The position numbers were made by a program, and so were the translations under genes. Below the pieces are notes generated by a model that worked only from the letters and a program-made list of their open reading frames with translations, did not search any database and was not told the origin of the DNA. 64,000 nt of DNA from Actinomycetes bacterium. GTDB lineage: Bacteria > Actinomycetota > Acidimicrobiia > Spongiisociales > JAHEDJ01. Location: NCBI GenBank assembly GCA_024641245.1, contig JAHEDK010000002.1, positions 167,136 through 231,135 of the forward strand, written 5' to 3'. Positions within the stretch are counted from its first letter, which is position 1; every line of letters starts with the position of its first letter. This document shows, one piece after another, positions 1 through 64,000 of the stretch.

Positions 1-816
1 GACGCCACACAGGTCGACATCGCTTTCATGGCGGAGTTGCAGCGCGACAACCGCAACCTCGGTGCGGAAGAGGTAACCCCGGCACTGCTGGCAATCCCCA
101 CCGACAAGCCACTCGTTGGAGATGCACAACACATCCTCAACGATTGGGCAACCATCGACGCCTACCAGCAGAGCGCTGATCTCCCGGGCGCCGCCTTGTA
201 TGCCGCGATATGGAGGAACGTGCTCCGGCTCACCTTCCACGACGAGATGCCGGAACGGTTCTGGCCAGACGGAGGCAGTCGCTGGTTCGAAGTGGTCAAC
301 AGCTTGCTCCGGCAACCGGCCAATGCCTGGTGGGACATAGCCTCCACCTCAGATGTGGAGGGTCGAGATGAGATCCTCGAGTTCGCCATCATCGCCGCGA
401 TGAACGAGTTGCGCGACGAACTCGGTGACGACCCGACTGAATGGCGATGGGGCGACCTGCACGAAGCGACCTTCCGGAATGCGACGTTCGGAGAGTCTGG
501 GATCCCTCCCCTGGAGTGGTTGTTCAATCGTGGCCCGTACGCAGTGGGCGGCGGCGGATCGATCGTTAACGCCACGAGTTGGAACGCCGCCGACGGCTAT
601 GAGGTCGTAGCACTGCCTTCGATGCGGATGATCGTCGATCTGTCCAACTTCGAGCGGTCGCGAACAGTCCACCCGACCGGTCAATCCGGGCACATCTACC
701 ACCCCCACTACATCGATATGGCAGAGTCATGGGTGCTCAACGACCTGCACCCGATGCATTGGGATCGCGGCTCGGTCGAAGCCGATGCGGAGGGAACGCT
801 GACGCTGAAGCCTTGA
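1..816 (+). CDS. penicillin acylase/amidase (peptidase S45) family protein, C-terminal part; 5' end lies outside the window
   Basis: Frame 1 is open from base 1, with no stop before the ORF-track ATG at 28. The C-terminal region resembles penicillin amidase family proteins (e.g. HPTGQSGHIYHPHYIDMAESW). Confidence 0.75.
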   Translation, partial: DATQVDIAFMAELQRDNRNLGAEEVTPALLAIPTDKPLVGDAQHILNDWATIDAYQQSADLPGAALYAAIWRNVLRLTFHDEMPERFWPDGGSRWFEVVNSLLRQPANAWWDIASTSDVEGRDEILEFAIIAAMNELRDELGDDPTEWRWGDLHEATFRNATFGESGIPPLEWLFNRGPYAVGGGGSIVNATSWNAADGYEVVALPSMRMIVDLSNFERSRTVHPTGQSGHIYHPHYIDMAESWVLNDLHPMHWDRGSVEADAEGTLTLKP

Positions 817-875
817 GAGCAGTAGGCAGTAGGCAATAGGCAACGGGTGTCTGGTGGATACGCGATACTGGGTGC

Positions 876-1748
876 GTGCGCGAGTACGAATCACCGAAGC
901 CGGCGGAACAGGAATACGGCACCTCGGACCTAGCCGACCGCCTCGACGCGATGAACATGGAGTCGGTCGAGCGGGTATTGCGGCGCGCGATACAGCTTCA
1001 GTTCGACGACGAGCACGGCCCGGACACGCTCAGTCCAGAACACATCGAGCGCATCGCCGGGGAGATCGGCATCGACCCTGCCCACGTCCGCCGGGCTCTC
1101 TTCGAAGAGGCCACCGCCTCCGAGCAAGTCGAAATGACACCTCTCGATCGGTTCCTGGCCCCGGTGCGCATGAAGGAACGCACCATGGTCGTGGGCGACC
1201 TCGCTGAGGTCACCAACACGGTCGACACCTGGCTCGAGAAGCACGAGGGGCTCCAGAAGCGGCGCCTGCACGGACGCGGGATCGTCTGGGAGAAGGATCC
1301 GTCGCCGGTCGCCTCGATTCGCATGGGACTCCACCTCGGCAAGGGCAGCGGAGCCTTGCGGGCGGTCGGACCGGTGACCCATCACGTTCACAGCGTCGAG
1401 CCCGGGAAGCATCTCGTCACGCTCGAAGCCGACACGAGCATCATCGGGAAGACTGCCAAAGGCCTCCTGGCGGCCGGCGCCGGATTGTCGGTTGTGCTGG
1501 CACTGGTGCTCGGCATCATGGGTGCCGGATGGGCCGCGCTTGGCGGCGCGGCGGTGGCGCTCGCCGTGTTCGGTGGCATAGCGGTCACCACGGCCAGACT
1601 GTGGTCCGGTCGCGTTCGCAACGGGCTCAAGCGTGCCCTCGACGCGATTCGCCTGCCGGACGTCAATCGTGTTCACGAATCGATCCTCGATCGGATCGAA
1701 CGGGCGCTCTCCACCGTTCGAGGGCGCGACACTCGCTCCAGGTATTGA
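876..1748 (+). CDS. hypothetical membrane protein (two C-terminal hydrophobic segments)
   Basis: 290-aa ORF with coding-like composition. It has a Gly/Ala/Leu-rich TM pair (LLAAGAGLSVVLALVLGIMGAGWAALGGAAVALAVFGGIAV). The start is uncertain (GTG 876 or ATG 951). No family recognised. Confidence 0.5.
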   Translation: MREYESPKPAEQEYGTSDLADRLDAMNMESVERVLRRAIQLQFDDEHGPDTLSPEHIERIAGEIGIDPAHVRRALFEEATASEQVEMTPLDRFLAPVRMKERTMVVGDLAEVTNTVDTWLEKHEGLQKRRLHGRGIVWEKDPSPVASIRMGLHLGKGSGALRAVGPVTHHVHSVEPGKHLVTLEADTSIIGKTAKGLLAAGAGLSVVLALVLGIMGAGWAALGGAAVALAVFGGIAVTTARLWSGRVRNGLKRALDAIRLPDVNRVHESILDRIERALSTVRGRDTRSRY

Positions 1749-2032
1749 GACCGAATCAGGCGGCGTACCATGGTGATAACAGAAAGGTCGTCGCCGTGAA
1801 GAAGCTACTCATCATCCTCGTCATAGGCGCCATCATTGCCCTCGTCATCAAGAAGGGCTGCGCCGACTCCACCTAGCAGGGCTGCGAGGGAGACGCACGA
1901 GGTAACCGGCTCGAGTTCAGGAGACCGAGCATCGGGTTCTCACTGAGGTTCCGTGGAAGCCTGTTCACCACAACGTTGCCGGTCGAAGCACCGACCGGAA
2001 TCTCTCGAGACAGATGTGGGTTGACTCCCGAC

Positions 2033-2545
2033 ATGGACGAAAAGACACTTGCGGACTTCCGCCGCTCAAGAGACGAGTTCCTCGGCTCGAGCCGTCGGTC
2101 ACCCCTCCCTCGCCACCTGCGTCGTGACTTTGGCGGCCTGGACTACTTCGAGGGCAACGGTGCACTCGACCTCCATCTCGACTACCACCCGGTGGAGCCG
2201 ACTCCGGTCGAGATAGGAACATCGGACGGACACGTTCGTACGTACTATCGAGCTGCCAAGCTCAGCTTCAACATCGAAGGTGAGCCGGTCGAATTGACTG
2301 CGCTGCGCTCGCCCGGCCATCCCGGCCTATTCCTACCCTTCAGGGACGCTACCTCGGGTAGCGAGAGCTACGGGGCCGGACGCTACCTGGACCTCGAAGA
2401 CCCTGTCGACGGAAAGCTCCACGTCGACTTCAACCTGGCATACAACCCCTACTGCGCCTACTCAGATGACTACTCCTGCGCACTTCCACCCCATGAGAAC
2501 TGGCTGACGGTGCCCATCCGAGCCGGGGAGAGAAGCTTCAAGTAG
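2033..2545 (+). CDS. DUF1684 domain protein
   Basis: Motifs GRYLDLE...DFNLAYNPYCAYSDDYSCALPPHENWL are typical of DUF1684. I prefer ATG 2033 (MDEKTLADF) to the track start at 1976. Confidence 0.75.
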   Translation: MDEKTLADFRRSRDEFLGSSRRSPLPRHLRRDFGGLDYFEGNGALDLHLDYHPVEPTPVEIGTSDGHVRTYYRAAKLSFNIEGEPVELTALRSPGHPGLFLPFRDATSGSESYGAGRYLDLEDPVDGKLHVDFNLAYNPYCAYSDDYSCALPPHENWLTVPIRAGERSFK

Positions 2546-2718
2546 TGAAGCCACCTGCCATGTAGAGGGATATGAAGCAGAACAACGGCCGCGCCATACG
2601 TGACACGTGAGGGAATTCAACCGCATCACAACGCTGTCCGCGAAGTGATGGTGCTGGCGTGACCAACCCCCGCCGGAAAGCGTAGGGTGAATCGCGTCAC
2701 ACCTTGAGGAGGTAGACC

Positions 2719-3357
2719 ATGGTCACGTCTTCCGAGCCCTTCGCTGCTCGCCTGGACATCGACTACCCCGAAACGCTCGACAGGTTCACGACGTTCTTCC
2801 GGCTGATCTGGATCATCCCGATCGGTATCATCCTTTCCCTGCTCACCGCAACCGGCAACGAAACCGTGGCCGAGACCGGCGAACACATCGAACGGACGGG
2901 CCTCGGTATCACCGGAGGGCTCGCTCTCGCAACGATGCTGATGATCGTGTTTCGGATGCGGTACCCACGCTGGTGGTTTGACTTCGCTCGCGAGCTGACC
3001 CGCTTCGGAGCGCGGGTCGCTGCCTATTTCTTCTTGCTCACCGATCAGTACCCCTCGACCGTTGACGAGCAAGCGGTGCACCTCGAGATCGATTACCCCG
3101 ACGCGGAGCGAGACCTCAATCGCTGGCTGCCACTGGTGAAGTGGCTGCTGGCCATCCCCCACTACATCGTGCTCGCCGTACTGGCAGCCATCGGGATGGT
3201 CGTCTGGGTCATTGCCTGGTTCGCCATCCTCTTCACGGGACGCTATCCCCGCCCGCTCTTCGACTATCTGGTGGGCGTCGGCCGATGGGGACTGCGAGTG
3301 GAGGCGTACGCGTTCCTGCTGGTTACCGACGAATATCCGCCGTTCAGCCTCAAATAG
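2719..3357 (+). CDS. DUF4389 domain membrane protein
   Basis: GAGGAGG lies upstream of the ATG. The repeated pattern RLIWIIP...YPRWWFDF...FLLTDQYP / LLAIPHYIVL...GRYPRPLFDY...FLLVTDEYPPF is typical of DUF4389. Confidence 0.7.
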   Translation: MVTSSEPFAARLDIDYPETLDRFTTFFRLIWIIPIGIILSLLTATGNETVAETGEHIERTGLGITGGLALATMLMIVFRMRYPRWWFDFARELTRFGARVAAYFFLLTDQYPSTVDEQAVHLEIDYPDAERDLNRWLPLVKWLLAIPHYIVLAVLAAIGMVVWVIAWFAILFTGRYPRPLFDYLVGVGRWGLRVEAYAFLLVTDEYPPFSLK

Positions 3358-4285
3358 GCCGTATCTCGCCCCTGTCGCGCCCGAGGAAGGCCTCAATGGC
3401 TCTGATCATGTGACCGGCATGCGTGAGGGGAGCTTCATGGCGAGCTCCGACCAGTTCCACCACCTCTGGATCGCGCAGCAGCGAGGCCAGTTCGTACTGG
3501 ATTTCGGGAAACATCAATTGATCCTCGGTGTTGATTATCACCAGGGCGGGTTGTTCCAGTTTGCCGATCCATGGGCGTGCATCGAAGCGGTTGACGGCTG
3601 CGCCTGCCAGCCAGTAGAGGTCGGGGTCCCGGTTCTGAAACTGCCAGTAGGCCCAGCGCAAGTGCCTGGGAAGCACCGCCCCGACGTTCGCAAGGTAGGC
3701 GGTTCTCGCCCGGGTGCCTTCGGACCTGCTGAGGCGATCGAAGGCCCTGGCCAGCACGATGACTCCCCCTCCCACGAATCGCTCGGCCGCCGAACGAGCA
3801 GGCCCGGCAGACGTGCCGGCCAGGATCAGCTTGTCGACTCGCTGTGGATGCCGGTGGGCCAGTTCGAGGGCGGCCAGTCCGCCCATCGAGTACCCGGCAA
3901 CGGAGGCCTGGTCGATTCCCAGCGCGGTCATGATGCCGGCCAGATCGTCGGCGAGGTCGGCGATCTCATAACGGGCTCGCAACAGATCCGACTTCCCGGT
4001 GTTCCGGCCGTCCGGCACGATCACCCGGTAGTTCTTGGCGAGCCTGCCGATCAACTTCCACCACACGACGAGACCATGATCCCCCCAGCCGTGGACGAGC
4101 ACCAGCGGCGGAGCTACCGGGTTGCCGGCCTCCCGAACGAAGAACTCATTGTCGCCGACGAACACAGACCGCCCGGGCAGGCGGAGCGGGTGTTCTTGCG
4201 CTTCGGCCGGTTTGAGTTGTGGCTCGGGGCCCAGAAGTCTCCAACCGGCCCACAACAAGATGAGCCGCTTCATCCAGCGCATCAT
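3350..4285 (-). CDS. alpha/beta hydrolase
   Basis: HGWGDH oxyanion region and nucleophile elbow GYSMGG. It is translationally coupled to the upstream ferredoxin-like gene (overlap 4282-4285). Confidence 0.85.
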
Positions 4286-4731
4286 CGTGGCCCGCCCAGC
4301 GCGTCGCGGGCAAACACGTACTCATCCACAGGCCGGCCTTCAATCAGGTGCTCCTGGATGATCCGTTCCATGACCTCGGTCGTGACCGACCGGTACCAGA
4401 CGCCATCCGGATAGACGACGGCGATGGGTCCTTGCTCACAGATGCGGAAGCAGTCGGCCTTGGTCCTCAGCGCCACGGCCCCCCCGTCGATTCTTCCGAC
4501 CGGGGGCGGTTCGCCCATCGACCCCCGCCACGGGGGAGGCGCACTCGCCAACTCCAGGTCCTTCATGCGCCGCTTCACGTACTCCCATACCCTCGATGAC
4601 TCCTCATACGTCGAGCAGCGCGGCGTCGTCTGTTCTGCGCACAGGAACAAGTGGCGGCGCAAACCGCCGATGGATAGTGCCGAGGCGATCTTCTGCAGCC
4701 GTTCGTCGAGATGAAGCGGTCGGTCACTCAT
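4282..4731 (-). CDS. thioredoxin-like [2Fe-2S] ferredoxin family protein
   Basis: Pattern HLFLCAEQ...PRC...[20 protein letters not shown] matches thioredoxin-like 2Fe-2S ferredoxin domains. Confidence 0.6.
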
Positions 4732-4859
4732 GAGCCGTTCACGATACCGGGTTGACGGCGGGGCCTCGCCGGGTCTTGATGAAAAGCCGAGCGACTGACG
4801 GAGACGGTCGCGATCCGACCCGGCCGACTGCGCGGCCGATCGGTCTGATCGCAGCCCCT

Positions 4860-5906
4860 TCAGCTCAGGAGGCGGATGCCCGCTCCGGCCACGATTGACC
4901 CGATCACGGCCGCCGCTTCGGTCCGTTCGGCCTCGAGGGCAGCGAGAAGGAAGTCCAGACGATCGGGGTGGACCGAGATCAGCAGACCTCCCGACGTCTG
5001 TGCGTCGGCGAGTACATCTCTGAGTGGTGACCCGACGTCGCCGAAATCCACGTGATCGATCACGGCGGACATATTCCGTATGGACCCACCCGGCAGGATG
5101 CCCTGGGTGGCGAGGTCGAGCACCCCTTCGATCAGTGGAACCGAGGCGGCGTGGACCTCGGCGCCCACTTCCGCCGCCGATACCATCTCATGCAGATGGC
5201 CGAGCAGTCCGAAGCCGGTGACGTCCGTAGCCGCGTTGACCCCGACCGACGTCATGGCTCGGGCGGCCCCTTCATTGAGGGCGGCCATCACTTCGATGGC
5301 CCGCCTCTCCACCCCGGGATCCACACGGCCGTTCTTGATCGCTGTGGCGATGATGCCGGTACCCAGCGGTTTGGTCAGGACGAGTACATCGCCGGGTTGG
5401 GAGCCGGAGTTGGTGACGAGGCGGTCGGGCTCCACGATCCCGGTGATGGCAAAGCCGTACTTCGGTTCCGGATCGTCGATCGAGTGACCACCGACGAGCG
5501 TGCACCCCGCCAGTTCGAGCACAGCCGCGCCGCCGGCGATCACCTCTTCGAGCAAGTCGAAAGGCAGCGTGTCACGGGGCCATCCGACCAGCTGCAGGGC
5601 GGTGAGCGGAGTCCCTCCCATCGCGTACACGTCGGATAGGGCGTTGGCAGCCGCAATACGGCCCCAATCGTAAGGATCATCGACAACCGGGGTGAAGAAG
5701 TCGACCGTCTGGACGAGAGCCGTACCGCCGGGCTCGACGAACACGGCCGCATCGTCACTGGTCTCGAAGCCGACCAGGAGGTCCGGATGACGGGTGACCG
5801 GTGAGTTGCGCAAACGGCGCAGGACCTGCGCCAGCTCGTCAGAACCGAGCTTGCACGCTCAGCCGCTTCCGTGTGAGTACTGGGTCAGACGCGGTTTCAA
5901 GTCCAT
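4860..5906 (-). CDS. selD: selenide, water dikinase (selenophosphate synthetase), selenocysteine-containing form; in-frame TGA at 5861-5859
   Basis: The track ORF 4860..5813 has a SelD/AIR-synthase-like body ([12 protein letters not shown]..., GGHSIDD). The same frame continues upstream through one TGA to ATG 5906, which is preceded by AGGAGG. The N-terminus reads [21 protein letters not shown]. This matches the SelD catalytic loop, with TGA at the Cys/Sec position. Confidence 0.85.
5816..5832 (-). promoter_or_regulatory. SECIS-like hairpin downstream of the selD TGA
   Basis: The mRNA forms GGCGCAG-GUC-CUGCGCC starting 24 nt after the UGA. Its apex resembles the E. coli fdhF SECIS apex GCAGGUCUGC. 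Confidence 0.5.
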
Positions 5907-6034
5907 CTTGGGCACCTCCTTCCTGGTCGCGAGCTGCTGGTCGCTCGTCAAGATGCCAGTTTGGCACGGCCCGGGAATACGGATGCCGTTTGCCTCTGGT
6001 CCCACTCGCTCGGTCTTGAGAAGCTGATCAGGTC

Positions 6035-6553
6035 ATGTCGCCTTTTTCACGCGCTCGAGGCTCTCTCATGGTGAAGGGAGAGTTGCAGGTGCAGGCAGAT
6101 GACGAGCAAGCCTTCACTCGTTTCGTCAAAGAGACGGAACCGCGGCTCTCCTATGCGCTGGCCGCCGCCTACGGGCCGGAGGTCGGCGCGGATGCAACCG
6201 CGGACGCCCTCACCTATGCGTGGGAGAACTGGGACAAGGTTCGGGTCATGAACAATCCAGCCGGCTATCTCTACCGGGTCGGCCAGAGCCGCTCTCGAAT
6301 CTACAGACGGCCACACCTGCTGTTTCCGGGCGTGGCGCCGTTGGAAATTCACGATGTGGAACCCGGACTACCCGGCGCACTCGAGTCCCTCACCCGCAAC
6401 CAGCGGGTGGCGGTAGTACTACTCAACGCACTCGAATGGACCGAGAACGAGGCCGCCGAGTTCCTCGGGGTCTCCCGTTCGACCGTTCGCACCCATGCAG
6501 AACGTGGAATGAACCGGCTGCGTGCCGCCCTGGAGGTGACCGTCGATGCCTGA
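6035..6553 (+). CDS. ECF-type RNA polymerase sigma-70 family factor
   Basis: Region 2 (ADALTYAWENWDKV...NPAGYLYRVGQSR) and region 4 HTH (LTRNQRVAVVLLNALEWTENEAAEFLGVSRSTVRTHAERGMNRL). The start could instead be ATG 6068. Confidence 0.85.
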   Translation: MSPFSRARGSLMVKGELQVQADDEQAFTRFVKETEPRLSYALAAAYGPEVGADATADALTYAWENWDKVRVMNNPAGYLYRVGQSRSRIYRRPHLLFPGVAPLEIHDVEPGLPGALESLTRNQRVAVVLLNALEWTENEAAEFLGVSRSTVRTHAERGMNRLRAALEVTVDA

Positions 6554-7433
6554 CGTCGAAGTTCAACTGCGCACGTACTTCGATTCGAACGTCGAACGAA
6601 TCGACGCCGAAGATGTGGTAGCCGGAACTCGAGTCACCAGTCAGCTGAAGCGCTGGGACGTCCGGGCACGACACCCAATCCGGGTCGCTTCCGCATCTGC
6701 CGTGTTGATGACGGCCGCTATCGGCGCAGTCGCCGTCGGAGCCTGGGCGCTCGGGCGAGGGGGAAGCCGGATTGGAGAGGCCGTTACCACCCCCACTGCT
6801 GCACAACCGTTCGACACCATCGTCTGGCCCATATCGCTGATTGCCGCAGGCGTGGCGATTGCCGCGGCCGTTGTACTGATGACGAAGATGAGAAAGGGAA
6901 ACTCCATGGATACTCTGGAACGCCAAACACCCGAGGTGCGCATCGAGCACCTCCGCAAATCGAATCGCGGCCTGATAATCGCGCTGGTCGTGACAGTGCT
7001 GGCCCTGGCCGGCCTGGGCGGCTGGGTATTGTTCGACAAGGTGCTCGACACCGGCATCGAAGCCGACGTCCAGGCGCTGCTGGACGAGTTCCTCGCCAAC
7101 GCCAACGCGGGCGATCTCGAGGCGAACACCGATCTGTTCACATCCAGGGCGGCCTACATCGAGGGAGACGGCACCGTCTACCCGGCGCAGGACATCCCCG
7201 CGCACTGGGCAGACCTCGAAAGCCGCCTCGGGCAGTTCACCGGTGAGCAACTCGGTGATCCGCTGATCATCGAGGATCCCGATGCCAATCGCTACTTCGT
7301 TTCCATGCCGGGACAAGTCGGCTGGGGACGGGATCCCTACTTCAAGCACTTCCTGACGTTCGTCCTCACCGAGGTCGATGGGGAACTGAAGATCATCAGC
7401 CAGATGGTCAGTCCCCTCGACAACTGGCGCTAA
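6546..7433 (+). CDS. putative anti-sigma factor / membrane protein with NTF2(SnoaL)-like C-terminal domain
   Basis: 8-bp overlap with the sigma factor gene (start ATG 6546-6548; sigma stop TGA 6551-6553). It has two TM segments followed by an extracytoplasmic domain. The functional call rests on position only. Confidence 0.45.
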   Translation: MPDVEVQLRTYFDSNVERIDAEDVVAGTRVTSQLKRWDVRARHPIRVASASAVLMTAAIGAVAVGAWALGRGGSRIGEAVTTPTAAQPFDTIVWPISLIAAGVAIAAAVVLMTKMRKGNSMDTLERQTPEVRIEHLRKSNRGLIIALVVTVLALAGLGGWVLFDKVLDTGIEADVQALLDEFLANANAGDLEANTDLFTSRAAYIEGDGTVYPAQDIPAHWADLESRLGQFTGEQLGDPLIIEDPDANRYFVSMPGQVGWGRDPYFKHFLTFVLTEVDGELKIISQMVSPLDNWR

Positions 7434-7442
7434 TCCGTCCAG

Positions 7443-7470
7443 AGCCCGGTGGAAGGGGGTCCACCGGGCT
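7443..7470 (+). terminator. stem-loop terminator after the anti-sigma gene
   Basis: AGCCCGGTGGA-aggggg-TCCACCGGGCT (11-bp perfect stem) followed by CTTCTCGTTCTT. Confidence 0.5.
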
Positions 7471-7477
7471 CTTCTCG

Positions 7478-7524
7478 TTCTTGCGTCAGAGCCAGGCGCC
7501 ACGCGCCCAGAATTGACGCAAGAA
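7478..7524. repeat. REP-like palindromic element, copy A (TTCTTGCGTCA-N25-TGACGCAAGAA)
   Basis: Perfect 11-bp inverted arms. The spacer has its own GGCGC-cac-GCGCC stem. Same family as the copies at 51747, 52756 and 52825. Confidence 0.85.
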
Positions 7525-7538
7525 CGGTTAGGCGAGAG

Positions 7539-8456
7539 TCACCGGCCGGCGTCGAGCGGCACCTCCACCTCCGCTACCCCCCTCAGCTGAACCGACGCCA
7601 CCGCTCCCACGATCAGGACCATGCCGGCAATCTGAACAGAGGCCATCTTCTGGGCAAACATCATCCAGGCGGCGACGGCACCGATGACGGGTTCGGCCGT
7701 TGCGATGACGCCGACGAAGCCGGCGGAAGCTCGCCGCAATGCCTGGAGTTCGAGCATGAAGGGAATCGCCGTTCCGATGATGCCCAACCACGCCAACTCG
7801 ACCCAGACCCTCGGCGACAGGTCGGTCGGAAAGGACCACACCGGCTGAATTCCGGCCCACATCAGCGCCGAAATGGCGAACCCGTAGGCCATGATGCCTG
7901 ACGGCGGCATCGTTTGGCCGAGCCTCTCACCGATAATCAGATACGCGGCGAACGTCAGCGCTGCTGCCAACCCGGCCCCGACGCCGATGAGGTCGATGTC
8001 GGACACCCGCCACACCTCGGCAATGAGACCGGTCCCGATCAGCGCCACGTATGCCGCCCACCAGGTCGACCGACGAATGACTCTTCGTTCAACCCATCTC
8101 ATCCACAACAACACAACGATCGGCGCCAGGAACTGAAGTGTCATACCGGGCCCCACGCCGATGCGGTCGACCGCCTCGTAGTAAGCCGCGTTCACCGCCG
8201 TGAGACTCGCCCCGAACAGAAGCAACAGGGTCCACGAGGCTCGTGCATCCAGCTTTCCCCGAAACCACGCGTACGGCAGCAGTACGACAACGGCCACCAT
8301 CGCCCTCGACTGGGCTGCCCTCGCCGCGCTGATTTCGACGAGGGCGTCGCTGGCGATCGCACCGCTCACGCCGAAGAGCAGCGCGGCGGTAAACGCGTAC
8401 GCAAAGGCCGAACCTCGGATGTTTGTCTCGTGCACAGGGCTATCCTGCCCCGCCAT
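7539..8456 (-). CDS. EamA/DMT family transporter
   Basis: Ten predicted hydrophobic helices in the two-EamA-domain pattern. The track start (8456) overlaps the greA ATG, so GTG 8435 is an alternative start. Confidence 0.8.
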   Translation of the reverse strand: MAGQDSPVHETNIRGSAFAYAFTAALLFGVSGAIASDALVEISAARAAQSRAMVAVVVLLPYAWFRGKLDARASWTLLLLFGASLTAVNAAYYEAVDRIGVGPGMTLQFLAPIVVLLWMRWVERRVIRRSTWWAAYVALIGTGLIAEVWRVSDIDLIGVGAGLAAALTFAAYLIIGERLGQTMPPSGIMAYGFAISALMWAGIQPVWSFPTDLSPRVWVELAWLGIIGTAIPFMLELQALRRASAGFVGVIATAEPVIGAVAAWMMFAQKMASVQIAGMVLIVGAVASVQLRGVAEVEVPLDAGR

Positions 8457-8931
8457 GACCGATCAGACCACTTGGCTCACTCCTGCTGCACACAAGAAAC
8501 TCCAGGAGGAGTTCGAATCCCTCACCACCGAGGGCCGCATACACATCGAAGAACGCATCGCGGAAGCCCGCTCGCACGGCGACATCCGAGAGAATGCCGA
8601 CTACGACGCGGCGAAGAACGAACAGGGGATGATGGAAGCGCGGATTCGGCAACTGCGCCACCTGCTCGACACGGCCGAGATCCGTGAAGCCGAGGACAGT
8701 GGCGTTGTGCAGGTCGGCACGATCGTCACGGTCGTCGATTCAGATGGCAGTTCGACGGAGTATTTCGTCGCGCCGACCGAGAATCGAATCCCCGGGTTTC
8801 TGCTCGCCTCACCAACCGGACCGCTCGGAAGCGCTCTACTCGGTGCCGCGATCGGCGACCAGGTCAGCTATAAGGCCCCCGGCGGAACCTTCACCGTCAC
8901 AGTGGAAGCCGTTCGACCGTTCGAAAATTGA
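8455..8931 (+). CDS. greA: transcription elongation factor GreA
   Basis: MTDQTTWLTPAAHKKLQEEFESL...HGDIRENADYDAAKNEQGMMEARIRQL is the classic GreA N-terminal coiled coil. The ATG at 8455 lies inside the longer track ORF 8200..8931. Confidence 0.9.
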   Translation: MTDQTTWLTPAAHKKLQEEFESLTTEGRIHIEERIAEARSHGDIRENADYDAAKNEQGMMEARIRQLRHLLDTAEIREAEDSGVVQVGTIVTVVDSDGSSTEYFVAPTENRIPGFLLASPTGPLGSALLGAAIGDQVSYKAPGGTFTVTVEAVRPFEN

Positions 8932-9054
8932 ATTACCGAGCGGTTCTAGGTTCCAACACTGCACGGAGAGATCCCCCGCCCAGGGTCAATTGCCAAGGGC
9001 CTCCTGCTGCCCGGTTAGCCTGAACCCGATCGACCCCGGCTTTGAGGCCCGCGT

Positions 9055-10461
9055 ATGAAACTTCGTCTCCACAGTCCCCGCGAGCTCGCCACCAGGCTCA
9101 GATTGACCGCGCGCCGCAACCCCGAAGAGGTAGAGGAATACCTCGATACCCACCATGAGGAATGGGAAGCGCTGGCGGAGGCGGACCCGCACGATGCCGC
9201 CGACATCCTCGAGGAACTAGGCGAACAAGCGGCCACCGACCTCATCGCCGATCTCGATCCGGACGACGCCGCCGACGTCCTCGAGGAAATGCGGGACGAC
9301 CTAGCTGCCGACATCCTCGAGGAGATGGACCCGGAGGATGCAGCTGATGTCCTCGAGGAGATGCCCGCCGACGAGGCAGTCGACATCATTCATCGCCTCG
9401 ATCCGGAAGCGCGGATGGAGCTCATCGCCAAGCTCGAGCCGTACTTCACCGACGAAGTCAGACAGTTGCTCGAGTACCCGACGGACACCGTCGGGGGCCA
9501 TATGACTTCATCGTTCGCCTCGCTGCCGCTCGGCATGACCGCAGGTGAGGCGATCGAGCGCATCCGGCAGCTGAACGAAGAGCTCGAAGATCTCTCCTAC
9601 GTCTACATCGTCGATGACGACCGCAAGCTCGTTGGTGTCTTGTCGTTCCGGGAACTGGTGTTCAATCGGCCGGGTGCCGGCCTCGCCGACGTGATGATCC
9701 CGAATCCCATTGGCGTCACTCCCCTCACCGATCGCGAAGAGGCCGCAGAGCTGGCCCAGCGCTACCACCTCTTCAGCCTCCCCGTCGTCGACGACAGTGG
9801 ACGGCTGATCGGCCGGCTCCCCAATGAGGAAATCATGGAGGCGATCCAACTGGAGGCCTCCGAGGACTTCGCGCTGGCGACCGGTGCCGGTGCCCACGAG
9901 ACGGTCTTCACGCCCGTGTTGGGCTCGGTCCGGATGCGGCTCCCCTGGCTCAGTCTCAACCTACTCTTCGCCCTGGTGGTCACATTCGTGATCGAACACC
10001 AAACAGGGATCATCAGTGAGGAGCCCATCCTGGCGGCGTTGATGCCCGTGATCGCCGGGCTCGGCGGCAACAGTGGGTTCCAGAGCCTGGCCGTGGTGAT
10101 CAGGGCCCTCGCCACCGATGACGTCCCGGGTGCTCAGATCTTTTCGGTGATGGGTAGACAACTCGCCATTGGTGTCCTGAACGGAGTGAACCTGGCGGTA
10201 ATCGCCGGGGCCCTCGCCATGTTCCTGATCAACACCGGCGTCTTCAACTCCAACTCGTCGCCCATCACGATGGGGCTTGCGGTGGGCATCGCCGCCTTCG
10301 GAAACGTGACTGTTGCCGGCTTCGCAGGGTCCGGCATACCACTTCTGCTGAGGAAACTTGGACTCGATCCTGCCCAGGCCTCGAGCATCTTCCTGACGTT
10401 GATCACCGACGTCGTCGGCTTCGGTGGGTTCCTGGCCATATCGGCCGCGATCTTGAGCTGA
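9055..10461 (+). CDS. mgtE: magnesium transporter MgtE
   Basis: Acidic MgtE N-domain repeats (DAADILEE/DAADVLEEM), a CBS pair, and a C-terminal five-TM MgtE domain (GLGGNSGFQS...DVVGFGGFL). Confidence 0.9.
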   Translation: MKLRLHSPRELATRLRLTARRNPEEVEEYLDTHHEEWEALAEADPHDAADILEELGEQAATDLIADLDPDDAADVLEEMRDDLAADILEEMDPEDAADVLEEMPADEAVDIIHRLDPEARMELIAKLEPYFTDEVRQLLEYPTDTVGGHMTSSFASLPLGMTAGEAIERIRQLNEELEDLSYVYIVDDDRKLVGVLSFRELVFNRPGAGLADVMIPNPIGVTPLTDREEAAELAQRYHLFSLPVVDDSGRLIGRLPNEEIMEAIQLEASEDFALATGAGAHETVFTPVLGSVRMRLPWLSLNLLFALVVTFVIEHQTGIISEEPILAALMPVIAGLGGNSGFQSLAVVIRALATDDVPGAQIFSVMGRQLAIGVLNGVNLAVIAGALAMFLINTGVFNSNSSPITMGLAVGIAAFGNVTVAGFAGSGIPLLLRKLGLDPAQASSIFLTLITDVVGFGGFLAISAAILS

Positions 10462-10602
10462 ACGCGGAAATCCGGGTCTCGGGGACCCGTTCATAGTTCT
10501 GGTTACAGAACCCGAGTTGATTGCTTCGACGTGAAGAGGTGTTTTCAGCGTGCCGGCACTCGCAAGCCTGAGCCGTTGCCCTCCGAATCGGCGTTATCCC
10601 TT

Positions 10603-12186
10603 CTAGCCCGTACGGCCCGGGAATTCCACAATGTCGGCGGTTCGGCTCATCAATCGATCGACCTCGATCATGGCTCGCACGACATTGGCATCGAACCGGC
10701 TGCCGGCGTGGGCACGCAACTCGGCAAATGCCTGCTCCGGCACCATCCGCGGCCGGTGTGGGCGGTCGGAGGTCATCGCGTCGTACGCGTCCGCCACCAA
10801 AACGATTCTGGCGAACAGCGGAATGTCCGCTTCCTTCAACCGGCGTGGATACCCCTCGCCGTCAAGTTGTTCGTGATGACATAACACGGCATTGGCAACG
10901 TCTTCGTGCACAGCTTCGGCTATCAAATCGAACCCGCTGGCCGCATGCGCGCGGATAGCCGCCCAATCCTCATCATTGAGTGATTCGGTCTTGAGTAACA
11001 CCGAATCGGGAACGGCTAGCATCCCGACATCGTGAAGTAGCCCCGTCAATCTGAGCCGTTCGAGCTCGAAAACCTTCAGTTCCAGAACCGTTCCAATCTG
11101 TGTCGACAGCTCCGCAACCCGCACCGAGTGATCGGCCAGCCACGGCGCCCGCATGCGCAAGGCGGCGAGCAACGTTCCAACAACGGGCGTCATCGAGGTG
11201 AGCGACCGGCCCGAGCCGGCAAACGCCGGGGCGCCACCACTCAGCTTCGTGCAATTCTTGCCCGCCCGCTTGGCCGAGTACAGCGCCCGGTCGGCGGCTT
11301 CGACGATGTCCTTGGCCGACTGTGCATCATGTGGGAAGACCGAAACACCGAGGCTGACCGTCACCTGCCCGACACCAGACATGGGCTGGTCGGCAACTGC
11401 CAGACGGATACGCTCTGCCGCCTGGATCGCCCCTTCGGCATCCGTTTCCGGCATGATGATCCCGAATTCTTCACCTCCAACACGGCAGGCGATGTCGACC
11501 TCCCGGATCTGCCTCCGAAACGCTTCACCCATTCCCCGCAGCACAGCATCGCCGGTGCTGTGACCGTAGTTGTCGTTGACCGCCTTGAAATCATCGATGT
11601 CTGCCATGACTACGGCCAGCGGACGGTCGTAGCGACGGGCGCGCTCGAGTTCCTCACTCAGTCGATCAAAGAAGTATCCATGATTCTTGAGGCCGGTTAG
11701 CCAATCGGTGACTGAGAGCGCCTGCAACTGCGTTACCGATTGTTCGAGTTCCTCGTTCCGCTCCCGCTCACGCTCATAGAGCCGGCTGATCTCCTCGAGC
11801 ACCGGTCTACTGGCCTCGGCCGAGAGAAGGCCGGAACCACTGGAAACAGCCCGGATCGCGCCGATCAGATCTGCAGGCTTGCCTTTCACGACATAGGCGG
11901 CAGTGCCGGTGGATACCATTTCGCCGAGATGGGCTACATCACCGAACGAGGCGATCGCGACAATCTCGAGGCGTTGAGCTGAGAGGTCGCGCAACCGCCT
12001 GGCTGCCGTAACAGCCCCCATACCGGGGAGCGCGACGTCGATGACGGCCACCGTCGGGGACATGACGCGAGCGCGCTGGATGGCTTCCTCACCGGTGGAG
12101 GCTTCCCCAACGACTTCGAAACCGGCTCCTGCCAGCACACTTGCCGTGGCGGCACGAGCAGTTGCATCGTCGTCGACGAGCATCAC
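10603..12186 (-). CDS. response regulator receiver - GGDEF - HD-GYP domain protein (c-di-GMP turnover)
   Basis: REC domain (LVDDD...VAVIDVALPGM), GGDEF domain (RVGGEEFGIIM), and HD-GYP domain (HDVGMLAVP...HHEQLDGEGYPRRL). Confidence 0.9.
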   Translation of the reverse strand: MMLVDDDATARAATASVLAGAGFEVVGEASTGEEAIQRARVMSPTVAVIDVALPGMGAVTAARRLRDLSAQRLEIVAIASFGDVAHLGEMVSTGTAAYVVKGKPADLIGAIRAVSSGSGLLSAEASRPVLEEISRLYERERERNEELEQSVTQLQALSVTDWLTGLKNHGYFFDRLSEELERARRYDRPLAVVMADIDDFKAVNDNYGHSTGDAVLRGMGEAFRRQIREVDIACRVGGEEFGIIMPETDAEGAIQAAERIRLAVADQPMSGVGQVTVSLGVSVFPHDAQSAKDIVEAADRALYSAKRAGKNCTKLSGGAPAFAGSGRSLTSMTPVVGTLLAALRMRAPWLADHSVRVAELSTQIGTVLELKVFELERLRLTGLLHDVGMLAVPDSVLLKTESLNDEDWAAIRAHAASGFDLIAEAVHEDVANAVLCHHEQLDGEGYPRRLKEADIPLFARIVLVADAYDAMTSDRPHRPRMVPEQAFAELRAHAGSRFDANVVRAMIEVDRLMSRTADIVEFPGRTG

Positions 12187-12264
12187 TCGAATGTCCAGTG
12201 CAGTCCTCCGCGTCGATAGCTTCTGTGTTCCTATCGGCGCGAAACCGGCGATCGTTGAGGAACT

Positions 12265-12801
12265 CTATGAACCGATCTCGTAGCCTGGCACATCCTGGAA
12301 TGGGCCTTCGAAAGAGACCGACGTCCCGTCGACGAGCTTCAGCAGATAGTGGGCCTCGAGATCGGCCTTCTGGTCGTCGGTGAGATCGGCCGGGTCGGCG
12401 AGTACTAGTTCGAGCACCGAAGCGTCGTCGATCACGTGTGCCTCGGCGACGGGGCCGAACGTGTCAACGACATCGAGGATGAGCTGTTCTAGGTCGTGGT
12501 CCGTCACACCACTGCTGACGTCATCCAGGACGATCACGAGAAGATCACCGTTGTCACCGGGACTCCGATGGACGATCTCGTAAGTCGGCAGCGCGGCGAC
12601 CTCGAGCGTAGTAGTGGTCGAGTCACCTTCGTCTCCCTGTGTGTCGACTCCGTCCGCGTCGCCGGAGGTGTCGCCGCTCAGGATGCTCGTAGACGTCGCA
12701 GACGCCTCATCCGTGAGGGTCGTCGTGCTCTCGTCGTCTCCGCTGCACGCGGCTGCTGCCAGGAGAGCGATCAGAAATGGGATCAGAATTCGTATGCGCA
12801 T
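12265..12801 (-). CDS. hypothetical lipoprotein, acidic
   Basis: Signal peptide with lipobox MRIRILIPFLIALLAAAACSG when started at ATG 12801. No family recognised. Confidence 0.5.
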   Translation of the reverse strand: MRIRILIPFLIALLAAAACSGDDESTTTLTDEASATSTSILSGDTSGDADGVDTQGDEGDSTTTTLEVAALPTYEIVHRSPGDNGDLLVIVLDDVSSGVTDHDLEQLILDVVDTFGPVAEAHVIDDASVLELVLADPADLTDDQKADLEAHYLLKLVDGTSVSFEGPFQDVPGYEIGS

Positions 12802-12873
12802 GACCCTCCAACGTACACGACCATCGCCAAAGTTCCCTATCAACCTGCGTGCGGGAGGGGTAGGATCTGACAG

Positions 12874-14187
12874 GTGAGGCGGATTTGCTGGGAATTCGTG
12901 CTGGTTTTACTCGTGTTTGTTGCGTCGACGGGTCCTGTTGTCGCGCAAGAAACGACAGATCTGCCGACCTGCGCCCCGATCACGCTTGAGGACCTGTTTC
13001 CCGAGTTGTATGCACCGGAGGAACCGGCGGCGGATGACTCGGCTGCCGAAGCCCCGGTGGCGGCGGAAGAACCGCCCGCTGATGCACCGCCGGTAGAGGA
13101 GCCACCCGCGGATATACCGCCGGCAGGCGAGCCTCCTGCCGAAGCTCCACCCCCCGTCGAGGAACCGGCTGAACCCGCCTGCACGCCATTCGTCTACAAC
13201 CTCGACTACCCGGTGGCCGGCAAGTCGGTGGCGGTGTCCTCGTTCGGCGCAGATCGCTCCGACCACCAGCACGCCGGCAACGATATCGCGGCGGCGTCTC
13301 TCACCCCGGTAGTGGCTGCGGCAAGCGGACGGGTTTCCTGGGTCGCTCCGGAGTGCTGCGCGCTGGCCATCCGCCATGACGACGGCTGGACGACCTGGTA
13401 CATCCACCTCAACAACGATACGTTCGGCACAGATGACGGCCTCGGGTGGGGGATCGCGCCGGGGCTGGCGGTGGACACACCGGTTGTGGCCGGACAAATC
13501 ATCGGCTGGGTCGGCGATTCCGGCAATGCCGAAGACTCGCAGCCGCATCTCCATTTCGAGTTGCGGGATCCGTCGGGAACTGCAGTCGACCCGGCGTCCA
13601 GCCTCTCGGCAGGCCGGCAGCGAACGGAGACCCAGGACTTCCGGGGACCATTCGCCGACGACGATGGAAGCCCGTTCGCAGAGGCGATCTCGACACTGAC
13701 ATCGGTGGGGCTTCTAGCGGGATGTGGCGACGATCCGGCCGCCTTCTGCCCCGATACACCGATGACCGGCCTCGAGATTGCCACTCTGGTAGAGCGCATC
13801 ACCGACCTCGACATCACCAACGTACGCCTGGCGAGAAGTCCGGAAGGTCCCTGGCAAGACAGGATGAGGGCGCGAACCGGTTTCGTCCGGCCACCCCGCG
13901 CGTTGTCATCGTGCGCCCTCAGGGCGTTCTGCACCGACGCTCTCATCACCTTTGAAGATCTGAGAGAGCTTGCGGCCCTCCTACAGGAAATGACCTCAAC
14001 CGACCTCGACACGCTCATGACCGTCGAGGATCTGGCGGGTTCGCTGTTGGAGCAGAGCGATGGCAGCACACCGCTCGCCTACTGCAACGCCTCTCTCACC
14101 CGCTACGTTACGAATGGAGAAATGGCAGAGATGATCGCCAGGGCGCTGGGACTGGTCGGCCCACCGCCGTGTGATCAGATCGAGTGA
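12874..14187 (+). CDS. M23 family metallopeptidase with Pro/Glu/Ala-rich linker
   Basis: Signal peptide, PEPA-rich low-complexity linker, and M23 motifs HAGNDIAA and SQPHLHFELRD. Confidence 0.8.
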   Translation: MRRICWEFVLVLLVFVASTGPVVAQETTDLPTCAPITLEDLFPELYAPEEPAADDSAAEAPVAAEEPPADAPPVEEPPADIPPAGEPPAEAPPPVEEPAEPACTPFVYNLDYPVAGKSVAVSSFGADRSDHQHAGNDIAAASLTPVVAAASGRVSWVAPECCALAIRHDDGWTTWYIHLNNDTFGTDDGLGWGIAPGLAVDTPVVAGQIIGWVGDSGNAEDSQPHLHFELRDPSGTAVDPASSLSAGRQRTETQDFRGPFADDDGSPFAEAISTLTSVGLLAGCGDDPAAFCPDTPMTGLEIATLVERITDLDITNVRLARSPEGPWQDRMRARTGFVRPPRALSSCALRAFCTDALITFEDLRELAALLQEMTSTDLDTLMTVEDLAGSLLEQSDGSTPLAYCNASLTRYVTNGEMAEMIARALGLVGPPPCDQIE

Positions 14188-15008
14188 GCAGCTGCCAGAA
14201 CGCGCTCCCTGAACGCTGCTCCCAATGCAGGCGTCACCGATCCGCCGGCGAACCTACGCTCCCCCACCCGGCTGACCGGCATCACCTCTTTCACGGTCGA
14301 CAGGACGAAGAACTCTTGCGCACGCTCGAGTCGTACGATCGGGAACCGGCCCTCCCGCACTTCGATACCGAGATCGGCAGCCACCTCCATGGTCACCGTT
14401 CGAGTGATCGAGCTGAGAATGCCGAGATCGAGTGAAGGGGTCTCAACCACTCCGTCGACGACCCAGCCGACCGAATTCGTCGGACCCTCGAGCATGATCC
14501 CTTCCCGACTGATCAGCAATGCGTCGTCGAATCCTGCGGATTTCGCCATGCGCACGGACGCCATGTTTGGTCCGTATGACAGGCCCTTCACTCCTGCCAG
14601 CTCCCATGGAAACCCACCAGAGTGCCATGGGGCTGATATCTCAATCAGCGCCATGGACGGCGGAAGGATCGGCAGTTCCTCCCAAAAGACGATCAGCCTC
14701 GGTGGGGCGTCGATGTGGGCATCGGTACCGCCCCTGGTGGCGATCACGCGCACCACACAGTCCCCACCGTCGGCGGCGGCAGTCGCTACCCAATCGGTGA
14801 TCAAGCTTCGATCCGGCAGCATCGCCTCCATACCGAGAACAGCCGCGCTGTTCATGAGCCGATCGAGGTGAGCGTCGACGGCGAAGGCGACACCATCGTA
14901 TGACCGGAGAGCCTCAAAGCAGCCATCACCTCGTACGACTCCCCAGTCGAACACGGAGATGGAGGCAGTAACGGGGTCGACCTCTTTGCCATCGATCAGG
15001 ACTCGCAT
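14175..15008 (-). CDS. aminotransferase class IV (branched-chain amino acid aminotransferase / aminodeoxychorismate lyase family)
   Basis: Class IV fold motifs (FDWGVVRGDGCFE, EGPTNSV, SSITR). I prefer ATG 15008 (MRVLIDGKEV). Confidence 0.8.
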   Translation of the reverse strand: MRVLIDGKEVDPVTASISVFDWGVVRGDGCFEALRSYDGVAFAVDAHLDRLMNSAAVLGMEAMLPDRSLITDWVATAAADGGDCVVRVIATRGGTDAHIDAPPRLIVFWEELPILPPSMALIEISAPWHSGGFPWELAGVKGLSYGPNMASVRMAKSAGFDDALLISREGIMLEGPTNSVGWVVDGVVETPSLDLGILSSITRTVTMEVAADLGIEVREGRFPIVRLERAQEFFVLSTVKEVMPVSRVGERRFAGGSVTPALGAAFRERVLAAAHSI

Positions 15009-15111
15009 GCGTGAGAGGCTAGCGCTGGTGGGGAAGAGGCAGAAGGCCATCAGCCCCACGGAGGTGGCGGAGGAACTCGGTACTGCGGCGATCTCCGTGT
15101 GTTCGGAATCA

Positions 15112-16821
15112 CTAGCGGCCCTGATACCCGTTCGTGATCGGGAGCCTGCGGTCCTTTCCGAACGCTTTCGTCGTGATCTTCACGCCCGGGGCAGCCTGCC
15201 GCCGTTTGTACTCGTTCTGGTCGACCAAGCGCGCCACGCGGGCAACGACGTCCGGGGCGAAGCCACGAGCAACTACACCGGCTACCGACAGGTCATCCTC
15301 GACGTATGCTCTCAGAATCCCATCGAGCTCGTCGTAATCGGGAAGGCTGTCGCTATCCAGTTGGTCGGGACGCAACTCAGCCGACGGAGGTTTCTCGATG
15401 ATGGAAGGAGGGATCACCTCGCGCTCAGTGTTACGCCATAAGGCCAGGCGGTAGACAAGGGTCTTGAGGACGTCTTTCAGGACCGCGTATCCGCCTGCCA
15501 TGTCCCCGTAGAGAGTGGCATAGCCGACCGCCATCTCAGACTTGTTTCCGGTCGCCACGACCATCCCTCCGAATTTGTTGGAGACCGCCATGAGGATGGC
15601 GCCCCGGATCCGGGCCTGCAGGTTTTCCTCGGCCACTCCAAACGGCTCTCCTGCAAACACGGGCATCAGCGTGCGGAGATAGGCCTCGAACACGTCGTCC
15701 ATCGGCACGACCTCAAAGCGAATCCCCAATCGTTCGGCGAGGTCACGTGAGTCGGTAACCGAACCATCGGAACTGAAGCGAGAAGGCATTGAGATCCCCA
15801 GCACATGCTCTGGCCCCAGGGCATCGGCGGCGATGACTGCAGTCAGTGCGGAATCGATGCCCCCGGAGAGCCCGATTACTACATGGTGGAAGCCGTTCTT
15901 GCGTACATAATCACGCAGTCCAACCACAAGCGCCCCGTAGACCTCCGCCTCGGGTGGTTCGAGTAGCGGGACCGGCGCAACCGGTTCGAGTGGGCGACGT
16001 TCGGCCCGGTCGGATGAGATCGAGTCGATGACGCGATTCGATCGCCTGTCGGAGATCGGCACGTCAACGACAAAGAAGTGCTCGACGAACTGGGGTGCCC
16101 TGTAGAGAAGAGTCCCGTCGGCTGTCAGCACGAGACTGGCACCATCGAAGACCAACTCGTCCTGCCCCCCGACCTGATTGACGTATACCAGAGGAACGCC
16201 TGCCTCGAGGGCGCGCTGCCGCAACATCTCTTCGCGCTCGGTGGCCTTGCCGTAATGGAACGGCGAGGCGTTGATGTTCAGCAAAACCTGTGCCCCACCG
16301 GCTGCTTGTTGCGCTGGAGGCCCGTCGGCAACCCAGATGTCCTCGCAGACGGAGACGCCCGCGGCAACTCCGTCCAATCCCCACAGGGCAGCTTCGTTGC
16401 CGCCGCGGATGAAGTAGCGGGTCTCGTCGAATACGCCGTAATCGGGCAGCAGGACCTTGTGATACACCCCCCGCACCGCGCCGTCGTACAGAAGTCCTGC
16501 TGCATTGGCCAGCGTTCGCTCCATTGCATCGCCGGTGGGAACGCGTCCGCCCCCTGCCCTATCGACGAATCCGACCACCGTCACTGCTCGGCGGGAAGCC
16601 GAAGCCAGACGGTGGAGCACCTCGAGGTTGGCGTCGATGAACCCCTGCCGCAGCAACAGGTCCTCGGGCGGGTAGCCGGTGATGGCCAGCTCAGGCAGGA
16701 CCAGCACATCTGCCTGCTGTTCCTCGGCCCTGGACATTGCTTCGAGGATCTTCACTTCATTGCCCGGGAGGTCGCCGACAACCAGATCGAGTTGCGCACC
16801 CGCTACGCGAAGGTTTTGCAT
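15112..16821 (-). CDS. nadE: glutamine-dependent NAD+ synthetase
   Basis: N-terminal CN-hydrolase domain (LPELAITGYPPEDL...CEDIW) plus a C-terminal NAD synthetase domain with P-loop GLSGGIDS. Confidence 0.9.
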   Translation of the reverse strand: MQNLRVAGAQLDLVVGDLPGNEVKILEAMSRAEEQQADVLVLPELAITGYPPEDLLLRQGFIDANLEVLHRLASASRRAVTVVGFVDRAGGGRVPTGDAMERTLANAAGLLYDGAVRGVYHKVLLPDYGVFDETRYFIRGGNEAALWGLDGVAAGVSVCEDIWVADGPPAQQAAGGAQVLLNINASPFHYGKATEREEMLRQRALEAGVPLVYVNQVGGQDELVFDGASLVLTADGTLLYRAPQFVEHFFVVDVPISDRRSNRVIDSISSDRAERRPLEPVAPVPLLEPPEAEVYGALVVGLRDYVRKNGFHHVVIGLSGGIDSALTAVIAADALGPEHVLGISMPSRFSSDGSVTDSRDLAERLGIRFEVVPMDDVFEAYLRTLMPVFAGEPFGVAEENLQARIRGAILMAVSNKFGGMVVATGNKSEMAVGYATLYGDMAGGYAVLKDVLKTLVYRLALWRNTEREVIPPSIIEKPPSAELRPDQLDSDSLPDYDELDGILRAYVEDDLSVAGVVARGFAPDVVARVARLVDQNEYKRRQAAPGVKITTKAFGKDRRLPITNGYQGR

Positions 16822-16862
16822 AGGCGTAGCTTAGGAACGCGTCAACCAACGCAAGGGCGGGA

Positions 16863-19790
16863 ATGAACGGCAATCGGTCACCATCGCGATACGGCATCTG
16901 GCCTGAACTCGCCCTGCGCCTTGCGCGGGCCGGGTGGCTCACCAACGGTGTGGTCGACGAACCGGCCGTTCCCCTCTTGCGCGCCGTCCGTTCTGGGCCC
17001 GATCCGGAGGGTGCACTCGAGCGGATCGCCGCCATCCTCGAGCGAGATCCGGGGGTCGCCGCCCGGACCCTGGAGGATCTCCAGTTCGGTCTCGCACTGG
17101 TGGCTGTGGCAGGAGCCAGCCGGGTTCTCTCTCAACGAGTGCTGCTCGAGCCGGCCATGCTGCCGGGACCGCACGATTCCTCTCCCCGGCCGCCCGATTT
17201 GCATGACATGCATCCCGAAGCCCTGAGAGCCGTCCGGCGCTTTGTTCAGACCTCGATGCTCGGAATCGCCGTGCGCGACCTCATGGGCTACGACGACCTG
17301 CCCGCCGTCGGTAGAGCACTGGCGGTGCTGGCAGACTCGGCGGCGACGTTCGCACTCGAATCCGCCCATAACCAGGTGCGCACAGCGCCGCGCTACGCAG
17401 ATATGCCACCCGTCCCTATCGCGGTCATAGCTATGGGGAAATGGGGTGGCCTGGAACTCAACTACTCCTCGGATATCGACGTTCTGTTCGTTCACGGCAA
17501 CCCCTCGTCCCTGGATGCCGGGCGCGCAACTGAGTACGCCGGAAGAGTCAGCGCGACCTTCATGGCCACACTCTCCCAGGTCACCGCCGATGGTTCCGCC
17601 TATCGAGTCGACGCCGATCTTCGACCGGAAGGGAAGAACGGTCCGCTGGTGCGCACCGTGGAGTCGTACCGCGCCTATTACGAGCGCTGGGCCAGCACCT
17701 GGGAGTTCCAGGCCCTCATCAAAGCCCGCCCGGCGGCCGGTGATGTGGCGCTCGGTGCTTCCTTCCTGGCCGCCATCGAACCGTTTGTCTATCCGGAGAC
17801 ACTCGACCCATCGGCCGTGCGAGAGGTCCGGGAGATGAAGGGACGCATCGAGGGACGAGCCGCCGAACAGGGAATCGACGAGGCCGAGATCAAGCGTGGA
17901 ATCGGGGGAATCCGGGACGTCGAATTCGCGGTGCAACTGCTGCAGTTGGTGCACGGGAGATTCGATCCCCACTTGCGTTCGCCCAACACGCTGAGGACCC
18001 TTCGCACACTCGCCGATGAAGGGTATGTCGGCCGGCCAGACGCAGAGGCAATGGCAACCGCCTACGTGTGGTTGCGCACCCTCGAACACCGGATCCAGCT
18101 GGTGGACCTTCGCCAAACCCACATGCTCCCCATACCCGCCTCTGAGCGCGAACGTCTCGCCAAGGCGATGACCTACCGGGACGGCGCCGCGGGATCCGCC
18201 CTAGCCTCATTCGAGCGTGATCTCGTCACGCACCGGAGCGTGGTGCGAACCATTCACGAGCGCCTGTTCTACCGCCCGCTGCTCGAGGCCTTTGCCGCCT
18301 CCCCGACCATCGCACTCACACCAGAAGGTGTGGCGCGCCAACTCTCGGCCCTCGGGTTCCGGGACGTTTCCGGGGCGCGTCGGGCGGTGGTGGATCTAAC
18401 CGCAGGTCTGTCGAGGCGTTCGAAGCTCATGCAGCAAACGCTCCCTCTGTTGCTCGAGTGGCTGTCACGGTCGCCGGATCCCGATCTGGGTCTCGAGCAA
18501 CTTCGCGTTCTAGTCACGACCACGAAGGACAACGCACCGCTGGTCGCGATACTTCGTGACAATCCGGTGGCGGCGGAGCGACTGTGCTATCTGCTCGGGG
18601 CCAGCCGCGTTGCCGGTAGGTTCATCGACCGCATCCCGCGCTTCCTCCCGGAACTCGGTGACGACAGTCGCATTCGCCGACCTATGAACCCGGCTGAGGT
18701 GAGAACGGACGCAGTCGAGTACGTCATGTTGCGTCCGACACATGAACGCCGATTGAACGCATTACGGAGATACGTCCGCAGCGCAACGCTGCGCATTGTG
18801 GCCAGGGATCTGCTCGACCTGGGCGGGGAACTACCGCCGGCCAGGGAGCTCTCGGACCTGGCGGACGGAGCCGTCGGCGCTGCCTTGCAGATTGCAGGGG
18901 ATGAATTCAGAGGTACGCCAAGTGCCGGGCTTCCATTCTCAGTCATTGCCATGGGCAAATGGGGAGGTCGGTTTCTCGACTACCCATCTGATCTCGATGT
19001 TCTCTTCGTCTACGAGGCCGCCGAAAACCTCCACGGGGAGCCTGCTCGCAGAGCTGCCGACGAACTCGCCCGCCGGTTCAGCGCCGCGCTGGGAAAGGTG
19101 ACCCCGGAAGGCATTGCCTTTAGAGTCGATCCCGGGCTGCGGCCCGAGGGCAAGGACGGCCCCCTCGCCCGCACACTGGACGGATACCGACAGTATTACG
19201 AGCGCTGGTCGGCGGTGTGGGAACACCAGGCGCTCATCAGGGCCCGCTGTGTGGGCGGCGATGCGGAACTTGGCGAACGATTCGTTGCCATGGCAGGGGA
19301 ATTCGCATTTCCGGATCGACTCTCATCGGAGGCCGTCCGCGAGATCCGCACGATGAAGGCTCGTATCGAGGCCGAGCGGATACCTCCCGGCGAGGATCCC
19401 GACTTCCATTTCAAACTGGGCAGAGGAGGTCTGGTCGATGTCGAATTCCTCGTGCAACTACTGCAGATGCGCCGCGGAGCGGTGGTGCCGGCCTTGCGCG
19501 CTCCGGCGACGCTCGAGGCTATAGCCGGAGCCGTCGACGCGGATCAGCTGACTGCCCAGGAAGGCGACAGCCTCACGGCGGCCTACCAGTTCTGCACGAA
19601 GATCCGCAACCGCCTCTACATCCAGACGGGCAGGGACATCGGCTCGCTGCCGACCGATCCGACCGAGCTCGCCCGCCTCGCCTTGTCACTCGGCTATCGA
19701 GGAGGCTCGGTCGGCAAGCTGCGTGAGGACTACCGCAGGGTGACGCGCCGGGCCCGTCGAGTCTTCGAACGACGATTCTATGAGGATTGA
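16863..19790 (+). CDS. glnE: bifunctional glutamine synthetase adenylyltransferase/adenylyl-removing enzyme
   Basis: Two repeated nucleotidyltransferase halves (AMGKWGGLELNYSSDIDVLFV / AMGKWGGRFLDYPSDLDVLFV, each followed by DADLRPEG / DPGLRPEG). Confidence 0.9.
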   Translation: MNGNRSPSRYGIWPELALRLARAGWLTNGVVDEPAVPLLRAVRSGPDPEGALERIAAILERDPGVAARTLEDLQFGLALVAVAGASRVLSQRVLLEPAMLPGPHDSSPRPPDLHDMHPEALRAVRRFVQTSMLGIAVRDLMGYDDLPAVGRALAVLADSAATFALESAHNQVRTAPRYADMPPVPIAVIAMGKWGGLELNYSSDIDVLFVHGNPSSLDAGRATEYAGRVSATFMATLSQVTADGSAYRVDADLRPEGKNGPLVRTVESYRAYYERWASTWEFQALIKARPAAGDVALGASFLAAIEPFVYPETLDPSAVREVREMKGRIEGRAAEQGIDEAEIKRGIGGIRDVEFAVQLLQLVHGRFDPHLRSPNTLRTLRTLADEGYVGRPDAEAMATAYVWLRTLEHRIQLVDLRQTHMLPIPASERERLAKAMTYRDGAAGSALASFERDLVTHRSVVRTIHERLFYRPLLEAFAASPTIALTPEGVARQLSALGFRDVSGARRAVVDLTAGLSRRSKLMQQTLPLLLEWLSRSPDPDLGLEQLRVLVTTTKDNAPLVAILRDNPVAAERLCYLLGASRVAGRFIDRIPRFLPELGDDSRIRRPMNPAEVRTDAVEYVMLRPTHERRLNALRRYVRSATLRIVARDLLDLGGELPPARELSDLADGAVGAALQIAGDEFRGTPSAGLPFSVIAMGKWGGRFLDYPSDLDVLFVYEAAENLHGEPARRAADELARRFSAALGKVTPEGIAFRVDPGLRPEGKDGPLARTLDGYRQYYERWSAVWEHQALIRARCVGGDAELGERFVAMAGEFAFPDRLSSEAVREIRTMKARIEAERIPPGEDPDFHFKLGRGGLVDVEFLVQLLQMRRGAVVPALRAPATLEAIAGAVDADQLTAQEGDSLTAAYQFCTKIRNRLYIQTGRDIGSLPTDPTELARLALSLGYRGGSVGKLREDYRRVTRRARRVFERRFYED

Positions 19791-19877
19791 TCCCGGCGAC
19801 GCGGGCCGACCCTGAAGCCGATACCATTGCGTCCCCGCCGGTTTTGTCACTCCGTCGGCGCGGTCAGGAAGGCAGCG

Positions 19878-21053
19878 ATGAATACCGATGTGAAGCGACT
19901 ACAGAAGATCGTCCGCGAGATCGCTCCGACCGCCATTGATCTCCGCAGGAAGATCCACGCCAATCCCGAACTGGGAAATGCAGAGCACGAAACGACGGCG
20001 CTGGTTGATGCGACACTGCGCGACGTCGGTATCCGGCCACGAGTCCGACTCGGGCACACCGGACTGACGGCTGATCTCGGAGAAGGAGGCACCCTGGTCG
20101 GGTTCCGTGCAGATCTCGACGCGTTGCCGATCACCGAGGCAACCGGCCTTTCGTTTGCCTCGACCAACCCCGGCGTGATGCACGCATGCGGACACGACGG
20201 CCACACCGCCATCGGCCTCGGCATTGCCCTCGCCTTGTCGGAGTACGGGAAGTTGCCGGGGCGAGTCCGATTCATATTCCAGCCTGCTGAGGAGATCTTC
20301 CCGGGTGGTGCCTTCGACATGGTGCGCGAGGGCGTGGTCGAAGATGTCTCTGCGCTGATTGCCTTTCACATGGATCCGACGCTGGCTGCCGGAAAGGTGG
20401 GCCTCAAGATTGGAGCCATCACGAGCTCGTCTGATCGCTTCGAGATCACGATCAGCGGACCGGGAGGTCACACAGCACGACCTCATGAAACGGTCGACGC
20501 CGTATATGCCGCCGGACGGGTGGTGACCGAACTGCCAACGCTCCTCAACCGGACGCTCGATGCCAGGACGCCGATGTCGCTCGTTTTCGGGACAATCCAC
20601 GGAGGCAAGGCCGACAACGTCATACCGACCAGCGTGACAATGACGGGAACGGTTCGCATCCTGGACAAGGGCACGTGGGATTCAATGCCGGATCGCGTGC
20701 AGACGCTTGTTCGGGAGATCGTGGCACCGGTCCACGCCACCGCAGATGTGCACTACCAACGGGGAATACCCCCGGTGATCAACGATGCCGGCGTGCTGTC
20801 CGAGGTCGAGTTCGCCATTCACGAGGTACTCGGGACCCAGGCTGTAGCGGCGACGCATGCCAGCCTCGGGGCGGAGGATTTCGCTCGCTTCCTCGACCTC
20901 GTGCCCGGAGCGTTGCTTCGCCTCGGTTCTGCGGGATACGACGGGAAGGTCGACCTGCACTCCGCCGCATTCGACATCAACGAAGACGCAATCGAGCACG
21001 GAATCCTGGTCGGCGCGGCGAGCCTGCTGCGATTGATGCAGTGCAAGTGGTAG
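19878..21053 (+). CDS. M20 family amidohydrolase (N-acyl-amino acid amidohydrolase/hippuricase type)
   Basis: HACGHDGH and FQPAEE motifs. ATG 19878 has a GGAAGG RBS. Confidence 0.85.
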   Translation: MNTDVKRLQKIVREIAPTAIDLRRKIHANPELGNAEHETTALVDATLRDVGIRPRVRLGHTGLTADLGEGGTLVGFRADLDALPITEATGLSFASTNPGVMHACGHDGHTAIGLGIALALSEYGKLPGRVRFIFQPAEEIFPGGAFDMVREGVVEDVSALIAFHMDPTLAAGKVGLKIGAITSSSDRFEITISGPGGHTARPHETVDAVYAAGRVVTELPTLLNRTLDARTPMSLVFGTIHGGKADNVIPTSVTMTGTVRILDKGTWDSMPDRVQTLVREIVAPVHATADVHYQRGIPPVINDAGVLSEVEFAIHEVLGTQAVAATHASLGAEDFARFLDLVPGALLRLGSAGYDGKVDLHSAAFDINEDAIEHGILVGAASLLRLMQCKW

Positions 21054-21170
21054 GGAATCGCGTCACCACTCGTTCATCGATTGCCATTGTCGTTTGGCGA
21101 CTGGGCCTGCCAAACCCCAGAACCCAGAACCTAGAACTCAGAACGGGCTCCAGGTACCAGGTACCAGATG

Positions 21171-22193
21171 TCAATCCGCCAGCTTGAACCCCTCCGCGGA
21201 TAGGGCATGGCTCAGAGCTTCCGCCTCGCCGGGGCGAACAGAAAGCGTCAAGACACCTCCGCCACCCTGCGGACCGTGGCGAAGTTGGAGGTCACGCACA
21301 TCAACGGAGCTGAGGGCAAGTGCGCGGCCGACCGCCGCCAGTTCACCGGGATGGTCTTCGAGAATCACCCGTACTGCCATGACCGGCGGGGCGAGTGTCC
21401 GGCGCAAATCCCTCGCTCGCTCCAGGAACTGCATCACGCTCGACTCCGACTCCACATCGTCTGCGATTTCGCCGAGGCGGAGCGCGAAACTCCGGAGTTC
21501 GGAAACAACCGCCGCTCGGTTCTCCCCCAACAACTCCGACCACAGCGCCGGATCTGACAACGCCACCCGCGTCAAGTCGCGGAAGCTACCGGCCGCTAGG
21601 GGAAGAGCCTCGGTATGGCGCTCGGCCTCACCGAGCAGGGTGGCGGCGAGGACCTGCGGGAGGTGACTGACGATCGCCACGGCTAGATCGTGATCGGCAG
21701 CAGACATGCGAACCGGGTTTGCACCCAGCGACACAACGAGGTTCTCCACCCGACTCAGATCGTCGGGGTCGGCGCCATCCTCGACAACGACCCAGCTCGC
21801 CCCACGAAACAAGGCACCCGAGGCGGCACCGGGACCCGATTGTTCGCGCCCGGCCATCGGGTGGGTGCCGACGAAATGATCGAGATGGTTCGCCGCCCGG
21901 CAGATCGGATCCTTCACACCGGCAACGTCGATCACCAGCCCATCCGTGGAGAGGTCGCCGATAGTGGCGATGACGGCGCGGGGTGGACCGGCCAGCACGA
22001 TCAAGGCCGCGCCCTGGATCGCGGCAACCGTCGATGGGGCGGAGGCATCGAGCGCGCCCGCCTCGAGGGCGGTGATGAGCGCTGAGTCGTCCGGGTCCCA
22101 GCCCGTCACATTCCATCCGGTCTGCCGCAGCGCCAGGCCGATTGATGCGCCGATCAAACCCGTTCCGACCACGGCTGCCGATCGAGCCGTCAC
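21171..22193 (-). CDS. tyrA: prephenate dehydrogenase with C-terminal ACT-like domain
   Basis: N-terminal GTGLIG Rossmann fold, HPMAG motif, and a C-terminal ACT-like segment. Coupled to the upstream DAHP synthase (overlap 22190-22193). Confidence 0.85.
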   Translation of the reverse strand: MTARSAAVVGTGLIGASIGLALRQTGWNVTGWDPDDSALITALEAGALDASAPSTVAAIQGAALIVLAGPPRAVIATIGDLSTDGLVIDVAGVKDPICRAANHLDHFVGTHPMAGREQSGPGAASGALFRGASWVVVEDGADPDDLSRVENLVVSLGANPVRMSAADHDLAVAIVSHLPQVLAATLLGEAERHTEALPLAAGSFRDLTRVALSDPALWSELLGENRAAVVSELRSFALRLGEIADDVESESSVMQFLERARDLRRTLAPPVMAVRVILEDHPGELAAVGRALALSSVDVRDLQLRHGPQGGGGVLTLSVRPGEAEALSHALSAEGFKLAD

Positions 22194-23212
22194 CCCTGGA
22201 GACCGACCGCCGCAACAAGCTTGCGGATCGACACCATCAACTCGGCGAACTCCTCGGGCAGCAAGGCCTGGGCTCCATCGACTTTGGCGAGTTCCGGATC
22301 GGGATGAACATCCACCATGAACCCGTCGGCGCCGGCCGCCACCGCCACCCTCGAAAGTGGAGCGACGAGATAGCGATGACCGGCTGCGTGGGACGGATCG
22401 ACGATCACAGGGAGATGCGAAAGGCTCTTCAATATCGGCACCGCCGTGATGTCCAGCGTGTTGCGCGCCGCAGTCTCGAAGGTTCTGATTCCGCGCTCGA
22501 CCATGATGATCTCGTGATTGCCCTCTTTATAGATGTATTCGGCGGCGTTCAACCACTCCTCGATCGTGGCGGTGAACCCTCGCTTGAGCATCACCGGTCT
22601 GGCTTGCCGCCCTACCTCGGTGAGCAGCGTGTAATTGGCCATATTGCGGGTCCCAACCCGCAGAATGTCGGCATACGAGGACACCAGCTCGATGTCGCGC
22701 GGATCGAGTATCTCGGCGACGAACGGCATGTCGAATTCCTCGCGAGCTTCGGCCAGCATCTCGAGCCCGGCCTCGCCGAGACCCTGAAACGAGTACGGCG
22801 AAGTGCGGGGTTTGAACGCATCTCCGCGCAGGACCGTCGCCCCCGCCTTCTTCACGGCCTCGGCGGCCCTGAACAGGAGGTCGCGGCTCTCAACCGCACA
22901 CGGGCCCGCAATCGCCGTGAAGGTACCGCCCCCGATCGCAACGCCGCGCGTATCGATCACCGTGTCTTCCTCCTGGAAGTCACGGCTCACGAATTTGAAG
23001 GGTTTGAGAACGGGCACGGCTCGCTCGACACCCGGCATCGCCTCCCAGGGGAGCTGCTGGATGAGGACGCGATCACCGAGTGCTCCGATGACGGTCCTCA
23101 GTCGACCCTCAGAAATATGCGCCTGTGAGTCGATACTCTCCAAACGCTCCACTACGTGGGCGATGTCGGCAGGGGTCGCGTCTTTCTTCATGACGATGAT
23201 CATGGCGCTCAT
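22190..23212 (-). CDS. 3-deoxy-7-phosphoheptulonate (DAHP) synthase, type I-beta with N-terminal ferredoxin-like regulatory domain
   Basis: [18 protein letters not shown] and VDPSH motifs. The N-terminal ~70 aa resemble the ACT/FL regulatory domain of Thermotoga-type enzymes. Confidence 0.9.
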
Positions 23213-23493
23213 TGTCGCAGCGTTTCATCACCTGCGGGATCGCCGAACCCGCTGTCGGCCAGTGCAAGTGCGCGTATAGTCGCTCCGTGCGGCATCGCGG
23301 CCCGGAGCCCCTCGGCCACTTCATCGACAACGCGTGGATCCCACAGGCTGAACAACACAGCTCCGGTTTCATCACCACCAAACAATGCCAGCCTGCATTG
23401 CGGATCTTCGACGAACTCGTCGGTCAACTCCTGCAGCCAATCGGCCGGCAGATCGGGAGGTGACTCGAGAAGGAGCGCTCGCATCTGCGGCAT
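23209..23493 (-). CDS. hypothetical protein coupled to the DAHP synthase
   Basis: Coding-like ORF that overlaps the downstream gene start by 4 bp. No family recognised. Confidence 0.4.
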   Translation of the reverse strand: MPQMRALLLESPPDLPADWLQELTDEFVEDPQCRLALFGGDETGAVLFSLWDPRVVDEVAEGLRAAMPHGATIRALALADSGFGDPAGDETLRQ

Positions 23494-23540
23494 GGTAACG
23501 ACCGAATGAACCCGTCGTCCGGACACGTACACTTGAGCGC

Positions 23541-24488
23541 ATGAGGCGGATCATGGTGACGGGAGCGGCGACGTGGACGGGCGGCCGCCTCATTCAGAGA
23601 CTCGAGGGTCAACCCGACGTCGAGGTCATCGCAGTCGACGAGTTGCGCCCGAGCGTCGAGTTCAGCTCGCCGATGCACGAACTGGCCATCGACGAACTCG
23701 AGTTCGCTCACTTCTTCCTGGACGCCCGGCCACATGCGTTGGTCCATCTGCAAGCCGTCGATCGGGCGGCGATCCTCGGGCGAGAGAAATCGCACAGCCG
23801 CGTCGTGATGGGTGCACATGGATTGTTCGGCGCCCTGCAGCGATGCACAACGGTCGAGACGGTAGTCATGAAGTCTGATTCCGCGTTCTACGGATCGGGA
23901 CCACGGCAACCCTCCATCCTGACCGAATCAACCGAACCGAGGCGCACAGCCAGCGCCCACACCAGAAGTATCCGCGACATCGAGGAGCTCCTCGCCGAGG
24001 TAGCCGGCGACCTTCCCGCGGTGACCTTCACGACTCTGCGCATCGCCCCCATCATCGGAGCGGAGATCGGGAACCCGATCAGCCGATACCTCCAACTGCC
24101 CGTCGTTCCAACCCTCCTGGGATACGACCCGCGGATGCAGGTCATCTTCGAAGAGGACGCAGTCTCAGCCCTCTTGCATGCTGTGGCCCGGCCGGTTTCC
24201 GGGACCTTCAATATCGCCGCCGATGGTCAGCTGTACCTCAGCCGGATCCTCAGATTGGGCCGCCGCCTCGCCCAACCGCTTCCCGCCCCGCAGCATCGGG
24301 CAACCATGCGGGCACTGCGAGCACTCGGCAACCCATTCCCCGGCAATCTCGAGGACTACCTTCGAAACGGCCGCGTCATGGACACGACGCTGATGAAAGA
24401 ATCGTTCGGGTGGAAACCAAAGCTCACCGCCCGTCAAGCCGTCCTGGCCTCCTATGGGCGCGTCCGCAGTCCCGGGACATCGTCGTGA
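23541..24488 (+). CDS. NAD-dependent epimerase/dehydratase (SDR) family protein
   Basis: N-terminal VTGAATWTGGRL Rossmann motif. Length and layout are those of extended SDRs. Confidence 0.75.
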   Translation: MRRIMVTGAATWTGGRLIQRLEGQPDVEVIAVDELRPSVEFSSPMHELAIDELEFAHFFLDARPHALVHLQAVDRAAILGREKSHSRVVMGAHGLFGALQRCTTVETVVMKSDSAFYGSGPRQPSILTESTEPRRTASAHTRSIRDIEELLAEVAGDLPAVTFTTLRIAPIIGAEIGNPISRYLQLPVVPTLLGYDPRMQVIFEEDAVSALLHAVARPVSGTFNIAADGQLYLSRILRLGRRLAQPLPAPQHRATMRALRALGNPFPGNLEDYLRNGRVMDTTLMKESFGWKPKLTARQAVLASYGRVRSPGTSS

Positions 24489-25684
24489 GCGACTCAATCT
24501 CCGGTCTGCTAGGACGTTTGAGCCGGGACGAACTCAGGGCATTCGCTCGCGCCGCCGATATTCGCGGGCGCTCAACGATGACGAAGGAACAGCTCATTGC
24601 TGCACTGCAACTGGCCCTGCAGCCCCCACCCGAGGAATCCGAGAGAGTGCGAGCTTCGATGCCGTCACTGCCGGATCTGTCCGAAGCGCGCCGCCGCCGG
24701 ATTTCCGCCGGCCGTCGGTTCGAGTGGATGGTTGACAGGCGCAGATCGTGCACGCTGCGGACTATCGAGGGCTTCTCCTGCGGCCTTCCTGCCATTGCCG
24801 AACACGAGCGCTGCGCACTCCATGGGGGGATCGACATCTCCGACCTGGCGGTGCCGGCCGCCGGCCATCTCGGGGCAGACACCTGGCCCGCCCTAATCCG
24901 CCATCTCCTGCTTGCTTCGTACGACAACGATGCCCTCGGGCTCGACCCCGTCGTATCGGAGATGATCTGGCACATTGCCAACTTCCTCTACTTCGAGTAC
25001 TTCAGGGTGGAGGTCGAGGGAATCGAGAACGTGCCGGCAAAGGGGGCAGGCGTCCTGGTGAGCAACCATGCCGGCGCCTTCATCCCCTACGACGGGATGA
25101 TGCTGCAACTCGCCGTCGTCAACGAGGCCGAACTCCCCAGGCGGGTCCGCGTGGTCGGGACCGAGATCCTCAACCTCGTTCCCTTCCTCTCGCACCTCTA
25201 CCGGAAGGCCGGGGCGGCCTTTGCCAGCAAAGAGGACGCTCGCTGGGTACTCAATCACGGCTACCTGCTCGGTGCCTTTCCTGAGGGCGTTCCGGCCTTC
25301 CAGAAACCGCACGCCGAGGCATACCAACTCCGCAGGTTCGGCCGGGGAGGGTTCGCCGCGCTCGCTATCGAGGCCGGAGCTCCGATCATCCCGGTCGCCA
25401 TCGTCGGATCTGAAGACGTCCATCCGGCGCTCTTCAGCTCTCGTCGCCTGGCTCAGTTGTTCAAGCTGTTCTTCCCGCAGCAGCGGGTCGAGGAGATCGG
25501 TGTATTCCTCAACCCGATTCCTCTGCCCGTCAAGTGGCGAATCAGATTTCTCGAGCCCATCGAGATGCCAGGACCCGGCGTCCCGACCGATCGGCTCACA
25601 GTCCTCGAAATCGCCGAGCAGACTCGCGAGGTCATTCAGCTTGCCCTCGACGACATGCTGGAAGACCGCGGTTCGGTCTTCTGA
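24485..25684 (+). CDS. lysophospholipid (1-acyl-sn-glycerol-3-phosphate) acyltransferase with N-terminal Rho_N-like domain
   Basis: GTGA overlap with the epimerase stop. The N-terminus LSRDELRAFARAADIRGRSTMTKEQLIAAL is Rho-N/SAP-like. The acyltransferase H-box is VSNHAGAFIPYD and there is an FPEG motif. Confidence 0.75.
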   Translation: MSDSISGLLGRLSRDELRAFARAADIRGRSTMTKEQLIAALQLALQPPPEESERVRASMPSLPDLSEARRRRISAGRRFEWMVDRRRSCTLRTIEGFSCGLPAIAEHERCALHGGIDISDLAVPAAGHLGADTWPALIRHLLLASYDNDALGLDPVVSEMIWHIANFLYFEYFRVEVEGIENVPAKGAGVLVSNHAGAFIPYDGMMLQLAVVNEAELPRRVRVVGTEILNLVPFLSHLYRKAGAAFASKEDARWVLNHGYLLGAFPEGVPAFQKPHAEAYQLRRFGRGGFAALAIEAGAPIIPVAIVGSEDVHPALFSSRRLAQLFKLFFPQQRVEEIGVFLNPIPLPVKWRIRFLEPIEMPGPGVPTDRLTVLEIAEQTREVIQLALDDMLEDRGSVF

Positions 25685-25736
25685 ACCGGTTCGGGAGCAG
25701 CTCACGGCCTTAGTCGGGTCGCTGTACGGGCGCCGC

Positions 25737-25765
25737 TTGCAATAGTTAGCAGCCTGCGTTATATT
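25737..25765 (+). promoter_or_regulatory. sigma-70-type promoter TTGCAA-17 nt-TATATT that places the predicted TSS on the GTG start (leaderless mRNA)
   Basis: -35 TTGCAA (25737-25742) and -10 TATATT (25760-25765), separated by a 17-nt spacer. GTG 25772 lies 7 nt after the -10 and there is no RBS. Confidence 0.45.
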
Positions 25766-25771
25766 GCTAAT

Positions 25772-26155
25772 GTGAGTGATAAACAGGAAGAGAGCTCGGG
25801 AATAGCCGAACTCGGGACGTTCATCCGCCAGCAACGCGAACGTTCCAAGATGTCACTTCGAAGACTGGCCGACCGGGCGGGGATTTCGAATCCTTACCTC
25901 AGCCAGATCGAACGAGGGTTACGGAAACCATCGGCCGAAATCCTGAAATCACTCGCACGGGAGTTGTCGATACAGGCGGAATCGATGTACGTGAGGGCAG
26001 GATTGCTCGACGAAGGCTTCTCACCCCCGACGGTTGTCGAGGCGGTCGAGGCAGACCCGACATTGAGCACCCGTCACAAACAAGTATTGCTCGAGCTCTA
26101 CCGGACTCTCATCGAGGTCGGTGGGGTCGAGCCGGACAATAAGGAGACACCATGA
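25772..26155 (+). CDS. XRE-family helix-turn-helix transcriptional regulator
   Basis: HTH_3 motif LGTFIRQQRERSKMSLRRLADRAGISNPYLSQIERGLRKPS. Confidence 0.85.
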   Translation: MSDKQEESSGIAELGTFIRQQRERSKMSLRRLADRAGISNPYLSQIERGLRKPSAEILKSLARELSIQAESMYVRAGLLDEGFSPPTVVEAVEADPTLSTRHKQVLLELYRTLIEVGGVEPDNKETP

Positions 26156-26712
26156 TCGAAACGAAGAAGGCGTTCTACGCCGCCGTCGGCGCCCCGCTGG
26201 TCGGTTTGAAGCGGACCGGTGATGCACTGAAGGAACTCTCAGACAAGCTGACCGAGCGGTTTGGTGACGTGAGCGAGAAGCTCACCGACGATGCTCGCAA
26301 GGAGTTCGACCTCTGGGCCGACGAAGGCGAGAAACTCATCGGCAAGATCTCCGAGCAGAAGGTCGTTGAAGACCTGAGTGCCCGGGTCGATCTCGACGAG
26401 ATCCAGGAACGCGTCGGAAAGCTGCGGGACCAACTCGAGGACATCCTCACCTCGTGGCGCGAATCGTTCTCACCGAGCGAGACGATCGAGAAGCCGGTGG
26501 TCGAGGTCGAGAAGAAGCCGGTTGCCAAGAAGCCGGCGGCCAAGACCGCGGCGGCGAGAAAGCCGGCCGCCAAGACGGCTCCGACCAGGAAACCTGCTGC
26601 CAAGAAGGCTCCCGCGTCGAAACCCGCCGCCAAAAAGCCCGTAGCCAAGGCAACCACAGCCAAGAAGCCCGTAGCCAAGAAGCCGGCCGCCAAGGCAACC
26701 GCAGCCAAGTAG
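26152..26712 (+). CDS. HbhA-like (heparin-binding haemagglutinin-like) protein with Lys/Ala/Pro-rich C-terminal tail
   Basis: ATGA overlap with the XRE gene. The protein has a coiled-coil N-domain (YAAVGAPLVGL...) and a tail of KKPVAKKPAAK-type repeats. An XRE regulator followed by hbhA is the arrangement I recall in mycobacteria. Confidence 0.55.
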   Translation: MIETKKAFYAAVGAPLVGLKRTGDALKELSDKLTERFGDVSEKLTDDARKEFDLWADEGEKLIGKISEQKVVEDLSARVDLDEIQERVGKLRDQLEDILTSWRESFSPSETIEKPVVEVEKKPVAKKPAAKTAAARKPAAKTAPTRKPAAKKAPASKPAAKKPVAKATTAKKPVAKKPAAKATAAK

Positions 26713-26735
26713 CGGATCGTCCCGGCATGAACGTT

Positions 26736-26761
26736 GTTGAGGGCCCCTCGGGGCCCTCAAC
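26736..26761. terminator. bidirectional stem-loop between convergent genes
   Basis: GTTGAGGGCCC-ctcg-GGGCCCTCAAC (11-bp perfect stem). A second hairpin, CCGGTGCC-agac-GGGCACCGG, lies at 26790-26810. Confidence 0.5.
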
Positions 26762-26817
26762 TCGAAGAGAGTGTGCCGTCGATGCACGGCCGGTGCCAGA
26801 CGGGCACCGGCCCGTTT

Positions 26818-27222
26818 CTAATGCTTGACCAGAGGATCGAGGTCTTTGGCGAACTCGATCCAGCGTGAGACCATCGATTCGGTGGGAAGCCGCCGGACGA
26901 GCTTCTTCTTCTCGTTGATCTCGACCATCTTGTTCGTGAGAGAGGTCGCATTCCGGCGGCGGAGTTCCTTGATCGTGTCGACACCAGCAGCCTCGAGCAG
27001 ATCGGAGTACTCGCCGCCGATTCCTTTGCATCTCATCAAGTCGGCGCGGTTGACCCATTCGAGGATCTGCTTCTCGGTGAATCCGGTGGCGGCGGCCAAC
27101 GCTTTGCGACCATTGCGATCGGCGGCTCGCTTCATGAGCGCTTCGGTCGTTCGTATCCCGTTCTTCCTCAGCTTCGTAGCAGTGCGTTGCGCGATCCCCT
27201 CAACGGCGTCGATTGACGGCAC
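26818..27222 (-). CDS. DUF4332 domain protein
   Basis: Helix-hairpin-helix-like repeats (IEGIAQRTATKLRKNGIRT / CKGIGGEYSDLLEAAGVDT) are typical of DUF4332. Confidence 0.7.
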   Translation of the reverse strand: MPSIDAVEGIAQRTATKLRKNGIRTTEALMKRAADRNGRKALAAATGFTEKQILEWVNRADLMRCKGIGGEYSDLLEAAGVDTIKELRRRNATSLTNKMVEINEKKKLVRRLPTESMVSRWIEFAKDLDPLVKH

Positions 27223-27315
27223 TCCCGCTCCTTTCCCGGTGACTCATCGAGATAGCTCCTCGCCTCGCCGAGGCCTCTTCTCGCCGGCCAGCCTACCGAA
27301 TTCGCCAACCACCCG

Positions 27316-27906
27316 TCAGCTGCGTGGTTGGAGTTCGGCGACGTCGTCCGGCGTGTCGACGTCGCGTGGTGGCATGTGCTCGACCCATACCTCACGTACC
27401 CATTCCGGGTGGGCCTGCAAGAGCCGCTGCGCTCCGGTGTCGCCTTCGAGGCTCATCAGCCGGGTCCAAAGTGAGCGGTCGACGATGACCGGGTTCGACC
27501 ACGTGTACCGGTACCTGGGGACAACGGCCGGCCGTTTCTCTCGTTTGACCACGGTGAGCATCTCAGCGACAACGTCTGCACGAATATCGGGCTGGTCGCC
27601 CATCACGAGCAAGACCTTGTCGGCTCGCGAATCCCTCGTCAGGGAGTCCAGACCCACTCGAAGCGACGAGGCGATGCCTTCCTCGTACTCATCGTTGATC
27701 ACCACGGAAGAATCGCCGAAGGCTACACCATCGAGCACAGCCTCAGCTTCGTGACCGATCACAACCCAGATCTCATCGATTCCAAACGATCGCGTACGCT
27801 CTATAACATGCCCGAGCAACGTTCCCTCTCCCCATGGAAGCAGTTGCTTGGGCGACCCCAGACGGGTGGAGGAGCCTGCGGCGAGAATGAGCGCGGCGAC
27901 CGACAT
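27316..27906 (-). CDS. MobA/MocA-like nucleotidyltransferase (molybdenum cofactor cytidylyl/guanylyltransferase family)
   Basis: N-terminus MSVAALILAAGSSTRLGSPKQLLPW when started at ATG 27906. The track's longer N-terminal extension looks non-coding. Confidence 0.75.
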   Translation of the reverse strand: MSVAALILAAGSSTRLGSPKQLLPWGEGTLLGHVIERTRSFGIDEIWVVIGHEAEAVLDGVAFGDSSVVINDEYEEGIASSLRVGLDSLTRDSRADKVLLVMGDQPDIRADVVAEMLTVVKREKRPAVVPRYRYTWSNPVIVDRSLWTRLMSLEGDTGAQRLLQAHPEWVREVWVEHMPPRDVDTPDDVAELQPRS

Positions 27907-27961
27907 CGAATCCCTTCGGTGTGACGAGGCACCACTATACGGCCGGCGCAACCACCCGGAA

Positions 27962-29014
27962 TCAGTCGGCGGATGGCAGGCTCGACGACCTGCCCGTGCC
28001 GGTGGCGTGCCGGACGAGGACCATCTCCGCCAGAATCTCCACCGCCGTTTCGCGGGCACCATTGGCTCCGAGGTCGAGTCCGATCGGCCCGTGAATCCTT
28101 TCCAGCGCAGATGGTGGTACTCCAGCCCCGGCTAAACGTTCCAGTCGCTTGGCGTGCGTTTTGCGGCTGCCCATCGCGCCCAGATATCGAACATCTCTGG
28201 CAAGCGCAGCCTGGACCACCGGATCTTCGTACCGGGGATCGTGCGACAGTACAACCACGAAGGTGCGCTCATCAAGGGCCAGCCGGTCCACGACTTCCTC
28301 GGGCCAGGCGGTGATGACTTCCCGAGCATCAGGAAACCGATCTGGAGTTGTGAACGCCGACCGCGGATCGCACACGGTCACGGAGAAACCGGCGCAAGCC
28401 GCCAGCGCACTCAGAGTCTGGCCGATTTCAACGGCACCGAAGATCACCAACCTCGGCGGCGGAGCAACGGGTTCGACGAACACTTCACTTCCGGCCACCG
28501 AGGTGATCGTGGGATGCTCGGTGTCCATCACGAGCCGGACCAAGGGCAGGATCGCCTCCACCACCTCCTCGGAGAGGTCCGTCGCGATCAGACCGAGTTC
28601 GTGATCGAAAATACCCCGCGTTCCTGCGCTCGGCCCGTCGACGACGGAGGCGAGCGACCCGGACCGCTGAGAAGCAACGTATTTCCCGACCTCGTCGATC
28701 CGAAACCGATCTATGAACACATCGATGACGCCGCCACAGGACAACCCGACCTCGAATGCAGCCTCATCCGATATGCCGTAGCCGACGAGCTTGCTTTGGC
28801 CGCTCTCGAGCACCTGCTGAGCATGTAGGAACACGTCGTTCTCGACGCATCCGCCCGAGACGGAGCCCTCCATGTCACCGGCCGACGACACCAGGAATCT
28901 GCTGCCGAGCGGTCGGGGCGCCGGACCCTGAACGCGAACGAGGGTGGCGGCCGCGACGGCCTTCCCTTCGGCCTCCCACCGCCGGGCCACCTCGACGCTC
29001 CGTACGAGGTCCAC
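27962..29014 (-). CDS. XdhC/CoxI family molybdoenzyme maturation protein
   Basis: XdhC_CoxI N-domain (ATLVRVQGPAPRPLGSRFLV...GSVSGGCVE) and a C-terminal Rossmann-like domain (LVIFGAVEIGQ). GTG 29014 avoids overlap with the upstream M15 gene. Confidence 0.8.
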   Translation of the reverse strand: MDLVRSVEVARRWEAEGKAVAAATLVRVQGPAPRPLGSRFLVSSAGDMEGSVSGGCVENDVFLHAQQVLESGQSKLVGYGISDEAAFEVGLSCGGVIDVFIDRFRIDEVGKYVASQRSGSLASVVDGPSAGTRGIFDHELGLIATDLSEEVVEAILPLVRLVMDTEHPTITSVAGSEVFVEPVAPPPRLVIFGAVEIGQTLSALAACAGFSVTVCDPRSAFTTPDRFPDAREVITAWPEEVVDRLALDERTFVVVLSHDPRYEDPVVQAALARDVRYLGAMGSRKTHAKRLERLAGAGVPPSALERIHGPIGLDLGANGARETAVEILAEMVLVRHATGTGRSSSLPSAD

Positions 29015-29019
29015 CCGGA

Positions 29020-30225
29020 TCAGCCCTCGAGGAGATGATCGGGGACGTGGTTCCACTCGAAATGACCGCCGTCCGTGTAGGTCCAACCGCCACCCCAGGC
29101 AAAACCCCATTTCTGAAAGATGGCGGCGATATCAGGATCCATACCGATCCGGCCCCCATATGGGTTGTCACTCGGATTGATGTCGATGGCTATGCCCCAC
29201 GTGTGGCGGGAGACGGCGCCCCCTTTGTCCCCCCCACGGATCAGGCGCGGGTTGAAGCAACCGCCGGCGATCTGGAAATCCTGCCGATCGATGTGCGCCC
29301 ACAGGCCTTCATTGATGAGCTCATCGATAGCGGAGCGCAGATAGGGGACGACGACACGATGGCAGCGGAACGGCCCGAGTAGCGGGAGGGTGACGTTGAC
29401 GATGTTCTCGTCTTTCCATGTCTGGTCAATCACGACCCGATCGCCGTCGCCGGTGGGTCGGTAGGAGAACTCACCGAACTTCTCTTTGACGAGCACCGTC
29501 GGCATGACCCCGTCTGGGTCGGCCGGATCATCGCGACTTGAAATCCTCAGCCTGATGTCGGGAAGGCGTGTCCAGAGATCGATCACGATTTCGTCCTGAG
29601 CGCGAAATCCCCATACCGCCATCGACGACTTGCGCTCGAATCCAAAGGACGCCGCAACGGCCTCTGAGAAGACGAGTTCGCTCCACCAGACGGCCTCGTC
29701 CGGGGCGATGGCGCCTACGACCAATCGCTGCCTCGAGCCGTCCCATCCGACGAACTCGACATCGTCGCCGACCTGTGCACCGCGCAGATTCGCCGACGTC
29801 TCCCCGAATACGAGGGTGCCCGCGCGCAGCGCGGCGGCGACGTCACCTCCGATCAGCGGCGCAGCACGGCCCGGGTCGACCGCCAGCGAGGACATGGGGA
29901 TGAAGTAGCCGGGATCGGGCTCCTGTACGACAACTCCGGCGCGATAGACGCCGGTGAGCTGAATCGTCCCACGATGGAGCGCAACAGATCGAGCACCGTG
30001 CTCCGCTGCCACGCCGACGACAGCCAGTTCGGCTTCTGTTGACAGTCCCCCCGGCTCAGTTACACCGATCACCGCGGATCCCAGGGTCCCGCTGGCGGCG
30101 ACCGCGGGAGCCAGCGGTAGACCGAGAACCATCGCCAGCACCATGGCCACGGAAATCGTCGCACGTAAGTGGATGCCCACCGGACGGGCGAAAGCAGCCG
30201 CCCCGGCTGAAGTCCCGAGTTTCAC
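29020..30225 (-). CDS. secreted M15 family (D-Ala-D-Ala carboxypeptidase/VanY-like) peptidase
   Basis: N-terminal signal/TM segment. The C-terminal motif is SRHTWGIAIDIN...FQKWGFAWGGGWTYTDGGHFEW. Confidence 0.75.
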   Translation of the reverse strand: MKLGTSAGAAAFARPVGIHLRATISVAMVLAMVLGLPLAPAVAASGTLGSAVIGVTEPGGLSTEAELAVVGVAAEHGARSVALHRGTIQLTGVYRAGVVVQEPDPGYFIPMSSLAVDPGRAAPLIGGDVAAALRAGTLVFGETSANLRGAQVGDDVEFVGWDGSRQRLVVGAIAPDEAVWWSELVFSEAVAASFGFERKSSMAVWGFRAQDEIVIDLWTRLPDIRLRISSRDDPADPDGVMPTVLVKEKFGEFSYRPTGDGDRVVIDQTWKDENIVNVTLPLLGPFRCHRVVVPYLRSAIDELINEGLWAHIDRQDFQIAGGCFNPRLIRGGDKGGAVSRHTWGIAIDINPSDNPYGGRIGMDPDIAAIFQKWGFAWGGGWTYTDGGHFEWNHVPDHLLEG

Positions 30226-30264
30226 AAGGCCAGCGTACCCTCCACCAAGTCGACAAGAACTGTT

Positions 30265-30375
30265 TTCTCAGCAATACAAGAGCGCGAAAACGCGCCACAG
30301 CATTGCGGAGAAAGCGTGTAGGAGATTCTCAGCAATACAAGAGCGCGAAAACGCGCCACAGCATTGCGGAGAAAG
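30265..30375. repeat. two perfect 50-bp direct repeats (30265-30314 and 30326-30375) separated by 11 bp
   Basis: Both copies read TTCTCAGCAATACAAGAGCGCGAAAACGCGCCACAGCATTGCGGAGAAAG. Each contains the hairpin GCGCG-aaaa-CGCGC. Confidence 0.95.
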
Positions 30376-30378
30376 TGT

Positions 30379-31620
30379 CTATCTCAGGCGGAATCGGGCG
30401 ACCGTCTCAACATGGAATGATTGCGGGAACATGTCGACCGGAACCGCGTAATCGAGGTTGTAACCCATCTCCCCGAGCAGCCGGGCATCACGGGCCAGGC
30501 TGGCAGGATCACAGGCAACGTACGCGATCGTCCGCGGCGTCGATCTGGTGATCGAAGCAACGCCGTCGGCGCCCAGACCCGACCTAGGTGGATCACAGAC
30601 GACCACCGTCCACTCGCCCCGGGTGAATCCATCAACCGTCGAAGCCACGACCTCCACCTCGATGCCTGCCGTTGCGCGGTTGTGAACAAGGTCGTCGACA
30701 GCCATTCCTGCGGACTCGACCGCCAGCACGCGTCCTGCGCTCCGCCCCACCGTCAAGCTGAAGAGGCCTCCGCCGGCATACGCATCGAGCAATGTGTCAG
30801 CAGGCGTGACCCCGAGGGCAGCACGTACGAGGTCCACCAGAACTTCCGCGCCCGCAGTGTTGTTCTGAAAGAAAGCCGAAGCCGTCACCCGGAACGCCGT
30901 GTCACCAATCGTCTCTCTGAGAAAGGGATCACCGCTGATCGCTTCGGGGCGCCCCCGCCTGACCCTGCACACCGGGAACGACCAATCGTGTGCGGCCTCA
31001 GGAACGGGGCCCGACACGACCGCCAACCGATCACCGGTATTGATCCCCGCCCGAAGAGTGACGCGATGCATCGGACTGAGGTCGCCCATCTCATCGAGCA
31101 TGGCGCGGAGGGGCTCCGCCAGCAGCGGGCATTCATCCAGCATCTCGAGCTCGCGCGTGCGCCGAAGGTGCAGGGCGGGTCGACCTTGTTGAACGCGGAA
31201 GTCCATTCGATTTCGATAGCCGAACGCAGGGCCGGGCGTCACCGTCTGGCGAACATCGGGATCGTCGATCTTCCCGAGGTGGCGCAGTTGGCCGATCACA
31301 ACGCCGCGTTTCCACACCGCCTGGATCTCACGGGCGGCGAACTGCCACTGGCACCCACCGCAGCGACCGAAGTGCCGACAGGCCGGGGCTATTCGATCTT
31401 CGGAAGGTTCCACGATCGACAGGAGCGCAGCTCGCGACCAGGAACCGCGCTCTTCGAGGACCTCGACATCAACGACTTCCTCGGGAAGCGCGCCGTCCAC
31501 AAACACGGCTTTTCCGTCGAGGCGGCCGACGGCCTCACCTCCGTGCGCCATGTCGTGAATGCGGATCGTGGTCAGGGCAACACCTCGTCGAGGATCTCCA
31601 CCAGCGAACCCTGCAGCCAC
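30379..31620 (-). CDS. TRAM-domain class I SAM-dependent RNA (uracil-5-)-methyltransferase (RlmD/RumA family)
   Basis: N-terminal TRAM domain, Fe-S Cys cluster (CRHFGRCGGCQWQ), SAM motif (LDAYAGGGLF), and C-terminal catalytic YVACDP. Confidence 0.85.
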   Translation of the reverse strand: MAAGFAGGDPRRGVALTTIRIHDMAHGGEAVGRLDGKAVFVDGALPEEVVDVEVLEERGSWSRAALLSIVEPSEDRIAPACRHFGRCGGCQWQFAAREIQAVWKRGVVIGQLRHLGKIDDPDVRQTVTPGPAFGYRNRMDFRVQQGRPALHLRRTRELEMLDECPLLAEPLRAMLDEMGDLSPMHRVTLRAGINTGDRLAVVSGPVPEAAHDWSFPVCRVRRGRPEAISGDPFLRETIGDTAFRVTASAFFQNNTAGAEVLVDLVRAALGVTPADTLLDAYAGGGLFSLTVGRSAGRVLAVESAGMAVDDLVHNRATAGIEVEVVASTVDGFTRGEWTVVVCDPPRSGLGADGVASITRSTPRTIAYVACDPASLARDARLLGEMGYNLDYAVPVDMFPQSFHVETVARFRLR

Positions 31621-32024
31621 GACAAGTAGTCGAAGAGCGCCTGATCCGATTCCCGCTCAGCGCCGCCGGGTAGCTCTGCGCGCGCCGATTGCACGAGACG
31701 CGCTTCGGTCAATACCCGAAGCCACGCCTCCGCCTCCGCGGTGGAAAGCACAACACCCTCGACGCCTCCTTCCACGGTCAGCGCGAAGGCGGATCGATCG
31801 GCCGCCCGACCGTGCTGCAGTTCGCTCTCCAACAGCCGGCAGAACTCGGCGTCGGCTTCGTCATCAAGGGGATACGCCCGCAACGCCAGGCGCTCGGCCG
31901 CCGGATCCGGGTCGAACCTGCCAACAGAATCGAGCAAGGTCGGGACGAGTGATAGCAACTCGACTTCCCAGGGAGCCAGCGTCATTCGGACCCCACCCGC
32001 GCACGGCGCAAAAGGTTCACTCAT
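31572..32024 (-). CDS. DUF2017 domain protein
   Basis: Acidic ~150-aa protein directly downstream of and overlapping clpS. This is the usual actinobacterial clpS-DUF2017 pairing, as far as I recall. Confidence 0.65.
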   Translation of the reverse strand: MSEPFAPCAGGVRMTLAPWEVELLSLVPTLLDSVGRFDPDPAAERLALRAYPLDDEADAEFCRLLESELQHGRAADRSAFALTVEGGVEGVVLSTAEAEAWLRVLTEARLVQSARAELPGGAERESDQALFDYLSWLQGSLVEILDEVLP

Positions 32025-32251
32025 GCCCGCTCCAGCGTTGCGTCTAGGCCATGGACTCTTAGCCGGAAGCAGGTCAGTTCAACGTGTTCGCGGGCACCGG
32101 CGGCCACGGCGGCGCTCCCGCGGCGGTGAATGTCGAGCATCAGAGAAGTGGCATCGCTCCTGGTCAGATTGAGAAGGCGCCGGAAAACATAGGCAACGTA
32201 GGCGGCCAGATTGACCTCGTCGTTCCACACGATCACATTCCACGTTTCCAT
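32021..32251 (-). CDS. clpS: ATP-dependent Clp protease adaptor ClpS
   Basis: WNVIVWNDEVNLAAYVAYVFRRLLNL...A..LMLDIHRRGSAAV matches the ClpS core. Confidence 0.9.
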   Translation of the reverse strand: METWNVIVWNDEVNLAAYVAYVFRRLLNLTRSDATSLMLDIHRRGSAAVAAGAREHVELTCFRLRVHGLDATLERA

Positions 32252-32260
32252 ACCGCGACG

Positions 32261-32515
32261 CTAGTGGACTGGTGGGCGGCGGGTCGCCGGCTGCGCCGGC
32301 GGCTGTAGGCATCTCGCCACCGCCCGCACCCGCGACTCTTCGATCGACATCTCGAAATCGACGCGCGCCACCCGCCATTCCCGGCCGAACTTGACGGCAG
32401 GCAGACGACCGGAACGCAGCACACCGGACACGACGAAGGTCGACACATCCATGCAGTAACAGATATCGGCAACCGACAACCATTCTCTGGCAATAGCAAC
32501 CTCGATGTGATTCAT
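32261..32515 (-). CDS. excisionase/MerR-type helix-turn-helix DNA-binding protein
   Basis: LSVADICYCMDVSTFVVSGVLRSGRLPAVKFGREWRV is an HTH_17-like motif. I prefer ATG 32515. Confidence 0.65.
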   Translation of the reverse strand: MNHIEVAIAREWLSVADICYCMDVSTFVVSGVLRSGRLPAVKFGREWRVARVDFEMSIEESRVRAVARCLQPPAQPATRRPPVH

Positions 32516-32639
32516 AGCGCCAGGCGCAGTCCCGCCGGCGGCTCTACGGCAAGCGCCGCTCACCTCGCGAAAACCCACCTTCACTCATTCCTCATCGACA
32601 CTGTTGTATATCGTATTCTATCGCTATCTGCCCTCAAGG

Positions 32640-32957
32640 ATGCACAGCATGGATCCACTAAGACATCCGGACCTCATCGAAGTATCTCGCCACCTTCGCC
32701 GGCAATGGGAACGAGTAGTCGAAGCAGAGCAGGCGGCCGCCCGGGCAACGTGGTTACGCCGGCGCACGCTGAGAGATCGCCTGATCGACGCCGAGGACCG
32801 TGGAGAGCAAGCAACCCTTTGGTGCATTGACGGCCGGGCCTCCACCGGCCTCGTGGGTGCGGTCGGTTCGGATCATGTCGTGTTACTCACAGGCGATCGG
32901 AGCCGTTTCGTCCTCCTGCACCAGATCGTCGCGGCCGGATTCGAAGCCGCCGAATGA
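32640..32957 (+). CDS. hypothetical protein
   Basis: ORF coupled by ATGA overlap to the following ParA-like gene. No family recognised. Confidence 0.35.
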   Translation: MHSMDPLRHPDLIEVSRHLRRQWERVVEAEQAAARATWLRRRTLRDRLIDAEDRGEQATLWCIDGRASTGLVGAVGSDHVVLLTGDRSRFVLLHQIVAAGFEAAE

Positions 32958-33988
32958 ACCGCCCACGCATGGCCACGGTCCTGTCGGCGCGGGAATGGGA
33001 GCCGAGGCTGGTAGATGCAGCCCGGCGCGATCCGATCGTGAGGATCGTGCGTCGGGCGTATGAACCACAAGACCTGGAGCGCGCCGCACCACTCGACATC
33101 GTGGTGGTTGGATCCGAAACCTCATGGATAACATCCAATCGGATCCGGTTGATACGCCGGAGCGGAACGCACGTCATCGGCGTCTATCCAACAGGCGACG
33201 GACCTGGGCACGAACTCCTTCGTCGAGGCGGCGTCGACGTCGCATTGCCGGACACAACCACCCCGGAAGACCTGTTGAGTGCAGCGTCGGTGGTCGCGGC
33301 GCAGTCCCTAGCTCCGGTAGGCCGGGGCCGGCTCATCTCAGTCACGGGCCCGAGGGGGGCTCCGGGTCGAACAGAAATCGCCGTCTCCGTCGCGTACGCC
33401 ATCGCCGAACGCATCTCGACCGCGATCGTCGACCTCGACACCGAAGCCCCCGGGGTCACCTTCCGGATGGGGTTCGAACCCGGCGCCAACCTCATTGATA
33501 TCGCCGACGCCATCCGCACGACAGATCGACTCGTGGCACGGGATATCCGCCCGAACCTGACGGCGATCGGTGGGCCCGTCCCGCTCCGGACCGACCCCTC
33601 AAACAGGCTCGGAATCGCCGCACTCCTCGACGCCGTCCTGGCAGCATTCCCAGTCACCGTTGCGGATATCGGGCCGTGGAGGCCGGATCACTCGATCCTG
33701 GCCACCAGCGACGCGGCCGTCGTTGTATGTGACGCCTCCCCCATGAGTCTCATCAGAGCAGTGCAGTTCGTTCGCGACTGGGAGGGGCCAATTCCATACG
33801 TTGTCATCAATCGCGTCGGATCTGCGCAGGAGGAGGACATTCTTCGTTCTGCAAGAAGAGCAATGGGATTGGAGCCCCACACCCTCATTCCTGAGCTCTC
33901 GATTATCGATGGACGGGAAGGGCCGGCGCTCCGGCATCTCCTCGAATCCCTCGCAATCGACCTCCTGGCCGGCCCGCTCGATCTATGA
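32954..33988 (+). CDS. ParA/MinD-like (Ssd/CpaE/TadZ-like) protein with degenerate Walker A
   Basis: N-terminal receiver-like domain followed by a ParA-like domain. The segment ISVTGPRGAPGRTEIAVSVAYAIA occupies the P-loop position but lacks the signature lysines. Confidence 0.55.
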   Translation: MNRPRMATVLSAREWEPRLVDAARRDPIVRIVRRAYEPQDLERAAPLDIVVVGSETSWITSNRIRLIRRSGTHVIGVYPTGDGPGHELLRRGGVDVALPDTTTPEDLLSAASVVAAQSLAPVGRGRLISVTGPRGAPGRTEIAVSVAYAIAERISTAIVDLDTEAPGVTFRMGFEPGANLIDIADAIRTTDRLVARDIRPNLTAIGGPVPLRTDPSNRLGIAALLDAVLAAFPVTVADIGPWRPDHSILATSDAAVVVCDASPMSLIRAVQFVRDWEGPIPYVVINRVGSAQEEDILRSARRAMGLEPHTLIPELSIIDGREGPALRHLLESLAIDLLAGPLDL

Positions 33989-34101
33989 TCGGCGACGGCC
34001 CGGAGTCACAACTTCAAGGGCCGTTGGACCCTGTGCCGCGTTGACCTTTGGCAATACGGTGAAGGGCGGAGAGGAACAACTCAACTACATCGGGAGCCGC
34101 T

Positions 34102-34584
34102 GTGGCAGGAATGAGCCGTCGGACTTTCTTGAGTCGCGCCACCGCGTCGATTGTCGGCGGGATCGGCGCGCTGATGGGCATCCCCACGGTTGCCTATCTC
34201 ATTTCTCCTGCCAAGGCTCGCGGTGGTCTTGGAGTCGAGGCGATCCCGCTCGGGCCTACCAACAAAGTGCCAATCGGGGAACCCACCCTCTTCAAAGCAA
34301 CCATCGAGCGCAAGACCGGATGGGTCACGCAGGCCGAAGAGCTCGCCTTCTACGTCTTCACAGAAGACGGGCGCAACTTCACGGCACTGTCCAACGTTTG
34401 CACGCACCTTGGCTGCCGGGTGCGGTGGGTCGGCAACGAGAAACAGTTCTTCTGCCCTTGCCACAATGCCGTCTTCACCGAAACCGGGAAAGTGGTTTCG
34501 GGCCCACCGCCCAGAGCCCTAGACCAGTACGAGCTGTCGGTTGAAGGTGACCAGTTGTTCGTCGTCGGGAAGGTCGAAGCATGA
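34102..34584 (+). CDS. qcrA: Rieske [2Fe-2S] subunit, complex 1 (Tat signal)
   Basis: Twin-arginine signal MSRRTFLSRA. The Rieske boxes are CTHLGC and CPCHNAVF. Confidence 0.9.
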   Translation: MAGMSRRTFLSRATASIVGGIGALMGIPTVAYLISPAKARGGLGVEAIPLGPTNKVPIGEPTLFKATIERKTGWVTQAEELAFYVFTEDGRNFTALSNVCTHLGCRVRWVGNEKQFFCPCHNAVFTETGKVVSGPPPRALDQYELSVEGDQLFVVGKVEA

Positions 34585-35270
34585 TCCAGAAGCTCAGTGC
34601 TTGGTTCGAAGAGCGGATGGGATGGAAGCCGATCTGGACGGCACTGGCGCTCCGCAACATCCCCAAGGTCAACTGGCTGTACACGCTGGGCAGCGCCACG
34701 CTCCTCGTCACAGTGAACCAGATTCTGACCGGCATCCTCCTCACCATCTACTACGTCCCCAGCCCTCAGGATGCCTACAACAGCGTTGCCTTCATAACGA
34801 ACGAGATCACTGCCGGCTGGCTCATCAGAGGGCTGCATCATTGGGGTGCCAGTGCGATGGTCGTCCTGGCCGGACTCCACATGCTGCGGGTGGTCTTCCA
34901 CGGCGCCTATAAGTTCCCCCGCGAAATCACCTGGTTCACCGGACTCGGCCTCCTGGCCGTGACGATGGCCTTCGGATTCACCGGGTACTTGCTGCCGTGG
35001 GATCAGAAGGCTTACTGGGCTACCACGGTGGGTACCCGAATGCTGGAGGTGACACCCGTCATCGGTGATTGGCTGCTCCGGATCGCCCGCGGTGGGGAAG
35101 AGCTGTCGGCCGTGACGCTCACCCGGTTCTACGGAACCCATGTATGGGTGCTCCCGTCGGTGCTCCTGCTACTCCTGGGTATCCACCTCTTTCTGGTCGT
35201 CCGCGTCGGCATCAGCGCACCTCCGACACCCAAGGAGACAGACGAGAAGCCCAAAGTGTGGTTCGAATAA
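34581..35270 (+). CDS. qcrB: cytochrome b6-type subunit, complex 1 (four-helix, split cytochrome b)
   Basis: The haem ligand pairs are LHHWGASAMVVLAGLH (i/i+14) and THVWVLPSVLLLLLGIH (i/i+15), as in b6/Bacillus QcrB. Overlaps the Rieske gene by 4 bp. Confidence 0.9.
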   Translation: MIQKLSAWFEERMGWKPIWTALALRNIPKVNWLYTLGSATLLVTVNQILTGILLTIYYVPSPQDAYNSVAFITNEITAGWLIRGLHHWGASAMVVLAGLHMLRVVFHGAYKFPREITWFTGLGLLAVTMAFGFTGYLLPWDQKAYWATTVGTRMLEVTPVIGDWLLRIARGGEELSAVTLTRFYGTHVWVLPSVLLLLLGIHLFLVVRVGISAPPTPKETDEKPKVWFE

Positions 35271-37669
35271 TGAAACGCGAAGAACGCTCCAAATACCTCG
35301 AGGAGTACGCAGAGGACAAGAAGAAGGGCATCCCGTTCTTCCCGGACGCCGTGTTCAAGGACGTCCTGGTTGCATTGATCGTGTTGATCATTCTCATCGG
35401 CCTCGCCTACTTCGCAGGCGCCCCGCTCGAAGAACGTGCGAATCCATCCGACAGCGACTACACACCTCGACCGGAGTGGTACTTCCTCTGGCTCTTCCAA
35501 CTGCTCAAGTACTTTCCGGGCAACCTCGAGTTCGTCGGCGTCATCCTCCTGCCTGCCCTCGGATTCGCCATCCTCTTCGCCATGCCGTACCTGGACAGGA
35601 CCAAGCTCCGTCACTTCCGCAACCGCAGTTGGGTGATGGCATCAACCGGCGTCGCCGTGGTAGCCATGGGGTTTCTCACAGTCCAATCCATCAGGGAGAC
35701 CCCGGCGCCGGCCGACGTGAGCGGCACCATCAACGCCGCCGTTCTCTTCACCGAGAATTGCTCCGTATGCCACGGCACATCGATCGATGTCCCGACCGGG
35801 ATAAACCTGCATGAGACGATTGCCGGGGGTCACGAGGGGATGCCGGCCTTCGCAGCCACTCTGTCGACCGATGAAATCGATGCCCTCGCAGGATTCCTGG
35901 TCTCTCCGCAGGGAGGGGCGATATTCACCGCCAACTGCGCGGCATGCCACGATTCGAGTGACCTCGCCGCCGCCACCCCGTTCCAGCTCCAGGACGCCCT
36001 GAATCAAGGCACCGCCTACGCGCCGCATGATGGACTCGACATACCCGACTGGTCCGAGGTCCTCTTCGGCCAGGATCGAACCGCGCTCCTCAACTTCTTG
36101 CTTGCTCCGGACGGCCAGCGCCTCTACACGCTCTACTGCTCCGAATGTCACGGAACCTCGATCAGCTGGGAAGGGGAACGAGACGAACTCGAAGCGCTCA
36201 TCCGCCAGGGCGGCAACCACCTCGAGATGACCCAGTGGAGGGACGTGCTGCCGGAGGACCAGATCACCGAACTCGCTCTGTTCGTCGTCGAACCATCCAC
36301 GGCTCCCGGGGGCGAGCAACTGTTTGCACAGCACTGCTCGAGTTGTCACGGCGTGCGGGTGCCGAGCGCTCCCGACATAGAAACCGCCTACAACATCATC
36401 GCCGACGGTGCAGAGCACCGATCGATGCCTGTCTGGGGCGACGTTCTCACCGAGGAGCAGCTAACCGCACTCACAACCTACACGCTCGAAGCCAGTCGCG
36501 GCACACCGGTCATCGTCGGCCAGCAACTGTTCGGTCAATTGTGCTCGTCGTGCCACGGTGACTTCGGTGAAGGCGGCCCGAACCCCGCCGACCCCATCAG
36601 AATCATCCCTCCGATCAGTACGGCGAGCTATTTGGAGACCCGGGACGACGCCACGTTGCGCGCCATCATCTCAAAGGGTCAGTCGGACCAGGGCATGTCG
36701 CCTTTCCTGGAGAGCGAAGGTGGACCGCTGACCGAGGACGAGGTGAATGCCGTGGTTGCGTTCCTCCGTTCGTGGGAATCGGATCCGCCGGTCGATTTGC
36801 CGCCCGATCTTGCCCGTGGACCCGTCGCGGGTGGAAGCGTGCAGGTGTATGCGGCGTTCTGCGCCCAATGCCACGGAGCAGATGGGGCAGGCGGCCCCGA
36901 TTTGGTCGGTCCTTCCTTGACCTCGGCAGAATTCCAGGATTCCTTCACCGATGAGCAACTGCACGAGGCCATCGACCTCGGCCATGCTGCTACTTCGATG
37001 ATCGCCTGGGGCGAGGTCCTCACCGCCGATCAGATCCAGGGACTCGTCGACCACATCCGCTCGCTGGGCGGACGCGGTACCCTGCAGACGATCGTCTACG
37101 AACGCGACATTGCTCCGATCTTCCAGGCGTCTTGCGCCGGTTGCCACGGGTCGTCGGGGGGTTGGGATGCATCCACCATGGAGTCCGTGATCGGCAGCGG
37201 AAGCAGCGGGCCGGCCGTCGTCGCCGGCGATCCCGACGGGAGTCATCTCGTGCAGCGCCTTCGTGGCGAGGGCAACTTGATGCCCCCGGCCGGAGCGCTG
37301 CCGGACAACCAACTCGATCTGATCGTGCAATGGATTGCCGGGGGAGCAACCGCCGAAGTGACAACAGGCGACGCGCAATCCGGCGGCGGCGACATCGGTG
37401 ATTACACGTGGACGAAGGATGTCCAGCCGATCCTGCAGGCCAGTTGCGCGGCCTGCCACGGATCGTCCGGGGGTTGGTACGCGGGGACGTACAGCTCCAC
37501 GATCAACAGCGGCGACAGCGGTCCGGCCGTCGTCCCTGGGAATGCCGACGACAGTTCGATGATCCAACGACTGCTCGGCAACGGCAACCTGATGCCGCCG
37601 GGAGCTCCGCTTTCGGAAGAACAGATCGCCGTCCTGATCTACTGGGTCAACAGCGGCGCCAAGGAATAG
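35270..37669 (+). CDS. qcrC: subunit IV (cytochrome b C-terminal, PEWY) fused to eight cytochrome c domains (six class-I-like plus two PSCyt1-like)
   Basis: ATG 35270 overlaps the cytochrome b TAA stop. The N-terminus has three TM helices with RPEWYFLWLFQLLKYF. Eight CXXCH motifs follow: CSVCH, CAACH, CSECH, CSSCH, CSSCH, CAQCH, CAGCH, CAACH. The last two domains have the 'planctomycete cytochrome c' pattern (CxxCHG...GPAVV.G.....S.L.QRL......MPP...L....I..WI..GA). Confidence 0.85.
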   Translation: MKREERSKYLEEYAEDKKKGIPFFPDAVFKDVLVALIVLIILIGLAYFAGAPLEERANPSDSDYTPRPEWYFLWLFQLLKYFPGNLEFVGVILLPALGFAILFAMPYLDRTKLRHFRNRSWVMASTGVAVVAMGFLTVQSIRETPAPADVSGTINAAVLFTENCSVCHGTSIDVPTGINLHETIAGGHEGMPAFAATLSTDEIDALAGFLVSPQGGAIFTANCAACHDSSDLAAATPFQLQDALNQGTAYAPHDGLDIPDWSEVLFGQDRTALLNFLLAPDGQRLYTLYCSECHGTSISWEGERDELEALIRQGGNHLEMTQWRDVLPEDQITELALFVVEPSTAPGGEQLFAQHCSSCHGVRVPSAPDIETAYNIIADGAEHRSMPVWGDVLTEEQLTALTTYTLEASRGTPVIVGQQLFGQLCSSCHGDFGEGGPNPADPIRIIPPISTASYLETRDDATLRAIISKGQSDQGMSPFLESEGGPLTEDEVNAVVAFLRSWESDPPVDLPPDLARGPVAGGSVQVYAAFCAQCHGADGAGGPDLVGPSLTSAEFQDSFTDEQLHEAIDLGHAATSMIAWGEVLTADQIQGLVDHIRSLGGRGTLQTIVYERDIAPIFQASCAGCHGSSGGWDASTMESVIGSGSSGPAVVAGDPDGSHLVQRLRGEGNLMPPAGALPDNQLDLIVQWIAGGATAEVTTGDAQSGGGDIGDYTWTKDVQPILQASCAACHGSSGGWYAGTYSSTINSGDSGPAVVPGNADDSSMIQRLLGNGNLMPPGAPLSEEQIAVLIYWVNSGAKE

Positions 37670-37811
37670 TCAATACGAAGCACTCAACACGAGGTGCGGC
37701 GTTCGGCCCGTCGCGATTCGACACTCCGTCGGGTCGGGTTGCTACTCTCCACCGCACCCCGGCGCCGAGCCGGGAGTCGTACAGTAGGGTGTCGACGACG
37801 GAGCATCTGGT

Positions 37812-39608
37812 ATGGAGAAACTTCACTTCTTCGACGAGAACATCCCCTGTCTCGCCGCCTGTCCGGTCAACACGAATGCCGGCATGTACGTTGCCGCCAT
37901 CGCAGACGGACAGGATGAACTGGCCTATCTAACCGCTCGCCTCCCCAACCCGTTCGCCTCCGTCTGCGGTCGGGTTTGTGCGGCGCCATGCGAGGACGCC
38001 TGTCGGCGCGGCGAAATCGACAAGCCCATCGCCATCCGGGCGCTCAAGCGATTCGTCACCGATCAATTCGGCGTCGAATCCGGCATGGATACCTACCGGC
38101 AGGTCGCCGCCCCTGCTCTCGAGTCGCGATCACAAAGCGTCGGGATTGTCGGAGGGGGCCCGGCCGGCCTGGCCGCCGCCCACGACCTCCGCCGCCTCGG
38201 CTACGGCGTCACGCTGTACGAAGCCACCGGTCAGCTCGGCGGCATGATGCTGCTGGGGATCCCCGAGTACCGCCTTGATCGATCCCTCCTGGCGGCGGAG
38301 ATCAAGGCCATCACCGACCTGGGCGTCGAGGTTCGGTTGAACACGAAACTCGGCGATGGCATCACGCTCGATGACCTCCGCCGGCAGCACGATGCCCTAT
38401 TCGTGGCCATCGGGGCGACCCTCGGACGCGGACTCGACCTCGAAGGCCACGACGCAGACGGGGTGTTGAAGGCGATCGAGTACCTGATCAACGCCAACCA
38501 GGGGTTCGCAACCGACGTCGGTCAGAAGGTGGTCGTAATCGGTGGCGGCGACGTGGCGATGGATGCAGCAAGGACCGCGCTACGAGCTGCAACCTACGAT
38601 GAGATCGCCCGCCGCCATGCCGAATACGACGAAGAGGACGGGCGCTCATCCATGACGGAAGCCCTCGACGTGGCTCGCACGGCTGCCCGGACTGGTGCTC
38701 AGGACATAACCATCATGTCACTCGAGGCCAAACACGAGATGCCGGCGTCGGAGTTCGAGGTCGAAGAGGCCGAGCACGAGGACATCAAGTTTGTCAACCG
38801 GCGCGGTCCCGCCCGGATACTCACCGCCGATGGCAAGGTCACCGGCATCGAGACGATCGGGGTCACGCGCGTTTTCGACGAGAACGGCCGGTTCTCCCCT
38901 GAATTCGACGATGCAGATCGGCTGACGCTGGAGGCAGACACCATCATCATGGCTATCGGCCAGGCGATCGATGTTGAGGCACTGGGAGCGAACGGCCCTG
39001 AGTTGAGTCCTCGCAAGACAATCCAAGTGGGTGAGGACAGCCTGGCGACTTCGCTTCCGATGGTATGGGCCGGCGGCGATGCAGCCAGGGGCCCGCGCAC
39101 TCTCATCGATGCGATCGCAGACGGCCGGATTGCGGCCCGTGAGATCCACGAGGCGTTTGGCGGCAGCTTCGCCGAGCAGGATACCGGAACCATGGTGCAA
39201 CTGGACCAGTTCCACCGTCTCGACGACATCTACGACCGGGTCCCCCGGGTCGCCGTGCCCACGCTGCCGACGGACCGGCGCATCGGTCTGGCAGAAGTCG
39301 AAACAGGGTTCACCGTCGAAGAGGCCAGGTGTGAGGCACAGAGGTGTCTGCGCTGCTTCGCCAACATCCTGCTCGATACCGACATTTGTGTTTTATGCGC
39401 GCTGTGCGCCGACGTCTGCCCGCTCGACCTGATTTCGCTGGTTCCCTCGGAGGACATTCACCCAGACGAGCCGGGTGGCACGGCGTTAATGTTGAACGAG
39501 CAAAGCTGCATCCGTTGCGCGCTGTGTATTGAGCGATGCCCGACAGATGCACTGTCGATGGGACTGTGGACCGGAGTGGGAGTGCCGAAATTGGGAGCAC
39601 CGGTATGA
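37812..39608 (+). CDS. GltD-like FAD/NAD(P)-binding Fe-S oxidoreductase with C-terminal 2x[4Fe-4S] ferredoxin domain
   Basis: N-terminal GltD-type cluster region (CLAACPVNTN...FASVCGRVCAAPCEDACRR). Dinucleotide folds VGIVGGGPAGLAAA and VVVIGGGDVAMDAA. C-terminal CLRC...CVLCALCADVCP...CIRCALCIERCP. Confidence 0.85.
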   Translation: MEKLHFFDENIPCLAACPVNTNAGMYVAAIADGQDELAYLTARLPNPFASVCGRVCAAPCEDACRRGEIDKPIAIRALKRFVTDQFGVESGMDTYRQVAAPALESRSQSVGIVGGGPAGLAAAHDLRRLGYGVTLYEATGQLGGMMLLGIPEYRLDRSLLAAEIKAITDLGVEVRLNTKLGDGITLDDLRRQHDALFVAIGATLGRGLDLEGHDADGVLKAIEYLINANQGFATDVGQKVVVIGGGDVAMDAARTALRAATYDEIARRHAEYDEEDGRSSMTEALDVARTAARTGAQDITIMSLEAKHEMPASEFEVEEAEHEDIKFVNRRGPARILTADGKVTGIETIGVTRVFDENGRFSPEFDDADRLTLEADTIIMAIGQAIDVEALGANGPELSPRKTIQVGEDSLATSLPMVWAGGDAARGPRTLIDAIADGRIAAREIHEAFGGSFAEQDTGTMVQLDQFHRLDDIYDRVPRVAVPTLPTDRRIGLAEVETGFTVEEARCEAQRCLRCFANILLDTDICVLCALCADVCPLDLISLVPSEDIHPDEPGGTALMLNEQSCIRCALCIERCPTDALSMGLWTGVGVPKLGAPV

Positions 39609-40342
39609 CATTGGGCCAACGAATCCGCGAAAGCACGATAGGTCGTTCGATCTGGCGCGCCACCGACCGAACCACCGAACGCGACCAGGCGGCCGGTCAC
39701 TGGGCGAACTTCTTTCTGCACATCTACCCGGTGAAAGTGCGCAAGAAGGAGATCACGTTCCGCTATTCCTGGTATCTAGGTGTGGCGTCGGTGGTCCTGT
39801 TCGGATCGCTGATCGTTTCGGGCATCTACCTGATGTTCTTCTACGTCCCGTCGCCTGCCCAGGCCTACGGCGACATCCTCAACCTGCAAACGCGGGTCGC
39901 GTTCGGACAGTACATCCGCAACGTGCACCGCTGGTCGGCTCACCTCATGGTGCTGGTGGTGGCCGCGCACATGGCCCGGGTGTTTTATCGAGGGGCATAC
40001 AAGAAACCCCGCGAATTCAACTGGGGTATCGGCGTGATCCTCCTCGTGCTCACGCTGCTCCTTTCGTTCACCGGCTACCTGCTCCCCTGGGACCAGCTCG
40101 CCTACTGGGCGGTCACGGTCGGCACCGAGATGGCCGCCTTCGTCCCGCTGATCGGGGACACCGTCAAGGAAATGATGCTGGGTGGGCCGGTGGTTGCTTC
40201 GTCGACGCTGCTGCGGTTCTACGTTCTGCATGTCGCCGTTCTGCCCACGGCTGTCGTTCTCCTCATCACAATCCATATGTGGAGATGGCGCAAAGACAGC
40301 ATGCTCGACGCGGCGAAGGAGGGTGTTGATGTCGACGCCTAG
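39605..40342 (+). CDS. cytochrome b6-type subunit, complex 2
   Basis: ATGA overlap with the oxidoreductase gene. The His pairs are VHRWSAHLMVLVVAAH (i/i+14) and LHVAVLPTAVVLLITIH (i/i+15). Confidence 0.9.
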   Translation: MTLGQRIRESTIGRSIWRATDRTTERDQAAGHWANFFLHIYPVKVRKKEITFRYSWYLGVASVVLFGSLIVSGIYLMFFYVPSPAQAYGDILNLQTRVAFGQYIRNVHRWSAHLMVLVVAAHMARVFYRGAYKKPREFNWGIGVILLVLTLLLSFTGYLLPWDQLAYWAVTVGTEMAAFVPLIGDTVKEMMLGGPVVASSTLLRFYVLHVAVLPTAVVLLITIHMWRWRKDSMLDAAKEGVDVDA

Positions 40343-40865
40343 ACCAGATCAGGAAAATCCTGAGATCGTCGCCGGACAACGGGTGCTCGGGGTTGTTCCA
40401 GGCAAGCCGCCGGGCGGCGACCGCAAGGTTCTGAGCGAGCAGGAACCGGTCATGGTCTGGCCGCACCTACTCGTCCGCCACGGGGTGGCGGCGCTGGTGG
40501 TCATCGCCGTCGTTCTGGTGCTTGCCATATTCTTCGATGCCCCGCTGCGTGAGATCGCCAACCCCACGCTGACGCCCAACCCGGAAAAGGCCCCCTGGTA
40601 TTTCGCGGCGCTCCAGGAGCTGCTCTCGATGTTCCATCCGCTGGTGGCCGGTGTGCTGGTCCCGGGCGCCATCGTCCTCGGGCTCTTCGCGCTTCCGTAT
40701 GTGGATCGGACTTCGACGATCGAGCCGCGGTTCCGCAAGGTGGCGGTGGCGACGTTCACGATCTTCATGGTCGTGTGGATAGTCCTGACGGTTATCGGAT
40801 TCGCCTTCCGCGGCCCCAACTGGGGTTGGGTGTGGCCATGGCAAGAGTGGTACGGAGAGCTATGA
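40329..40865 (+). CDS. subunit IV-like (cytochrome b C-terminal) protein, complex 2
   Basis: Three TM helices. EKAPWYFAALQELLSMF aligns with the PEWY region, so the motif reads APWY here. I prefer ATG 40329 inside the track ORF. Confidence 0.8.
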   Translation: MSTPRPDQENPEIVAGQRVLGVVPGKPPGGDRKVLSEQEPVMVWPHLLVRHGVAALVVIAVVLVLAIFFDAPLREIANPTLTPNPEKAPWYFAALQELLSMFHPLVAGVLVPGAIVLGLFALPYVDRTSTIEPRFRKVAVATFTIFMVVWIVLTVIGFAFRGPNWGWVWPWQEWYGEL

Positions 40866-41368
40866 GCAACGGAATCGGTCGGAGAGAATTCCTATCCCGG
40901 GCCTGGAAGTGGGGTGCCGCCCTCATCGGTGTCGCCGGCGGTTGGACCACGTGGGATATCCTGCAGCCCCGGGTCACCGGAGGCTTTGGTGGCGTCATCA
41001 AGACCAAGGCAGCCGACACAGTGCCGGACACCAACGTCGAATCCATCCGGGCCGCCAGAACCTACCTGACGAAGATCGACGGGCAGGTTGTAGCCCTCTC
41101 CGAGAAATGCCCGCACCTCGGTTGCCGGGTGCCGTGGTGTGATTCGTCCGGACAGTTCGAGTGCCCGTGCCACGGCTCGGTCTTCAACCGGGCGGGCGAG
41201 TACCGCGCAGGGCCCGCTCCCCGCGGAATGGACCGCTACGAGTTCGAGACGATCGACGGCATCGTCTACGTAGACACCGGAGCACCGGTATCCGGGCCGG
41301 CAATCGGTGTGGAGACCCTCAACGAACCCGTACGAGGGCCATCGTGTGAGGACAGCTCCCATGGGTGA
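40862..41368 (+). CDS. Rieske [2Fe-2S] subunit, complex 2 (Tat signal)
   Basis: GRREFLSRAWKWG Tat-like signal. The Rieske boxes are CPHLGCRV and CPCHGSVF. ATGA overlap with the preceding gene. Confidence 0.9.
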   Translation: MSNGIGRREFLSRAWKWGAALIGVAGGWTTWDILQPRVTGGFGGVIKTKAADTVPDTNVESIRAARTYLTKIDGQVVALSEKCPHLGCRVPWCDSSGQFECPCHGSVFNRAGEYRAGPAPRGMDRYEFETIDGIVYVDTGAPVSGPAIGVETLNEPVRGPSCEDSSHG

Positions 41369-41825
41369 GCGTCCGGTTGACCAGGAACTCGAACAGTCGA
41401 CCGTCAGATGGATGCAGGCCGGACTGGCCCTGATGGTCGTCCTGGTGCTGGCGTTTCCCGCCTACCGGCTCCTCGAACCTACCAACCGCGAAGAAGCACG
41501 CGACCTCTTGACGGAAGAACTCGCCGTCCAGGGCGAAGAGCTATTCGCGGGGCAGTGCGCCTCCTGTCACGGCGAAAAGGGGCTGAATGGACCGATCGGT
41601 CCGTCGCTCAACTCGAAGCAGTTCCTGGAGGCGGCCACCGACAGCCAGATCATCAGCCTCGTCTCGGTCGGCGTCCCGGGCTCTCAGATGGGCGCCTACT
41701 CGATCGACTTCGGAGGCCCACTGACACTCGAGCAAATCACCGGCATCGCAACCTATCTGCGCTCGCTGGAGAAAGACGCCCCGGACAATCCTGACTGGCG
41801 AGCAGTAGTAACGCCGGGGAGCTAG
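41361..41825 (+). CDS. membrane-anchored monohaem class I cytochrome c, complex 2
   Basis: N-terminal TM anchor, CASCHG, and the distal Met region GVPGSQMGAY. Confidence 0.85.
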   Translation: MGERPVDQELEQSTVRWMQAGLALMVVLVLAFPAYRLLEPTNREEARDLLTEELAVQGEELFAGQCASCHGEKGLNGPIGPSLNSKQFLEAATDSQIISLVSVGVPGSQMGAYSIDFGGPLTLEQITGIATYLRSLEKDAPDNPDWRAVVTPGS

Positions 41826-41852
41826 TCGCGGGTTGCTAGTCGCGGGTTGCTA
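41821..41852. repeat. tandem 14-mer GCTAGTCGCGGGTT x2.3 spanning the cytochrome c stop codon
   Basis: GCTAGTCGCGGGTT GCTAGTCGCGGGTT GCTAG. The first TAG (41823-41825) is the stop codon. Confidence 0.9.
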
Positions 41853-41948
41853 GCTCACAGGCGACCCTCTCGCGCGTTTCTCCCCCGCACCGGCGGGGGA
41901 GATGCCGAGGTCCACGAGGCAGAGGGGGTTACTCGCGACCGCGACCCG

Positions 41949-42371
41949 CTACGCGTCCGTCGGGACCTCGTAGGGGTGCCCTTCGTCCTCGGGCGCTTGG
42001 TACTGCTCGTCGTGTTTGACGACCAGCTGGTCGCTGCGGAAGACGTCACCGTCCCAGGCGCCTTCGACGATCGCACCGACGCCTTCGCGGAACAGTTCCG
42101 GTGGGGCTCCCTGGTGCACGATGTGCACTTCATGGGCACCGTCGGACACGGTGAACTCGACTCCATCCGAGGTGGCAACCAGTGTCCCGACTTCGACCTG
42201 ACCGCCGAGCCGGAACCGCTCACCATCGGGGAACTGAGCCCTCTGCTCGATAGCTTCGTTGGGGGTCAAGTAGTAGACGAGGTTCTCGCCGAGGCTGAGA
42301 AACACCATCCATCCGATGATCACAACGATCGCTCCGATGGCGGGAAGTACGAACCAGCGATATCGAGTCAT
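41949..42371 (-). CDS. ccmE: cytochrome c maturation haem chaperone CcmE
   Basis: N-terminal anchor, OB-fold, and the haem-binding motif LVVKHDEQY (compare E. coli VLAKHDENY). Confidence 0.9.
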   Translation of the reverse strand: MTRYRWFVLPAIGAIVVIIGWMVFLSLGENLVYYLTPNEAIEQRAQFPDGERFRLGGQVEVGTLVATSDGVEFTVSDGAHEVHIVHQGAPPELFREGVGAIVEGAWDGDVFRSDQLVVKHDEQYQAPEDEGHPYEVPTDA

Positions 42372-42372
42372 G

Positions 42373-42486
42373 TCAGCCCTCCACCCGGCGGCGGACGCTG
42401 CGCAGGCGCACAGTCAAGAACACCGCATATCCGATCATGAAGCCGTACACCACCGTGTAGGCAAAAACGACCCATCCGTTAGACAT
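42373..42486 (-). CDS. ccmD: CcmD-like small membrane protein (37 aa), not in the ORF track
   Basis: The minus-strand ORF reads MSNGWVVFAYTVVYGFMIGYAVFLTVRLRSVRRRVEG. It sits between ccmC and ccmE, overlapping the ccmC stop by 8 nt and ending 1 nt before the ccmE ATG. One TM helix plus a basic tail is the CcmD layout. Confidence 0.55.
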   Translation of the reverse strand: MSNGWVVFAYTVVYGFMIGYAVFLTVRLRSVRRRVEG

Positions 42487-43204
42487 CTCGCACCTTCTCG
42501 AGGTTGGGAGCCGTGATGGCGGCACCGGCGGGCGTGGCATCAGCGGCGGCGGATTGTTCTTCGAGTTGTTCCTCGCCCCTGGCGATGGCCGTCTTGACGC
42601 TCATGAAGGCGAGATAGACCACGGTGAACGCTCCAACGTTGCTGAGCAACGCCAGCAGGATCTCTCCATCGATCGGAGAATCCGGTCGCACCACCGTGAT
42701 CCCCTGGTGCAACGTGCGAACGATGATCACCGAAACGTAGGACAGCGGCACGAGGAAGAAGGCCACGATGCCCAGCACCGCGGATCTCGTCGCCCGCATG
42801 GCCGGGTCGGGAATGCTGCGGCGCAAAGCCAGGTAACCGAGGTAGACGAAGAACATGAGGGCCGTCGTCATCATGCGGGCATCGCCCCAGTCCCAGAACG
42901 TCCCCCACACCGGGTAACCCCAGATCATGCCGGTCATGAGCGCCAGCGCGGTGAAGAACACGCCGACCGAGACGCTGGACTCGGCGATTCGATCGTAAAC
43001 GGGCTTGCGTCTCGCCAGCCACAGGATCGAGGCGGCGAACGTCACAAGAAACGAGAGGTAGGCAAGCCACGCCGAAGGTACGTGCACGTACATGATGCGG
43101 GTGTAGTCGCCCTGCAACTGATCGAGCGGCGCCTGGCCACCGAAGTAGAAGCCGACCAGCACCGCTGCCAGTGCGATCAACCCGAGTATTCGATGTCTAT
43201 TCAA
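42479..43204 (-). CDS. ccmC: haem exporter/haem handling protein CcmC
   Basis: WWD motif WGYPVWGTFWDWGDARM with flanking His residues, and six TM helices. Confidence 0.9.
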   Translation of the reverse strand: MNRHRILGLIALAAVLVGFYFGGQAPLDQLQGDYTRIMYVHVPSAWLAYLSFLVTFAASILWLARRKPVYDRIAESSVSVGVFFTALALMTGMIWGYPVWGTFWDWGDARMMTTALMFFVYLGYLALRRSIPDPAMRATRSAVLGIVAFFLVPLSYVSVIIVRTLHQGITVVRPDSPIDGEILLALLSNVGAFTVVYLAFMSVKTAIARGEEQLEEQSAAADATPAGAAITAPNLEKVRDV

Positions 43205-43881
43205 CGTGAGGCCTCCTCGAGGAATCGGGCGGTCAGCACACCTACCACTGCCAGCCCGAGTACCACGGCAAGTAGCAGAAGGATGGGAGTGAGGATACTT
43301 GACTTCTGAGCCAACGCTTCATACGTCTGTGATGCTCCGACGAGCAGCGGCAACGCCAGCGGTGCCACCAGCAGCGGTGCCAGCGTGTTACGAGAGCGCA
43401 GACCGGCCGTGATACCGGAGGCGAGCGTACCGATGAGCGCCAGGCCGACGGCCATCAGCAGAAGGACCAAAATCAGGATCGCCCACCCCTCTACCGGGTC
43501 CGGGTTGTAGAGGATGATCGTGGCGGGCGCAAGCACTCCTTCGAACACGAGCAACAGGAGGACGCTCGCCACAACCCTGCCCGCGAACTGCGCGGCCGGG
43601 TCCACGCCGAGCAACACCATCATCTCGCGATTGGCCGAACTCTCTGTGGCCGACTGGCGGAACGTGACCAGCATCCCGAACAGCAGGGTCACGACCCAGA
43701 ACATGCCCGGTCCGATCGAGGCGATGAGTGGACGGTCGGTCCCGATCGCCAGCGGGATGAGCAGCAGCGCAACCGCTCCAAACGGGATCGTGATGTTCAG
43801 GACCTCGCCGGTCCGTCCTTCGACCCGCAGATCCTTCAACCCGATCTCATATGCCTGGCCCCAGAACGACGGACCGCTCAT
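43201..43881 (-). CDS. ccmB: haem exporter membrane protein CcmB
   Basis: Six-TM CcmB-like protein lying between ccmA and ccmC, with 4-bp overlaps on both sides. Confidence 0.85.
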   Translation of the reverse strand: MSGPSFWGQAYEIGLKDLRVEGRTGEVLNITIPFGAVALLLIPLAIGTDRPLIASIGPGMFWVVTLLFGMLVTFRQSATESSANREMMVLLGVDPAAQFAGRVVASVLLLLVFEGVLAPATIILYNPDPVEGWAILILVLLLMAVGLALIGTLASGITAGLRSRNTLAPLLVAPLALPLLVGASQTYEALAQKSSILTPILLLLAVVLGLAVVGVLTARFLEEASR

Positions 43882-44534
43882 GATGAGCTCCCCGCGATCA
43901 CGATCCCACCCGTCAGCTCATAGGTCGATTGCACCAGCGGCAGCATGCGATCGAGTTCGTGGGACACGAAGACGGCGGCGCCACCACGGGAACGGACGTT
44001 CTCGACAACTGCGTCGACGAGTTGTCCGGCCTCTCGATCTAGTCCGGCGTGGGCCTCATCGAGCAGCAGTAGGTCGGGCCTGGTGAGAATCACCCTGGCG
44101 AACTCAACTCGCCGCTGCATACCATGCGACGACTGCTCCGCCCGCCGGTGCTTCGCCCCACCCAGCCCGACCACGTCGAGCATCTCATCTACCCGCTCGT
44201 CAGTGTGGCCCGACAACCGGGCGACGAAGGCGAGATTCTCACGCAGCGTCAACTGCGGGTAGAGCGCCGGTTGATGGCCGATCAGCGCGATCCGGCGCCG
44301 GATCGCAAACGCCGTCGCTTCGCCCATCTCGGTGCCGAACACCGCCACCGAGCCCTCCGTCGGTCGCAGCAACGTGGCCAGCACCCGGAGCAGCGTCGAC
44401 TTTCCCGAACCATTCGGCCCAACGATCCCGGCTGCCTCCCCGGACGGTACCGCCAGCTCCACGCCCTTCAATACCGGCACCCGGCCGTATCGAACGGCGA
44501 CGCCGTGCAGCTGCACTGTGGGAGGTGTGGACAT
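43878..44534 (-). CDS. ccmA: haem exporter ATP-binding protein CcmA
   Basis: Walker A GPNGSGKST, ABC signature SHGMQRR, and Walker B LLLLDEA. I prefer ATG 44534. Confidence 0.9.
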   Translation of the reverse strand: MSTPPTVQLHGVAVRYGRVPVLKGVELAVPSGEAAGIVGPNGSGKSTLLRVLATLLRPTEGSVAVFGTEMGEATAFAIRRRIALIGHQPALYPQLTLRENLAFVARLSGHTDERVDEMLDVVGLGGAKHRRAEQSSHGMQRRVEFARVILTRPDLLLLDEAHAGLDREAGQLVDAVVENVRSRGGAAVFVSHELDRMLPLVQSTYELTGGIVIAGSSS

Positions 44535-44804
44535 GACAGACGAGTGTACGCACGCAGCTTCGGGCGCCGAAACGCGACCCCGGATAAACACCACCCGTTC
44601 TCTCCCTTTCGCCACCTTTTCAGGGTTTTATGGCGGGTTTCAACCCAGGCAGGGCCCAAGTGCCCCAGGGCGCGAGGACTTTGCGCTGTTGGTGTGTTTC
44701 CGATATACCCGTATCCTCTGCAATGAGAAACGGGGGACCGACCCTGAATCGCCGCCGGAACGGCTCATTCACACGGTGATCCCCATGGAGGAAGGCACAG
44801 CAAA

Positions 44805-46844
44805 ATGAACGCGACCCTCGGGTATCTCTCGATCCTGGCCGCAGTGGTGGGAGCGCTCGGTATCACCGTGCGGGGTTTCATCGCGATGCGTGATCCGGAG
44901 CGGGCGAACAAAGGGTATCTGGGGTTGCCCGTCATACTGTTCGTGTCCGGAGCCGTCGGCGCAATGTTCTTCCTGGAACTCGGGCTTCTCACCGACGACT
45001 TCTCGATCAAGTACATCGCCAACAACTCCTCGACCACCACCCCGTTTCTCTTCAAGGTCGCCTCTGGATGGGCATCGCTGGAGGGATCGATCGTTTTGTG
45101 GGGTCTGGTCCTGGCCGGCTTCACATTCGCCGTATACGCACGGTTCTTCAGAAGCGAAAGCGGCGACCGGCTCGCAGCAGGGGCTCTGGCGATCATGGGG
45201 CTCATCTCTCTTTACTTCTTCGGGCTAATGGCCACAATCTCCGACCCATTCGCTCGCTGCGTGCAAACGTTCAGCGACGGTGTCGGTTGTGTGACCGGCG
45301 AGAACGCGATCCTCGCCAACGTGATCTCCTCCCCGATCGAAGGGCGCGGCGCCAACGCACTGCTCCAGAACCATTGGCTCATGGCCCTGCATCCACCAAC
45401 GCTCTACGTCGGCTATGTCGGGCTCAGCGTCCCCTTTGCGTTTGCCATCTCGGCGCTCCTCCTCAAAACCACCGGGGCGGCCTGGCTGACCCGGACCCGC
45501 AACTGGACGGTGTTCGCCTGGATGTTCCTCACTGCCGGCATTGTTCTCGGTGGGCTCTGGTCGTATGAGGTGCTCGGCTGGGGCGGCTACTGGGCATGGG
45601 ACCCGGTTGAGAACGCCTCCTTCATGCCGTGGCTGGTCGCGACTGCCTTCTTGCACTCGTCTGTCGTGCAGGCGAGGCGCGGGATGCTGCAGTCGTGGAA
45701 CTTCGTCCTCGTCATCACGACCTTCGCGCTCACGATTCTCGGCACCTTCTTGACCCGCTCCGGCGTAATCGTTTCGGTTCACAGCTTCTCGCAGTCCGCC
45801 ATCGGGCCTGCCCTGTTGATCTTCCTGGTGGTCGTGCTGCTGGGATCGCTCGGGCTCTTCGCGTCAAGGGCTCACACCATCGCCTCTTCTCCCCGGCTCG
45901 ATTCACTCAGCAGCCGGGAAGGGGTGTTCTTGTTCAACAACCTTCTGCTCACCGTGTTCGCGTTCATGGTGCTGACAGGGACGCTCTACCCGCTCTTCGT
46001 TGAGGCGTTCTCCGACTCGACGGTGGGCGTCGGTCGTCCGTTCTTCGATCGCATGGCGATCCCGTTGTCCTTCCTGTTGCTGCTGGCGATGGGCATCGGA
46101 CCGGTCTCGCCCTACCGGGCGGCGAGCGCCCGCGTCGTGTGGGAGCGGATTCGCTGGCCCGTCCGGGTTGCCCTCGGCGCCGCCGCGCTGGCCGTCGTGT
46201 TCGGCTATCGGAACTCGTTCCTGCTGCTCGGTGTTCTGGCCGCCGTGTTCGTCATGGGCGTGATCATCCGCAACCTCTACGACGCCGCCCGGACCAGGGC
46301 AGACAAACTCGGTATCGGACGGAGACAGGCCGCCGCCCGGATCATGCGCGGCGACCCGCACTATTGGGGTGGCCAGATCTCCCACCTGGGCGTTGCGATA
46401 CTGGCACTGGGCATCGCCTTCTCAGCCAACCTGTCGGAGACCGCCACGGTGACCATCGACGCCGGAGATACGGTCAACTTCGCCGGCTTCGAGGTGACCT
46501 ACGAACAGGAGTTCAGCCGCCAGGAACCGGGCCGGTTCGTCACCGGAGCAGACATCACGGTGACCCGGGACGGGTCGGTCGTCGGTACGTACCAGCCACG
46601 GCTGAATCAGTACGGCAACACGCGGGAATCGATCGCCACCCCAGAGGTCGACACCATGTTCTCAGGCGACCTGTACCTCTCGCTCCGCAGCATCGATCCT
46701 TCATCCGTGACCCTCGAGGTCTATTGGTTCCCGTTCATCTGGCTCATCTGGGTTGGAGGCTTCCTGGCGGCCGCCGCCGGGGTCTGGGGATTCGCGGTCA
46801 AGAAGCCCGAACGTTCGGTTGCACGGGACGACACGCGTGTCTGA
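44805..46844 (+). CDS. ccmF: cytochrome c haem lyase subunit CcmF
   Basis: Large polytopic protein with the WWD motif WGGYWAWDPVENAS. GGAGGAAGG RBS. Confidence 0.9.
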   Translation: MNATLGYLSILAAVVGALGITVRGFIAMRDPERANKGYLGLPVILFVSGAVGAMFFLELGLLTDDFSIKYIANNSSTTTPFLFKVASGWASLEGSIVLWGLVLAGFTFAVYARFFRSESGDRLAAGALAIMGLISLYFFGLMATISDPFARCVQTFSDGVGCVTGENAILANVISSPIEGRGANALLQNHWLMALHPPTLYVGYVGLSVPFAFAISALLLKTTGAAWLTRTRNWTVFAWMFLTAGIVLGGLWSYEVLGWGGYWAWDPVENASFMPWLVATAFLHSSVVQARRGMLQSWNFVLVITTFALTILGTFLTRSGVIVSVHSFSQSAIGPALLIFLVVVLLGSLGLFASRAHTIASSPRLDSLSSREGVFLFNNLLLTVFAFMVLTGTLYPLFVEAFSDSTVGVGRPFFDRMAIPLSFLLLLAMGIGPVSPYRAASARVVWERIRWPVRVALGAAALAVVFGYRNSFLLLGVLAAVFVMGVIIRNLYDAARTRADKLGIGRRQAAARIMRGDPHYWGGQISHLGVAILALGIAFSANLSETATVTIDAGDTVNFAGFEVTYEQEFSRQEPGRFVTGADITVTRDGSVVGTYQPRLNQYGNTRESIATPEVDTMFSGDLYLSLRSIDPSSVTLEVYWFPFIWLIWVGGFLAAAAGVWGFAVKKPERSVARDDTRV

Positions 46845-47250
46845 TTCGATTCGCAAGATCGCGGCGGCGGTGGTGACTATCGGCCTGGCGGTTGTCGTCG
46901 TAATCGGCCTCATCCAGGGCGACCGAACCGATGAAGATCGCGCCCGGTCCATCGGCTCCAGAGTGAAGTGTCCCGTTTGCCAGGGCGTAGCCATTGCCGA
47001 TTCTCCTTCGGAAACTGCCAGAGCGATGATGGACGTCGTCGAAGAGCGAATCGCAGACGGGTGGTCGGACAGACAGATCATCGACTACTTCGCGGAGCGC
47101 TACACCGACAGCATCGTCATCGACCCGCCCTTCAGCGGGAATACGCTGCTCGTCTGGCTGCTGCCGATCCTGGCAGTAGTCGCAGGCTTCTTCATGATCT
47201 TCTCCCGGCGCAAGACGCCGGTGCCAAAACCCGATGAGGTGAAACAGTGA
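46837..47250 (+). CDS. ccmH: cytochrome c biogenesis protein CcmH
   Basis: The CXXC motif is KCPVCQG, followed by the conserved SDS..A..M segment and a C-terminal TM helix. GTG 46837 overlaps the ccmF stop. Confidence 0.85.
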   Translation: MSDSIRKIAAAVVTIGLAVVVVIGLIQGDRTDEDRARSIGSRVKCPVCQGVAIADSPSETARAMMDVVEERIADGWSDRQIIDYFAERYTDSIVIDPPFSGNTLLVWLLPILAVVAGFFMIFSRRKTPVPKPDEVKQ

Positions 47251-48080
47251 GCAACTTCAACCAGGAGTCATACGATCGGGCGGTCGCCCGCAAGGAACTG
47301 GCCTTGACCGATCTCGAAGAGCTGGCCCAGCAGGTGGACGACGGTGAGATCGACGCGCCCACCGCGGCAGGACTCCGGAGCGGCTACGAGGCTGAACTCG
47401 GCGCGGCCGAAGCCGAACTGGCCAGACTCGGTCCACCGCCCACTCCCAAGAAGTCGCCCGGTCAAGCGTCGACCAAACGTGCGCCGAGCGAGAACGGACG
47501 GCCGGCCCGGAAGTCGAGCGACTTGAATACTCGTCTGCTGGTCGGCGCCGGCATTCTCATCGTCGCCCTCGTCGTGATTCTCATCTCGGTCCAGAATTCG
47601 GCGCAGCCGGATCCGGCCGCGATGGGCACCCAGGTGACGACGGCAAGCGGCGAGGACCCCTGCGCGGAGCTGGCCGACGCGTTGACCAGTCACTCCGACA
47701 ACGGCTTTCGTCTCGCACTGGCCGACTGCTACGCAGACGTCGGAAACGCCATGTCGGCGATCGAGCACTACCGGGCCGTCGCCGATGCCGAAGGTGCCGC
47801 CGACGGCGAGGTCGCACGGGCAAACGTGGGACTCGGCTTCCTCAACCTTCAAATCGGTGAGCTCGCCAAGGCCGCCGACTACATGCGCGTGGCGCTCGAG
47901 CGCGACGCCGCCAACGTCGAAGCTCAATACTTCCTGGGCATGATGCTCGTCTACGACCTCGGCGATCCGGCCGCAGGAGCCCCATATCTCGAGTCGGTAC
48001 TCGCAACTCCCGACCTGCCGGAGACGGTGATCCTCGAAATCCAGGCAGCGCTCGATGTCGCGGCGGGCGAGGGCTCATGA
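47247..48080 (+). CDS. CcmI/NrfG-like TPR protein (single TM, extracytoplasmic TPR domain)
   Basis: Coupled to ccmH and to the thioredoxin gene. The C-terminal TPR-like repeats are ADCYADVGNAMSAIEHYRAV and GFLNLQIGELAKAADYMRVAL. Confidence 0.55.
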   Translation: MSNFNQESYDRAVARKELALTDLEELAQQVDDGEIDAPTAAGLRSGYEAELGAAEAELARLGPPPTPKKSPGQASTKRAPSENGRPARKSSDLNTRLLVGAGILIVALVVILISVQNSAQPDPAAMGTQVTTASGEDPCAELADALTSHSDNGFRLALADCYADVGNAMSAIEHYRAVADAEGAADGEVARANVGLGFLNLQIGELAKAADYMRVALERDAANVEAQYFLGMMLVYDLGDPAAGAPYLESVLATPDLPETVILEIQAALDVAAGEGS

Positions 48081-48685
48081 CCAACACGGACCTCGCCGTC
48101 GAGCCGACCCCGGAAGCACCGCAACGCAACCTCAAACTGTGGATAACGACCGGCCTGGCGGCGGTGGCCTTCATCGCGCTCGCCCTCGTGTTCAACAGCC
48201 GGTTTGGCGTTGACCCCCGGGTCGTCGAATCCCCGCTCATCGGGCAACCCGCCCCGAACCTCGAACTCGAGGTTCTCGAGCAGGACGCCATCTCTGGCCC
48301 CATGGCAATGTCGGAATTTCGCGGCAGCGTGGTCGTGGTCAACTTCTTCGCCTCTTGGTGCATCCCCTCCTGTCGCGATGAGCACCCCCATCTCACCGCG
48401 GCCGCCGCCGACTACGCCGACCGCGGCGTCCGGTTCGTTGGAATAGCCACCAGCGACACACCCGAAGACACACGCGGGTTCCTCGACGCGCTCGGGTGGG
48501 GAACCAACTACACCTACCTCAACGATCCCGATGCCAGGGCAGGAGTCGAGTTCGGCACATTCGGAGTTCCCGAAACGTTCGTGATCGACCGGGAGGGGCT
48601 CGTCACGCACAAGTTCACGGGGCCGGTCACATACGATGAACTGGTCGTCGAGTTGGAGAAGGCGTTGACCGAGACGGGTTCATGA
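48077..48685 (+). CDS. ccmG: TlpA/CcmG(DsbE)-like thiol:disulfide oxidoreductase with atypical WCIPSC active site
   Basis: N-terminal anchor and thioredoxin fold. VVVNFFASWCIPSCRDEHPHL aligns with CcmG WC(A/P/V)PCR.EHP but carries one extra residue. The GVPETFVIDREG cis-Pro loop is present. Confidence 0.8.
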   Translation: MTNTDLAVEPTPEAPQRNLKLWITTGLAAVAFIALALVFNSRFGVDPRVVESPLIGQPAPNLELEVLEQDAISGPMAMSEFRGSVVVVNFFASWCIPSCRDEHPHLTAAAADYADRGVRFVGIATSDTPEDTRGFLDALGWGTNYTYLNDPDARAGVEFGTFGVPETFVIDREGLVTHKFTGPVTYDELVVELEKALTETGS

Positions 48686-48794
48686 CGGCGTGCCCGGGAC
48701 AAATGGCCCCACCGTCGAGGCACTAGGCTCCTATGCGCCGCCGGAAGGTCGGGCGAACATTGGTCCGGCGTAGGATCCTGCAGGGGAGACAGGG

Positions 48795-49484
48795 ATGCAG
48801 AGAACAAACGAGCTGACACAAGGCGCGCGGCGGCTGGCCTGGTTGACACTTTTGACGCTCGCATGGTTGTTGTGGATGAGTCAGGCGGCCGCCCACGCCC
48901 AGGAACTCCCGGTACGGGATGATCCGTTCTGGAAGACGGACACCTGCCTCGGCTGCCATCAGCAGTCGGACCTGTCGGTGACGCTGCCATCCAACGAGAC
49001 GCTGCGCCTCGCCGTGTATAGAGGCGCGTACGAAGATTCGGTGCATGGTCGAACAGGAGTGGCCTGCCGCAATTGCCATCTCGACATCACGGGGTATCCG
49101 CACCCTGATCTCACCGCCGGAAGCCTGGCCGAGTTCTCAGAACAGCAGGCCAGTTCTTGCGAGATGTGTCACCGTGACCACTACGGCAAAGTGGCGGATG
49201 AGCTGCATGAGGAGTCCGGTGGGTTGCTGTGCTTCGAGTGTCATGATCCGCACACCACCGGCACCGGCTCCGTCTCGGCAGAAGTGCAAGCCTCCTGCAA
49301 CGCCTGCCACTCCGAGGGTATCGCCATTCCTGTCGAGGGGATTCATGCCGCGCCCGAGGTACCTGTCGCGGAGACCACAAGCGGCGTTACAATCCTGCTC
49401 ATCCTCGGCGGAATCTTCGTCGGTTTCGTCGTCCTCGTCTGGCTGGCGACGGTGGCTTGGCGTGTCGTGCGCGACCGAAGCTGA
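48795..49484 (+). CDS. pentahaem cytochrome c with signal peptide and C-terminal TM anchor
   Basis: Five CXXCH motifs: CLGCH, CRNCH, CEMCH, CFECH, CNACH. The C-terminal helix is ILLILGGIFVGFVVLVWLATVAW. The N-terminal half is paralogous to the 61800 gene. Confidence 0.85.
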   Translation: MQRTNELTQGARRLAWLTLLTLAWLLWMSQAAAHAQELPVRDDPFWKTDTCLGCHQQSDLSVTLPSNETLRLAVYRGAYEDSVHGRTGVACRNCHLDITGYPHPDLTAGSLAEFSEQQASSCEMCHRDHYGKVADELHEESGGLLCFECHDPHTTGTGSVSAEVQASCNACHSEGIAIPVEGIHAAPEVPVAETTSGVTILLILGGIFVGFVVLVWLATVAWRVVRDRS

Positions 49485-49625
49485 TCGGGCCCGTTTCCGC
49501 AGGTTAGCTTGTAGCAATTCCCAATCTTGTGCGCCCTTTCACATGGGTCGAATGACCCTACGCGATCTGCGCGCGGATCCGTCATCATGTCGGTACACGA
49601 GTCGAGTAGCTCCCGGGGAGGAAGC

Positions 49626-51698
49626 ATGAGTCGATTTCGACACACACGCTTGGTTGTGCTTGTCGCCCTGCTGATGGTCTTAGCGGCCTGCACGAGCAGC
49701 GCCGACGACACCACCACTACGGGAGCGGAAGGGTCAACGCCCACGACAGCTCCACCGGTCGTCGAGCCGGCGGAATCCGAGCTCGTGGTTCCGTTCCTAG
49801 CGGCCTGGGTCGGTTCTGGACACAACGACGCGACTGCTGAAGCCTTCGTGCACTGGAATGAGGACGACCCCCAGGTCATTCCGACCAGTTGCGCGAAGTG
49901 CCACAGCACCCCCGGTCACCTCGATTTCCTCGGAGCCGACGGCAGCCCGTTCGGCAGCGTTGAAGCCGACGCCCCCATCGGGACCACGATCCAATGCGAA
50001 GCGTGCCACAACGATGTCACGATCTCCCTGGACAGCGTCGTGATGCCATCGGGTCTCGAACTCACCGGCCTCGGCGACGAATCCCGTTGCATGAACTGCC
50101 ACCAGGGCAGGGAGTCCAAGATCAGCGTGGACGCATCGATTACCGAAGCGGGCGTCGAAGAGGACACCGTCTCCGAGGATCTGGGTTTCCGGAACATCCA
50201 CTACTTCGCGGCTGCCGCCACCAAATACGGTACCGAAGCCAAGGGTGGCTATGAGTACGAGGGCAAGACGTACGATGCGTTCTTCGTCCACGTCGAGGGA
50301 TACTCGACCTGTATTCAGTGCCATGATCCGCACACGCTGGAACTGAAGATCGCCGAATGCTCGACATGCCACACCGGTGTCGCCACGGTTGAGGATCTCC
50401 GAGATGTCCGTATGCCGGGATCACTCGTCGACTTCGACGGAGACGGGAATCTCGAAGAGGGCATCTACTACGAACTCGAGGGCGTGCGGGGACTCTTGCT
50501 CCAGGCCATTCAGGCGTATGCCTCCGAGGTGGCGGGAACCGGCATCACCTACGATGCCAACGCCTACCCGTACTTCTTCGATGAGGCCGGCAAGGGCTTT
50601 GGCGCGTGGACCCCGCGTCTGCTCAAAGCGGCGTACAACTATCAGGTGTCCCTCAAGGACCCGGGAGCATTCGCGCACGGTGGCAAGTACATCCTCGAGT
50701 TGATGTACGACTCGATCGAGAACCTCAACGAAGCCATCTCGTCGCCCATCGACATGACGGCGATGCACCGAATCGACCACGGGCACTTCGCCGGGTCCGA
50801 GGAAGCCTTCCGGCACTGGGACGAGGATGGCGCCGTGCCGGCTTCGTGCTCACGGTGCCACTCGGCTGGAGGCGTGCCGCTGTATCTGCAGGAAGGCGTG
50901 ACGATAACCCAGCCAACTTCCAACGGGTTCAACTGCTCGACGTGCCACAACAGCACGAGCGAGTGGACCCGGTATGAGGTCCTCGATGTGACCTTCCCGA
51001 GCGGTGCGACTATCGACAGCGGCGACCAGAACGCCAACCTTTGCATGACCTGTCACCAGGGCCGTGAATCCGGCGCAAGCGTCGACCGGCGGATCGGAGA
51101 CACCGGGGCGGATACCGTCAGCGACACACTTGGCTTCATCAACGTGCACTACCTGCCGGCGGGCGCCACGCTCTTCGGCAGCGAGGCAGCGGGTGGCTAC
51201 CAGTACGCCGGGCAGACCTATGCCGGAGCCAACGATCACCCCATCGCCACGTGCACGGGTTGCCACAGCGCCCACACACTACAGGTTGAGGTTGAGGCCT
51301 GCGGGGGTTGCCATCAGGGGACGAACTCTGAAGAAGACCTGCAGGACATCCGCATCACCGCCGGCGACTTCGATGGTGACGGCGACGAGGCCGAGGGCAT
51401 CGCCGGAGAGGTCGAGACCATGCGCGAAGCCCTGCTGGCGGCGATGCAGGCGTATGCGGACGCCACGGACGGCGTGAGCCCGATCGTGTACGACGCCCAC
51501 GCCTATCCGTACTTCTTCAACGACGCCGGTGAGAGCTATTCGACCTGGACGCCGCGTCTGCTGAGGGCCGCCTACAACTACCAGTACGCAACGAAGGACC
51601 CTGGTGCGTTCGCCCACAACCCGGCCTACGTGCTCGAGTTGTTGTATGACTCGCTGGCGGACATCGGCGCCGACGTGACGGGGCTGATCAGGCCGTAG
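49626..51698 (+). CDS. decahaem cytochrome c lipoprotein, internally duplicated (2 x 5 haems)
   Basis: Lipobox LLMVLAAC after ATG 49626 (RBS GGGGAGGAAG). Ten CXXCH motifs. The two halves align (e.g. YPYFFDEAGKGFGAWTPRLLKAAYNYQVSLKDPGAFAH versus YPYFFNDAGESYSTWTPRLLRAAYNYQYATKDPGAFAH). Confidence 0.85.
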   Translation: MSRFRHTRLVVLVALLMVLAACTSSADDTTTTGAEGSTPTTAPPVVEPAESELVVPFLAAWVGSGHNDATAEAFVHWNEDDPQVIPTSCAKCHSTPGHLDFLGADGSPFGSVEADAPIGTTIQCEACHNDVTISLDSVVMPSGLELTGLGDESRCMNCHQGRESKISVDASITEAGVEEDTVSEDLGFRNIHYFAAAATKYGTEAKGGYEYEGKTYDAFFVHVEGYSTCIQCHDPHTLELKIAECSTCHTGVATVEDLRDVRMPGSLVDFDGDGNLEEGIYYELEGVRGLLLQAIQAYASEVAGTGITYDANAYPYFFDEAGKGFGAWTPRLLKAAYNYQVSLKDPGAFAHGGKYILELMYDSIENLNEAISSPIDMTAMHRIDHGHFAGSEEAFRHWDEDGAVPASCSRCHSAGGVPLYLQEGVTITQPTSNGFNCSTCHNSTSEWTRYEVLDVTFPSGATIDSGDQNANLCMTCHQGRESGASVDRRIGDTGADTVSDTLGFINVHYLPAGATLFGSEAAGGYQYAGQTYAGANDHPIATCTGCHSAHTLQVEVEACGGCHQGTNSEEDLQDIRITAGDFDGDGDEAEGIAGEVETMREALLAAMQAYADATDGVSPIVYDAHAYPYFFNDAGESYSTWTPRLLRAAYNYQYATKDPGAFAHNPAYVLELLYDSLADIGADVTGLIRP

Positions 51699-51707
51699 CG
51701 TGACAGA

Positions 51708-51733
51708 GGGGGCCGGGCACACACCCGGCCCCC
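51708..51733 (+). terminator. stem-loop terminator after the decahaem gene
   Basis: GGGGGCCGGG-cacaca-CCCGGCCCCC followed by TCGTTGTT. Confidence 0.55.
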
Positions 51734-51746
51734 TCGTTGTTCCCCC

Positions 51747-51794
51747 TTCTTGCGTCACTTTGGGGCTCGATGTGCCCGGAAGTGACGCAAGAAG
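51747..51794. repeat. REP-like palindromic element, copy B (TTCTTGCGTCAC-N23-GTGACGCAAGAA)
   Basis: 12-bp perfect inverted arms. It abuts the stop codon of the DUF559 gene. Confidence 0.85.
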
Positions 51795-51796
51795 TC

Positions 51797-52708
51797 TCAA
51801 GCAGCCTGGTGGATCGCGGCCAGGACTTCCGCAACAACGGAATCCGGCCGGCCAATCAGGTCCCACCAGGTGTATCGAAGCGTTCTCCAGCCGAGTAGCT
51901 CTGTCTGGTTCTGGATCACGCGGTCTCTGCGAAACGTGGGGCGATCCATGTGAAACGCTTCGGAGTCGAGTTCGATCCGCAGGCGGTGCTCGATGAAGGC
52001 GAAGTCGGCCCGGCATACGAACGTCCCGTCAGGGTTTCTGATCTCCACCTGTGGCGTCGGTTGCGGCGTACGGAGCCCCCACGACCGGCGAAACAGATCT
52101 TCCAGTTCGCTCTCGGTGACGCCATCCCAGTGGAGCCGCTGCTCGACGAACGGCCGTATGACCCCGACTCCCCTGCGGCCGCGCCTGGCGACCCGGCCGA
52201 CCAGCGCGGCAACACCTTCGAGCGTAAAGCTCCGAGTTCTCAGACCTCTATCGAGAGCCGACTCGACCAGCCACGGCGCGCTGGCGCCCAGATCGACGAC
52301 CGTTCGGACCGGAGTGGTCACCGGGATACCCGAGACCTCCGCCGAGTCCTCGGGAGCGAGATCGGTCGACTCGTGAACGACGAACTCCTGATGCGCCCGA
52401 TTCCAGCGGGGCATCACTACCTCGATGCGCGGAGGCTTGCGATCAACCAGGCCGTGCAGGAATGCAGCGGTCTGGTGGGAGGCCAGCGCCAGATCGCCTG
52501 CGGTCGTGGTCGCGATGAGCACGGCCTGATGCCAGTCGCGCGGCACGGCGGGGAAAACGTACGTGCGGTAGGCCACCCGCTCGAGCACTCCGCGGGACGT
52601 CAAACCTTTCAACTGATCTGAGCTGAGCCCTGCCTCAATGACAGCAGCACGATCGACTACGCCGTGTCGCAAGGCGGCCCTCTGAGTGAGAATCTGCAAC
52701 GGTGTCAT
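51797..52708 (-). CDS. AbiEi_4-like N-terminal domain plus DUF559 (Vsr-like endonuclease fold) protein
   Basis: N-terminal HTH-like segment (RHGVVDRAAVIEAGLSSDQLKGLTSRGVLERV). The C-terminal segment ADFAFIEHRLRIELDSEAFH...LGWRTLRYTWWDL is typical of DUF559. The start is ATG 52708 or 52720. The longer track extension runs over the palindromic repeats. Confidence 0.75.
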   Translation of the reverse strand: MTPLQILTQRAALRHGVVDRAAVIEAGLSSDQLKGLTSRGVLERVAYRTYVFPAVPRDWHQAVLIATTTAGDLALASHQTAAFLHGLVDRKPPRIEVVMPRWNRAHQEFVVHESTDLAPEDSAEVSGIPVTTPVRTVVDLGASAPWLVESALDRGLRTRSFTLEGVAALVGRVARRGRRGVGVIRPFVEQRLHWDGVTESELEDLFRRSWGLRTPQPTPQVEIRNPDGTFVCRADFAFIEHRLRIELDSEAFHMDRPTFRRDRVIQNQTELLGWRTLRYTWWDLIGRPDSVVAEVLAAIHQAA

Positions 52709-52755
52709 GCCCAACACCATCAAGGTTGGGTGTGACAAATCCCGAACCCAGTGAA

Positions 52756-52800
52756 CTTGCGTCAGAAACGGGCGCCGGCCGCCCCAAACTGACGCAAGAA
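52756..52800. repeat. REP-like palindromic element, copy C1 (CTTGCGTCAG-N23-CTGACGCAAG)
   Basis: 10-bp perfect arms. The spacer contains GGGCG-ccggc-CGCCC. Confidence 0.8.
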
Positions 52801-52824
52801 AGGGATAGGGGCGCCACCTTCTCG

Positions 52825-52871
52825 TTCTTGCGTCAGTGTTCCGAGCAACGGGCCCAGAAGTGACGCAAGAA
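52825..52871. repeat. REP-like palindromic element, copy C2 (TTCTTGCGTCA-N25-TGACGCAAGAA)
   Basis: 11-bp perfect arms. The left flank CTTCTCGTTCTTGCGTCAG is identical to copy A. Confidence 0.85.
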
Positions 52872-52939
52872 TGAGGAGAGACAGAGAAGTGGGGAGCCTT
52901 TCGGCTCCCCACTTCGGGTGTTCGTTAAGCGACTCTTGT

Positions 52940-53935
52940 CTACGGCAGGCGGCCTGCTCCGTGGCAACTCACGCAGAGGGCATCCGGGATGTTCTTCAGC
53001 AAGTACGCCTTGGTAGACGTATGCGGATAGTCGAAGGATGTCCCATCATCGGGATTGCCGTGGCAGCGCGTGCAGCGCGGATGGTTGTTGTGCGTTTCCG
53101 AGTCCACTCTTGGCTCGTGGCACGATCCGCACCACGCATCCGACCCATCCCGTCCGTCCCACACCAGTGGTGCGTTGGCGAACTGGAAGTTCGGGTTGCG
53201 CGACAACAGCTTGTACCCGTAGGCGTACGAAGTGAAGGCATCACCGTCGGAGTCCTCGAGCGTCGCGTAAGCACAGGCAGCGTTGAATCCGTCTCCAAGC
53301 ACCACCGCGCCATCAGCGGCTGCGCACCAATGCCAGACACCTTCGGCCCCGTCGAAATCGAGGGCCAAAGGAGCACCCCTGCTACCAGCGGCAACAGTTG
53401 TGCCCTCATCGGCAGGGTATACCCACTTGTTGATCAATTGGCCGAAGTCACCGTGTGGCGTGTGGCAGGTGCCGCACGACAACGAGCCTTCGACGGCCGA
53501 GTTCGTAGTACGGCCGTCATACCCGAAAATGAACGCACCATCAGGGCTCACCGAAGCCCCCGGCGTGTGTCCGTTCCCCAGGTTGGAGCTGTACACAGCC
53601 CGATCCGAGGCGGTACCCGACGGCGCTGCCGCCGACCAACCAGGTCGCGGACCTGTGGGATCGGCGCCCATATAGCTATGGCAGGTCGCACAGACGGCCT
53701 CGATGCTGGACAACGCCATCAACGCGTAGGCGCCGGCGGCGTCGTGCACGTCGTGACACTGCAGGCAGAAGTCCGTCGAGGCGCTGTAGCCACCGTGGGG
53801 CGACACGTTGCCGTCATAGGGATCTCCTAGTGCTGGTGGCTCCGTCGGCGTCTGCGCGACGGCAGCCGTCATCGGCACCAACAACGCAGCCACCATGCAG
53901 ACAACGAGACCGACGGTTCGTATTCGTCGTCTCAA
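52940..53935 (-). CDS. secreted hexahaem cytochrome c
   Basis: Six CXXCH motifs: CLQCH, CATCH, CGTCH, CGSCH, CTRCH, CVSCH. I prefer TTG 53935, which follows GGAGGAGGG and gives the signal peptide (M)RRRIRTVGLVVCMVAALLVPMTAAVAQ. Confidence 0.8.
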   Translation of the reverse strand: MRRRIRTVGLVVCMVAALLVPMTAAVAQTPTEPPALGDPYDGNVSPHGGYSASTDFCLQCHDVHDAAGAYALMALSSIEAVCATCHSYMGADPTGPRPGWSAAAPSGTASDRAVYSSNLGNGHTPGASVSPDGAFIFGYDGRTTNSAVEGSLSCGTCHTPHGDFGQLINKWVYPADEGTTVAAGSRGAPLALDFDGAEGVWHWCAAADGAVVLGDGFNAACAYATLEDSDGDAFTSYAYGYKLLSRNPNFQFANAPLVWDGRDGSDAWCGSCHEPRVDSETHNNHPRCTRCHGNPDDGTSFDYPHTSTKAYLLKNIPDALCVSCHGAGRLP

Positions 53936-54249
53936 TTCACCCTCCTCCCGATCGGGCGCTAGCCCGACGTCATGGGAGCCGACCGCTCCCTCCAGTCCCT
54001 TTCCAAACCGTTCCCCGTGCCGCCCTGCGACTCGGGGTGCCCAATCAACGATCAGGATAATCAGACCTTTTAGGTCAAAATATGCCGATAGCACTTGGCG
54101 TATTCATCACTCTATGTGTTTGTCGACACGGCGTCAAGTTGGAGAAGGGCCCCATAACGACAGGGCCGTTCGGCCCTATCAACGAGGCACACCGCACTAC
54201 CGAAATCGGCCGGAACAGGTATTATTTATCTCAGGGTGGCGGAGGATAA

Positions 54250-55752
54250 TTGACCAAACTCGTCAAGTTTCGAGTAATGGGTGTATTTCGTCAGCGGATC
54301 GTGCTTGCGACCACGCTGAGCGTTTTCTTCGGCGTTCTCACGTTCCTGCCGGCTGCAGCCGGGCCCGGCCAACCCGCGGACGCAGCAGCAAGTTCGATGC
54401 CCCTCACAATCCTTGCGATGGCGCAGGCAGCTGAGTTCCCGGATCCCCACGGCCTCCTCAACGCCAACAGCAACGGGTGTCTCTCCTGCCACGACACACA
54501 CGACGCGCCCGGGCCGGCGTTGCTGGCAACTGCCACCGAAAAGGAAGCCTGCTACCGGTGTCACGATGGGAGCGGTGCCACGGCCAACATCCGGGCAGCA
54601 TTCGGTGAGTCGATACTCGGGGAGAGTACCCAACGTTCATACCATCCCCTCCCCCACGCGCTCGACGGATACTCGGTAACTTGTGGCGACTGCCACACGC
54701 CGCATCAGGCTCGATCCGAGTTCACGAAGCTCCTGCGTATCAACGACGGTTCCGGCGGCTGGGTCTACTCGCCGACCGACACACCGATTGGCAACACCTA
54801 CTGCTACCGGTGCCACGGCACCGATTCTCCATTCCCCGCACCATTCGGCGATCAGACCACGTTCGAGGGAGGCGTACACCAGGTGCTCGGTGGCGATCCT
54901 CCCTCGGGATCGGGCATCCAGTGCGTGAACTGTCACGACGGCCACGGTTCGGCCTACCCGGGCCTCTCGCAACAAGAGGCCACCTGCTTCACCTGCCACA
55001 ACACGGCAACGCCCAACACCAACCCCGATCTGCCCTTCGACACCACCGAACTCGAGTACGCCTTCACGGCCGTAGCCAACGACTACGACGCCACCGACGC
55101 CGACGGCTTGATTCGCATCTACCACCACCCCATCGGCGACGATGAACAAGACGGCGGGAGCCGTCGGGTCGAGTGCGCCTCATGCCACAACGCTCATCGA
55201 GTTGACCGCGACTACTCAGGAACTGGGAGCAAGATTTCGAATCCGGGAGACACCCGGGGGGACGTCGCCATTACGTGGACGGACGGCACGTTCACCCGGG
55301 GCACCATCTCACAGTTTTGCGTTGCGTGTCACCAGGACCCGGCCACGACCGCTCCAATCAACGCCGGCACCTGGGTCCCCTACGACATACGGCTCACCGA
55401 CGACTCAGCCGTCCTCAACGGGAGCGGCGGACCCCACGACACTTTCGACGCAACGTACTATTTCACCAACGAACGGTCTGACCACGGTGCGGGCGCCCAA
55501 CTCGCCTGCACCGCCTGCCACGACCCGCATGGCTCATCGAACGCCTACATGTTGCGCGAGAATGTGATCAGCCCTGGCGGAGCGGGTGTGCCCGCCGGCA
55601 CCGTCGGCCCTCGGGTGACCGGATTCGTCGATGAGGACACCCCAGAACAACAGACAATCCTCTCGGGCTTCTGTGGCAGCTGCCACGGCGATCACCACAC
55701 CCCCAACAGGCTCTGCACACAGTGCCACAATCACGGATCGCCGCGGTTCTGA
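54250..55752 (+). CDS. secreted undecahaem cytochrome c
   Basis: Eleven CXXCH motifs. The signal peptide is FRQRIVLATTLSVFFGVLTFLPAAA. The TTG start is preceded by GGCGGAGGA. Confidence 0.85.
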   Translation: MTKLVKFRVMGVFRQRIVLATTLSVFFGVLTFLPAAAGPGQPADAAASSMPLTILAMAQAAEFPDPHGLLNANSNGCLSCHDTHDAPGPALLATATEKEACYRCHDGSGATANIRAAFGESILGESTQRSYHPLPHALDGYSVTCGDCHTPHQARSEFTKLLRINDGSGGWVYSPTDTPIGNTYCYRCHGTDSPFPAPFGDQTTFEGGVHQVLGGDPPSGSGIQCVNCHDGHGSAYPGLSQQEATCFTCHNTATPNTNPDLPFDTTELEYAFTAVANDYDATDADGLIRIYHHPIGDDEQDGGSRRVECASCHNAHRVDRDYSGTGSKISNPGDTRGDVAITWTDGTFTRGTISQFCVACHQDPATTAPINAGTWVPYDIRLTDDSAVLNGSGGPHDTFDATYYFTNERSDHGAGAQLACTACHDPHGSSNAYMLRENVISPGGAGVPAGTVGPRVTGFVDEDTPEQQTILSGFCGSCHGDHHTPNRLCTQCHNHGSPRF

Positions 55753-55936
55753 TGACAGACCCGACCTCCATCACCCGGCGAATGCCATTGGGCCCTACAG
55801 GACACAATTCGACCGCGGGTACCGTCGCGTTAGGACCCGCGGGTGCTGTCAGGAACCGCGGATTGGGCCACATGGGAGAGAGGCGAGGGCCCGCAATGGT
55901 TTGTGAATGCCGTGAGTGGTCGAGAGGGGGCCCACG

Positions 55937-56362
55937 GTGTTGATCACCCGCGAGGTCGACTACGCCGTGCGCTGTGTTCTCGACGTAGCCCGCACCGGGC
56001 ACACCTCCACCGGAGCAGTCGCCGAACGGGCCGGGATACCCCCATCGATCCTCGGGCGCATCGTGGCGGCTGTATCGAAAGCCGGCATACTCACTACCAG
56101 ACGAGGAGTCAAAGGCGGCATCGATCTTGCGCGCGATCCAAGCGAGATCAGCCTGCTTGACGTCATAGAGGCGGTGCAAGGTCCGCTCTTCGTCAACATC
56201 TGCTGCGAGCATCCCGAAACCTGTGACGCCGCTACCAACTGTCCGATCCGACCCGTCTGCGAGGACGCCTTCGACGAGCTGAGACGGGTCTTCTCGGTGA
56301 CCTACGACACATTGCTCAACGGCGGCCACGTTCCTCTCCGCCCGTTCGTCCAAGAGGAGTAG
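55937..56362 (+). CDS. Rrf2 family transcriptional regulator with CX5CX5C(X5C) Fe-S-type cysteine cluster
   Basis: VLITREVDYAVRCVLDVA...winged HTH, then CCEHPETCDAATNCPIRPVC, spaced as in IscR/NsrR-type cluster ligands. Confidence 0.85.
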   Translation: MLITREVDYAVRCVLDVARTGHTSTGAVAERAGIPPSILGRIVAAVSKAGILTTRRGVKGGIDLARDPSEISLLDVIEAVQGPLFVNICCEHPETCDAATNCPIRPVCEDAFDELRRVFSVTYDTLLNGGHVPLRPFVQEE

Positions 56363-56423
56363 GCGTGTATTACCTGGGGACCATTGCGGCCTATAGCGCA
56401 CCCCATCTCGTCGGGTTTTCGCG

Positions 56424-57296
56424 ATGAAGCGACGAACCCAGCTTTACGCGCTCGGCGGACTCCTCATTGTTGTTTCGTTTGCCGCCTGGCGGTTGACGGA
56501 CGATCCGGCAATCGAACCACCGCTGATCCCGATCGCAGCAACCGCCGTGGTCGCAGACTCCGACTTCGACGCGTGCCTCGAGTGCCACGACGACATCGAG
56601 CAATCCCTCCAAGCCGGACTGGTGCAACTCATCGGATTTCGACACGAAGAGCACTTCTCGAATTCCGGCGACGTCGGTTGCGGCAACTGCCACGGTCTCG
56701 ACACGCACGATCGCACCCCGCCGCAGGCACCGACCATGGAGGATTGTTTTTCGTGCCACCTCGACGCCGGGCCGGCTGCCGAGTTGCCGTGTCTCCGCTG
56801 TCACGACAACGCCACTGTGCCACCGCCGCAGAGCCACTTCACCTCAGAGTGGCGCGACGTTCACGGCTCCGGCGCCCTGCTCAGCCAGTCGCTGTGCGAG
56901 ACCTGCCACTCGCGACAAGATTTCTGCACGGCGTGCCACGGTGTCGATATTCCGCATCCAGACGGATGGACCGGCTATCCACACGCACGTGCGACGTTCG
57001 ATTCGGGCATCGAGTCGTGTGCACGCTGCCACGAGCGCGGTCCGGAACTGACGGCTCGCGACGAATGTGACGGCTGCCACCATCCGCAGAACCCCGCAGA
57101 ACCCATCTGGAAGGATGCTCACCCAGAGGTGGTCCGAAGCCAGGGTGGCTCGACGTGCTTCGAGTGCCACGACCCCAACACATGCGCCACATGTCACACA
57201 TCGGGAGTTGAAGACTTCTCCGCCGATCTCAACCGGCTCGAAGTGCCCGGCCCACCAAAGGTCACGGAGTCACCGCCCGAGGACGGTGACTCGTGA
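56424..57296 (+). CDS. membrane-anchored decahaem cytochrome c
   Basis: N-terminal TM helix (LYALGGLLIVVSFAAW) and ten CXXCH motifs in 290 aa. Contains the repeated module CxxCH-x3-4-CxxCHG.DIPHPD.W. Confidence 0.85.
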   Translation: MKRRTQLYALGGLLIVVSFAAWRLTDDPAIEPPLIPIAATAVVADSDFDACLECHDDIEQSLQAGLVQLIGFRHEEHFSNSGDVGCGNCHGLDTHDRTPPQAPTMEDCFSCHLDAGPAAELPCLRCHDNATVPPPQSHFTSEWRDVHGSGALLSQSLCETCHSRQDFCTACHGVDIPHPDGWTGYPHARATFDSGIESCARCHERGPELTARDECDGCHHPQNPAEPIWKDAHPEVVRSQGGSTCFECHDPNTCATCHTSGVEDFSADLNRLEVPGPPKVTESPPEDGDS

Positions 57297-58309
57297 GTCT
57301 GTCCCCGGTACCCATCGGACCGGCGGGACGCTCGCCCGGAATCCCATTCCCGGCACCACCGACCGCCCTCCGGCGATTCTCAACGCAACCACCGCCACCT
57401 CCCGACGGCGAGCCATCTCGCCGTCCCGAGCTTCGTGCCCTCGGTGACGGGGCGGGCTCGGGAAGGGACAACAGGGCATCGGAGCCACGCGGGTCTCGCT
57501 GGCTTCGGCGCCTCGTCATCATCGTCGCGACCGTCGGCGCCCTCGTATTCGTCGCCTCCTGGAGCTACGCCTCGTCATCGCGCAACATGTGCGGAAGCTG
57601 TCATAGCGTCTCGGCGGCTGCAGAATCCGCCGGTGATTCGGTGCACGCAGATATCCCGTGCCTCGCCTGCCACAGGCAAGCGGGCATCGTCGGAGCGTTC
57701 ACCTACCTCCCTGTGCTGCTGCGCGAGTCTGTTCACGAGCTGACTGGACTCTCTATCGCCGAAGGAGTGCTCGACCCCGTCGGATGTGGTTCTTGTCACT
57801 CTTTCCTATCCGACGCGGCGGCGCGAGGCGATCATCCGGACGAGACAGCAGAATGCTCGTCCTGCCACGGCAACGTAGCCCACCCGGGAGCCGGGACGGC
57901 TCCGGAAGGGGACGGCCATCCGTCCGGGTTCTTCGCTTTCCACGGCCGGGATTCCGTCGCTTCGCCCGGATCATGCGCAGAATGCCATAAGAACGACTTC
58001 TGCTCGGCCTGCCACTTCCGCACGGAGTATCCGCATCCGGAAACCTGGACGTCGCTCCATGGTCCGGCGTCAATCGAAGGCGGCCCCGCTGCTTGTGTGA
58101 TGTGCCACGAGCCCACGTACTGTTCGAGCTGTCACGGCGCCGACATCCCCCATCCGGACAACTGGTTCGAGATCCATCATCGGGCAACCGACCCGGCAGT
58201 CGGGTCGGCCTGCCTATCGTGCCATGCAGCCTCCGAGTGCTCCTCCTGCCACGTCCGGCACTCAGTTCACAACGAGCAAGGGCTCTACCAGTGGGACCTC
58301 AAGCCATGA
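57293..58309 (+). CDS. membrane-anchored decahaem cytochrome c with Pro/Arg-rich cytoplasmic N-terminus (NapC/NirT-like layout)
   Basis: 4-bp overlap with the upstream gene. The TM helix LVIIVATVGALVFVASW is followed almost immediately by the first haem motif (SSSRNMCGSCHS). Ten CXXCH motifs in total. Confidence 0.85.
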   Translation: MSLSPVPIGPAGRSPGIPFPAPPTALRRFSTQPPPPPDGEPSRRPELRALGDGAGSGRDNRASEPRGSRWLRRLVIIVATVGALVFVASWSYASSSRNMCGSCHSVSAAAESAGDSVHADIPCLACHRQAGIVGAFTYLPVLLRESVHELTGLSIAEGVLDPVGCGSCHSFLSDAAARGDHPDETAECSSCHGNVAHPGAGTAPEGDGHPSGFFAFHGRDSVASPGSCAECHKNDFCSACHFRTEYPHPETWTSLHGPASIEGGPAACVMCHEPTYCSSCHGADIPHPDNWFEIHHRATDPAVGSACLSCHAASECSSCHVRHSVHNEQGLYQWDLKP

Positions 58310-59157
58310 AAGGCATCCGGGTGCTCATGACTGTGGTCCTCACTCTCGTACTCGCTGAGGTGACGCTCGTGGCCTTCGTGACCTTCTCCGAGGATGCCCG
58401 GGGCGCGGTCACCGACGCGTGGGCCAAGACCGTGAACGCGTGGGCCGGCTCGGAGGAGCGGGCAGGCAATTTCGAGCTGCTCCTGTCGTCTGCAGACGAG
58501 TTCGCTGCTGAATGGGTCCAGCCATTGTGGAGCGCGCCGGAGGCGGCTCCGGCCGGCACCGGATTCTCCGAATGCGTGACCTGCCACACGGATTACGCCG
58601 AACGTCGCCTGTTCACCGGCGTCTTCATGAATCATCCACTGCATTCGGAGTTGGGAATCGCGTGCGCCGAATGCCACACCGACGTTGCGCATCCCCTCCC
58701 TCTCCCTCCGGCCGAAGAGACTTGTGCAGGGTGCCACAATCAAGTCGAACGAGACGGCCCGGCCTCCGACTGTAGCTATTGCCACAAACCTGGCTCGCTG
58801 GCGCACTATCAGTCACTTGGCGTTCCCGACGGAGCCGCCAACTGCAGCACCTGCCACCTTCCGGATTCGTTCGGGCACACCGATCAGCACGCCTTGACGG
58901 TTACTCCAAGCTTCGATGGAACCGATTCCGCCGTCTGCCTCAACTGCCATCAGGCGGCCGCCTGCGCTCGATGCCATGATTCCTCCCACCCGGCCGACTG
59001 GGTATCCCTTCACGGCGCAGAGGTCCAGGACGCCGGTACCGGCGCCGGCTCCTGCGCGGCGTGTCATTCGACAAACTGGTGCGCTGGAGCCTGCCACCTG
59101 AGTGGAACTCTCCAGGGCGGCAGGCTGCTCCCCCTACCGATCGGAGACGATGACTGA
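58306..59157 (+). CDS. membrane-anchored octahaem cytochrome c (plus one CX3CH motif)
   Basis: ATGA overlap, with ATG 58306 inside the longer track ORF. N-terminal TM helix. Eight CXXCH motifs and a C-terminal CAGACH. Confidence 0.85.
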   Translation: MKGIRVLMTVVLTLVLAEVTLVAFVTFSEDARGAVTDAWAKTVNAWAGSEERAGNFELLLSSADEFAAEWVQPLWSAPEAAPAGTGFSECVTCHTDYAERRLFTGVFMNHPLHSELGIACAECHTDVAHPLPLPPAEETCAGCHNQVERDGPASDCSYCHKPGSLAHYQSLGVPDGAANCSTCHLPDSFGHTDQHALTVTPSFDGTDSAVCLNCHQAAACARCHDSSHPADWVSLHGAEVQDAGTGAGSCAACHSTNWCAGACHLSGTLQGGRLLPLPIGDDD

Positions 59158-59819
59158 TGGCGAATCGACGAACCTTGCTCGTGCTCGTGGGCACGATCGG
59201 TGCGGTGGCAGCTGCTGCGGCCATCTGGATCGTAGGCGGCGCCGATCCGGATCCACTCATCGCCGAGGTGGATGGGATTCCGATCCGGCAATCACAAGCG
59301 GACTCGCGGATTGAAGGCATCGCCTCGATTCACGGCGACATCACGACGACGCTCGGTAGCGAGTGGAGAGCCACCGTGCTGCAGTCCCTCGTCGATGACG
59401 TGATCGTTCAGATCGAAGCCGACCGGAGATCCCTCGAACCGACCGATGCCGATCTCGAACAAGCAGTCGCCGATACCAAGGCAATGGTGGGTACCGATGC
59501 GGACTGGGAGATCTGGCTTACGGACCAGGGGCTCGACGACGAGGAAGTTGAGCGGCGCCTGACCACCCAGATCAGGACCAACCGTGTGTACGACGCGGTC
59601 ACCGCCGATGTGACTATCGCGCGCACCGACCTCGAGGCCTACTACGAGGCGAACCTCGACCAGTTCACCGTCGACGGCGCCGTCAGAGAACTCTCCGAGG
59701 TCGAAGAGCAAATCAAGGTGGCCGTTGAAAGCATGATGCGAGATCGCGTCTACGCCGAGTGGATCGACGCCCGCCGGGCCGAAGTCATCCTGGAGGTGGT
59801 GCACGATGACTGGCGATAG
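59157..59819 (+). CDS. membrane-anchored SurA-N-terminal-like chaperone domain protein (no PPIase domain seen)
   Basis: TGATG overlap with the octahaem gene. A TM anchor is followed by IAEVDGIPIRQSQADSRIEGI..., resembling SurA_N/PrsA N-domains. The call is tentative. Confidence 0.5.
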   Translation: MANRRTLLVLVGTIGAVAAAAAIWIVGGADPDPLIAEVDGIPIRQSQADSRIEGIASIHGDITTTLGSEWRATVLQSLVDDVIVQIEADRRSLEPTDADLEQAVADTKAMVGTDADWEIWLTDQGLDDEEVERRLTTQIRTNRVYDAVTADVTIARTDLEAYYEANLDQFTVDGAVRELSEVEEQIKVAVESMMRDRVYAEWIDARRAEVILEVVHDDWR

Positions 59820-60480
59820 GCAACCCGCCGACAGGGAGCAGAATGTCAACGTCCTCCTGGTCATTGTCGGCTTGTTGACGCTCCTCGTGGTCGGGCTCGG
59901 TGCAGCCGTTGTCTTCATCCAACTCAACTCCGATCCGGTCCCCCAGACGGTTGCCGAACGGGACCTCAATCTCTGGCTGCGCCTCGCCGACGACAATCCT
60001 GATGCCGTATGGGCACAGGTCGGCCTGGGGCAAGCACACCTGGCAGGCCAGGATATGGAGGCCGCCCGGGCTGCCTTCGCAGCGGCCCTGGCCATCGATC
60101 CGGCTTCGCCGGAAGCACTGTTCCAGATGGGGCTCCTCGTCCGAGCAGAGGATCCGAATCTGGCCGTCGATTACCTTCGGCGAGCCGTCGAAGCCGCAAC
60201 GGGAGCAGACAAGGCGCGCCCGAACCTGGCGCTCGGAGATCTTCTGATGGAGCGAGGCGACTGGGAAGCGGCGCGGCTGGCCTATGAGTCGTCCATAGCC
60301 AATCTCCCCTTCCTATTGCCCGCGCACCTGGGACTTGCCCGGTCCCTCGAAGCGCTCGGTGACTCCGACGGTGCCCTTGCCGCCTACCTCCAGGCCTCGG
60401 CCTTCGATCCGACGGATCCCGAGATCAAGGAGGCGATCACTCGCCTCGGAGGCACCCAACCCGAGACAACGAACCCGTAG
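59806..60480 (+). CDS. membrane-anchored TPR repeat protein
   Basis: TM helix followed by TPR-like repeats (AQVGLGQAHLAGQDMEAARAAFAAALAIDP..., LALGDLLMERGDWEAARLAYESSI..., HLGLARSLEALGDSDGALAAYLQASAFDP). Confidence 0.7.
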   Translation: MTGDRQPADREQNVNVLLVIVGLLTLLVVGLGAAVVFIQLNSDPVPQTVAERDLNLWLRLADDNPDAVWAQVGLGQAHLAGQDMEAARAAFAAALAIDPASPEALFQMGLLVRAEDPNLAVDYLRRAVEAATGADKARPNLALGDLLMERGDWEAARLAYESSIANLPFLLPAHLGLARSLEALGDSDGALAAYLQASAFDPTDPEIKEAITRLGGTQPETTNP

Positions 60481-60488
60481 GAGCACCG

Positions 60489-61655
60489 ATGGACAGACCA
60501 CCACCAGGACCGATTGCGCACCAGCCACCGCCGTCTCCAGCGCCGGAATCGGGCAATGCCACCCAGACCACTCGCCGCCTAATGATCGGCATGATCATCG
60601 TGCTGTCACTCGCTGCCATCGGCCTGCTCATCCTCCTCCTGTTGCTCCTTCGATCCGGGGAGGAGCCCCAGTCGCTGGCGATGCCCGACGATTGCCCGCT
60701 CGACATCTCCCGCTCGGTATACGGATACGGAGCGGAGTTGGATCAGTTGCTCAACAAGCCGCTGGCCGTCACATTCGACGGCAGTGAGAACCTCTGGGTC
60801 TCCGATACCGGGAACGGGCGGGTCCTGGCACTCGACACCGATGGGAACCTTCTCAGAATCATCGGCACCGAGGAGGGGGCCGGCCGAATGTTCAGCCCGT
60901 ATGGCCTCGCCTTCGATGAGACCTACCAACGGCTCTACGTTGCCGACTGGACAGCCCGATTCGTGTTCATCTATTCGCCGGACGGGCGGTACATCGAGCG
61001 CATACCCGCAGATGACCAGGATTTGACGATCTTCGGCGAAGCCGGGTTCACGCCGTTCCATGTCGAGGTATGGGGGGCGCAGATAATCGTCTCCAGCAAC
61101 GATGGGCTGTATTTCTTCGACCGGGCGGGGCATGTCACCGACCACTGGGGCCAACGTGGGGCTGAGGCCGGGGAGTTTGCGTTCCCCGATGCCTTCGACA
61201 TCGACCGCACCGCCGGAACGTTCTACGTCGCGGACACTCTCAATCGTCGGGTCGTCGCACTCGATTCCGCAGGCGAAGTCCTGTGGATCTCCGGCCGGCC
61301 AGACCAGGCAGGGGCAATCACCGGGTTCTGGCAGCTCCCGCGGTCTATCACCGTCGGGCAGGACGGAAATGTGTACGTCGTCGACACATTCAGGGCGCAG
61401 GAGAAGTGCTCCGGGATGGGACACGTTGTGGTGCTCGATCCCGGCGGCGAACTCGTCTCCGAATTTGGAGCGGCCGGCAGCCAGGAATGGGCGTTCAGTT
61501 TCCCGGAGAAGCTCGCAATCGGTCCAAACGGTACATTCGGGCTCGCTGACCGAGAAAAGGGTCGCGTGGTGGTGTTCGACGTTGGACAGCTTCCACCGGC
61601 CGACGAGTCCGAGGCGGACAAGTACCTGCAATCGTTCACCCGCTTCGATGATTGA
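60489..61655 (+). CDS. membrane-anchored NHL-repeat beta-propeller protein
   Basis: TM helix followed by about six NHL-like repeats (PLAVTFDGSENLWVSDTGNGRVLALD, PYGLAFDETYQRLYVADW, PDAFDIDRTAGTFYVADTLNRRVVALD, PRSITVGQDGNVYVVDT, PEKLAIGPNGTFGLADREKGRVVVFD). Confidence 0.8.
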   Translation: MDRPPPGPIAHQPPPSPAPESGNATQTTRRLMIGMIIVLSLAAIGLLILLLLLLRSGEEPQSLAMPDDCPLDISRSVYGYGAELDQLLNKPLAVTFDGSENLWVSDTGNGRVLALDTDGNLLRIIGTEEGAGRMFSPYGLAFDETYQRLYVADWTARFVFIYSPDGRYIERIPADDQDLTIFGEAGFTPFHVEVWGAQIIVSSNDGLYFFDRAGHVTDHWGQRGAEAGEFAFPDAFDIDRTAGTFYVADTLNRRVVALDSAGEVLWISGRPDQAGAITGFWQLPRSITVGQDGNVYVVDTFRAQEKCSGMGHVVVLDPGGELVSEFGAAGSQEWAFSFPEKLAIGPNGTFGLADREKGRVVVFDVGQLPPADESEADKYLQSFTRFDD

Positions 61656-61799
61656 GGGTGACGGACCCGGGCCGAAGGCCCAATCATCAAAGGTGTTCCT
61701 GACCCTTTAGTAAGTGACTCAGGTCCCTGGAGCGGCCGGCAGGTCATGCGATAGCTTGACGAGGAGAGATCGGACCAACAACCGATCCCGGAGAGATCG

Positions 61800-62909
61800 A
61801 TGCGCACCAAGCTGCAAGGGTTCGCTCTGTGGGGGATGCTGTTCTTTGCCGTCGTCGGACTCACGGCCCTGTCGGCCGACCCGGCCTCAGCGCAGGATTC
61901 CGCCGACTCGGAAGTCAACAACTACTGCCTGGGATGCCACGAATCCGGGAACATCATTCTCACGTTCCCGTCGGGGGAGATGCTTCCCGCCGTGGTGCCG
62001 CGTACCGTTTTCGACGCCTCTATCCACGGTCAGGTCGGCCTCACCTGCATCGCCTGTCATACCGATATCGGGCAGTACCCACACGACCCCATGTCGGCCG
62101 TCACCCGGCGAGACCTGGCGATCGAGTTGTACACCACGTGCTTCAACTGCCACGAGAGCGAATACACCGACACGCTCGACAACATGCACACCGAAGCTCT
62201 CGCCGGCGGCAACCGGGAAGCCGCCGTCTGCACCGACTGCCACGGCGCTCACAACGTCACCCACCCCAGCGTCGACACAACGGCCATCCCGCGCACCTGC
62301 CGGAACTGCCACTCCGAGATCTACGACCTGTACGCCGGCAGCATCCACGGTGCCGCCCTACTCGAACACGACAATCAGGACGTTCCAAGCTGCACGAGTT
62401 GTCACGGCGTCCACAGTGTTGAAGGACCCTCGCACTCGCAATTCCACCTGTTCTCACCGAAAATCTGCGAGGACTGCCACGCCGATGAAGCTCTCATGGG
62501 CAAGTACGGGATCAGCACGGCGGTCTTCGACACCTACGTAGCCGATTTCCACGGCACGACGGTCATGCTCTTCGAGGAACTGGCGCCCGACCAGAAGACC
62601 AACTCGCCGGTCTGTATCGACTGCCACGGCGTGCACAACATCCTGGCCGCCAACGAGGTCGACTCGACCGTCTACAAGGAGAACCTGCTCCTCACCTGTC
62701 AGCGGTGCCACCCAGACGCCACCGCCAACTTCCCCGACTCGTGGATGAAGCACTACCAACCGACCTCCGACCAGGCGGTCCTTGTCTGGCTGGTCAATTG
62801 GTTCTACCGACTCGTCATCCCCGGCGTCGTGGGGGGCATGCTCGTCTGGGTGACGATCGACGGCATTCGCCACTTGCAGCATCGACGGAAGGCGGCCGAG
62901 AGTGTCTGA
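61800..62909 (+). CDS. nonahaem cytochrome c with signal peptide and C-terminal TM anchor
   Basis: Nine CXXCH motifs: CLGCH, CIACH, CFNCH, CTDCH, CRNCH, CTSCH, CEDCH, CIDCH, CQRCH. The C-terminal helix is LVIPGVVGGMLVWVTIDGI. Confidence 0.85.
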   Translation: MRTKLQGFALWGMLFFAVVGLTALSADPASAQDSADSEVNNYCLGCHESGNIILTFPSGEMLPAVVPRTVFDASIHGQVGLTCIACHTDIGQYPHDPMSAVTRRDLAIELYTTCFNCHESEYTDTLDNMHTEALAGGNREAAVCTDCHGAHNVTHPSVDTTAIPRTCRNCHSEIYDLYAGSIHGAALLEHDNQDVPSCTSCHGVHSVEGPSHSQFHLFSPKICEDCHADEALMGKYGISTAVFDTYVADFHGTTVMLFEELAPDQKTNSPVCIDCHGVHNILAANEVDSTVYKENLLLTCQRCHPDATANFPDSWMKHYQPTSDQAVLVWLVNWFYRLVIPGVVGGMLVWVTIDGIRHLQHRRKAAESV

Positions 62910-64000
62910 CGTCCTTGAGCGCGCAGCAGTCGACGTCGAACTGGACGATCGGATACTGCGTTTTGGAAAGGCGGATCGCATCGAGCATGCGGTCCAGGTA
63001 ATCAGCTTCGCCGGCCTCGGCCTCACTGGGCTGATCCAGAAGTTCTTCGAGTCGGCGATTTCTCAGTGGTGGATTGAGTTCCTTGGTGGGTTGCCACAGG
63101 TGCGCGTCATTCATCGCTGGCTGGCGACCATCCTCATGCTCGCCGTCATCTGGCACTTCGGTAAAGCCGGATATCGCACGTACGTCGAACGGCGACCGCG
63201 AGCCATGGTCCCGAGCAAGCGCGACTGGATTGCCATCAAGGAATCGATCGCGGTGCTGGCGGGACGGCGTCACGAACCTGTGAAACAAGGTCGATTCACG
63301 TTCGCGGAGAAGGTCGAGTACTGGTCGTTCGTCTGGGGCACCGTCTTGATGATCGCCACCGGCTATATGCTGTGGAACCCGATTTCCACCGCCAAGTTCC
63401 TCCCCGGTGATTTCATCCCGGCCGCCAAAGCGGCACACGGTGGAGAAGCGATCCTGGCTGTGCTGGCCATCCTCGTCTGGCACATCTACCACGTGCACAT
63501 CAAGCATTTCAACAAGAGCATCTTCACCGGCTACATCAGCCGGGCAGAGATGATCGAAGAACATGGCCTCGAACTCGAGGCGATGGAGGCGGGCAAGACC
63601 GGTCCGCAGGCGACACAAGCCGAGATTGTGGAGCGGCGGCGCAAGTTCCTTCCCGCCTTCGGTGTTGTGGCGGTCCTCATGATGGCCGGCATCTACTGGT
63701 TCGTGAGCTTCGAGGATACGTCGATCGCCACCATCGAGCCCATCGAAAACGTGGTGGCATACAAGCCACTGCCTCCTGAACAGCAGAGCGGCCCGGCGCT
63801 TTCTGGTGACAATCCGCTCCCGACCATCGTCATCCCCGACACCACCCTCCCCACCGAGACGACGGTGCCGCAGGGTGAAGTCACATGGGCCACGGTTGGG
63901 CCCGTTCTGGCCGATAGCTGCGGTACGTGCCATTCGGCCTCGAACTCCATGGGCGGGCTCGACCTTTCGTCGTACGAGGGGGCGCTGGGTTCCGAGGGAG
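62902..64000 (+). CDS. FdnI/HydC-type dihaem cytochrome b fused to a C-terminal PSCyt1-like cytochrome c domain; 3' end outside the window; absent from the ORF track
   Basis: My own translation of frame 1 from GTG 62902, which overlaps the nonahaem stop by 8 nt: VSDVLERAAVDVELDDRILRFGKADRIEHAVQVISFAGLGLTGLIQKF...IHRWLATILMLAVIWHF...FTFAEKVEYWSFVWGTVLMIATGYMLW...AAHGGEAILAVLAILVWHIYHVHI...VGPVLADSCGTCHSASNSMGGLDLSSYEGAL. There is no stop up to base 64000. Confidence 0.8.
   Translation, partial: MSDVLERAAVDVELDDRILRFGKADRIEHAVQVISFAGLGLTGLIQKFFESAISQWWIEFLGGLPQVRVIHRWLATILMLAVIWHFGKAGYRTYVERRPRAMVPSKRDWIAIKESIAVLAGRRHEPVKQGRFTFAEKVEYWSFVWGTVLMIATGYMLWNPISTAKFLPGDFIPAAKAAHGGEAILAVLAILVWHIYHVHIKHFNKSIFTGYISRAEMIEEHGLELEAMEAGKTGPQATQAEIVERRRKFLPAFGVVAVLMMAGIYWFVSFEDTSIATIEPIENVVAYKPLPPEQQSGPALSGDNPLPTIVIPDTTLPTETTVPQGEVTWATVGPVLADSCGTCHSASNSMGGLDLSSYEGALGSEG

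Follow-up and report, generated by a model that had tools for sequence, protein, structure and literature searches.

Does the selD gene of this actinobacterial contig start behind an apparent stop codon, as automatic gene calling has it, or is the TGA that lies in its frame decoded as selenocysteine (Sec), which would make selD itself a selenoprotein gene? The question concerns the minus strand of the window, by which we mean the whole stretch of 64,000 nt that was analysed. In the mechanical ORF list, selD begins at a TTG and encodes a product of 317 aa (MRNSPVT...). Further upstream in the same frame, an ATG follows an AGGAGG with a spacer of 8 nt. The frame opened by this ATG contains the TGA in question and ends at a terminal stop codon that is also TGA; its conceptual translation, with the internal TGA read as a residue, is 348 aa long. 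The coordinates of these features are collected in Table 1.

The original prediction had named the AGGAGG, the upstream ATG and the in-frame TGA, and direct reading of the strand found all three at the positions listed in the table. The ORF start at 5813 and the length of the full product agreed as well, and the palindrome that had been placed at 5832-5816 was there, with the sequence GGCGCAGGTCCTGCGCC. One number had to be corrected: the distance between the TGA and this palindrome, given earlier as 24 nt, was measured as 26 nt (positions 5858-5833 lie between). Nothing resembling a promoter came out of a promoter and terminator scan of the region around selD; two terminator-like sites did, but they are located outside the gene and say nothing about it.

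Table 1. Features of the selD locus; positions are counted from the first nucleotide of the window.
Feature	Positions	Strand	Basis
Shine-Dalgarno sequence AGGAGG	5915..5920	-	Direct reading; AGGAGG or AGGGGG at the same place in relatives L085, L086 and L089
ATG, most likely the true selD start	5904..5906	-	Relatives begin at the matching site (ATG in L085 and L086, TTG in L089)
Full-length selD CDS, 348 codons including Sec16, with stop TGA (4862-4860)	4860..5906	-	Matches to TIGR00476, NF002098 and 3u0o
Codons of the N-terminal catalytic loop S-H-G-S-G-U-A-C-K (residues 11-19)	5850..5876	-	Alignment to E. coli SHGAGCGCK
In-frame TGA, predicted to be read as selenocysteine (residue 16)	5859..5861	-	TGA in the same column at 55 of 80 SelD loci
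Hairpin 1, AGCUCG-GUUCUGA-CGAGCU, putative accessory or spacer stem located after the UGA and before hairpin 2	5833..5851	-	-8.4 kcal/mol
Hairpin 2, GGCGCAG-GUC-CUGCGCC, predicted core of a bacterial SECIS	5816..5832	-	Folding and covariation; loop G and U at 5825-5824
TTG taken by gene callers as the start, apparently falsely, giving a 317-aa product	5811..5813	-	ORF list; Logan call for the identical sequence

We found that the full product is a member of the SelD family, on account of a full-length match to a curated model and of a glycine-rich loop that holds a Cys/Sec and a Lys. The model TIGR00476 (SelD) was matched over positions 1-309 of 311 at 405.7 bits (cutoff 125), with its position 1 aligned at product residue 6. 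The model NF002098 scored 379.7 bits against a cutoff of 299, and the domains PF00586 and PF02769 are present in close relatives of the product. The match to E. coli SelD (3u0o) runs end to end over product residues 6-345 with E = 6e-85.

In this alignment, SHGSG-U-ACK lies over the E. coli loop SHGAGCGCK residue for residue, including Cys17, Cys19 and Lys20. The column of Sec16 is that of the catalytic Cys17, and Lys19 of the product corresponds to Lys20. For activity, the E. coli enzyme requires both Cys17 and Lys20. The A. aeolicus SelD chain 2yye aligned as well (E = 1e-63), and in its segment SSGCAAKVG the Cys is the residue under the TGA; the wild-type Aquifex enzyme presumably has Sec at this position. 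Thus, the original prediction had quoted the E. coli loop correctly, and the placement of the TGA at the catalytic Cys/Sec site of SelD held in the alignments to both chains. The loop is present in the window product only if translation passes through the TGA. Predicted from these alignments, the product is a selenocysteine-type selenophosphate synthetase (selD; selenide, water dikinase), with the corresponding predicted activity.

The likeness to E. coli SelD, an enzyme of the Cys type, covers the SHGxGxxCK loop, the Asp-containing motifs and TDVTGFGL. The difference is that E. coli has Cys17, coded by TGC, where the window gene has UGA/Sec, and that the E. coli selD is without a SECIS requirement. 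With the Sec-SelD proteins of bacteria (A. aeolicus 2yye/2zod; surveys in PMC1794560 and PMC4561486) the window gene has in common the family and the domain architecture, a UGA-encoded Sec in the same column of the N-terminal glycine-rich loop, and a SECIS located inside the CDS just downstream of the UGA. Still, the similarity of the A. aeolicus chain to the window product is moderate (1e-63 compared to 6e-85 for E. coli), and the hosts differ, that of the window being an uncultured Acidimicrobiia-like actinobacterium whose best genome relatives are 62-63% identical.

We compared the catalytic codon across 80 SelD loci from one-genome-per-species bacterial genomes. The aligned codon was TGA at 55 loci and TGT or TGC at 25, and the TGA-bearing loci span many phyla. 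Five syntenic Acidimicrobiia loci (L001-L004 and L006) are among them. The best matches to the window product in the whole set came from Acidimicrobiia MAGs, at the 62-63% identity mentioned above, and several Acidimicrobiia MAGs have the gene order of the window: a GGDEF/HD regulator, MgtE, selD, a 149-aa ferredoxin-like ORF and an alpha/beta hydrolase. Given this shared order and the best matches, we therefore assigned the window to an Acidimicrobiia-like actinobacterium. The five syntenic Sec-type loci and the metagenomic relatives L085-L089 resemble the window in neighbourhood, TGA and hairpin. On the other hand, an MFS transporter gene comes directly after selD in the closest relatives, and the window is without such a gene. 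The syntenic orthologue L013, which is of the Cys type, differs from the window in having TGT and a decayed hairpin.

The DNA of four close relatives, and of a Logan contig with an identical product, was compared to that of the window. In all five, the TGA and the frame before it are preserved, and the frame opens with ATG or TTG behind a purine-rich ribosome-binding site. The TGA was seen in six independent assemblies (L081 and L085-L089), and relatives 81-98% identical to the window product keep it. In the ten codons before the TGA, L086 has four synonymous differences from the window and none that alters a residue, and the same was observed for L089; among close relatives in general, nearly all differences in these codons are synonymous. 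Since the changes in L086 and L089 are synonymous only, the stretch is translated in the selD frame, and this pattern of codon change shows purifying selection acting upstream of the TGA. The locus therefore has what marks a selenoprotein gene, an in-frame UGA that aligns with Cys or Sec of the homologues and is conserved on both flanks.

At the same time, TGA is the commonest ordinary stop codon in the window, where it ends 31 of the 48 probable genes, selD itself included. Therefore, the recoding is local and the genetic code is standard; a genome-wide reassignment of TGA is ruled out by this stop-codon usage.

The candidate for the signal that would direct such local recoding is hairpin 2, a 17-nt perfect palindrome with one exact match in the window. 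With up to three mismatches, 0.89 matches are expected by chance in the window, and a pattern search of the 64 kb found no second copy of a SECIS-like hairpin. The 17-mer by itself folds at -11.3 kcal/mol, and with flanking bases included the value is -12.8 to -13.0 kcal/mol. For the 76-nt region taken alone, the stability relative to shuffled sequence was modest (z = -1.91). Single-sequence folding is thus weak evidence for the hairpin, and the comparative evidence is strong.

In the published bSECIS model, the loop has 3-9 nt and the upper stem 4-16 bp, the energy is -7.5 kcal/mol or lower, a G stands in the first two loop positions and the base after it is usually G or U, and the distance from the UGA to the loop is 16-37 nt (PMC13188914). 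Hairpin 2 has a stem of 7 bp and the 3-nt loop GUC (5 nt if the pair G36-C40 opens). The loop opens with G37-U38, and it is separated from the UGA by 33 nt (columns 4-36), which is near the upper limit of the model. The energy, -11.3 kcal/mol or lower, compares to the -7.5 kcal/mol required.

The 60 nt from the TGA onward were aligned, free of gaps, for 56 Sec-type genes. We observed that hairpin 2 (columns 30-46) is 91.6% paired over these genes and that five of its seven pairs have changed on both sides; for example, the G-C pair of columns 33/43 appears also as C-G, A-U and U-A. The observed level of covariation was reached in none of 500 shuffles. When the 3' partner was shifted by 1-3 columns, the pairing of both hairpins together dropped from 82.6% to 29-42%. 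At loop positions 37 and 38, all 56 genes have G and U. The SECIS-like hairpin of the original prediction thus agrees with the bSECIS model in all four respects and, beyond that, covaries among Sec-type genes.

The Sec-type and Cys-type genes also differ in this element. The full seven-pair stem was present in 41 of the 56 Sec-type genes compared to 1 of the 25 Cys-type genes (p = 2.5e-9), the GU at columns 37-38 in 56 of 56 compared to 14 of 25 (p = 3.7e-7), and the mean local folding energy was -10.5 kcal/mol compared to -3.65 kcal/mol, all three being contrasts that ignore kinship, with many of the Cys-type loci coming from one Actinomycetes clade. In L013, where the catalytic codon is TGT, four of the seven pairs are left, which looks like a conversion from Sec to Cys followed by decay of the SECIS.

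The apex of hairpin 2 had been likened in the original prediction to that of the SECIS of E. coli fdhF, and at the sequence level this likeness is real: GCAGGUCUGC is present in fdhF, and GCAGGTCTGC occurs there, in the stretch that begins at the TGA, in 5,419 of 5,426 E. coli genomes. We take this TGA to be the Sec codon of fdhF and the stretch to be its SECIS. The fdhF element has an upper hairpin of 17 nt that has GCAGGUC...UGC in common with hairpin 2, and its apical loop presumably exposes a G and a U, as the loop of hairpin 2 does. The placement, however, is different. The 17-mer of fdhF starts 11 nt past the UGA compared to 26 nt here, so that the GU of the loop is 14 nt more distant from the UGA than in fdhF. 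Hairpin 2 differs also in its perfect 7-bp stem, which is without a bulged U (a feature, we assume, of the fdhF element), and in the presence of a separate hairpin in the spacer.

Over the whole window, Rfam gave no family match at the gathering score. A sensitive local search with Rfam reported no SECIS family; the one sub-threshold sRNA match that it gave (19 bits compared to a gathering score of 50, E = 0.69) was treated as chance.

The separate hairpin, hairpin 1, fills the spacer. Over the 56 Sec-type genes it is 74.8% paired, and five of its eight pairs have changed on both sides. Its enrichment in Sec-type compared to Cys-type genes is weak (5.98 compared to 5.08 pairs, p = 0.0075, with kinship ignored). 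We rejected hairpin 1 as the SECIS on account of this weak enrichment, of a loop that is not conserved, and of the position of that loop, which begins 13 nt after the UGA and so falls outside the 16-37 nt of the model. The single-sequence fold suggested two further elements, an outer stem around both hairpins (columns 6-10 with 50-54) and a stem that includes the UGA. The outer stem was discarded as a feature of the family; it was 55.4% paired compared to 54.3% in shuffles, with no covariation.

A SECIS with two stem-loops has been described for SelD, including a Clostridiales form whose second stem follows the first (PMC4561486, Supplement S6). In this Clostridiales bSECIS the second stem-loop, with an apex of 3-4 nt, alone fits the model (PMC4561486), and the layout in the window is the same. 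Among our 56 aligned genes it occurs in Acidimicrobiia and in members of many further phyla; hairpin 1 of the window is only weakly specific to Sec-type genes.

A SelD of the Sec type works only in a cell that has selA, selB and tRNA-Sec. In the 64-kb window, ARAGORN found no tRNA-Sec and no tRNA of any kind, Pfam scans of 30 window ORFs found no SelA or SelB domains, and tblastn with the SelA and SelB of L014 gave no real match. We read one marginal tblastn match (5824-5958, E = 0.004) as most likely an artefact of the query, since the L014 ORF used (4290-5822) runs, at its N-terminal end, over the L014 selD on the opposite strand. The roughly 4 kb that adjoin the window on its left were free of sel genes as well. 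The absence of tRNA-SeC near selD is uninformative, because none of the 55 Sec-type loci has one within 10 kb, compared to 16 of the 25 Cys-type loci. In L014, an Acidimicrobiaceae MAG, selA, selB and tRNA-SeC are all present.

We also looked in the window for a second gene interrupted by TGA, by a GC3-based scan and by a gene-by-gene check of in-frame extensions past TGA, and found none that was convincing. The other extension candidates were antisense frames or neighbouring genes that share a frame by chance.

Could the TGA be a genuine stop codon after all? The locus would then be a pseudogene or would encode an N-terminally truncated SelD, translated from the TTG at 5813 or from a nearby start. 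In its favour, automatic gene calling without exception yields the 317-aa product, and the window shows no Sec machinery. However, such a protein would be without the whole SHGxG(C/U)xCK loop. Moreover, the synonymous-only changes before the TGA in L086 and L089, the TGA in exactly that column at 55 of 80 loci from many phyla, and the well-spaced Shine-Dalgarno sequence and start codon kept upstream in the relatives all argue for translation through it, and we consider a genuine stop extremely unlikely. Another possibility is translation through the UGA by other means, in which a near-cognate or suppressor tRNA reads it mainly as Cys or Trp and the hairpin is a general stimulator of read-through and not a SelB site. 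The window and the flank to its left yielded no Sec machinery, and a decoding of this sort, helped by local stem-loops, has been argued for the homologous UGA of insect SPS1 genes (PMC4561486). Yet hairpin 2 has the invariant G-U loop and the bSECIS spacing, and the same element is found in the SelD loci of Desulfosporosinus, Dehalobacter and Anaeromyxobacter, which are genera with selenoproteins (PMC1794560). Also, if Cys were intended a Cys codon would serve better, and the Cys-type lineages have lost the hairpin. A read-through of this kind is, in our view, very improbable.

It could also be that the hairpin and the TGA have nothing to do with each other, the palindrome reflecting the AQVLR peptide or a GC-rich sequence, or the TGA being an assembly error. 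The stem of hairpin 2 is indeed inside the CDS and consists of codons for conserved residues (A-Q-V-L-R), and stable hairpins are common in a genome of 63% GC, to which the single-sequence z value of -1.91 may be added. But AQVLR was found in 31 of the 55 listed Sec-type genes and in none of the 25 Cys-type genes, and the compensatory changes of the stem cross changes of residue, with GCC...GGC producing AQVLG and GCU...AGU producing AQVLS. For the Val in the loop, Sec-type genes use GUN without exception, and Cys-type genes use AUN as well. As for an assembly error, the same TGA stands in six independent assemblies. We find a coincidence hardly credible.

We therefore read the window gene as a selD in which the UGA is decoded as Sec with the help of a working SECIS in the reading frame, and put the probability of this reading at about 0.93. 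Counting against it are the lack of tRNA-Sec, selA and selB in the window and its left flank, the lack of an Rfam match for the hairpin, the departures from the fdhF element in spacing and stem, the modest z value of the single sequence, and the neglect of kinship in the Sec-versus-Cys contrasts. Translation would most likely start at the ATG at 5906. At the UGA (5861-5859) it would not terminate; SelB would deliver selenocysteine, which would become residue 16 in SHGSG-U-ACK. Hairpin 2, lying inside the CDS, would be the putative SelB-binding element and would force the A-Q-V-L-R peptide on the protein, and hairpin 1 (5851-5833) would sit between the UGA and this SECIS core. The finished enzyme would make selenophosphate; as selenophosphate is needed for Sec-tRNA(Sec), selD would therefore depend on its own product. 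From the locus we infer that SelB binds, that Sec is inserted and that the genome has selA, selB and selC outside the window.

A bolder form of this reading would make Sec-SelD the sole or near-sole selenoprotein of the lineage, with the Sec trait kept solely for SelD and with a tandem SECIS of two hairpins whose 33-nt spacing is near the known limit; we regard it as unlikely. In a radical variant, the genome may be without selA, selB and selC, and the UGA may be decoded in some other way.

The consequences for annotation are visible in the databases. The product and the 28 database relatives that score best against it (76-98% identity) have recorded lengths of 298-320 aa, mostly 316-317 aa, and Logan calls a gene of 317 aa on the identical sequence. 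The relatives from the protein database that are much nearer than the Acidimicrobiia MAGs, at 79-98% identity, are without exception deposited at about 317 aa. Of two NCBI MAG records of relatives, one begins with MAQVLRRL and the other, a partial one, with ACKL just after the Sec codon. The mis-annotation by gene callers that the original prediction had anticipated is thus a fact for selD, where the product and the 28 best-scoring relatives all appear in a short form. From public calls of about 317 aa that have no catalytic loop, users of MAGs would infer a defective SelD and miss the decoding of UGA as Sec.

SelD and FdhA are the most widespread selenoproteins of bacteria, and Sec-SelD has been listed for Actinobacteria such as Rubrobacter (PMC1794560; PMC5029168). 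SECIS elements inside Sec-SelD genes have been described (PMC4561486), and the trouble that gene finders have with a Sec-UGA is the stated motive for bSECISearch and deep-Sep (PMC12013277). The Sec/Cys dichotomy of SelD, the in-frame SECIS and the mis-annotation problem are well documented (PMC1794560; PMC5029168; PMC4561486; PMC12013277). What is new is a previously unannotated Sec-SelD gene of a known kind, the practical value of which is a fix of the annotation. The locus raises no new question, and its value is mainly in that correction. For the biology, it marks an uncultured Acidimicrobiia-like lineage as a probable user of selenocysteine and adds one more example of Sec-SelD.

Hairpin 2, the predicted SECIS core of the window's selD, was absent from five Sec-type SelD genes (loci L024, L028, L033, L037 and L080), which belong to Gaiellales, Thermoleophilia and other Actinomycetota MAGs. 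We found in these genes an alternative stable hairpin at nt 14-38 after the TGA, ~12 nt nearer the UGA than hairpin 2; in four of the five it was CCCAAG-GAC-UUGGG-like, with energies of -11 to -14 kcal/mol. The SECIS appears to have shifted its position within the SelD gene family.

We also observed that the gene calls of SelD relatives deposited at NCBI are wrong as well. The called start of P0045, a MAG record, is MAQVLRRL, within the SECIS-encoded motif, while another MAG record, P0042, is flagged as partial and begins with ACKL, directly 3' of the Sec codon.

With respect to the location of tRNA-SeC, a gene within 10 kb of selD was found at 16 (L014, L044, L051, L056, L059-L061, L064, L066, L067, L071-L074, L076 and L079) of the 25 Cys-type loci, i.e. 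loci with TGT or TGC at the catalytic column, compared to none of the 55 Sec-type loci. The Cys-type loci with a nearby tRNA-SeC were mostly from Actinomycetes, and selA and selB were often there too. The contrast between the two types is probably largely phylogenetic.

The 5' end of selD contains a breakpoint in one Logan contig, SRR12825369_226823 (locus L081; positions 1-426 aligned to the window from 5888 onward). Starting 26 nt 5' of the TGA, contig and window match at 99.3%, while the sequence upstream of that point is unrelated to the window and gives a different N-terminus, VAVKLTEFSHGSG*. Either the strains differ by a rearrangement, or the contig was assembled as a chimera.

Downstream of selD, the closest relatives (L085-L089, with SelD 81-98% identical to that of the window) carry a gene of an MFS transporter of ~390 aa (about 10982-12169 in these loci), which is followed by the 149-aa ferredoxin-like ORF. 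In the window, selD and this ORF are separated by a gap of only 128 nt (4732-4859) with no MFS transporter gene; therefore, the transporter was either lost in the window lineage or gained by the relatives. Acidimicrobiia relatives keep the 149-aa ORF directly 3' of selD, at 51-67% identity. A Pfam scan of this ORF gave no match, and the NCBIfam matches, to 2Fe-2S ferredoxins, were weak (E = 1.8e-13, below cutoff). The layout of its four Cys residues looks like the thioredoxin-like [2Fe-2S] type. The ORF overlaps an alpha/beta hydrolase gene by 4 nt.

Features of the window, in window coordinates
Feature	Coordinates	Strand	Remark
Alpha/beta hydrolase gene	3350-4285		
149-aa ferredoxin-like ORF	4282-4731	-	directly 3' of selD
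Multihaem c-type cytochromes and ccmF	35069-37669, 44805-46844, 49527-51698, 52940-54094, 54250-55752		densely grouped
GltD-like NAD(P)-binding Fe-S flavoprotein, 598 aa	37812-39608	+	
AbiEi antitoxin-like gene, REase_MTES_1575-like C-terminal domain	51797-52912	-	among cytochrome genes

The GltD-like flavoprotein resembled YgfK, a putative subunit of selenate reductase, and the NCBIfam model 'diclust_near_Sec', in both cases below the cutoff. Its gene has no in-frame TGA, and a selenium link of this protein is unsupported. One of the window's cytochromes (866 aa) has a cytochrome b C-terminal domain fused to seven cbb3-type c domains, and the multihaem cytochromes are accompanied by ccmF, a gene of cytochrome c maturation. 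The respiratory or electron-transfer gene repertoire of the window is notable for an Acidimicrobiia-like genome.

What the first reader, a model, noticed from the sequence alone, without database searches (positions are those of the whole stretch)
34102..64000. A ~30-kb contiguous haem island: two Rieske/cyt b complexes, System I Ccm and nine multihaem cytochrome genes (79 CXXCH motifs)
The following is seen directly in the sequence. From 34,102 to the window end, almost every gene is a haem protein, a haem-maturation protein or a single-pass extracytoplasmic partner. My CXXCH counts per gene are:
- 35270: 8
- 41361: 1
- 48795: 5
- 49626: 10
- 52940: 6
- 54250: 11
- 56424: 10
- 57293: 10
- 58306: 8
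- 61800: 9
- 62902: at least 1

The architectures are a lipoprotein, N- or C-terminally membrane-tethered proteins and signal-peptide proteins. No beta-barrel or porin-like gene is seen. This fits a monoderm cell that has to wire the membrane quinone pool to the outside through tethered cytochromes.

The inference is a complete, self-contained extracytoplasmic (possibly extracellular) electron-transfer system. It would serve metal or mineral reduction or oxidation, or a nitrogen-coupled process, in a lineage where such systems are essentially uncharacterised (if the Actinomycetota placement is right). The island continues beyond base 64,000.
Basis: partly seen in the sequence, partly recalled or inferred. 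Interest (0 to 1): 0.85.

Follow-up and report, generated by a model that had tools for sequence, protein, structure and literature searches.

The report
Acidimicrobiia multihaem cytochrome electron-transfer island
A 30-kb stretch of an uncultured Gram-positive (Acidimicrobiia) genome is packed with haem proteins that most likely carry respiratory electrons from the membrane to the outside of the cell; it is built from conserved gene cassettes, none of which has a studied member.

Summary
A six-frame scan finds 79 CXXCH motifs in the window, all between 35,759 and 63,919 and all inside real genes. Simulated windows give 3.1 ± 1.8. Near-identical proteins are labelled Acidimicrobiia, a Gram-positive class.

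The island is a mosaic of four parts:
- A core cassette, shared at 45-70% identity with many Chloroflexota and Actinomycetota.
- An Actinomycetota-specific 10-gene cassette inserted into that core.
- A second Rieske/cyt b operon with an NAD(P) oxidoreductase. This operon is general Acidimicrobiia respiratory equipment, not specific to the island.
- The Ccm genes.

The decahaem lipoprotein is a tandem duplication of a pentahaem module. Its closest solved structures are the two known Gram-positive cell-surface reductases, OcwA and the Carboxydothermus S-layer cytochrome. No cytochrome reaches the cut-off of any characterised nitrite, hydroxylamine or sulfite reductase family, and no porin gene is present.

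Outward extracellular electron transfer is the best reading (about 0.5). Direction, substrate and true surface exposure are not shown. I rate it a new variant of a known kind.

The parts
34102..34584 (+). Rieske 2Fe-2S protein 1 (R/b-1), with a twin-arginine signal-anchor
   Evidence: Pfam Rieske E 1e-12. It is 49-60% identical to the Rieske genes next to the decahaem lipoprotein in other genomes.
34581..35270 (+). Cytochrome b6-type (four-helix) cytochrome b 1
   Evidence: Pfam Cytochrome_B E 7e-50. It is 64-78% identical to homologues in Chloroflexota and Actinomycetota.
35270..37669 (+). Subunit IV (PetD-like, 3 TM helices) fused to eight class-I monohaem cytochrome c domains; the last two are PSCyt1 domains
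   Evidence: Pfam Cytochrom_B_C, seven Cytochrome_CBB3 stretches and two PSCyt1. It has 8 CXXCH and 3 TM helices. Read directly from the sequence, seven of the eight domains carry a Met at the position expected for the sixth haem ligand.
37812..39608 (+). Cytoplasmic GltD-like FAD/NAD(P) oxidoreductase with Fer4_20 and a 2x[4Fe-4S] domain; first gene of the R/b-2 operon
   Evidence: Pfam Pyr_redox_2, Fer4_20 and Fer4. It is 70-98% identical across Acidimicrobiia. The same operon occurs in L082/L083.
39536..40342 (+). Cytochrome b6-type cytochrome b 2 (the true start is probably near 39,602)
   Evidence: Pfam Cytochrome_B E 5e-44. It is 45% identical to cyt b 1 and 74% identical to L082.
40326..40865 (+). 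Subunit IV 2
   Evidence: Pfam Cytochrom_B_C E 6e-12 on ORF 40,182-40,865.
40775..41368 (+). Rieske protein 2
   Evidence: Pfam Rieske E 2e-11. It is 63% identical to L082.
41361..41825 (+). Membrane-anchored monohaem class-I cytochrome c of R/b-2
   Evidence: Pfam Cytochrome_CBB3/Cytochrom_C. It has 1 CXXCH and an N-terminal TM helix.
41949..44615 (-). ccmA (44,615-43,878), ccmB (43,881-43,201), ccmC (43,204-42,479), ccmD-like (42,486-42,373) and ccmE (42,371-41,949)
   Evidence: Pfam ABC_tran, CcmB and Cytochrom_C_asm. CcmE matches Pfam and NCBIfam and carries HDEQY. A small single-TM ORF fits CcmD.
44805..48685 (+). ccmF (44,805-46,844), ccmH (46,753-47,250), TPR ccmI-like (47,247-48,080) and ccmG/TlpA-like redoxin (48,077-48,685)
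   Evidence: Pfam CcmF_C, CcmH, TPR and AhpC-TSA/Redoxin. The CcmG active site is WCIPSC (CX3C) here and in close relatives.
48795..49484 (+). Pentahaem cytochrome with a signal peptide and a C-terminal TM anchor; a shortened paralogue of the 9-haem protein
   Evidence: It has 5 CXXCH and a C-terminal TM helix. It is 32% identical to the 9-haem protein, E 2e-24.
49626..51698 (+). Decahaem lipoprotein: a tandem duplication of a ~315-aa pentahaem module with an OcwA/NrfA-type fold, followed by a Thr/Pro-rich linker after the lipobox
51797..52912 (-). AbiEi/DUF559-like gene at the left edge of the inserted cassette
   Evidence: Pfam AbiEi_1, MTES_1575 and DUF559. It is absent from all 46 related loci.
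52940..54094 (-). Secreted hexahaem cytochrome, transcribed divergently from the 11-haem gene
   Evidence: It has 6 CXXCH and matches Paired_CXXCH_1. It is 37-40% identical in L081, L084 and L085, always next to the 11-haem gene. No PDB sequence match.
54250..55752 (+). Secreted 11-haem cytochrome of an Actinomycetota-centred family
   Evidence: It has 11 CXXCH and four Paired_CXXCH_1 stretches. Only 68 homologues were found, many with C-terminal FlgD_ig, ZU5 or fn3 domains. The AF2 model is poor (pLDDT 65) and has no fold match.
55916..56362 (+). Rrf2-family regulator, Cys-rich and probably Fe-S binding
   Evidence: Pfam Rrf2 E 3e-27. It holds the same position in L081 and L085.
56424..59157 (+). 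Three overlapping genes for N-terminally membrane-anchored cytochromes: 10 haems (56,424-57,296), 10 haems with an NrfH/NapC-like N-terminus (57,293-58,309) and 8 haems (58,306-59,157)
   Evidence: CXXCH counts and TM anchors. The three are mutual paralogues. The second matches NrfH 2j7a_C at E 3.7e-4 and TIGR03153 at 27 bits. The third matches ActA 6lod_A at E 1e-8 over a short stretch. The three genes are conserved as a set in L084 and L085.
59157..61655 (+). Three membrane-anchored accessory proteins: SurA_N-like chaperone (59,157-59,819), TPR protein (59,806-60,480) and NHL beta-propeller (60,489-61,655)
   Evidence: Pfam SurA_N_3, TPR and NHL. Each has an N-terminal TM helix. The same order is found in L081, L084 and L085.
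61800..62909 (+). Nonahaem MtrA/DmsE/NrfB-like cytochrome with a signal peptide and a C-terminal TM anchor
   Evidence: It has 9 CXXCH. It matches 6r2q_A at E 2e-7 and the DmsE family at 51 bits, below the cut-off. Homologues lie next to the b561 gene in 22-23 of 46 loci.
62902..64000 (+). FdnI/HydC-type dihaem cytochrome b fused to two PSCyt1 monohaem c domains. It is truncated by the window end and is 500 aa in full. It overlaps the 9-haem gene by 8 nt.
   Evidence: Pfam Ni_hydr_CYTB E 2e-12. NCBIfam FdnI scores 55 bits, below the cut-off. The full length comes from L002.

Best explanation
The island encodes a cytochrome-based pathway that moves respiratory electrons from the menaquinol pool of a Gram-positive Acidimicrobiia cell, across the wall zone, to acceptors outside the membrane. 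Likely acceptors are Fe(III) or Mn(IV) minerals, humic substances or other cells.

Proposed route (inferred):
1. Quinol is oxidised at up to three kinds of site. These are a split CbcL-like module (nonahaem plus FdnI-type cytochrome b, 61,800 to beyond 64,000), an NrfH/CymA-like decahaem (57,293) and Rieske/cyt b complex 1, whose subunit IV carries a chain of eight monohaem c domains with probable His/Met ligation.
2. Membrane-anchored 5-, 8- and 10-haem cytochromes relay the electrons.
3. The decahaem lipoprotein (OcwA/NrfA fold) and the secreted 6- and 11-haem proteins act as the outermost carriers.

Supporting roles (inferred):
- System I Ccm attaches the more than 80 haems.
- The SurA_N-like, TPR and NHL proteins help fold or organise the cytochromes.
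- The Rrf2 regulator sets expression.

What is shown: the gene content, the conservation of two separate cassettes, the fold relationship, the topology signals and the taxon.

What is inferred: haem loading, surface exposure, partner order, direction of flow and substrate.

The second Rieske/cyt b operon, with its NAD(P) oxidoreductase, is probably the lineage's ordinary respiratory complex and not a dedicated part of this pathway.
For: - Haem-motif density is far above chance, and the motifs are conserved in homologues.
- Acidimicrobiia placement; no porin gene.
- Lipobox, signal peptides and TM anchors place every cytochrome outside the membrane.
- NrfH-like, MtrA/DmsE-like and FdnI-like similarities point to quinol-dehydrogenase and wire roles.
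- The core set recurs in 10-23 of 46 loci in Chloroflexota and Actinomycetota. It comprises the lipoprotein, the nonahaem with b561, R/b-1 and Ccm.
- The accessory cassette is conserved in order at 37-56% identity in other Actinomycetota. In L085 it abuts an R/b-1-type operon.
- Homologues of the 11-haem protein carry cell-surface-type domains. Distant relatives occur in the metal reducer Metallumcola and in Coriobacteriia.
- Multihaem genes clustered with PPIase, NHL and TPR genes are a recurring signature of EET loci (10.1101/2022.05.06.490989; PMC10734462).
- Monoderm bacteria with surface multihaem cytochromes do perform EET (PMC6703420, PMC5808234, PMC9686372).
Against: - There are no expression, haem-staining or localisation data.
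- A lipoprotein in a monoderm is tethered at the membrane, not at the cell surface.
- The secreted 6- and 11-haem proteins have no recognised wall-anchoring motif, and the 11-haem model was too poor to classify.
- Rieske/cyt b complexes with class-I c domains normally feed high-potential acceptors. That fits O2, N-oxides, Mn(IV) or reverse flow from Fe(II) better than low-potential Fe(III) oxides.
- The lipoprotein is unusually well conserved for an electron conduit (55-70% identity across phyla). Its fold family includes many enzymes (NrfA, ONR), so a catalytic role is not excluded.
- The fold matches are weak (TM-scores 0.2-0.3, 14-22% identity).
- Many hosts of the core cassette come from activated sludge and soil. 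There it could serve general respiration.
Confidence: 0.5

Rival explanations
1. The same hardware works inwards, or in both directions. Electrons taken from extracellular Fe(II), reduced minerals, humics or partner cells enter through the outer cytochromes. They flow downhill through the His/Met c-domain chain to an oxidase or N-oxide reductase. They are also pushed uphill through Rieske/cyt b complex 1 or the b561 module into the quinone pool.
For: R/b-1 carries eight class-I, probably high-potential, c domains. PSCyt1 monohaem domains are shared by three core membrane proteins, which suggests a common high-potential exchange point: subunit IV-c8, b561 and the NapC-like heptahaem. R/b-1 is linked to the lipoprotein in 10-12 loci and to the accessory cassette in L085. 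The Uet cluster, which has the same PPIase/NHL/TPR accessories, is an electron-uptake system (10.1101/2022.05.06.490989). Ardenticatena, a monoderm Chloroflexota, does both anodic and cathodic EET (PMC5808234).
Against: The window holds no Cyc2, cupredoxin, carbon-fixation or oxidase genes. NrfH/CymA-like and CbcL-like modules are best known as quinol oxidases. The closest folds are reductases. The redox potentials are unknown.
Confidence: 0.22
2. The system is extracytoplasmic but not extracellular. The decahaem lipoprotein is an enzyme of the NrfA/octahaem-reductase superfamily that reduces or oxidises a soluble compound in the wall zone, for example nitrite, hydroxylamine, NO, sulfite, tetrathionate or peroxide. 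It would be fed by the quinol dehydrogenases.
Against: There is no CXXCK or other variant haem motif. Each pentahaem module has five CXXCH plus six invariant His. NCBIfam scores are far below the cut-offs of NrfA, NrfB, HmcA and the hydrazine/hydroxylamine families. This reading does not explain the further 60 or so haems in anchored and secreted proteins.
Confidence: 0.15
3. The island is a binning or assembly chimera. In this reading the cytochrome genes belong to a diderm or a Chloroflexota organism and were joined to an actinobacterial contig.
For: The core genes are 55-70% identical to Chloroflexota genes.
Against: G+C content is flat at 0.61-0.65 across the window. The same gene order is recovered in independent Logan assemblies of five runs, in a JGI contig and in two other NCBI Acidimicrobiia MAGs. 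The Acidimicrobiia-typical R/b-2 operon lies inside the island. Other Actinomycetota contigs of 0.3-0.7 Mb carry the core cassette.
Confidence: 0.02

Closest known systems
Thermincola potens / T. ferriacetica Gram-positive EET chain (ImdcA, PdcA, CwcA, OcwA) and the Carboxydothermus ferrireducens S-layer cytochrome
   Same: The host is a monoderm and there is no porin. Membrane-anchored decahaems are combined with secreted or wall cytochromes. The decahaem lipoprotein's best structural matches are OcwA (6i5b) and the C. ferrireducens undecahaem (6qvm).
   Different: No sequence-level homology to OcwA was detected. The protein here is a tandem pentahaem duplication with a lipid anchor, whereas OcwA is a nonahaem wall protein. 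Rieske/cyt b, b561 and System I Ccm genes are linked to it. The host belongs to a different phylum.
Geobacter CbcL (nonahaem c domain fused to a HydC/FdnI dihaem b domain; from my own knowledge)
   Same: The building blocks are the same: a nine-CXXCH extracytoplasmic domain and an FdnI-type cytochrome b. The two genes overlap by 8 nt.
   Different: Here the module is split into two polypeptides. The cytochrome b carries two extra PSCyt1 c domains. Direct sequence comparison with GSU0274 was not possible.
NapC/NirT/NrfH/CymA quinol dehydrogenases
   Same: The 57,293 protein has an N-terminal TM anchor followed by an NrfH-like tetrahaem region.
   Different: It scores 27 bits against a cut-off of 134. 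It has ten haems and a 70-aa proline-rich cytoplasmic extension at its N-terminus.
Firmicutes/heliobacterial b6c complexes (subunit IV fused to cytochrome c; from my own knowledge)
   Same: R/b-1 has a split cytochrome b, and its subunit IV is fused to c-type haem domains.
   Different: It has eight c domains instead of one or two. No Cys for haem ci is seen in the N-terminus of cytochrome b (read from the sequence).
Anammox Rieske/cyt b complexes with an NAD(P) oxidoreductase subunit (Kuste4569-74, Kustd1480-85; cyt b 'subfamily G')
   Same: R/b-2 has a b6-type cytochrome b, subunit IV, a Rieske protein and a large cytoplasmic FAD/NAD(P) protein with Fe-S clusters in one operon (PMC12954380, PMC5600118).
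   Different: It has a monohaem c instead of hexa- or octahaem c or an HAO-like subunit. The host is aerobe-like, and in relatives the operon sits beside a haem-copper oxidase.
Uet cluster of Tenderiales and the NHL proteins of Geobacter and Desulfovibrio ferrophilus EET loci
   Same: Multihaem cytochromes are clustered with a PPIase/SurA-type chaperone, NHL beta-propellers, a TPR protein and cytochrome maturation genes (10.1101/2022.05.06.490989).
   Different: Uet has a beta-barrel porin and operates in a diderm. No sequence relationship was tested.
Coriobacteriia OPB41 (Parvivirga, Anaerosoma) multihaem clusters
   Same: These are Actinomycetota with many multihaem genes, and one is a proven Fe(III) reducer (PMC9686372). 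Distant homologues of the 11-haem protein occur in Coriobacteriia.
   Different: They belong to a different class, and the reported clusters are scattered. No Rieske/cyt b link is reported.

Membership tests
System I cytochrome c maturation (Ccm) | CcmABC(D) haem-delivery module, and CcmE with the HxxxY haem-binding motif | tested here: met
   Pfam ABC_tran, CcmB, Cytochrom_C_asm and CcmE. HDEQY is present in CcmE. A 37-aa single-TM CcmD-like ORF was found.
System I cytochrome c maturation (Ccm) | CcmF haem lyase, CcmH with CXXC, and CcmG thioredoxin-like protein with CXXC | tested here: inconclusive
   CcmF_C (E 1e-66) and CcmH (CPVC motif) are met. CcmG is a redoxin but has WCIPSC (CX3C), where other homologues have WCxPC.
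Rieske/cytochrome b complex, b6-type | Rieske 2Fe-2S protein, four-helix cytochrome b and a separate subunit IV in one operon | tested here: met
   All three Pfam families are found twice, above their gathering scores.
NAD(P)-oxidoreductase-bearing Rieske/cyt b complexes (anammox type, cyt b subfamily G) | A large FAD/NAD(P) protein with several Fe-S clusters encoded in the cyt b operon | tested here: met
   Gene 37,812-39,608 overlaps the cyt b2 gene. The operon is conserved in L082/L083. Phylogenetic placement in subfamily G was not tested.
NrfA / octahaem nitrite or hydroxylamine reductases | A catalytic haem with a variant motif or ligand (CXXCK, Tyr cross-link and similar), and a family HMM score above the cut-off | tested here: not met
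   Only CXXCH motifs are present. NCBIfam hits are 17-24 bits against cut-offs of 166-400. There is fold-level similarity only.
OcwA-like Gram-positive surface reductases | NrfA/OTR-derived multihaem fold | tested here: met
OcwA-like Gram-positive surface reductases | Location on the outer face of the cell wall, and reduction of Fe(III) or electrodes | not testable with these tools
   The protein has a lipobox, so it is tethered to the membrane. No experimental data exist.
MtrA/DmsE decahaem family | TIGR03508 score above 192 bits, ten haems and a partner beta-barrel | tested here: not met
   The best score is 58 bits (11-haem protein); the 9-haem protein scores 51 bits. No barrel gene is present.
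NapC/NirT/NrfH | N-terminal TM anchor plus a tetrahaem domain scoring above the family cut-off | tested here: inconclusive
   The anchor and a local match are present (2j7a_C E 3.7e-4; TIGR03153 27 bits against a cut-off of 134).
Porin-cytochrome conduit (MtrCAB/Pcc) | An outer-membrane beta-barrel gene next to the cytochromes | tested here: not met
   No Pfam or NCBIfam match to a beta-barrel family in any gene between 34,102 and 64,000.
Cytochrome nanowires (OmcS/OmcE/OmcZ type) | Sequence or fold similarity to a solved filament subunit | tested here: not met
   The hexahaem has no PDB sequence match. The 11-haem protein has no PDB sequence or fold match, although its model is of low confidence.

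The most novel reading that the evidence does not exclude
The core cassette encodes a previously unrecognised respiratory assembly of monoderm bacteria. Its parts are the duplicated-pentahaem lipoprotein, the split CbcL-like module, the NapC-like heptahaem and a Rieske/cyt b complex whose subunit IV carries an eight-domain His/Met cytochrome c chain. In this assembly the Q-cycle complex would be wired directly to the cell exterior. That would allow energy-conserving electron exchange with high-potential extracellular partners, such as Mn(IV) or O2-exposed minerals, or uptake from Fe(II), in thousands of soil, sludge and sediment Chloroflexota and Actinomycetota.
Probability: 0.2. Interest if true: 0.85.

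Novelty: new variant of a known kind. Interest (0 to 1): 0.62.

Why it matters
Cytochrome-based extracellular electron transfer in Gram-positive bacteria is known in molecular detail from only a few thermophilic Firmicutes.

This island shows that Acidimicrobiia, abundant in sediments and soils, carry two conserved and transferable cytochrome cassettes. One cassette is shared with a very large number of Chloroflexota: its lipoprotein has at least about 5,000 homologues, most of the listed ones at 55-70% identity. No member of either cassette has been studied.

If the cassettes do what their architecture suggests, they would be a main route by which monoderm bacteria in soil, sludge and sediment exchange electrons with minerals. 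They would also give concrete marker genes and expression targets. The link between a Rieske/cyt b complex and multihaem conduits would also bear on how such electron transfer conserves energy.

Tried and rejected
- **Extending the contig failed.**
  - The window's own 231,876-bp NCBI contig is not on record for the exact proteins I tried.
  - The full-length b561 protein could not be looked up.
  - The metagenome scan gave only short close relatives.
  - The extension therefore rests on L002 for the gene end and on relatives for the next gene.
- **The 11-haem protein could not be classified.** Its structure prediction was poor (pLDDT 65) and gave no fold match.
- **Most cytochromes have no useful PDB relative.** PDB sequence searches with the hexahaem, the 11-haem protein, the first decahaem and the lipoprotein gave nothing meaningful.
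- **The sample origin is unknown.** Searching the literature for the SRA run numbers found nothing.
- **No prior description was found.** Searches for Acidimicrobiia plus multihaem cytochromes found no description of this system.
- **Orthology to nitrite, hydroxylamine, sulfite or hydrazine enzymes is rejected.** All scores are far below the family cut-offs.
- **A porin-cytochrome system is rejected.** There is no barrel gene.
- **An OmcS-type nanowire identity for the hexahaem is rejected at sequence level.**
- **An error of mine:** my first coordinates for subunit IV-2 (40,340) were out of frame. The zero count for 'PetD2' is therefore an artefact. Its Pfam hit on ORF 40,182-40,865 stands.
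- **Untested link:** the 74-kDa surface cytochrome ARMA_0580 of Ardenticatena (PMC5808234) is about the size of the lipoprotein family but is reported with seven haems. I could not test whether they are related.

Full report
**1. Observation**

A six-frame scan of the 64-kb window finds exactly 79 CXXCH motifs. All lie between 35,759 and 63,919, and none occurs in any frame of the first 35.7 kb. Every motif falls in the reading frame of a long ORF.

One hundred first-order Markov simulations of the window give 3.1 ± 1.8 motifs, with a maximum of 9. The motifs are conserved in homologues. All ten are invariant in 40 homologues of the decahaem protein. All eleven are invariant or at least 90% conserved in 43 homologues of the 11-haem protein. 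G+C content is flat at 0.61-0.65.

**2. Gene content**

Pfam and NCBIfam give the following map:

- **R/b-1.** Rieske (34,102), cytochrome b6 (34,581) and subunit IV fused to eight class-I monohaem c domains (35,270). The last two c domains are PSCyt1. Read from the sequence, seven of the eight carry a Met where the sixth haem ligand is expected.
- **R/b-2.** A cytoplasmic GltD-like FAD/NAD(P) oxidoreductase with Fe-S clusters (37,812), cytochrome b6 (39,536), subunit IV (40,326), Rieske (40,775) and an anchored monohaem c (41,361).
- **System I Ccm.** The ccmABC, ccmD-like and ccmE genes are on the minus strand (44,615-41,949). CcmE carries HxxxY and the CcmD-like ORF is small. The ccmF, ccmH, TPR ccmI-like and ccmG genes are on the plus strand (44,805-48,685).
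- **Pentahaem and lipoprotein.** A pentahaem with a C-terminal anchor (48,795) and a decahaem lipoprotein (49,626).
- **AbiEi/DUF559-like gene** (51,797, minus strand).
- **Accessory cassette.**
  - A secreted hexahaem (52,940, minus strand), transcribed divergently from a secreted 11-haem protein (54,250).
  - An Rrf2 regulator (55,916).
  - Three overlapping genes for N-terminally anchored cytochromes with 10, 10 and 8 haems (56,424-59,157).
  - Anchored SurA_N-like, TPR and NHL-propeller proteins (59,157-61,655).
- **CbcL-like pair.** A nonahaem with a C-terminal anchor (61,800), overlapping by 8 nt an FdnI-type cytochrome b fused to PSCyt1 domains (62,902 onwards).

Topology was checked with a hydropathy and lipobox scan. 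No Pfam or NCBIfam match points to a beta-barrel gene.

**3. Taxon**

The exact proteins are on an NCBI contig of 231,876 bp. Cluster mates more than 90% identical are named 'MAG: Acidimicrobiia bacterium'. Upstream genes fit Actinomycetota: GlnE of the PRK14109 type and DUF2017.

The same gene order is recovered in independent Logan assemblies of several runs, in a JGI contig and in other NCBI MAGs. An assembly chimera is therefore unlikely. That Acidimicrobiia are Gram-positive is established knowledge; it was not tested here.

**4. The island is a mosaic of conserved cassettes**

*The lipoprotein family.* The decahaem lipoprotein has at least 4,998 homologues, most of the listed ones at 55-70% identity. 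A scan of one genome per species found 48 loci. Most are Chloroflexota (Anaerolineae, Caldilineae, Promineifilaceae, Ardenticatenaceae). Six are Acidimicrobiia or other Actinomycetota. Trueperaceae, Aminicenantes and Spirochaetales contribute one locus each.

*Core cassette.* Searching these loci with tblastn and clustering their ORFs shows a recurring core next to the lipoprotein:
- the nonahaem with b561, in 22-23 of 46 loci;
- a NapC-like 6-7-haem protein ending in a PSCyt1 domain, in 20 loci;
- R/b-1 with the multi-c subunit IV, in 10-12 loci;
- Ccm genes, in up to 17 loci.

These counts are lower bounds, because many contigs are short. In the Actinomycetota loci L009, L021 and L041 the order is R/b-1, ccm, lipoprotein, nonahaem, b561 and a convergent NapC-like gene, all contiguous.

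*Accessory cassette.* In the window, about 10 kb is inserted between the lipoprotein and the nonahaem (51,797-61,655). This insert is itself a conserved unit. The same genes occur in the same order at 37-56% identity in other Actinomycetota MAGs, L084 and L085. They are the hexahaem, the 11-haem protein, Rrf2, three anchored cytochromes, SurA_N, TPR and NHL; the Rrf2 gene is found in L085 but not in L084. In L085 the unit is followed directly by an R/b-1-type operon whose cytochrome b is 78% identical to cyt b1.

*Cassette exchange.* In an 88%-identical relative (L081), the flanks of the insert are 88-95% identical. The segment from the second decahaem to the NHL gene is only 42-55% identical, and an ISL3 transposase sits beside it. 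This points to replacement of that segment by recombination.

*The 11-haem family.* It is small, with 68 homologues centred on Actinomycetota. Many members carry C-terminal FlgD_ig, ZU5 or fn3 domains. Distant relatives occur in Coriobacteriia, Dehalococcoidia and the metal reducer Metallumcola.

*R/b-2.* This operon is general Acidimicrobiia equipment. Its NAD(P) oxidoreductase is 70-98% identical across the class. In L082 and L083 the operon lies beside a haem-copper oxidase. Its architecture matches the NAD(P)-oxidoreductase-bearing Rieske/cyt b complexes described for anammox bacteria and cyt b 'subfamily G' (PMC12954380, PMC5600118).

**5. What the cytochromes resemble**

- **Decahaem lipoprotein.**
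  - It is a tandem duplication of a ~315-aa pentahaem module; the halves are 45% identical, E 4e-89.
  - Its AlphaFold model has mean pLDDT 81.
  - Foldseek's top PDB hit is OcwA of Thermincola, followed by the Carboxydothermus S-layer undecahaem and NrfA.
  - The matches are weak (14-22% identity), and there is no sequence-level PDB relative.
  - Each module has five CXXCH and six invariant non-motif His, which leaves room for all-bis-His ligation.
- **Nonahaem.** It resembles MtrA/DmsE/NrfB. It matches 6r2q_A at E 2e-7. From memory that entry is the MtrCAB complex, although the table gives it an odd molecule name. The DmsE family model scores 51 bits.
- **Second decahaem.** It has an NrfH/NapC-like anchored N-terminus.
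- **Octahaem.** It has a short match to ActA of alternative complex III.
- **b561 protein.** It is FdnI-like. Together with the nonahaem it has the same parts as Geobacter CbcL, a comparison I make from my own knowledge.
- **Negative results.** No protein reaches the curated cut-off of any NrfA, NrfB, NrfH, DmsE, OmcA/MtrC, HmcA or hydrazine synthase model. The hexahaem and 11-haem proteins have no solved relatives.

**6. Mechanism**

The best reading is an outward electron-transfer chain for a monoderm cell, at about 0.5:
1. Quinol oxidation at the CbcL-like, NrfH-like and R/b-1 sites.
2. Relay through the anchored 5-, 8- and 10-haem proteins.
3. Delivery by the lipoprotein and the secreted 6- and 11-haem proteins.

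Ccm would attach the haems. The SurA_N, TPR and NHL proteins would assist assembly. Comparable accessory genes (a peptidylprolyl isomerase, NHL proteins and a TPR protein) accompany multihaem genes in the Uet cluster, and NHL proteins occur in Geobacter and Desulfovibrio loci (10.1101/2022.05.06.490989; PMC10734462).

Precedents for cytochrome-based EET in monoderms are Thermincola (PMC6703420), Ardenticatena (PMC5808234) and Coriobacteriia OPB41 (PMC9686372; see also PMC7399161).

Points against this reading, or left open:
- A lipoprotein is tethered at the membrane, not at the surface.
- Rieske/cyt b complexes with His/Met c domains normally serve high-potential partners. This keeps inward or bidirectional flow (0.22) and high-potential acceptors in play.
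- The lipoprotein's strong conservation and its NrfA-type fold keep an enzymatic role possible (0.15).
- There are no expression or localisation data.

**7. Beyond the window**

The last gene is 500 aa long and has two PSCyt1 haems (L002). In a 76%-identical relative (L057) and in L009, L021 and L041, a convergent NapC-like multihaem gene follows. It is 59-65% identical among the Actinomycetota copies. The island therefore very probably holds about 88 haem motifs. I could not read the window's own continuation.

**8. Novelty and verdict**

Multihaem gene clusters in uncultured genomes are often reported, and Gram-positive EET is an established kind of system. Three things are new here:
- the host class;
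- the finding that the island resolves into two widely conserved, transferable cassettes with no studied member;
- the physical linkage of these cassettes to a Rieske/cyt b complex carrying an eight-domain c chain.

I found no description of this system in the searchable literature. I rate it a new variant of a known kind, with interest 0.62.

Noticed in passing
window 37812-41825; L082/L083 7153-12176: A Rieske/cyt b operon beginning with a cytoplasmic FAD/NAD(P) oxidoreductase with Fe-S clusters. This is the architecture proposed to generate NAD(P)H in anammox bacteria. It is conserved at 70-98% identity across Acidimicrobiia. In relatives it lies beside a haem-copper oxidase and a 756-aa protein whose Pfam hits include cytochrome b, Fer4, FlpD and cytochrome c.
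   Followed up: partly
window 48077-48685 (active site near 48,355): The CcmG/TlpA-like redoxin has WCIPSC (CX3C) instead of the usual WCxPC. Two close relatives from other assemblies have WCIPAC, while more distant homologues keep CXXC.
   Followed up: partly
L081 4425-11148, compared with window 56424-61655: In an 88-95% identical relative, the segment from the second decahaem gene to the NHL gene is only 42-55% identical. The first decahaem gene appears disrupted, and an ISL3 transposase sits between the NHL and nonahaem genes. This looks like cassette replacement by recombination.
   Followed up: partly
window 51797-52912 (-): An AbiEi/DUF559-like gene sits exactly at the left junction of the inserted accessory cassette. 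It is absent from all related loci.
   Followed up: no
L057 2536-3462 (-); L021 15148-16728 (-); L007 16563-18215 (-): A conserved NapC-like 6-7-haem protein lies next to the b561 gene in 20 of 46 loci, so it is expected just past the window end. In the example read (L031) it ends in a PSCyt1 domain. In the L021 copy one site reads CGEACH, a CX3CH motif.
   Followed up: partly
L007 7192-9944; L008 18812-21835; L011 5273-8281: In 10-13 relatives a multihaem-NrfC-NrfD (4Fe-4S plus membrane quinol-interacting) module lies next to the decahaem lipoprotein. It is absent from this window, where the pentahaem gene occupies that position.
   Followed up: no
window 57293-57510: The NrfH-like decahaem has a ~70-aa proline- and arginine-rich extension before its TM anchor, predicted to face the cytoplasm. 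NrfH and CymA proteins have no such extension. The start codon may be miscalled.
   Followed up: no
window 49690-49790: A Thr/Pro/Ala-rich low-complexity linker of about 35 residues follows the lipobox Cys of the decahaem lipoprotein. The model has pLDDT below 50 there. It may be a glycosylated spacer that lifts the haem domains off the membrane.
   Followed up: no
window 10603-12186 (-): A response regulator with receiver and GGDEF domains, plus a C-terminal region matching the c-di-GMP phosphodiesterase part of NosR-family response regulators, lies about 22 kb upstream of the island. Its relation to the island is unknown.
   Followed up: no
L042-L051 (for example L044 11067-12404): In the most divergent lipoprotein homologues (42-45% identity; Anaerolineaceae and one Spirochaetales locus), the adjacent conserved gene is a multi-TM protein with a C-terminal FAD/NAD-binding-like region. 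By eye it looks like a ferric-reductase/NOX-type membrane flavocytochrome (no domain search was run), and it takes the place of the b561 module.
   Followed up: no

Follow-up and report, generated by a model that had tools for sequence, protein, structure and literature searches.

Two anciently diverged split Rieske/cytochrome b complexes, one of them carrying an NAD(P) oxidoreductase, head a multihaem cytochrome island in an Acidimicrobiia genome

A run of eight genes on the + strand (positions 34102-41825) of the window, that is, of the whole 64,000-nt stretch of Acidimicrobiia DNA that was analysed, holds two split Rieske/cytochrome b complexes, each of them complete and one following the other (Table 1). 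The account that we favour with good confidence is that these are two anciently diverged b6-like complexes, placed at the head of a cytochrome island, of which (i) complex 1 would run a Q cycle; and (ii) complex 2 would bifurcate electrons towards NAD(P)+. This account starts from gene content, cofactor motifs, family relationships and the conservation both of the tandem and of the oxidoreductase/cytochrome b pairing, all of them observed directly. A sequence-only reading of this DNA had described the gene content and both gene orders, and gene calling and Pfam recover all eight genes at the same positions and on the same strand.

Table 1. Coordinates and main properties of the two complexes and of the region downstream
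Feature	Position	Strand	Properties
Rieske of complex 1	34102..34584	+	160 aa; Pfam Rieske E 1e-12, weak TM_PetC match
Cytochrome b1, short four-helix	34581..35270	+	229 aa; Pfam Cytochrome_B E 7e-50
SUIV::octahaem c-type cytochrome	35270..37669	+	799 aa; Pfam Cytochrom_B_C, Cytochrome_CBB3, PSCyt1
Intergenic gap	37670..37811		142 nt
NfnB/GltD-like NAD(P) FAD FeS flavoprotein (oxidoreductase)	37812..39608	+	598 aa; Fer4_20, Pyr_redox_2, 2x[4Fe-4S]
Cytochrome b2, short type	39605..40342	+	245 aa; Pfam Cytochrome_B E 4e-44
Subunit IV (SUIV) of complex 2	40329..40865	+	178 aa; Pfam Cytochrom_B_C E 5.5e-12
Rieske of complex 2	40862..41368	+	168 aa; Pfam Rieske E 1.2e-11
Membrane-anchored monohaem class-I cytochrome c	41361..41825	+	154 aa; Pfam Cytochrome_CBB3/Cytochrom_C
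System I Ccm genes	41949..48685		ccmE, ccmC, ccmB, ccmA on - strand; ccmF on + strand
ORF within Ccm block	47247..48080
Thioredoxin-like CcmG/ResA within Ccm block	48077..48685
Multihaem island	48795..62909		at least 8 c-type cytochromes, 5-11 CxxCH each

The gene order is Rieske, cytochrome b and SUIV::c8 in complex 1, and oxidoreductase, cytochrome b, SUIV, Rieske and cytochrome c in complex 2. Stop and start codons overlap inside each complex, and the two complexes are separated by a gap in which a simple scan gave neither a sigma-70-like promoter nor an intrinsic terminator. The Pfam matches of the gene string establish strong family membership, with chance ruled out. Both cytochromes b consist of the N-terminal cytochrome b domain alone, the Cytochrom_B_C domain falling on the next gene in each case; length and Pfam thus confirm the short cytochrome b and the separate SUIV gene that had been proposed for each complex.

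Aligned to spinach b6, the haem ligands are H86/H100/H187/H202 in cytochrome b1 and H108/H122/H209/H224 in cytochrome b2, so that the spacing is 14 (helix B) and 15 (helix D) in both, like in b6 and Bacillus and as the earlier reading had it. A split b6-type ("green clade") complex is recognized by a split after helix D together with four His so spaced, and both complexes have these features. In the same alignment, neither cytochrome b has another green-clade feature, the Cys (CxGG) that binds haem cn (or ci) covalently: the YCLGG column of b6 corresponds to YTLGS in cytochrome b1 and to WYLGV in cytochrome b2, and the Cys is missing from both, as had been claimed.

Complex 1 resembles QcrABC and is of the "TLGS" type, without haem cn. 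Its Rieske protein has a twin-arginine signal/anchor (SRRTFLSRA), a box I CTHLGC and a box II CPCHNAVF, and lacks Ser and Tyr, the two potential-raising residues; PetC proteins of b6f match it best in the PDB, and its orthologues keep box II as CPCH[NA]A.F. The top PDB match of cytochrome b1 is b6 (183 bits), and its orthologues (98, 85 and 72% identical) each lie within the same two-complex tandem. SUIV of complex 1 has three predicted TM helices and a PEWY Qo motif, and the cytochrome fused to it has exactly eight CxxCH motifs. Related operons were collected in a GTDB scan, which samples loci; counts from it apply among the matches listed. Among these matches, SUIV::c fusions carry 1, 2 or 5-8 haems, the last range being found only in the cytochrome b1 core clade.

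The order Rieske-b-SUIV::c is present in 80 out of 80 sampled loci, Bacillota included. Complex 1 shares with Bacillus QcrABC this order, with its short cytochrome b and SUIV::cytochrome c, as well as the 14/15 His spacing, and cytochrome b1 is 43-46% identical to Bacillus-type cytochromes b among the matches listed. Nevertheless, YTLGS, eight haems and PEWY set complex 1 apart from Bacillota, which have the haem-cn Cys (YCFGG), a monohaem QcrC and PDWY. In motif, complex 1 is like the TLGS-type complexes, short members of subfamily D (Dibrova 2017), with which it has in common a short cytochrome b plus SUIV, the replacement of CxGG by TLGS and the order Rieske-cyt b-SUIV::c. The TLGS motif was reported earlier for Rubrobacter and Conexibacter (PMC5600118), and the matches listed add Thermoleophilia, Gaiellaceae and Chloroflexota loci. 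An NJ tree was built (218 columns, 200 bootstraps, MAG taxonomy labels) without Rubrobacter, Conexibacter, Kuenenia and canonical QcrB. In this tree, with the first two of these genera not among the TLGS sequences compared, cytochrome b1 does not join the Thermoleophilia/Gaiellaceae TLGS clade (0/200 bootstraps) but groups with Anaerolineae/Chloroflexia (88% with Anaerolineae).

Complex 2 represents, in Actinomycetota, the oxidoreductase-linked Rieske/cytochrome b complexes known from anammox planctomycetes (Dibrova subfamily G). Complexes of both types had been described before. The first reading had not recognized the oxidoreductase as the additional subunit that defines NAD(P)-linked complexes of the anammox type. 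This oxidoreductase is a soluble protein with (i) an N-terminal Fer4_20 domain, accounting for two clusters; (ii) a GGGDVAMD dinucleotide motif; and (iii) a C-terminal 2x[4Fe-4S] ferredoxin domain. It scores 458 bits against NCBIfam PRK12771, and its best PDB matches are 9bov/9bp5, 9n5u, 8oh5, 4ylf and 5jca, with residues 517-585 matching 5t5i_F. Its stop codon overlaps the start of cytochrome b2 (GTATGA), and the two genes are translationally coupled. In seven related loci (L001, L002, L005, L007, L009, L091 and L095) the oxidoreductase gene lies immediately upstream of a cytochrome b2-type gene, and the pairing is kept even at 43%/52% identity and with a changed gene order; some members of the cytochrome b2 family have no adjoining oxidoreductase. 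Strict co-conservation with the flavoprotein is also seen for the Rieske protein, for SUIV, whose Qo-region motif is invariant, and for the anchored cytochrome c.

At its N-terminus, cytochrome b2 is extended by a stretch specific to its family, in which the motif LHIYP contains His39. This His is kept in all 120 close relatives and in 106 out of 112 diverse ones (in an alignment without the Kuenenia cytochrome b). An N-terminal LHxHP motif, likewise specific to the family, is present in 120/120 cytochrome b2-type vs. 0/120 cytochrome b1-type sequences. At the C-terminal end of helix D, cytochrome b2 reads WRWRKD where b6 and cytochrome b1 have GIS.P. SUIV of complex 2 has 3-4 predicted hydrophobic segments, which fits a canonical SUIV, but its Qo motif is APWY (within the invariant EKAPWYFAAL) and not PEWY/PDWY; since APWY lacks the acidic residue, the Qo chemistry of complex 2 may differ. 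The Rieske protein has a twin-arginine motif (GRREFLSRA), a box I CPHLGC and a box II CPCHGSVF, in which Ser is kept and Tyr is replaced by Phe; its relatives keep box II as CPCHGS.F. The cytochrome c has a single CxxCH and an N-terminal TM segment, and is dihaem in some relatives (L002, L007). In other Acidimicrobiia, complex 2 adjoins a ba3-type oxidase and a dihaem cytochrome c, without a multihaem island.

The nearest known counterparts of complex 2 are the complexes R/b-2 (Kustd1480-1485) and R/b-3 (Kuste4569-4574) of Kuenenia stuttgartiensis. They too have a Rieske protein, a short b6-like cytochrome b with SUIV as a separate subunit, and a cytoplasmic FeS flavoprotein that binds NAD(P) and is encoded in the cytochrome b operon. 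The two PDB families that served as templates for Kuste4570, 9bp5 NfnABC and 5t5i FwdF, are both matched by the oxidoreductase of complex 2. The best PDB matches of the Rieske protein are 9rk3 (Kustd1480, 58.7 bits) and 9rk4 (Kuste4569, 53 bits), and it shares the Ser/Phe box II with Kustd1480 (CPCHGSGF), measured at +335 mV. In addition, the anammox models put an extra b haem in a region that in cytochrome b2 holds the conserved N-terminal His, a likeness of region: in Kuenenia, AF3 modelling led to the proposal that the N-terminal His43/His62 ligate such a haem at the dimer interface (PMC12954380). The differences are also clear. The Kuenenia complexes have the haem-cN Cys, a five-helix SUIV and hexa-/octahaem and HAO-like subunits, whereas complex 2 has WYLGV, a SUIV of about three predicted helices, a monohaem anchored cytochrome c and APWY; and Kuenenia is an anammox planctomycete, whereas the host of complex 2 belongs to the Acidimicrobiia, where relatives' operons lie beside a ba3 oxidase.

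Electron-flow direction, redox potentials and partners are, for both complexes, predicted, the Rieske potentials from two residues only. Complex 1 would work as a quinol:cytochrome c oxidoreductase with a normal Q cycle and a low-potential Rieske centre, delivering electrons to the eight-haem wire that it carries itself on the membrane's outer face and from there, probably, to the neighbouring multihaem cytochromes or to an oxidase. In complex 2, quinol would be oxidized at Qo, with one electron going to the Ser-containing, presumably higher-potential Rieske centre and then through cytochrome c to a high-potential acceptor. [quoted passage not shown] Quinol bifurcation leading to NAD(P)H, with its energetics, is a model proposed for the Kuenenia complexes (PMC12954380). 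A more specific version of the scheme, which we put forward tentatively, makes complex 2 an NAD(P)H-generating complex linked to oxygen or to a high-potential cytochrome and paired with a conventional, energy-conserving complex 1: the first Qo electron would go through cytochrome c to a terminal oxidase or to the multihaem network, and the other uphill, by way of the b haems and the four FeS clusters, to NAD(P)+.

The neighbourhood suggests another, partly overlapping possibility. The two-complex string heads an island, missed by the first reading, in which Ccm genes are followed by multihaem cytochromes, at least eight in number. The Ccm block was identified by its Pfam domains (CcmE, Cytochrom_C_asm, CcmB, ABC_tran, CcmF_C and AhpC-TSA/Redoxin), and its arrangement is repeated in two related loci (L005 and L009). 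The multihaem part has Cytochrome_C7, Paired_CXXCH_1 and MtrC/MtrF domains, with gene calls in the locus L096, and also encodes an Rrf2 regulator and SurA-like, TPR and NHL beta-propeller proteins. Both complexes could therefore serve extracellular or periplasmic electron transfer together with these neighbours, in metal reduction or Fe(II) oxidation, a possibility to which we give less than even weight; the two complexes would then carry the downhill and the uphill flow, respectively, like the two bc1 complexes of Acidithiobacillus ferrooxidans. The Ccm genes, the multihaem cytochromes with their MtrC/MtrF-like domains, the NHL/TPR/SurA-like accessories downstream and the octahaem wire that complex 1 itself possesses all speak for such a role. 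So does the similarity of the cytochromes b to NCBIfam ExtP, although cytochrome b2 (260.5 bits) and cytochrome b1 (224.8 bits) remain under its curated cutoff of 290, and SUIV of complex 2 (61.8 bits) under the ExtQ cutoff of 150.

The ExtOPQ proteins of Geobacter sulfurreducens (GSU2933/2932/3620) are a Rieske protein, a short cytochrome b and a SUIV-like membrane protein encoded in a multihaem cluster and upregulated on Fe(III) (PMC5877670). Unlike complex 2, however, they have no oxidoreductase subunit described, and their host is a diderm deltaproteobacterium with the porin ExtI. The occurrence of complex 2 in other Acidimicrobiia by a ba3 oxidase instead of a multihaem island also counts against such an extracellular role, as does the fact that no outer-envelope conduit was identified. 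In any case, such a role is compatible with the combination of Q cycle and bifurcation preferred here, and the two are not mutually exclusive.

Less probable, though to be taken seriously, is that complex 2 works in the reverse direction: the flavoprotein would oxidize NAD(P)H and pass the electrons by its FeS clusters to the b haems, which would reduce quinone on the n-side. Complex 2 would then be an NAD(P)H:quinone dehydrogenase with cytochrome b as the membrane anchor, similar to what Dibrova and co-workers propose in their "ancestral" model, and the Rieske/cytochrome c arm would be an independent or regulatory outlet. In favour of this, dihaem cytochromes b with four helices often serve as membrane anchors for FeS oxidoreductases of the cytoplasm, an ancestry proposed for subfamily G (PMC5600118), and homologues of NfnB/GltD are reversible NAD(P)H enzymes. 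Complex 2, moreover, has no haem cn and has WRWRKD in place of GIS.P at the end of helix D, so its n-side site is remodelled. On the other hand, a simple dehydrogenase would not need the co-conserved Rieske protein, SUIV and anchored cytochrome c, reversed flow would be a waste of energy according to Hauser et al. (PMC12954380), and a Ser-containing Rieske protein suits the bifurcation scheme.

That the two complexes are the product of a recent tandem duplication, or redundant complex III isoenzymes with the oxidoreductase as an unrelated neighbour, is very improbable: both are indeed split and b6-like, lie 142 nt apart on one strand and belong to a kind of complex of which several per organism are known, but the paralogous subunits in the window are only 46% (cytochrome b), 35% (Rieske) and 39% (SUIV) identical, vs. 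70-98% between each cytochrome b and its orthologues elsewhere, the NJ tree supports the cytochrome b2 clade at 100% bootstrap, this clade has an N-terminal motif to itself, the two complexes differ in Rieske box II class and in Qo motif, and the oxidoreductase both overlaps cytochrome b2 (ATGA) and stays paired with it across about 50% divergence. A recent duplication is rejected by the identity values and the NJ tree. The view of the sequence-only reading that these are two old, separate lineages is upheld by the identity between the cytochromes b, the cytochrome b2 clade and the LHxHP motif. The argument offered for it, the opposite gene orders, is weak: gene order differs among cytochrome b2-family loci, so opposite orders alone prove little.

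The actinobacterial host that had been supposed is supported by the data, as MgtE, CcmF and cytochrome b1 are at least 90% identical in an NCBI Acidimicrobiia bacterium MAG. The two-complex tandem is kept in at least three related assemblies (L005, L007 and L009), down to 72% cytochrome b1 identity. It had also been held that both complexes are non-canonical for Actinomycetota, and this stands insofar as both are far from the QcrB of Mycobacterium and Corynebacterium: the window cytochromes b score 125 and 113 bits against NCBIfam bc1_QcrB_actin (cutoff 500), and about 80 bits with the PDB chains of those QcrB proteins vs. 147-183 bits with b6. In the canonical QcrCAB (Mycobacterium, Corynebacterium supercomplex III2IV2), QcrB is long and unsplit (about 540 aa); this QcrB, the order qcrC-qcrA-qcrB and the separate dihaem QcrC are absent from both window complexes. 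[quoted passage not shown] Nevertheless, a split cytochrome b is not exotic in the phylum, since MAGs of Thermoleophilia and Gaiellaceae among the matches listed have Rieske-cyt b-SUIV::c operons of the TLGS type. As for the suggested horizontal acquisition, the affinity to Chloroflexota (88% NJ bootstrap) makes it plausible for complex 1; complex 2 may or may not have been acquired in this way.

Ever since the Kuenenia genome was studied, Rieske/cytochrome b complexes with an NAD(P) oxidoreductase subunit have posed a puzzle, and experiments on anammox bacteria are difficult. Here, a stripped-down form of the module, with no haem cn, a monohaem cytochrome c and a canonical SUIV, is found conserved in common environmental Actinomycetota, and the Acidimicrobiia complexes are simpler candidates for biochemical tests. 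Since one cell carries two complexes with different Rieske classes, a natural internal control is provided. The textbook impression that Actinomycetota use exclusively the long-QcrB QcrCAB is corrected, and the Ccm-plus-multihaem island hints at extracellular electron transfer in Acidimicrobiia. If complex 2 does generate NAD(P)H, a mechanism for which anammox bacteria have so far been the only proposed case would be widespread among the Acidimicrobiia, and in this lineage complex 1 and complex 2 together would give the cell a switch of its own between pumping protons and making reducing power.

All eight plus-strand genes that the sequence-only reading had placed between positions 34102 and 41825 of the window were found, and its observation is fully confirmed. 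The Pfam and NCBIfam matches to the encoded proteins are strong. Start/stop overlaps (ATGA/TAATG) join the genes inside each complex, while a 142-nt gap lies between the two. Alignment to spinach cytochrome b6 indicates that all four histidine haem ligands are retained both in (i) cyt b1 of complex 1 (H86, H100, H187 and H202); and (ii) cyt b2 of complex 2 (H108, H122, H209 and H224), with the claimed spacing of 14 and 15 residues. The claimed loss of the cysteine that binds haem cn is seen as well: where b6 has YCLGG, cyt b1 has YTLGS and cyt b2 has WYLGV. A promoter and terminator scan of the gene string gave no signal above shuffle expectation. Elsewhere in the window, a response regulator fused to GGDEF and HD-GYP-type domains suggests cyclic-di-GMP turnover, apparently with no relation to these complexes.

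Features of the window and, where a locus name is given, of related loci from other assemblies
Feature	Position	Strand	Remarks
Response regulator fused to GGDEF and HD-GYP-type domains	10603-12186	-	
'MinD-like ATPase' (JGI name)	32954-33988		344 aa; no Pfam match
Rieske1, complex 1	34102-34584	+	Pfam/NCBIfam
cyt b1, complex 1	34581-35270	+	Pfam/NCBIfam
Subunit IV (SUIV) fused to c-type cytochrome, complex 1	35270-37669	+	Pfam/NCBIfam; exactly 8 CxxCH
Oxidoreductase, complex 2	37812-39608	+	Pfam/NCBIfam
cyt b2, complex 2	39605-40342	+	Pfam/NCBIfam
SUIV, complex 2	40329-40865	+	Pfam/NCBIfam
Rieske2, complex 2	40862-41368	+	Pfam/NCBIfam
cyt c, complex 2	41361-41825	+	Pfam/NCBIfam
Ccm set	41949-48685	ccmE, C, B, A -; ccmF +	thioredoxin-like CcmG/ResA included
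ORF between ccmF and thioredoxin	47247-48080		no Pfam match
Multihaem c-type cytochromes, at least 8	48795-62909		CxxCH counts 5, 10, 6, 11, 10, 10, 9, 9
AbiEi-antitoxin-like/REase_MTES_1575 domain protein	51797-52912	-	
Rrf2 regulator	55916-56362		
L007, ORFs between the two complexes	12891-14081		281 and 70 aa; no Pfam match
L002, surroundings of complex 2 operon (preceding dihaem cytochrome c, divergently adjacent ba3-type oxidase)	4875-7213		
L001, surroundings of complex 2 operon (preceding dihaem cytochrome c, divergently adjacent ba3-type oxidase)	4884-7238		
L001, cytochrome b/4Fe-4S ferredoxin/FlpD fusion	2365-4686	-	773 aa

The two complexes are old, distinct lineages, as had been argued. 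A recent tandem duplication is ruled out by the identities between paralogues (46% for cyt b, 35% for Rieske and 39% for SUIV) together with the cytochrome b phylogeny, which the sequence-only reading had named as a check. In this neighbour-joining (NJ) tree (118 sequences, 218 columns, 200 bootstrap replicates; Rubrobacter, Conexibacter, Kuenenia and canonical QcrB sequences left out), cyt b1 and cyt b2 fall in separate groups, and the cyt b2 family forms a long-branched clade of its own (200/200). Each cyt b has hundreds of homologues at 70-98% identity. Comparisons of cyt b2 were based on homologues at 75-93% identity, and a private N-terminal extension motif, LH(I/L)(Y/H)P, is present in all 120 of its close relatives, in none of 120 cyt b1-type sequences and in none of three b6 sequences.

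The back-to-back tandem is a lineage trait. It recurs in three further assemblies: (i) L005, a JGI contig (cyt b1 98% identity); (ii) L009, from GCA_024641325.1 (85%); and (iii) L007, from GCA_012974985.1 (72%). The last of these, the most distant tandem-bearing relative, has two small additional ORFs between the complexes and, hence, the inter-complex junction is not fixed. The MinD-like protein encoded directly upstream of complex 1 is kept in L005, L009 and a further locus, L010; it is absent from that place in L007.

The supposition of an actinobacterial host holds, since the homologues of the window's proteins come from Acidimicrobiia, a class within Actinomycetota: MgtE, CcmF, cyt b1 and the upstream MinD-like protein of an NCBI MAG named 'Acidimicrobiia bacterium' match those of the window at 90% identity at least, and the named cyt b2 homologues (76-83% identity) belong to Acidimicrobiia MAGs as well, all such taxonomic labels being MAG labels in which errors are possible. 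The G+C content is even along the window (61-65%). A search of the literature on Rieske/complex III proteins and on multihaem cytochromes or extracellular electron transfer in Acidimicrobiia, and on the occurrence of several Rieske/cyt b complexes together, found nothing specific to this lineage.

For complex 1, a GTDB scan with one genome per species gave at least 600 stretches, ranked by similarity to cyt b1. Among the best 80 of them: (i) the order Rieske, cyt b, SUIV is found at 80/80 loci; (ii) Chloroflexota are closest to cyt b1 (50-69% identity), followed by Nitrospirota, and then by Thermoleophilia/Gaiellaceae, which are Actinomycetota (45-50%), and Bacillota QcrABC (43-46%); (iii) the TLGS of cyt b1 is common to Chloroflexota, Thermoleophilia, Gaiellaceae, Gemmatimonadales and others; (iv) fusion of SUIV to a cytochrome c is the rule in complex 1-like operons; and (v) the fused haems number one in Bacillota and Thermoleophilia, two in many Chloroflexota, while five to eight are confined to the clade of cyt b1. 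Bacillota QcrABC, in contrast to cyt b1 with its TLGS, retains CFGG.

Both complexes are distant from the QcrB type of Mycobacterium and Corynebacterium. This part of the claim that they are non-canonical and possibly acquired stands, but a split cytochrome b is not foreign to deep-branching Actinomycetota, since short cytochromes b with TLGS occur in Thermoleophilia and Gaiellaceae, as well as in Rubrobacter and Conexibacter (Dibrova et al., 2017; PMC5600118). In the NJ bootstrap, 88% of replicates place cyt b1 with Actinobacteria-labelled MAG sequences and those of Anaerolineae/Aggregatilineales, and the Thermoleophilia/Gaiellaceae clade (100% support) never takes it in. This placement favours an exchange with Chloroflexota, within the limits of NJ and MAG labels. 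Regarding function, box II of Rieske1 (CPCHNAVF) carries neither the Ser nor the Tyr which, as a rule, raise the potential of the cluster (PMC3509893; PMC12954380); complex 1 may consequently be read as a QcrABC-like quinol:cytochrome c oxidoreductase of low potential that lacks haem cn and has an octahaem wire built in.

Complex 2 begins with a soluble NfnB/GltD-type oxidoreductase of 598 aa (Pfam/NCBIfam) which comprises (i) an N-terminal two-cluster Fer4_20 domain; (ii) an FAD/NAD(P) domain with GGGDVAMD; and (iii) a C-terminal 2x[4Fe-4S] ferredoxin. Its closest solved structures are 9bov/9bp5 (NfnABC), 9n5u, 8oh5, and the Thermotoga and Pyrococcus NfnB and GltD, while residues 517-585 match FwdF (5t5i). 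The oxidoreductase gene lies directly upstream of the cyt b2-type gene in every close relative examined (L001, L002, L005, L007 and L009). Among distant loci, L091 pairs a cyt b of 428 aa, a fusion with 52% identity, with a 43%-identical oxidoreductase in another gene order, and L095 has the pairing in a frameshifted copy; in some members of the cyt b2 family, the oxidoreductase is not adjacent. Since the two genes overlap and their pairing is conserved over ~50% divergence, the oxidoreductase belongs with cyt b2, and an unrelated neighbour is ruled out. Dibrova et al. (2017; PMC5600118) had already remarked that "in many other cases" NAD(P)/FeS proteins of this sort accompany the short cytochromes b of subfamily G.

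The top solved relatives of Rieske2 are 9rk3 (Kustd1480) and 9rk4 (Kuste4569), from the anammox bacterium Kuenenia stuttgartiensis. Kustd1480, with a measured potential of +335 mV, has the same box II Ser/Phe pair as Rieske2 (CPCHGSVF), and CPCHGS.F is kept throughout the Rieske2 family. Unlike the anammox complexes, however, complex 2 (i) has no haem cn Cys; (ii) has a SUIV of canonical size; (iii) has a monohaem, anchored cyt c (dihaem in some relatives); (iv) has an invariant Qo-region EKAPWYFAAL, in which the acidic residue of PEWY/PDWY is missing; and (v) adjoins, in other Acidimicrobiia, a divergently transcribed ba3-type oxidase and a dihaem cytochrome c. In L001 and L002, this oxidase (CoxIIa, COX2, COX1) takes the place of complex 1. 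In L001, from a 4.16-Mb relative, oxidase and operon are also adjoined by another cyt b-anchored FeS oxidoreductase, the FlpD fusion. Within the N-terminal motif of cyt b2, His39 is conserved in 106 of 112 diverse relatives. It lies in the region in which the Kuenenia complexes, as modelled with AlphaFold3, have an additional b haem on His43/His62 (PMC12954380); a link between the two is only a lead.

A scheme for complex 2 can be adopted from the Kartal/Hauser anammox proposal (PMC12954380). On quinol oxidation at Qo, one electron would go by way of the higher-potential Rieske2 and cyt c to an acceptor of high potential, and the other by way of the b haems, four FeS clusters and FAD to NAD(P)+. 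Here, such bifurcation is inferred from the architecture; even in Kuenenia it is a proposal. Its main rival is reverse flow, complex 2 being an NAD(P)H:quinone dehydrogenase with the cyt b as anchor, which accounts for the remodelled n side but leaves unexplained the strictly co-conserved arm of Rieske, SUIV and cyt c.

Downstream of the gene string, the System I (Ccm) set for cytochrome c maturation is complete, and the ORF between ccmF and the thioredoxin may encode a CcmH-like protein. System II (ResBC/CcsBA) is usual in Actinomycetota and, therefore, System I is unusual for the phylum. There follows an island of multihaem cytochromes, some with MtrC/MtrF-like domains, which also encodes the Rrf2 regulator and SurA-like, TPR and NHL beta-propeller proteins. 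The AbiEi-like gene in mid-island hints at an inserted mobile or defence element. String and island resemble the Geobacter ext cluster, where a Rieske/cyt b/SUIV set, ExtOPQ, lies among multihaem cytochromes (PMC5877670). Membership of ExtPQ is ruled out by scores under the cutoffs, cyt b1 and cyt b2 both being just below that of ExtP (NCBIfam). The island suggests a capacity for extracellular electron transfer in an Acidimicrobiia, and a link of the complexes to extracellular or periplasmic electron transfer is plausible.

Both kinds of complex have already been described in comparative studies, complex 1 among the TLGS-type split complexes and complex 2 among the oxidoreductase-linked complexes of subfamily G. 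What is new is (i) the tandem of both, conserved in Acidimicrobiia; (ii) the fusion of SUIV to an octahaem cytochrome; (iii) the proximity of complexes with contrasting Rieske classes; and (iv) the pared-down, apparently oxygen-linked form of the anammox-type complex.
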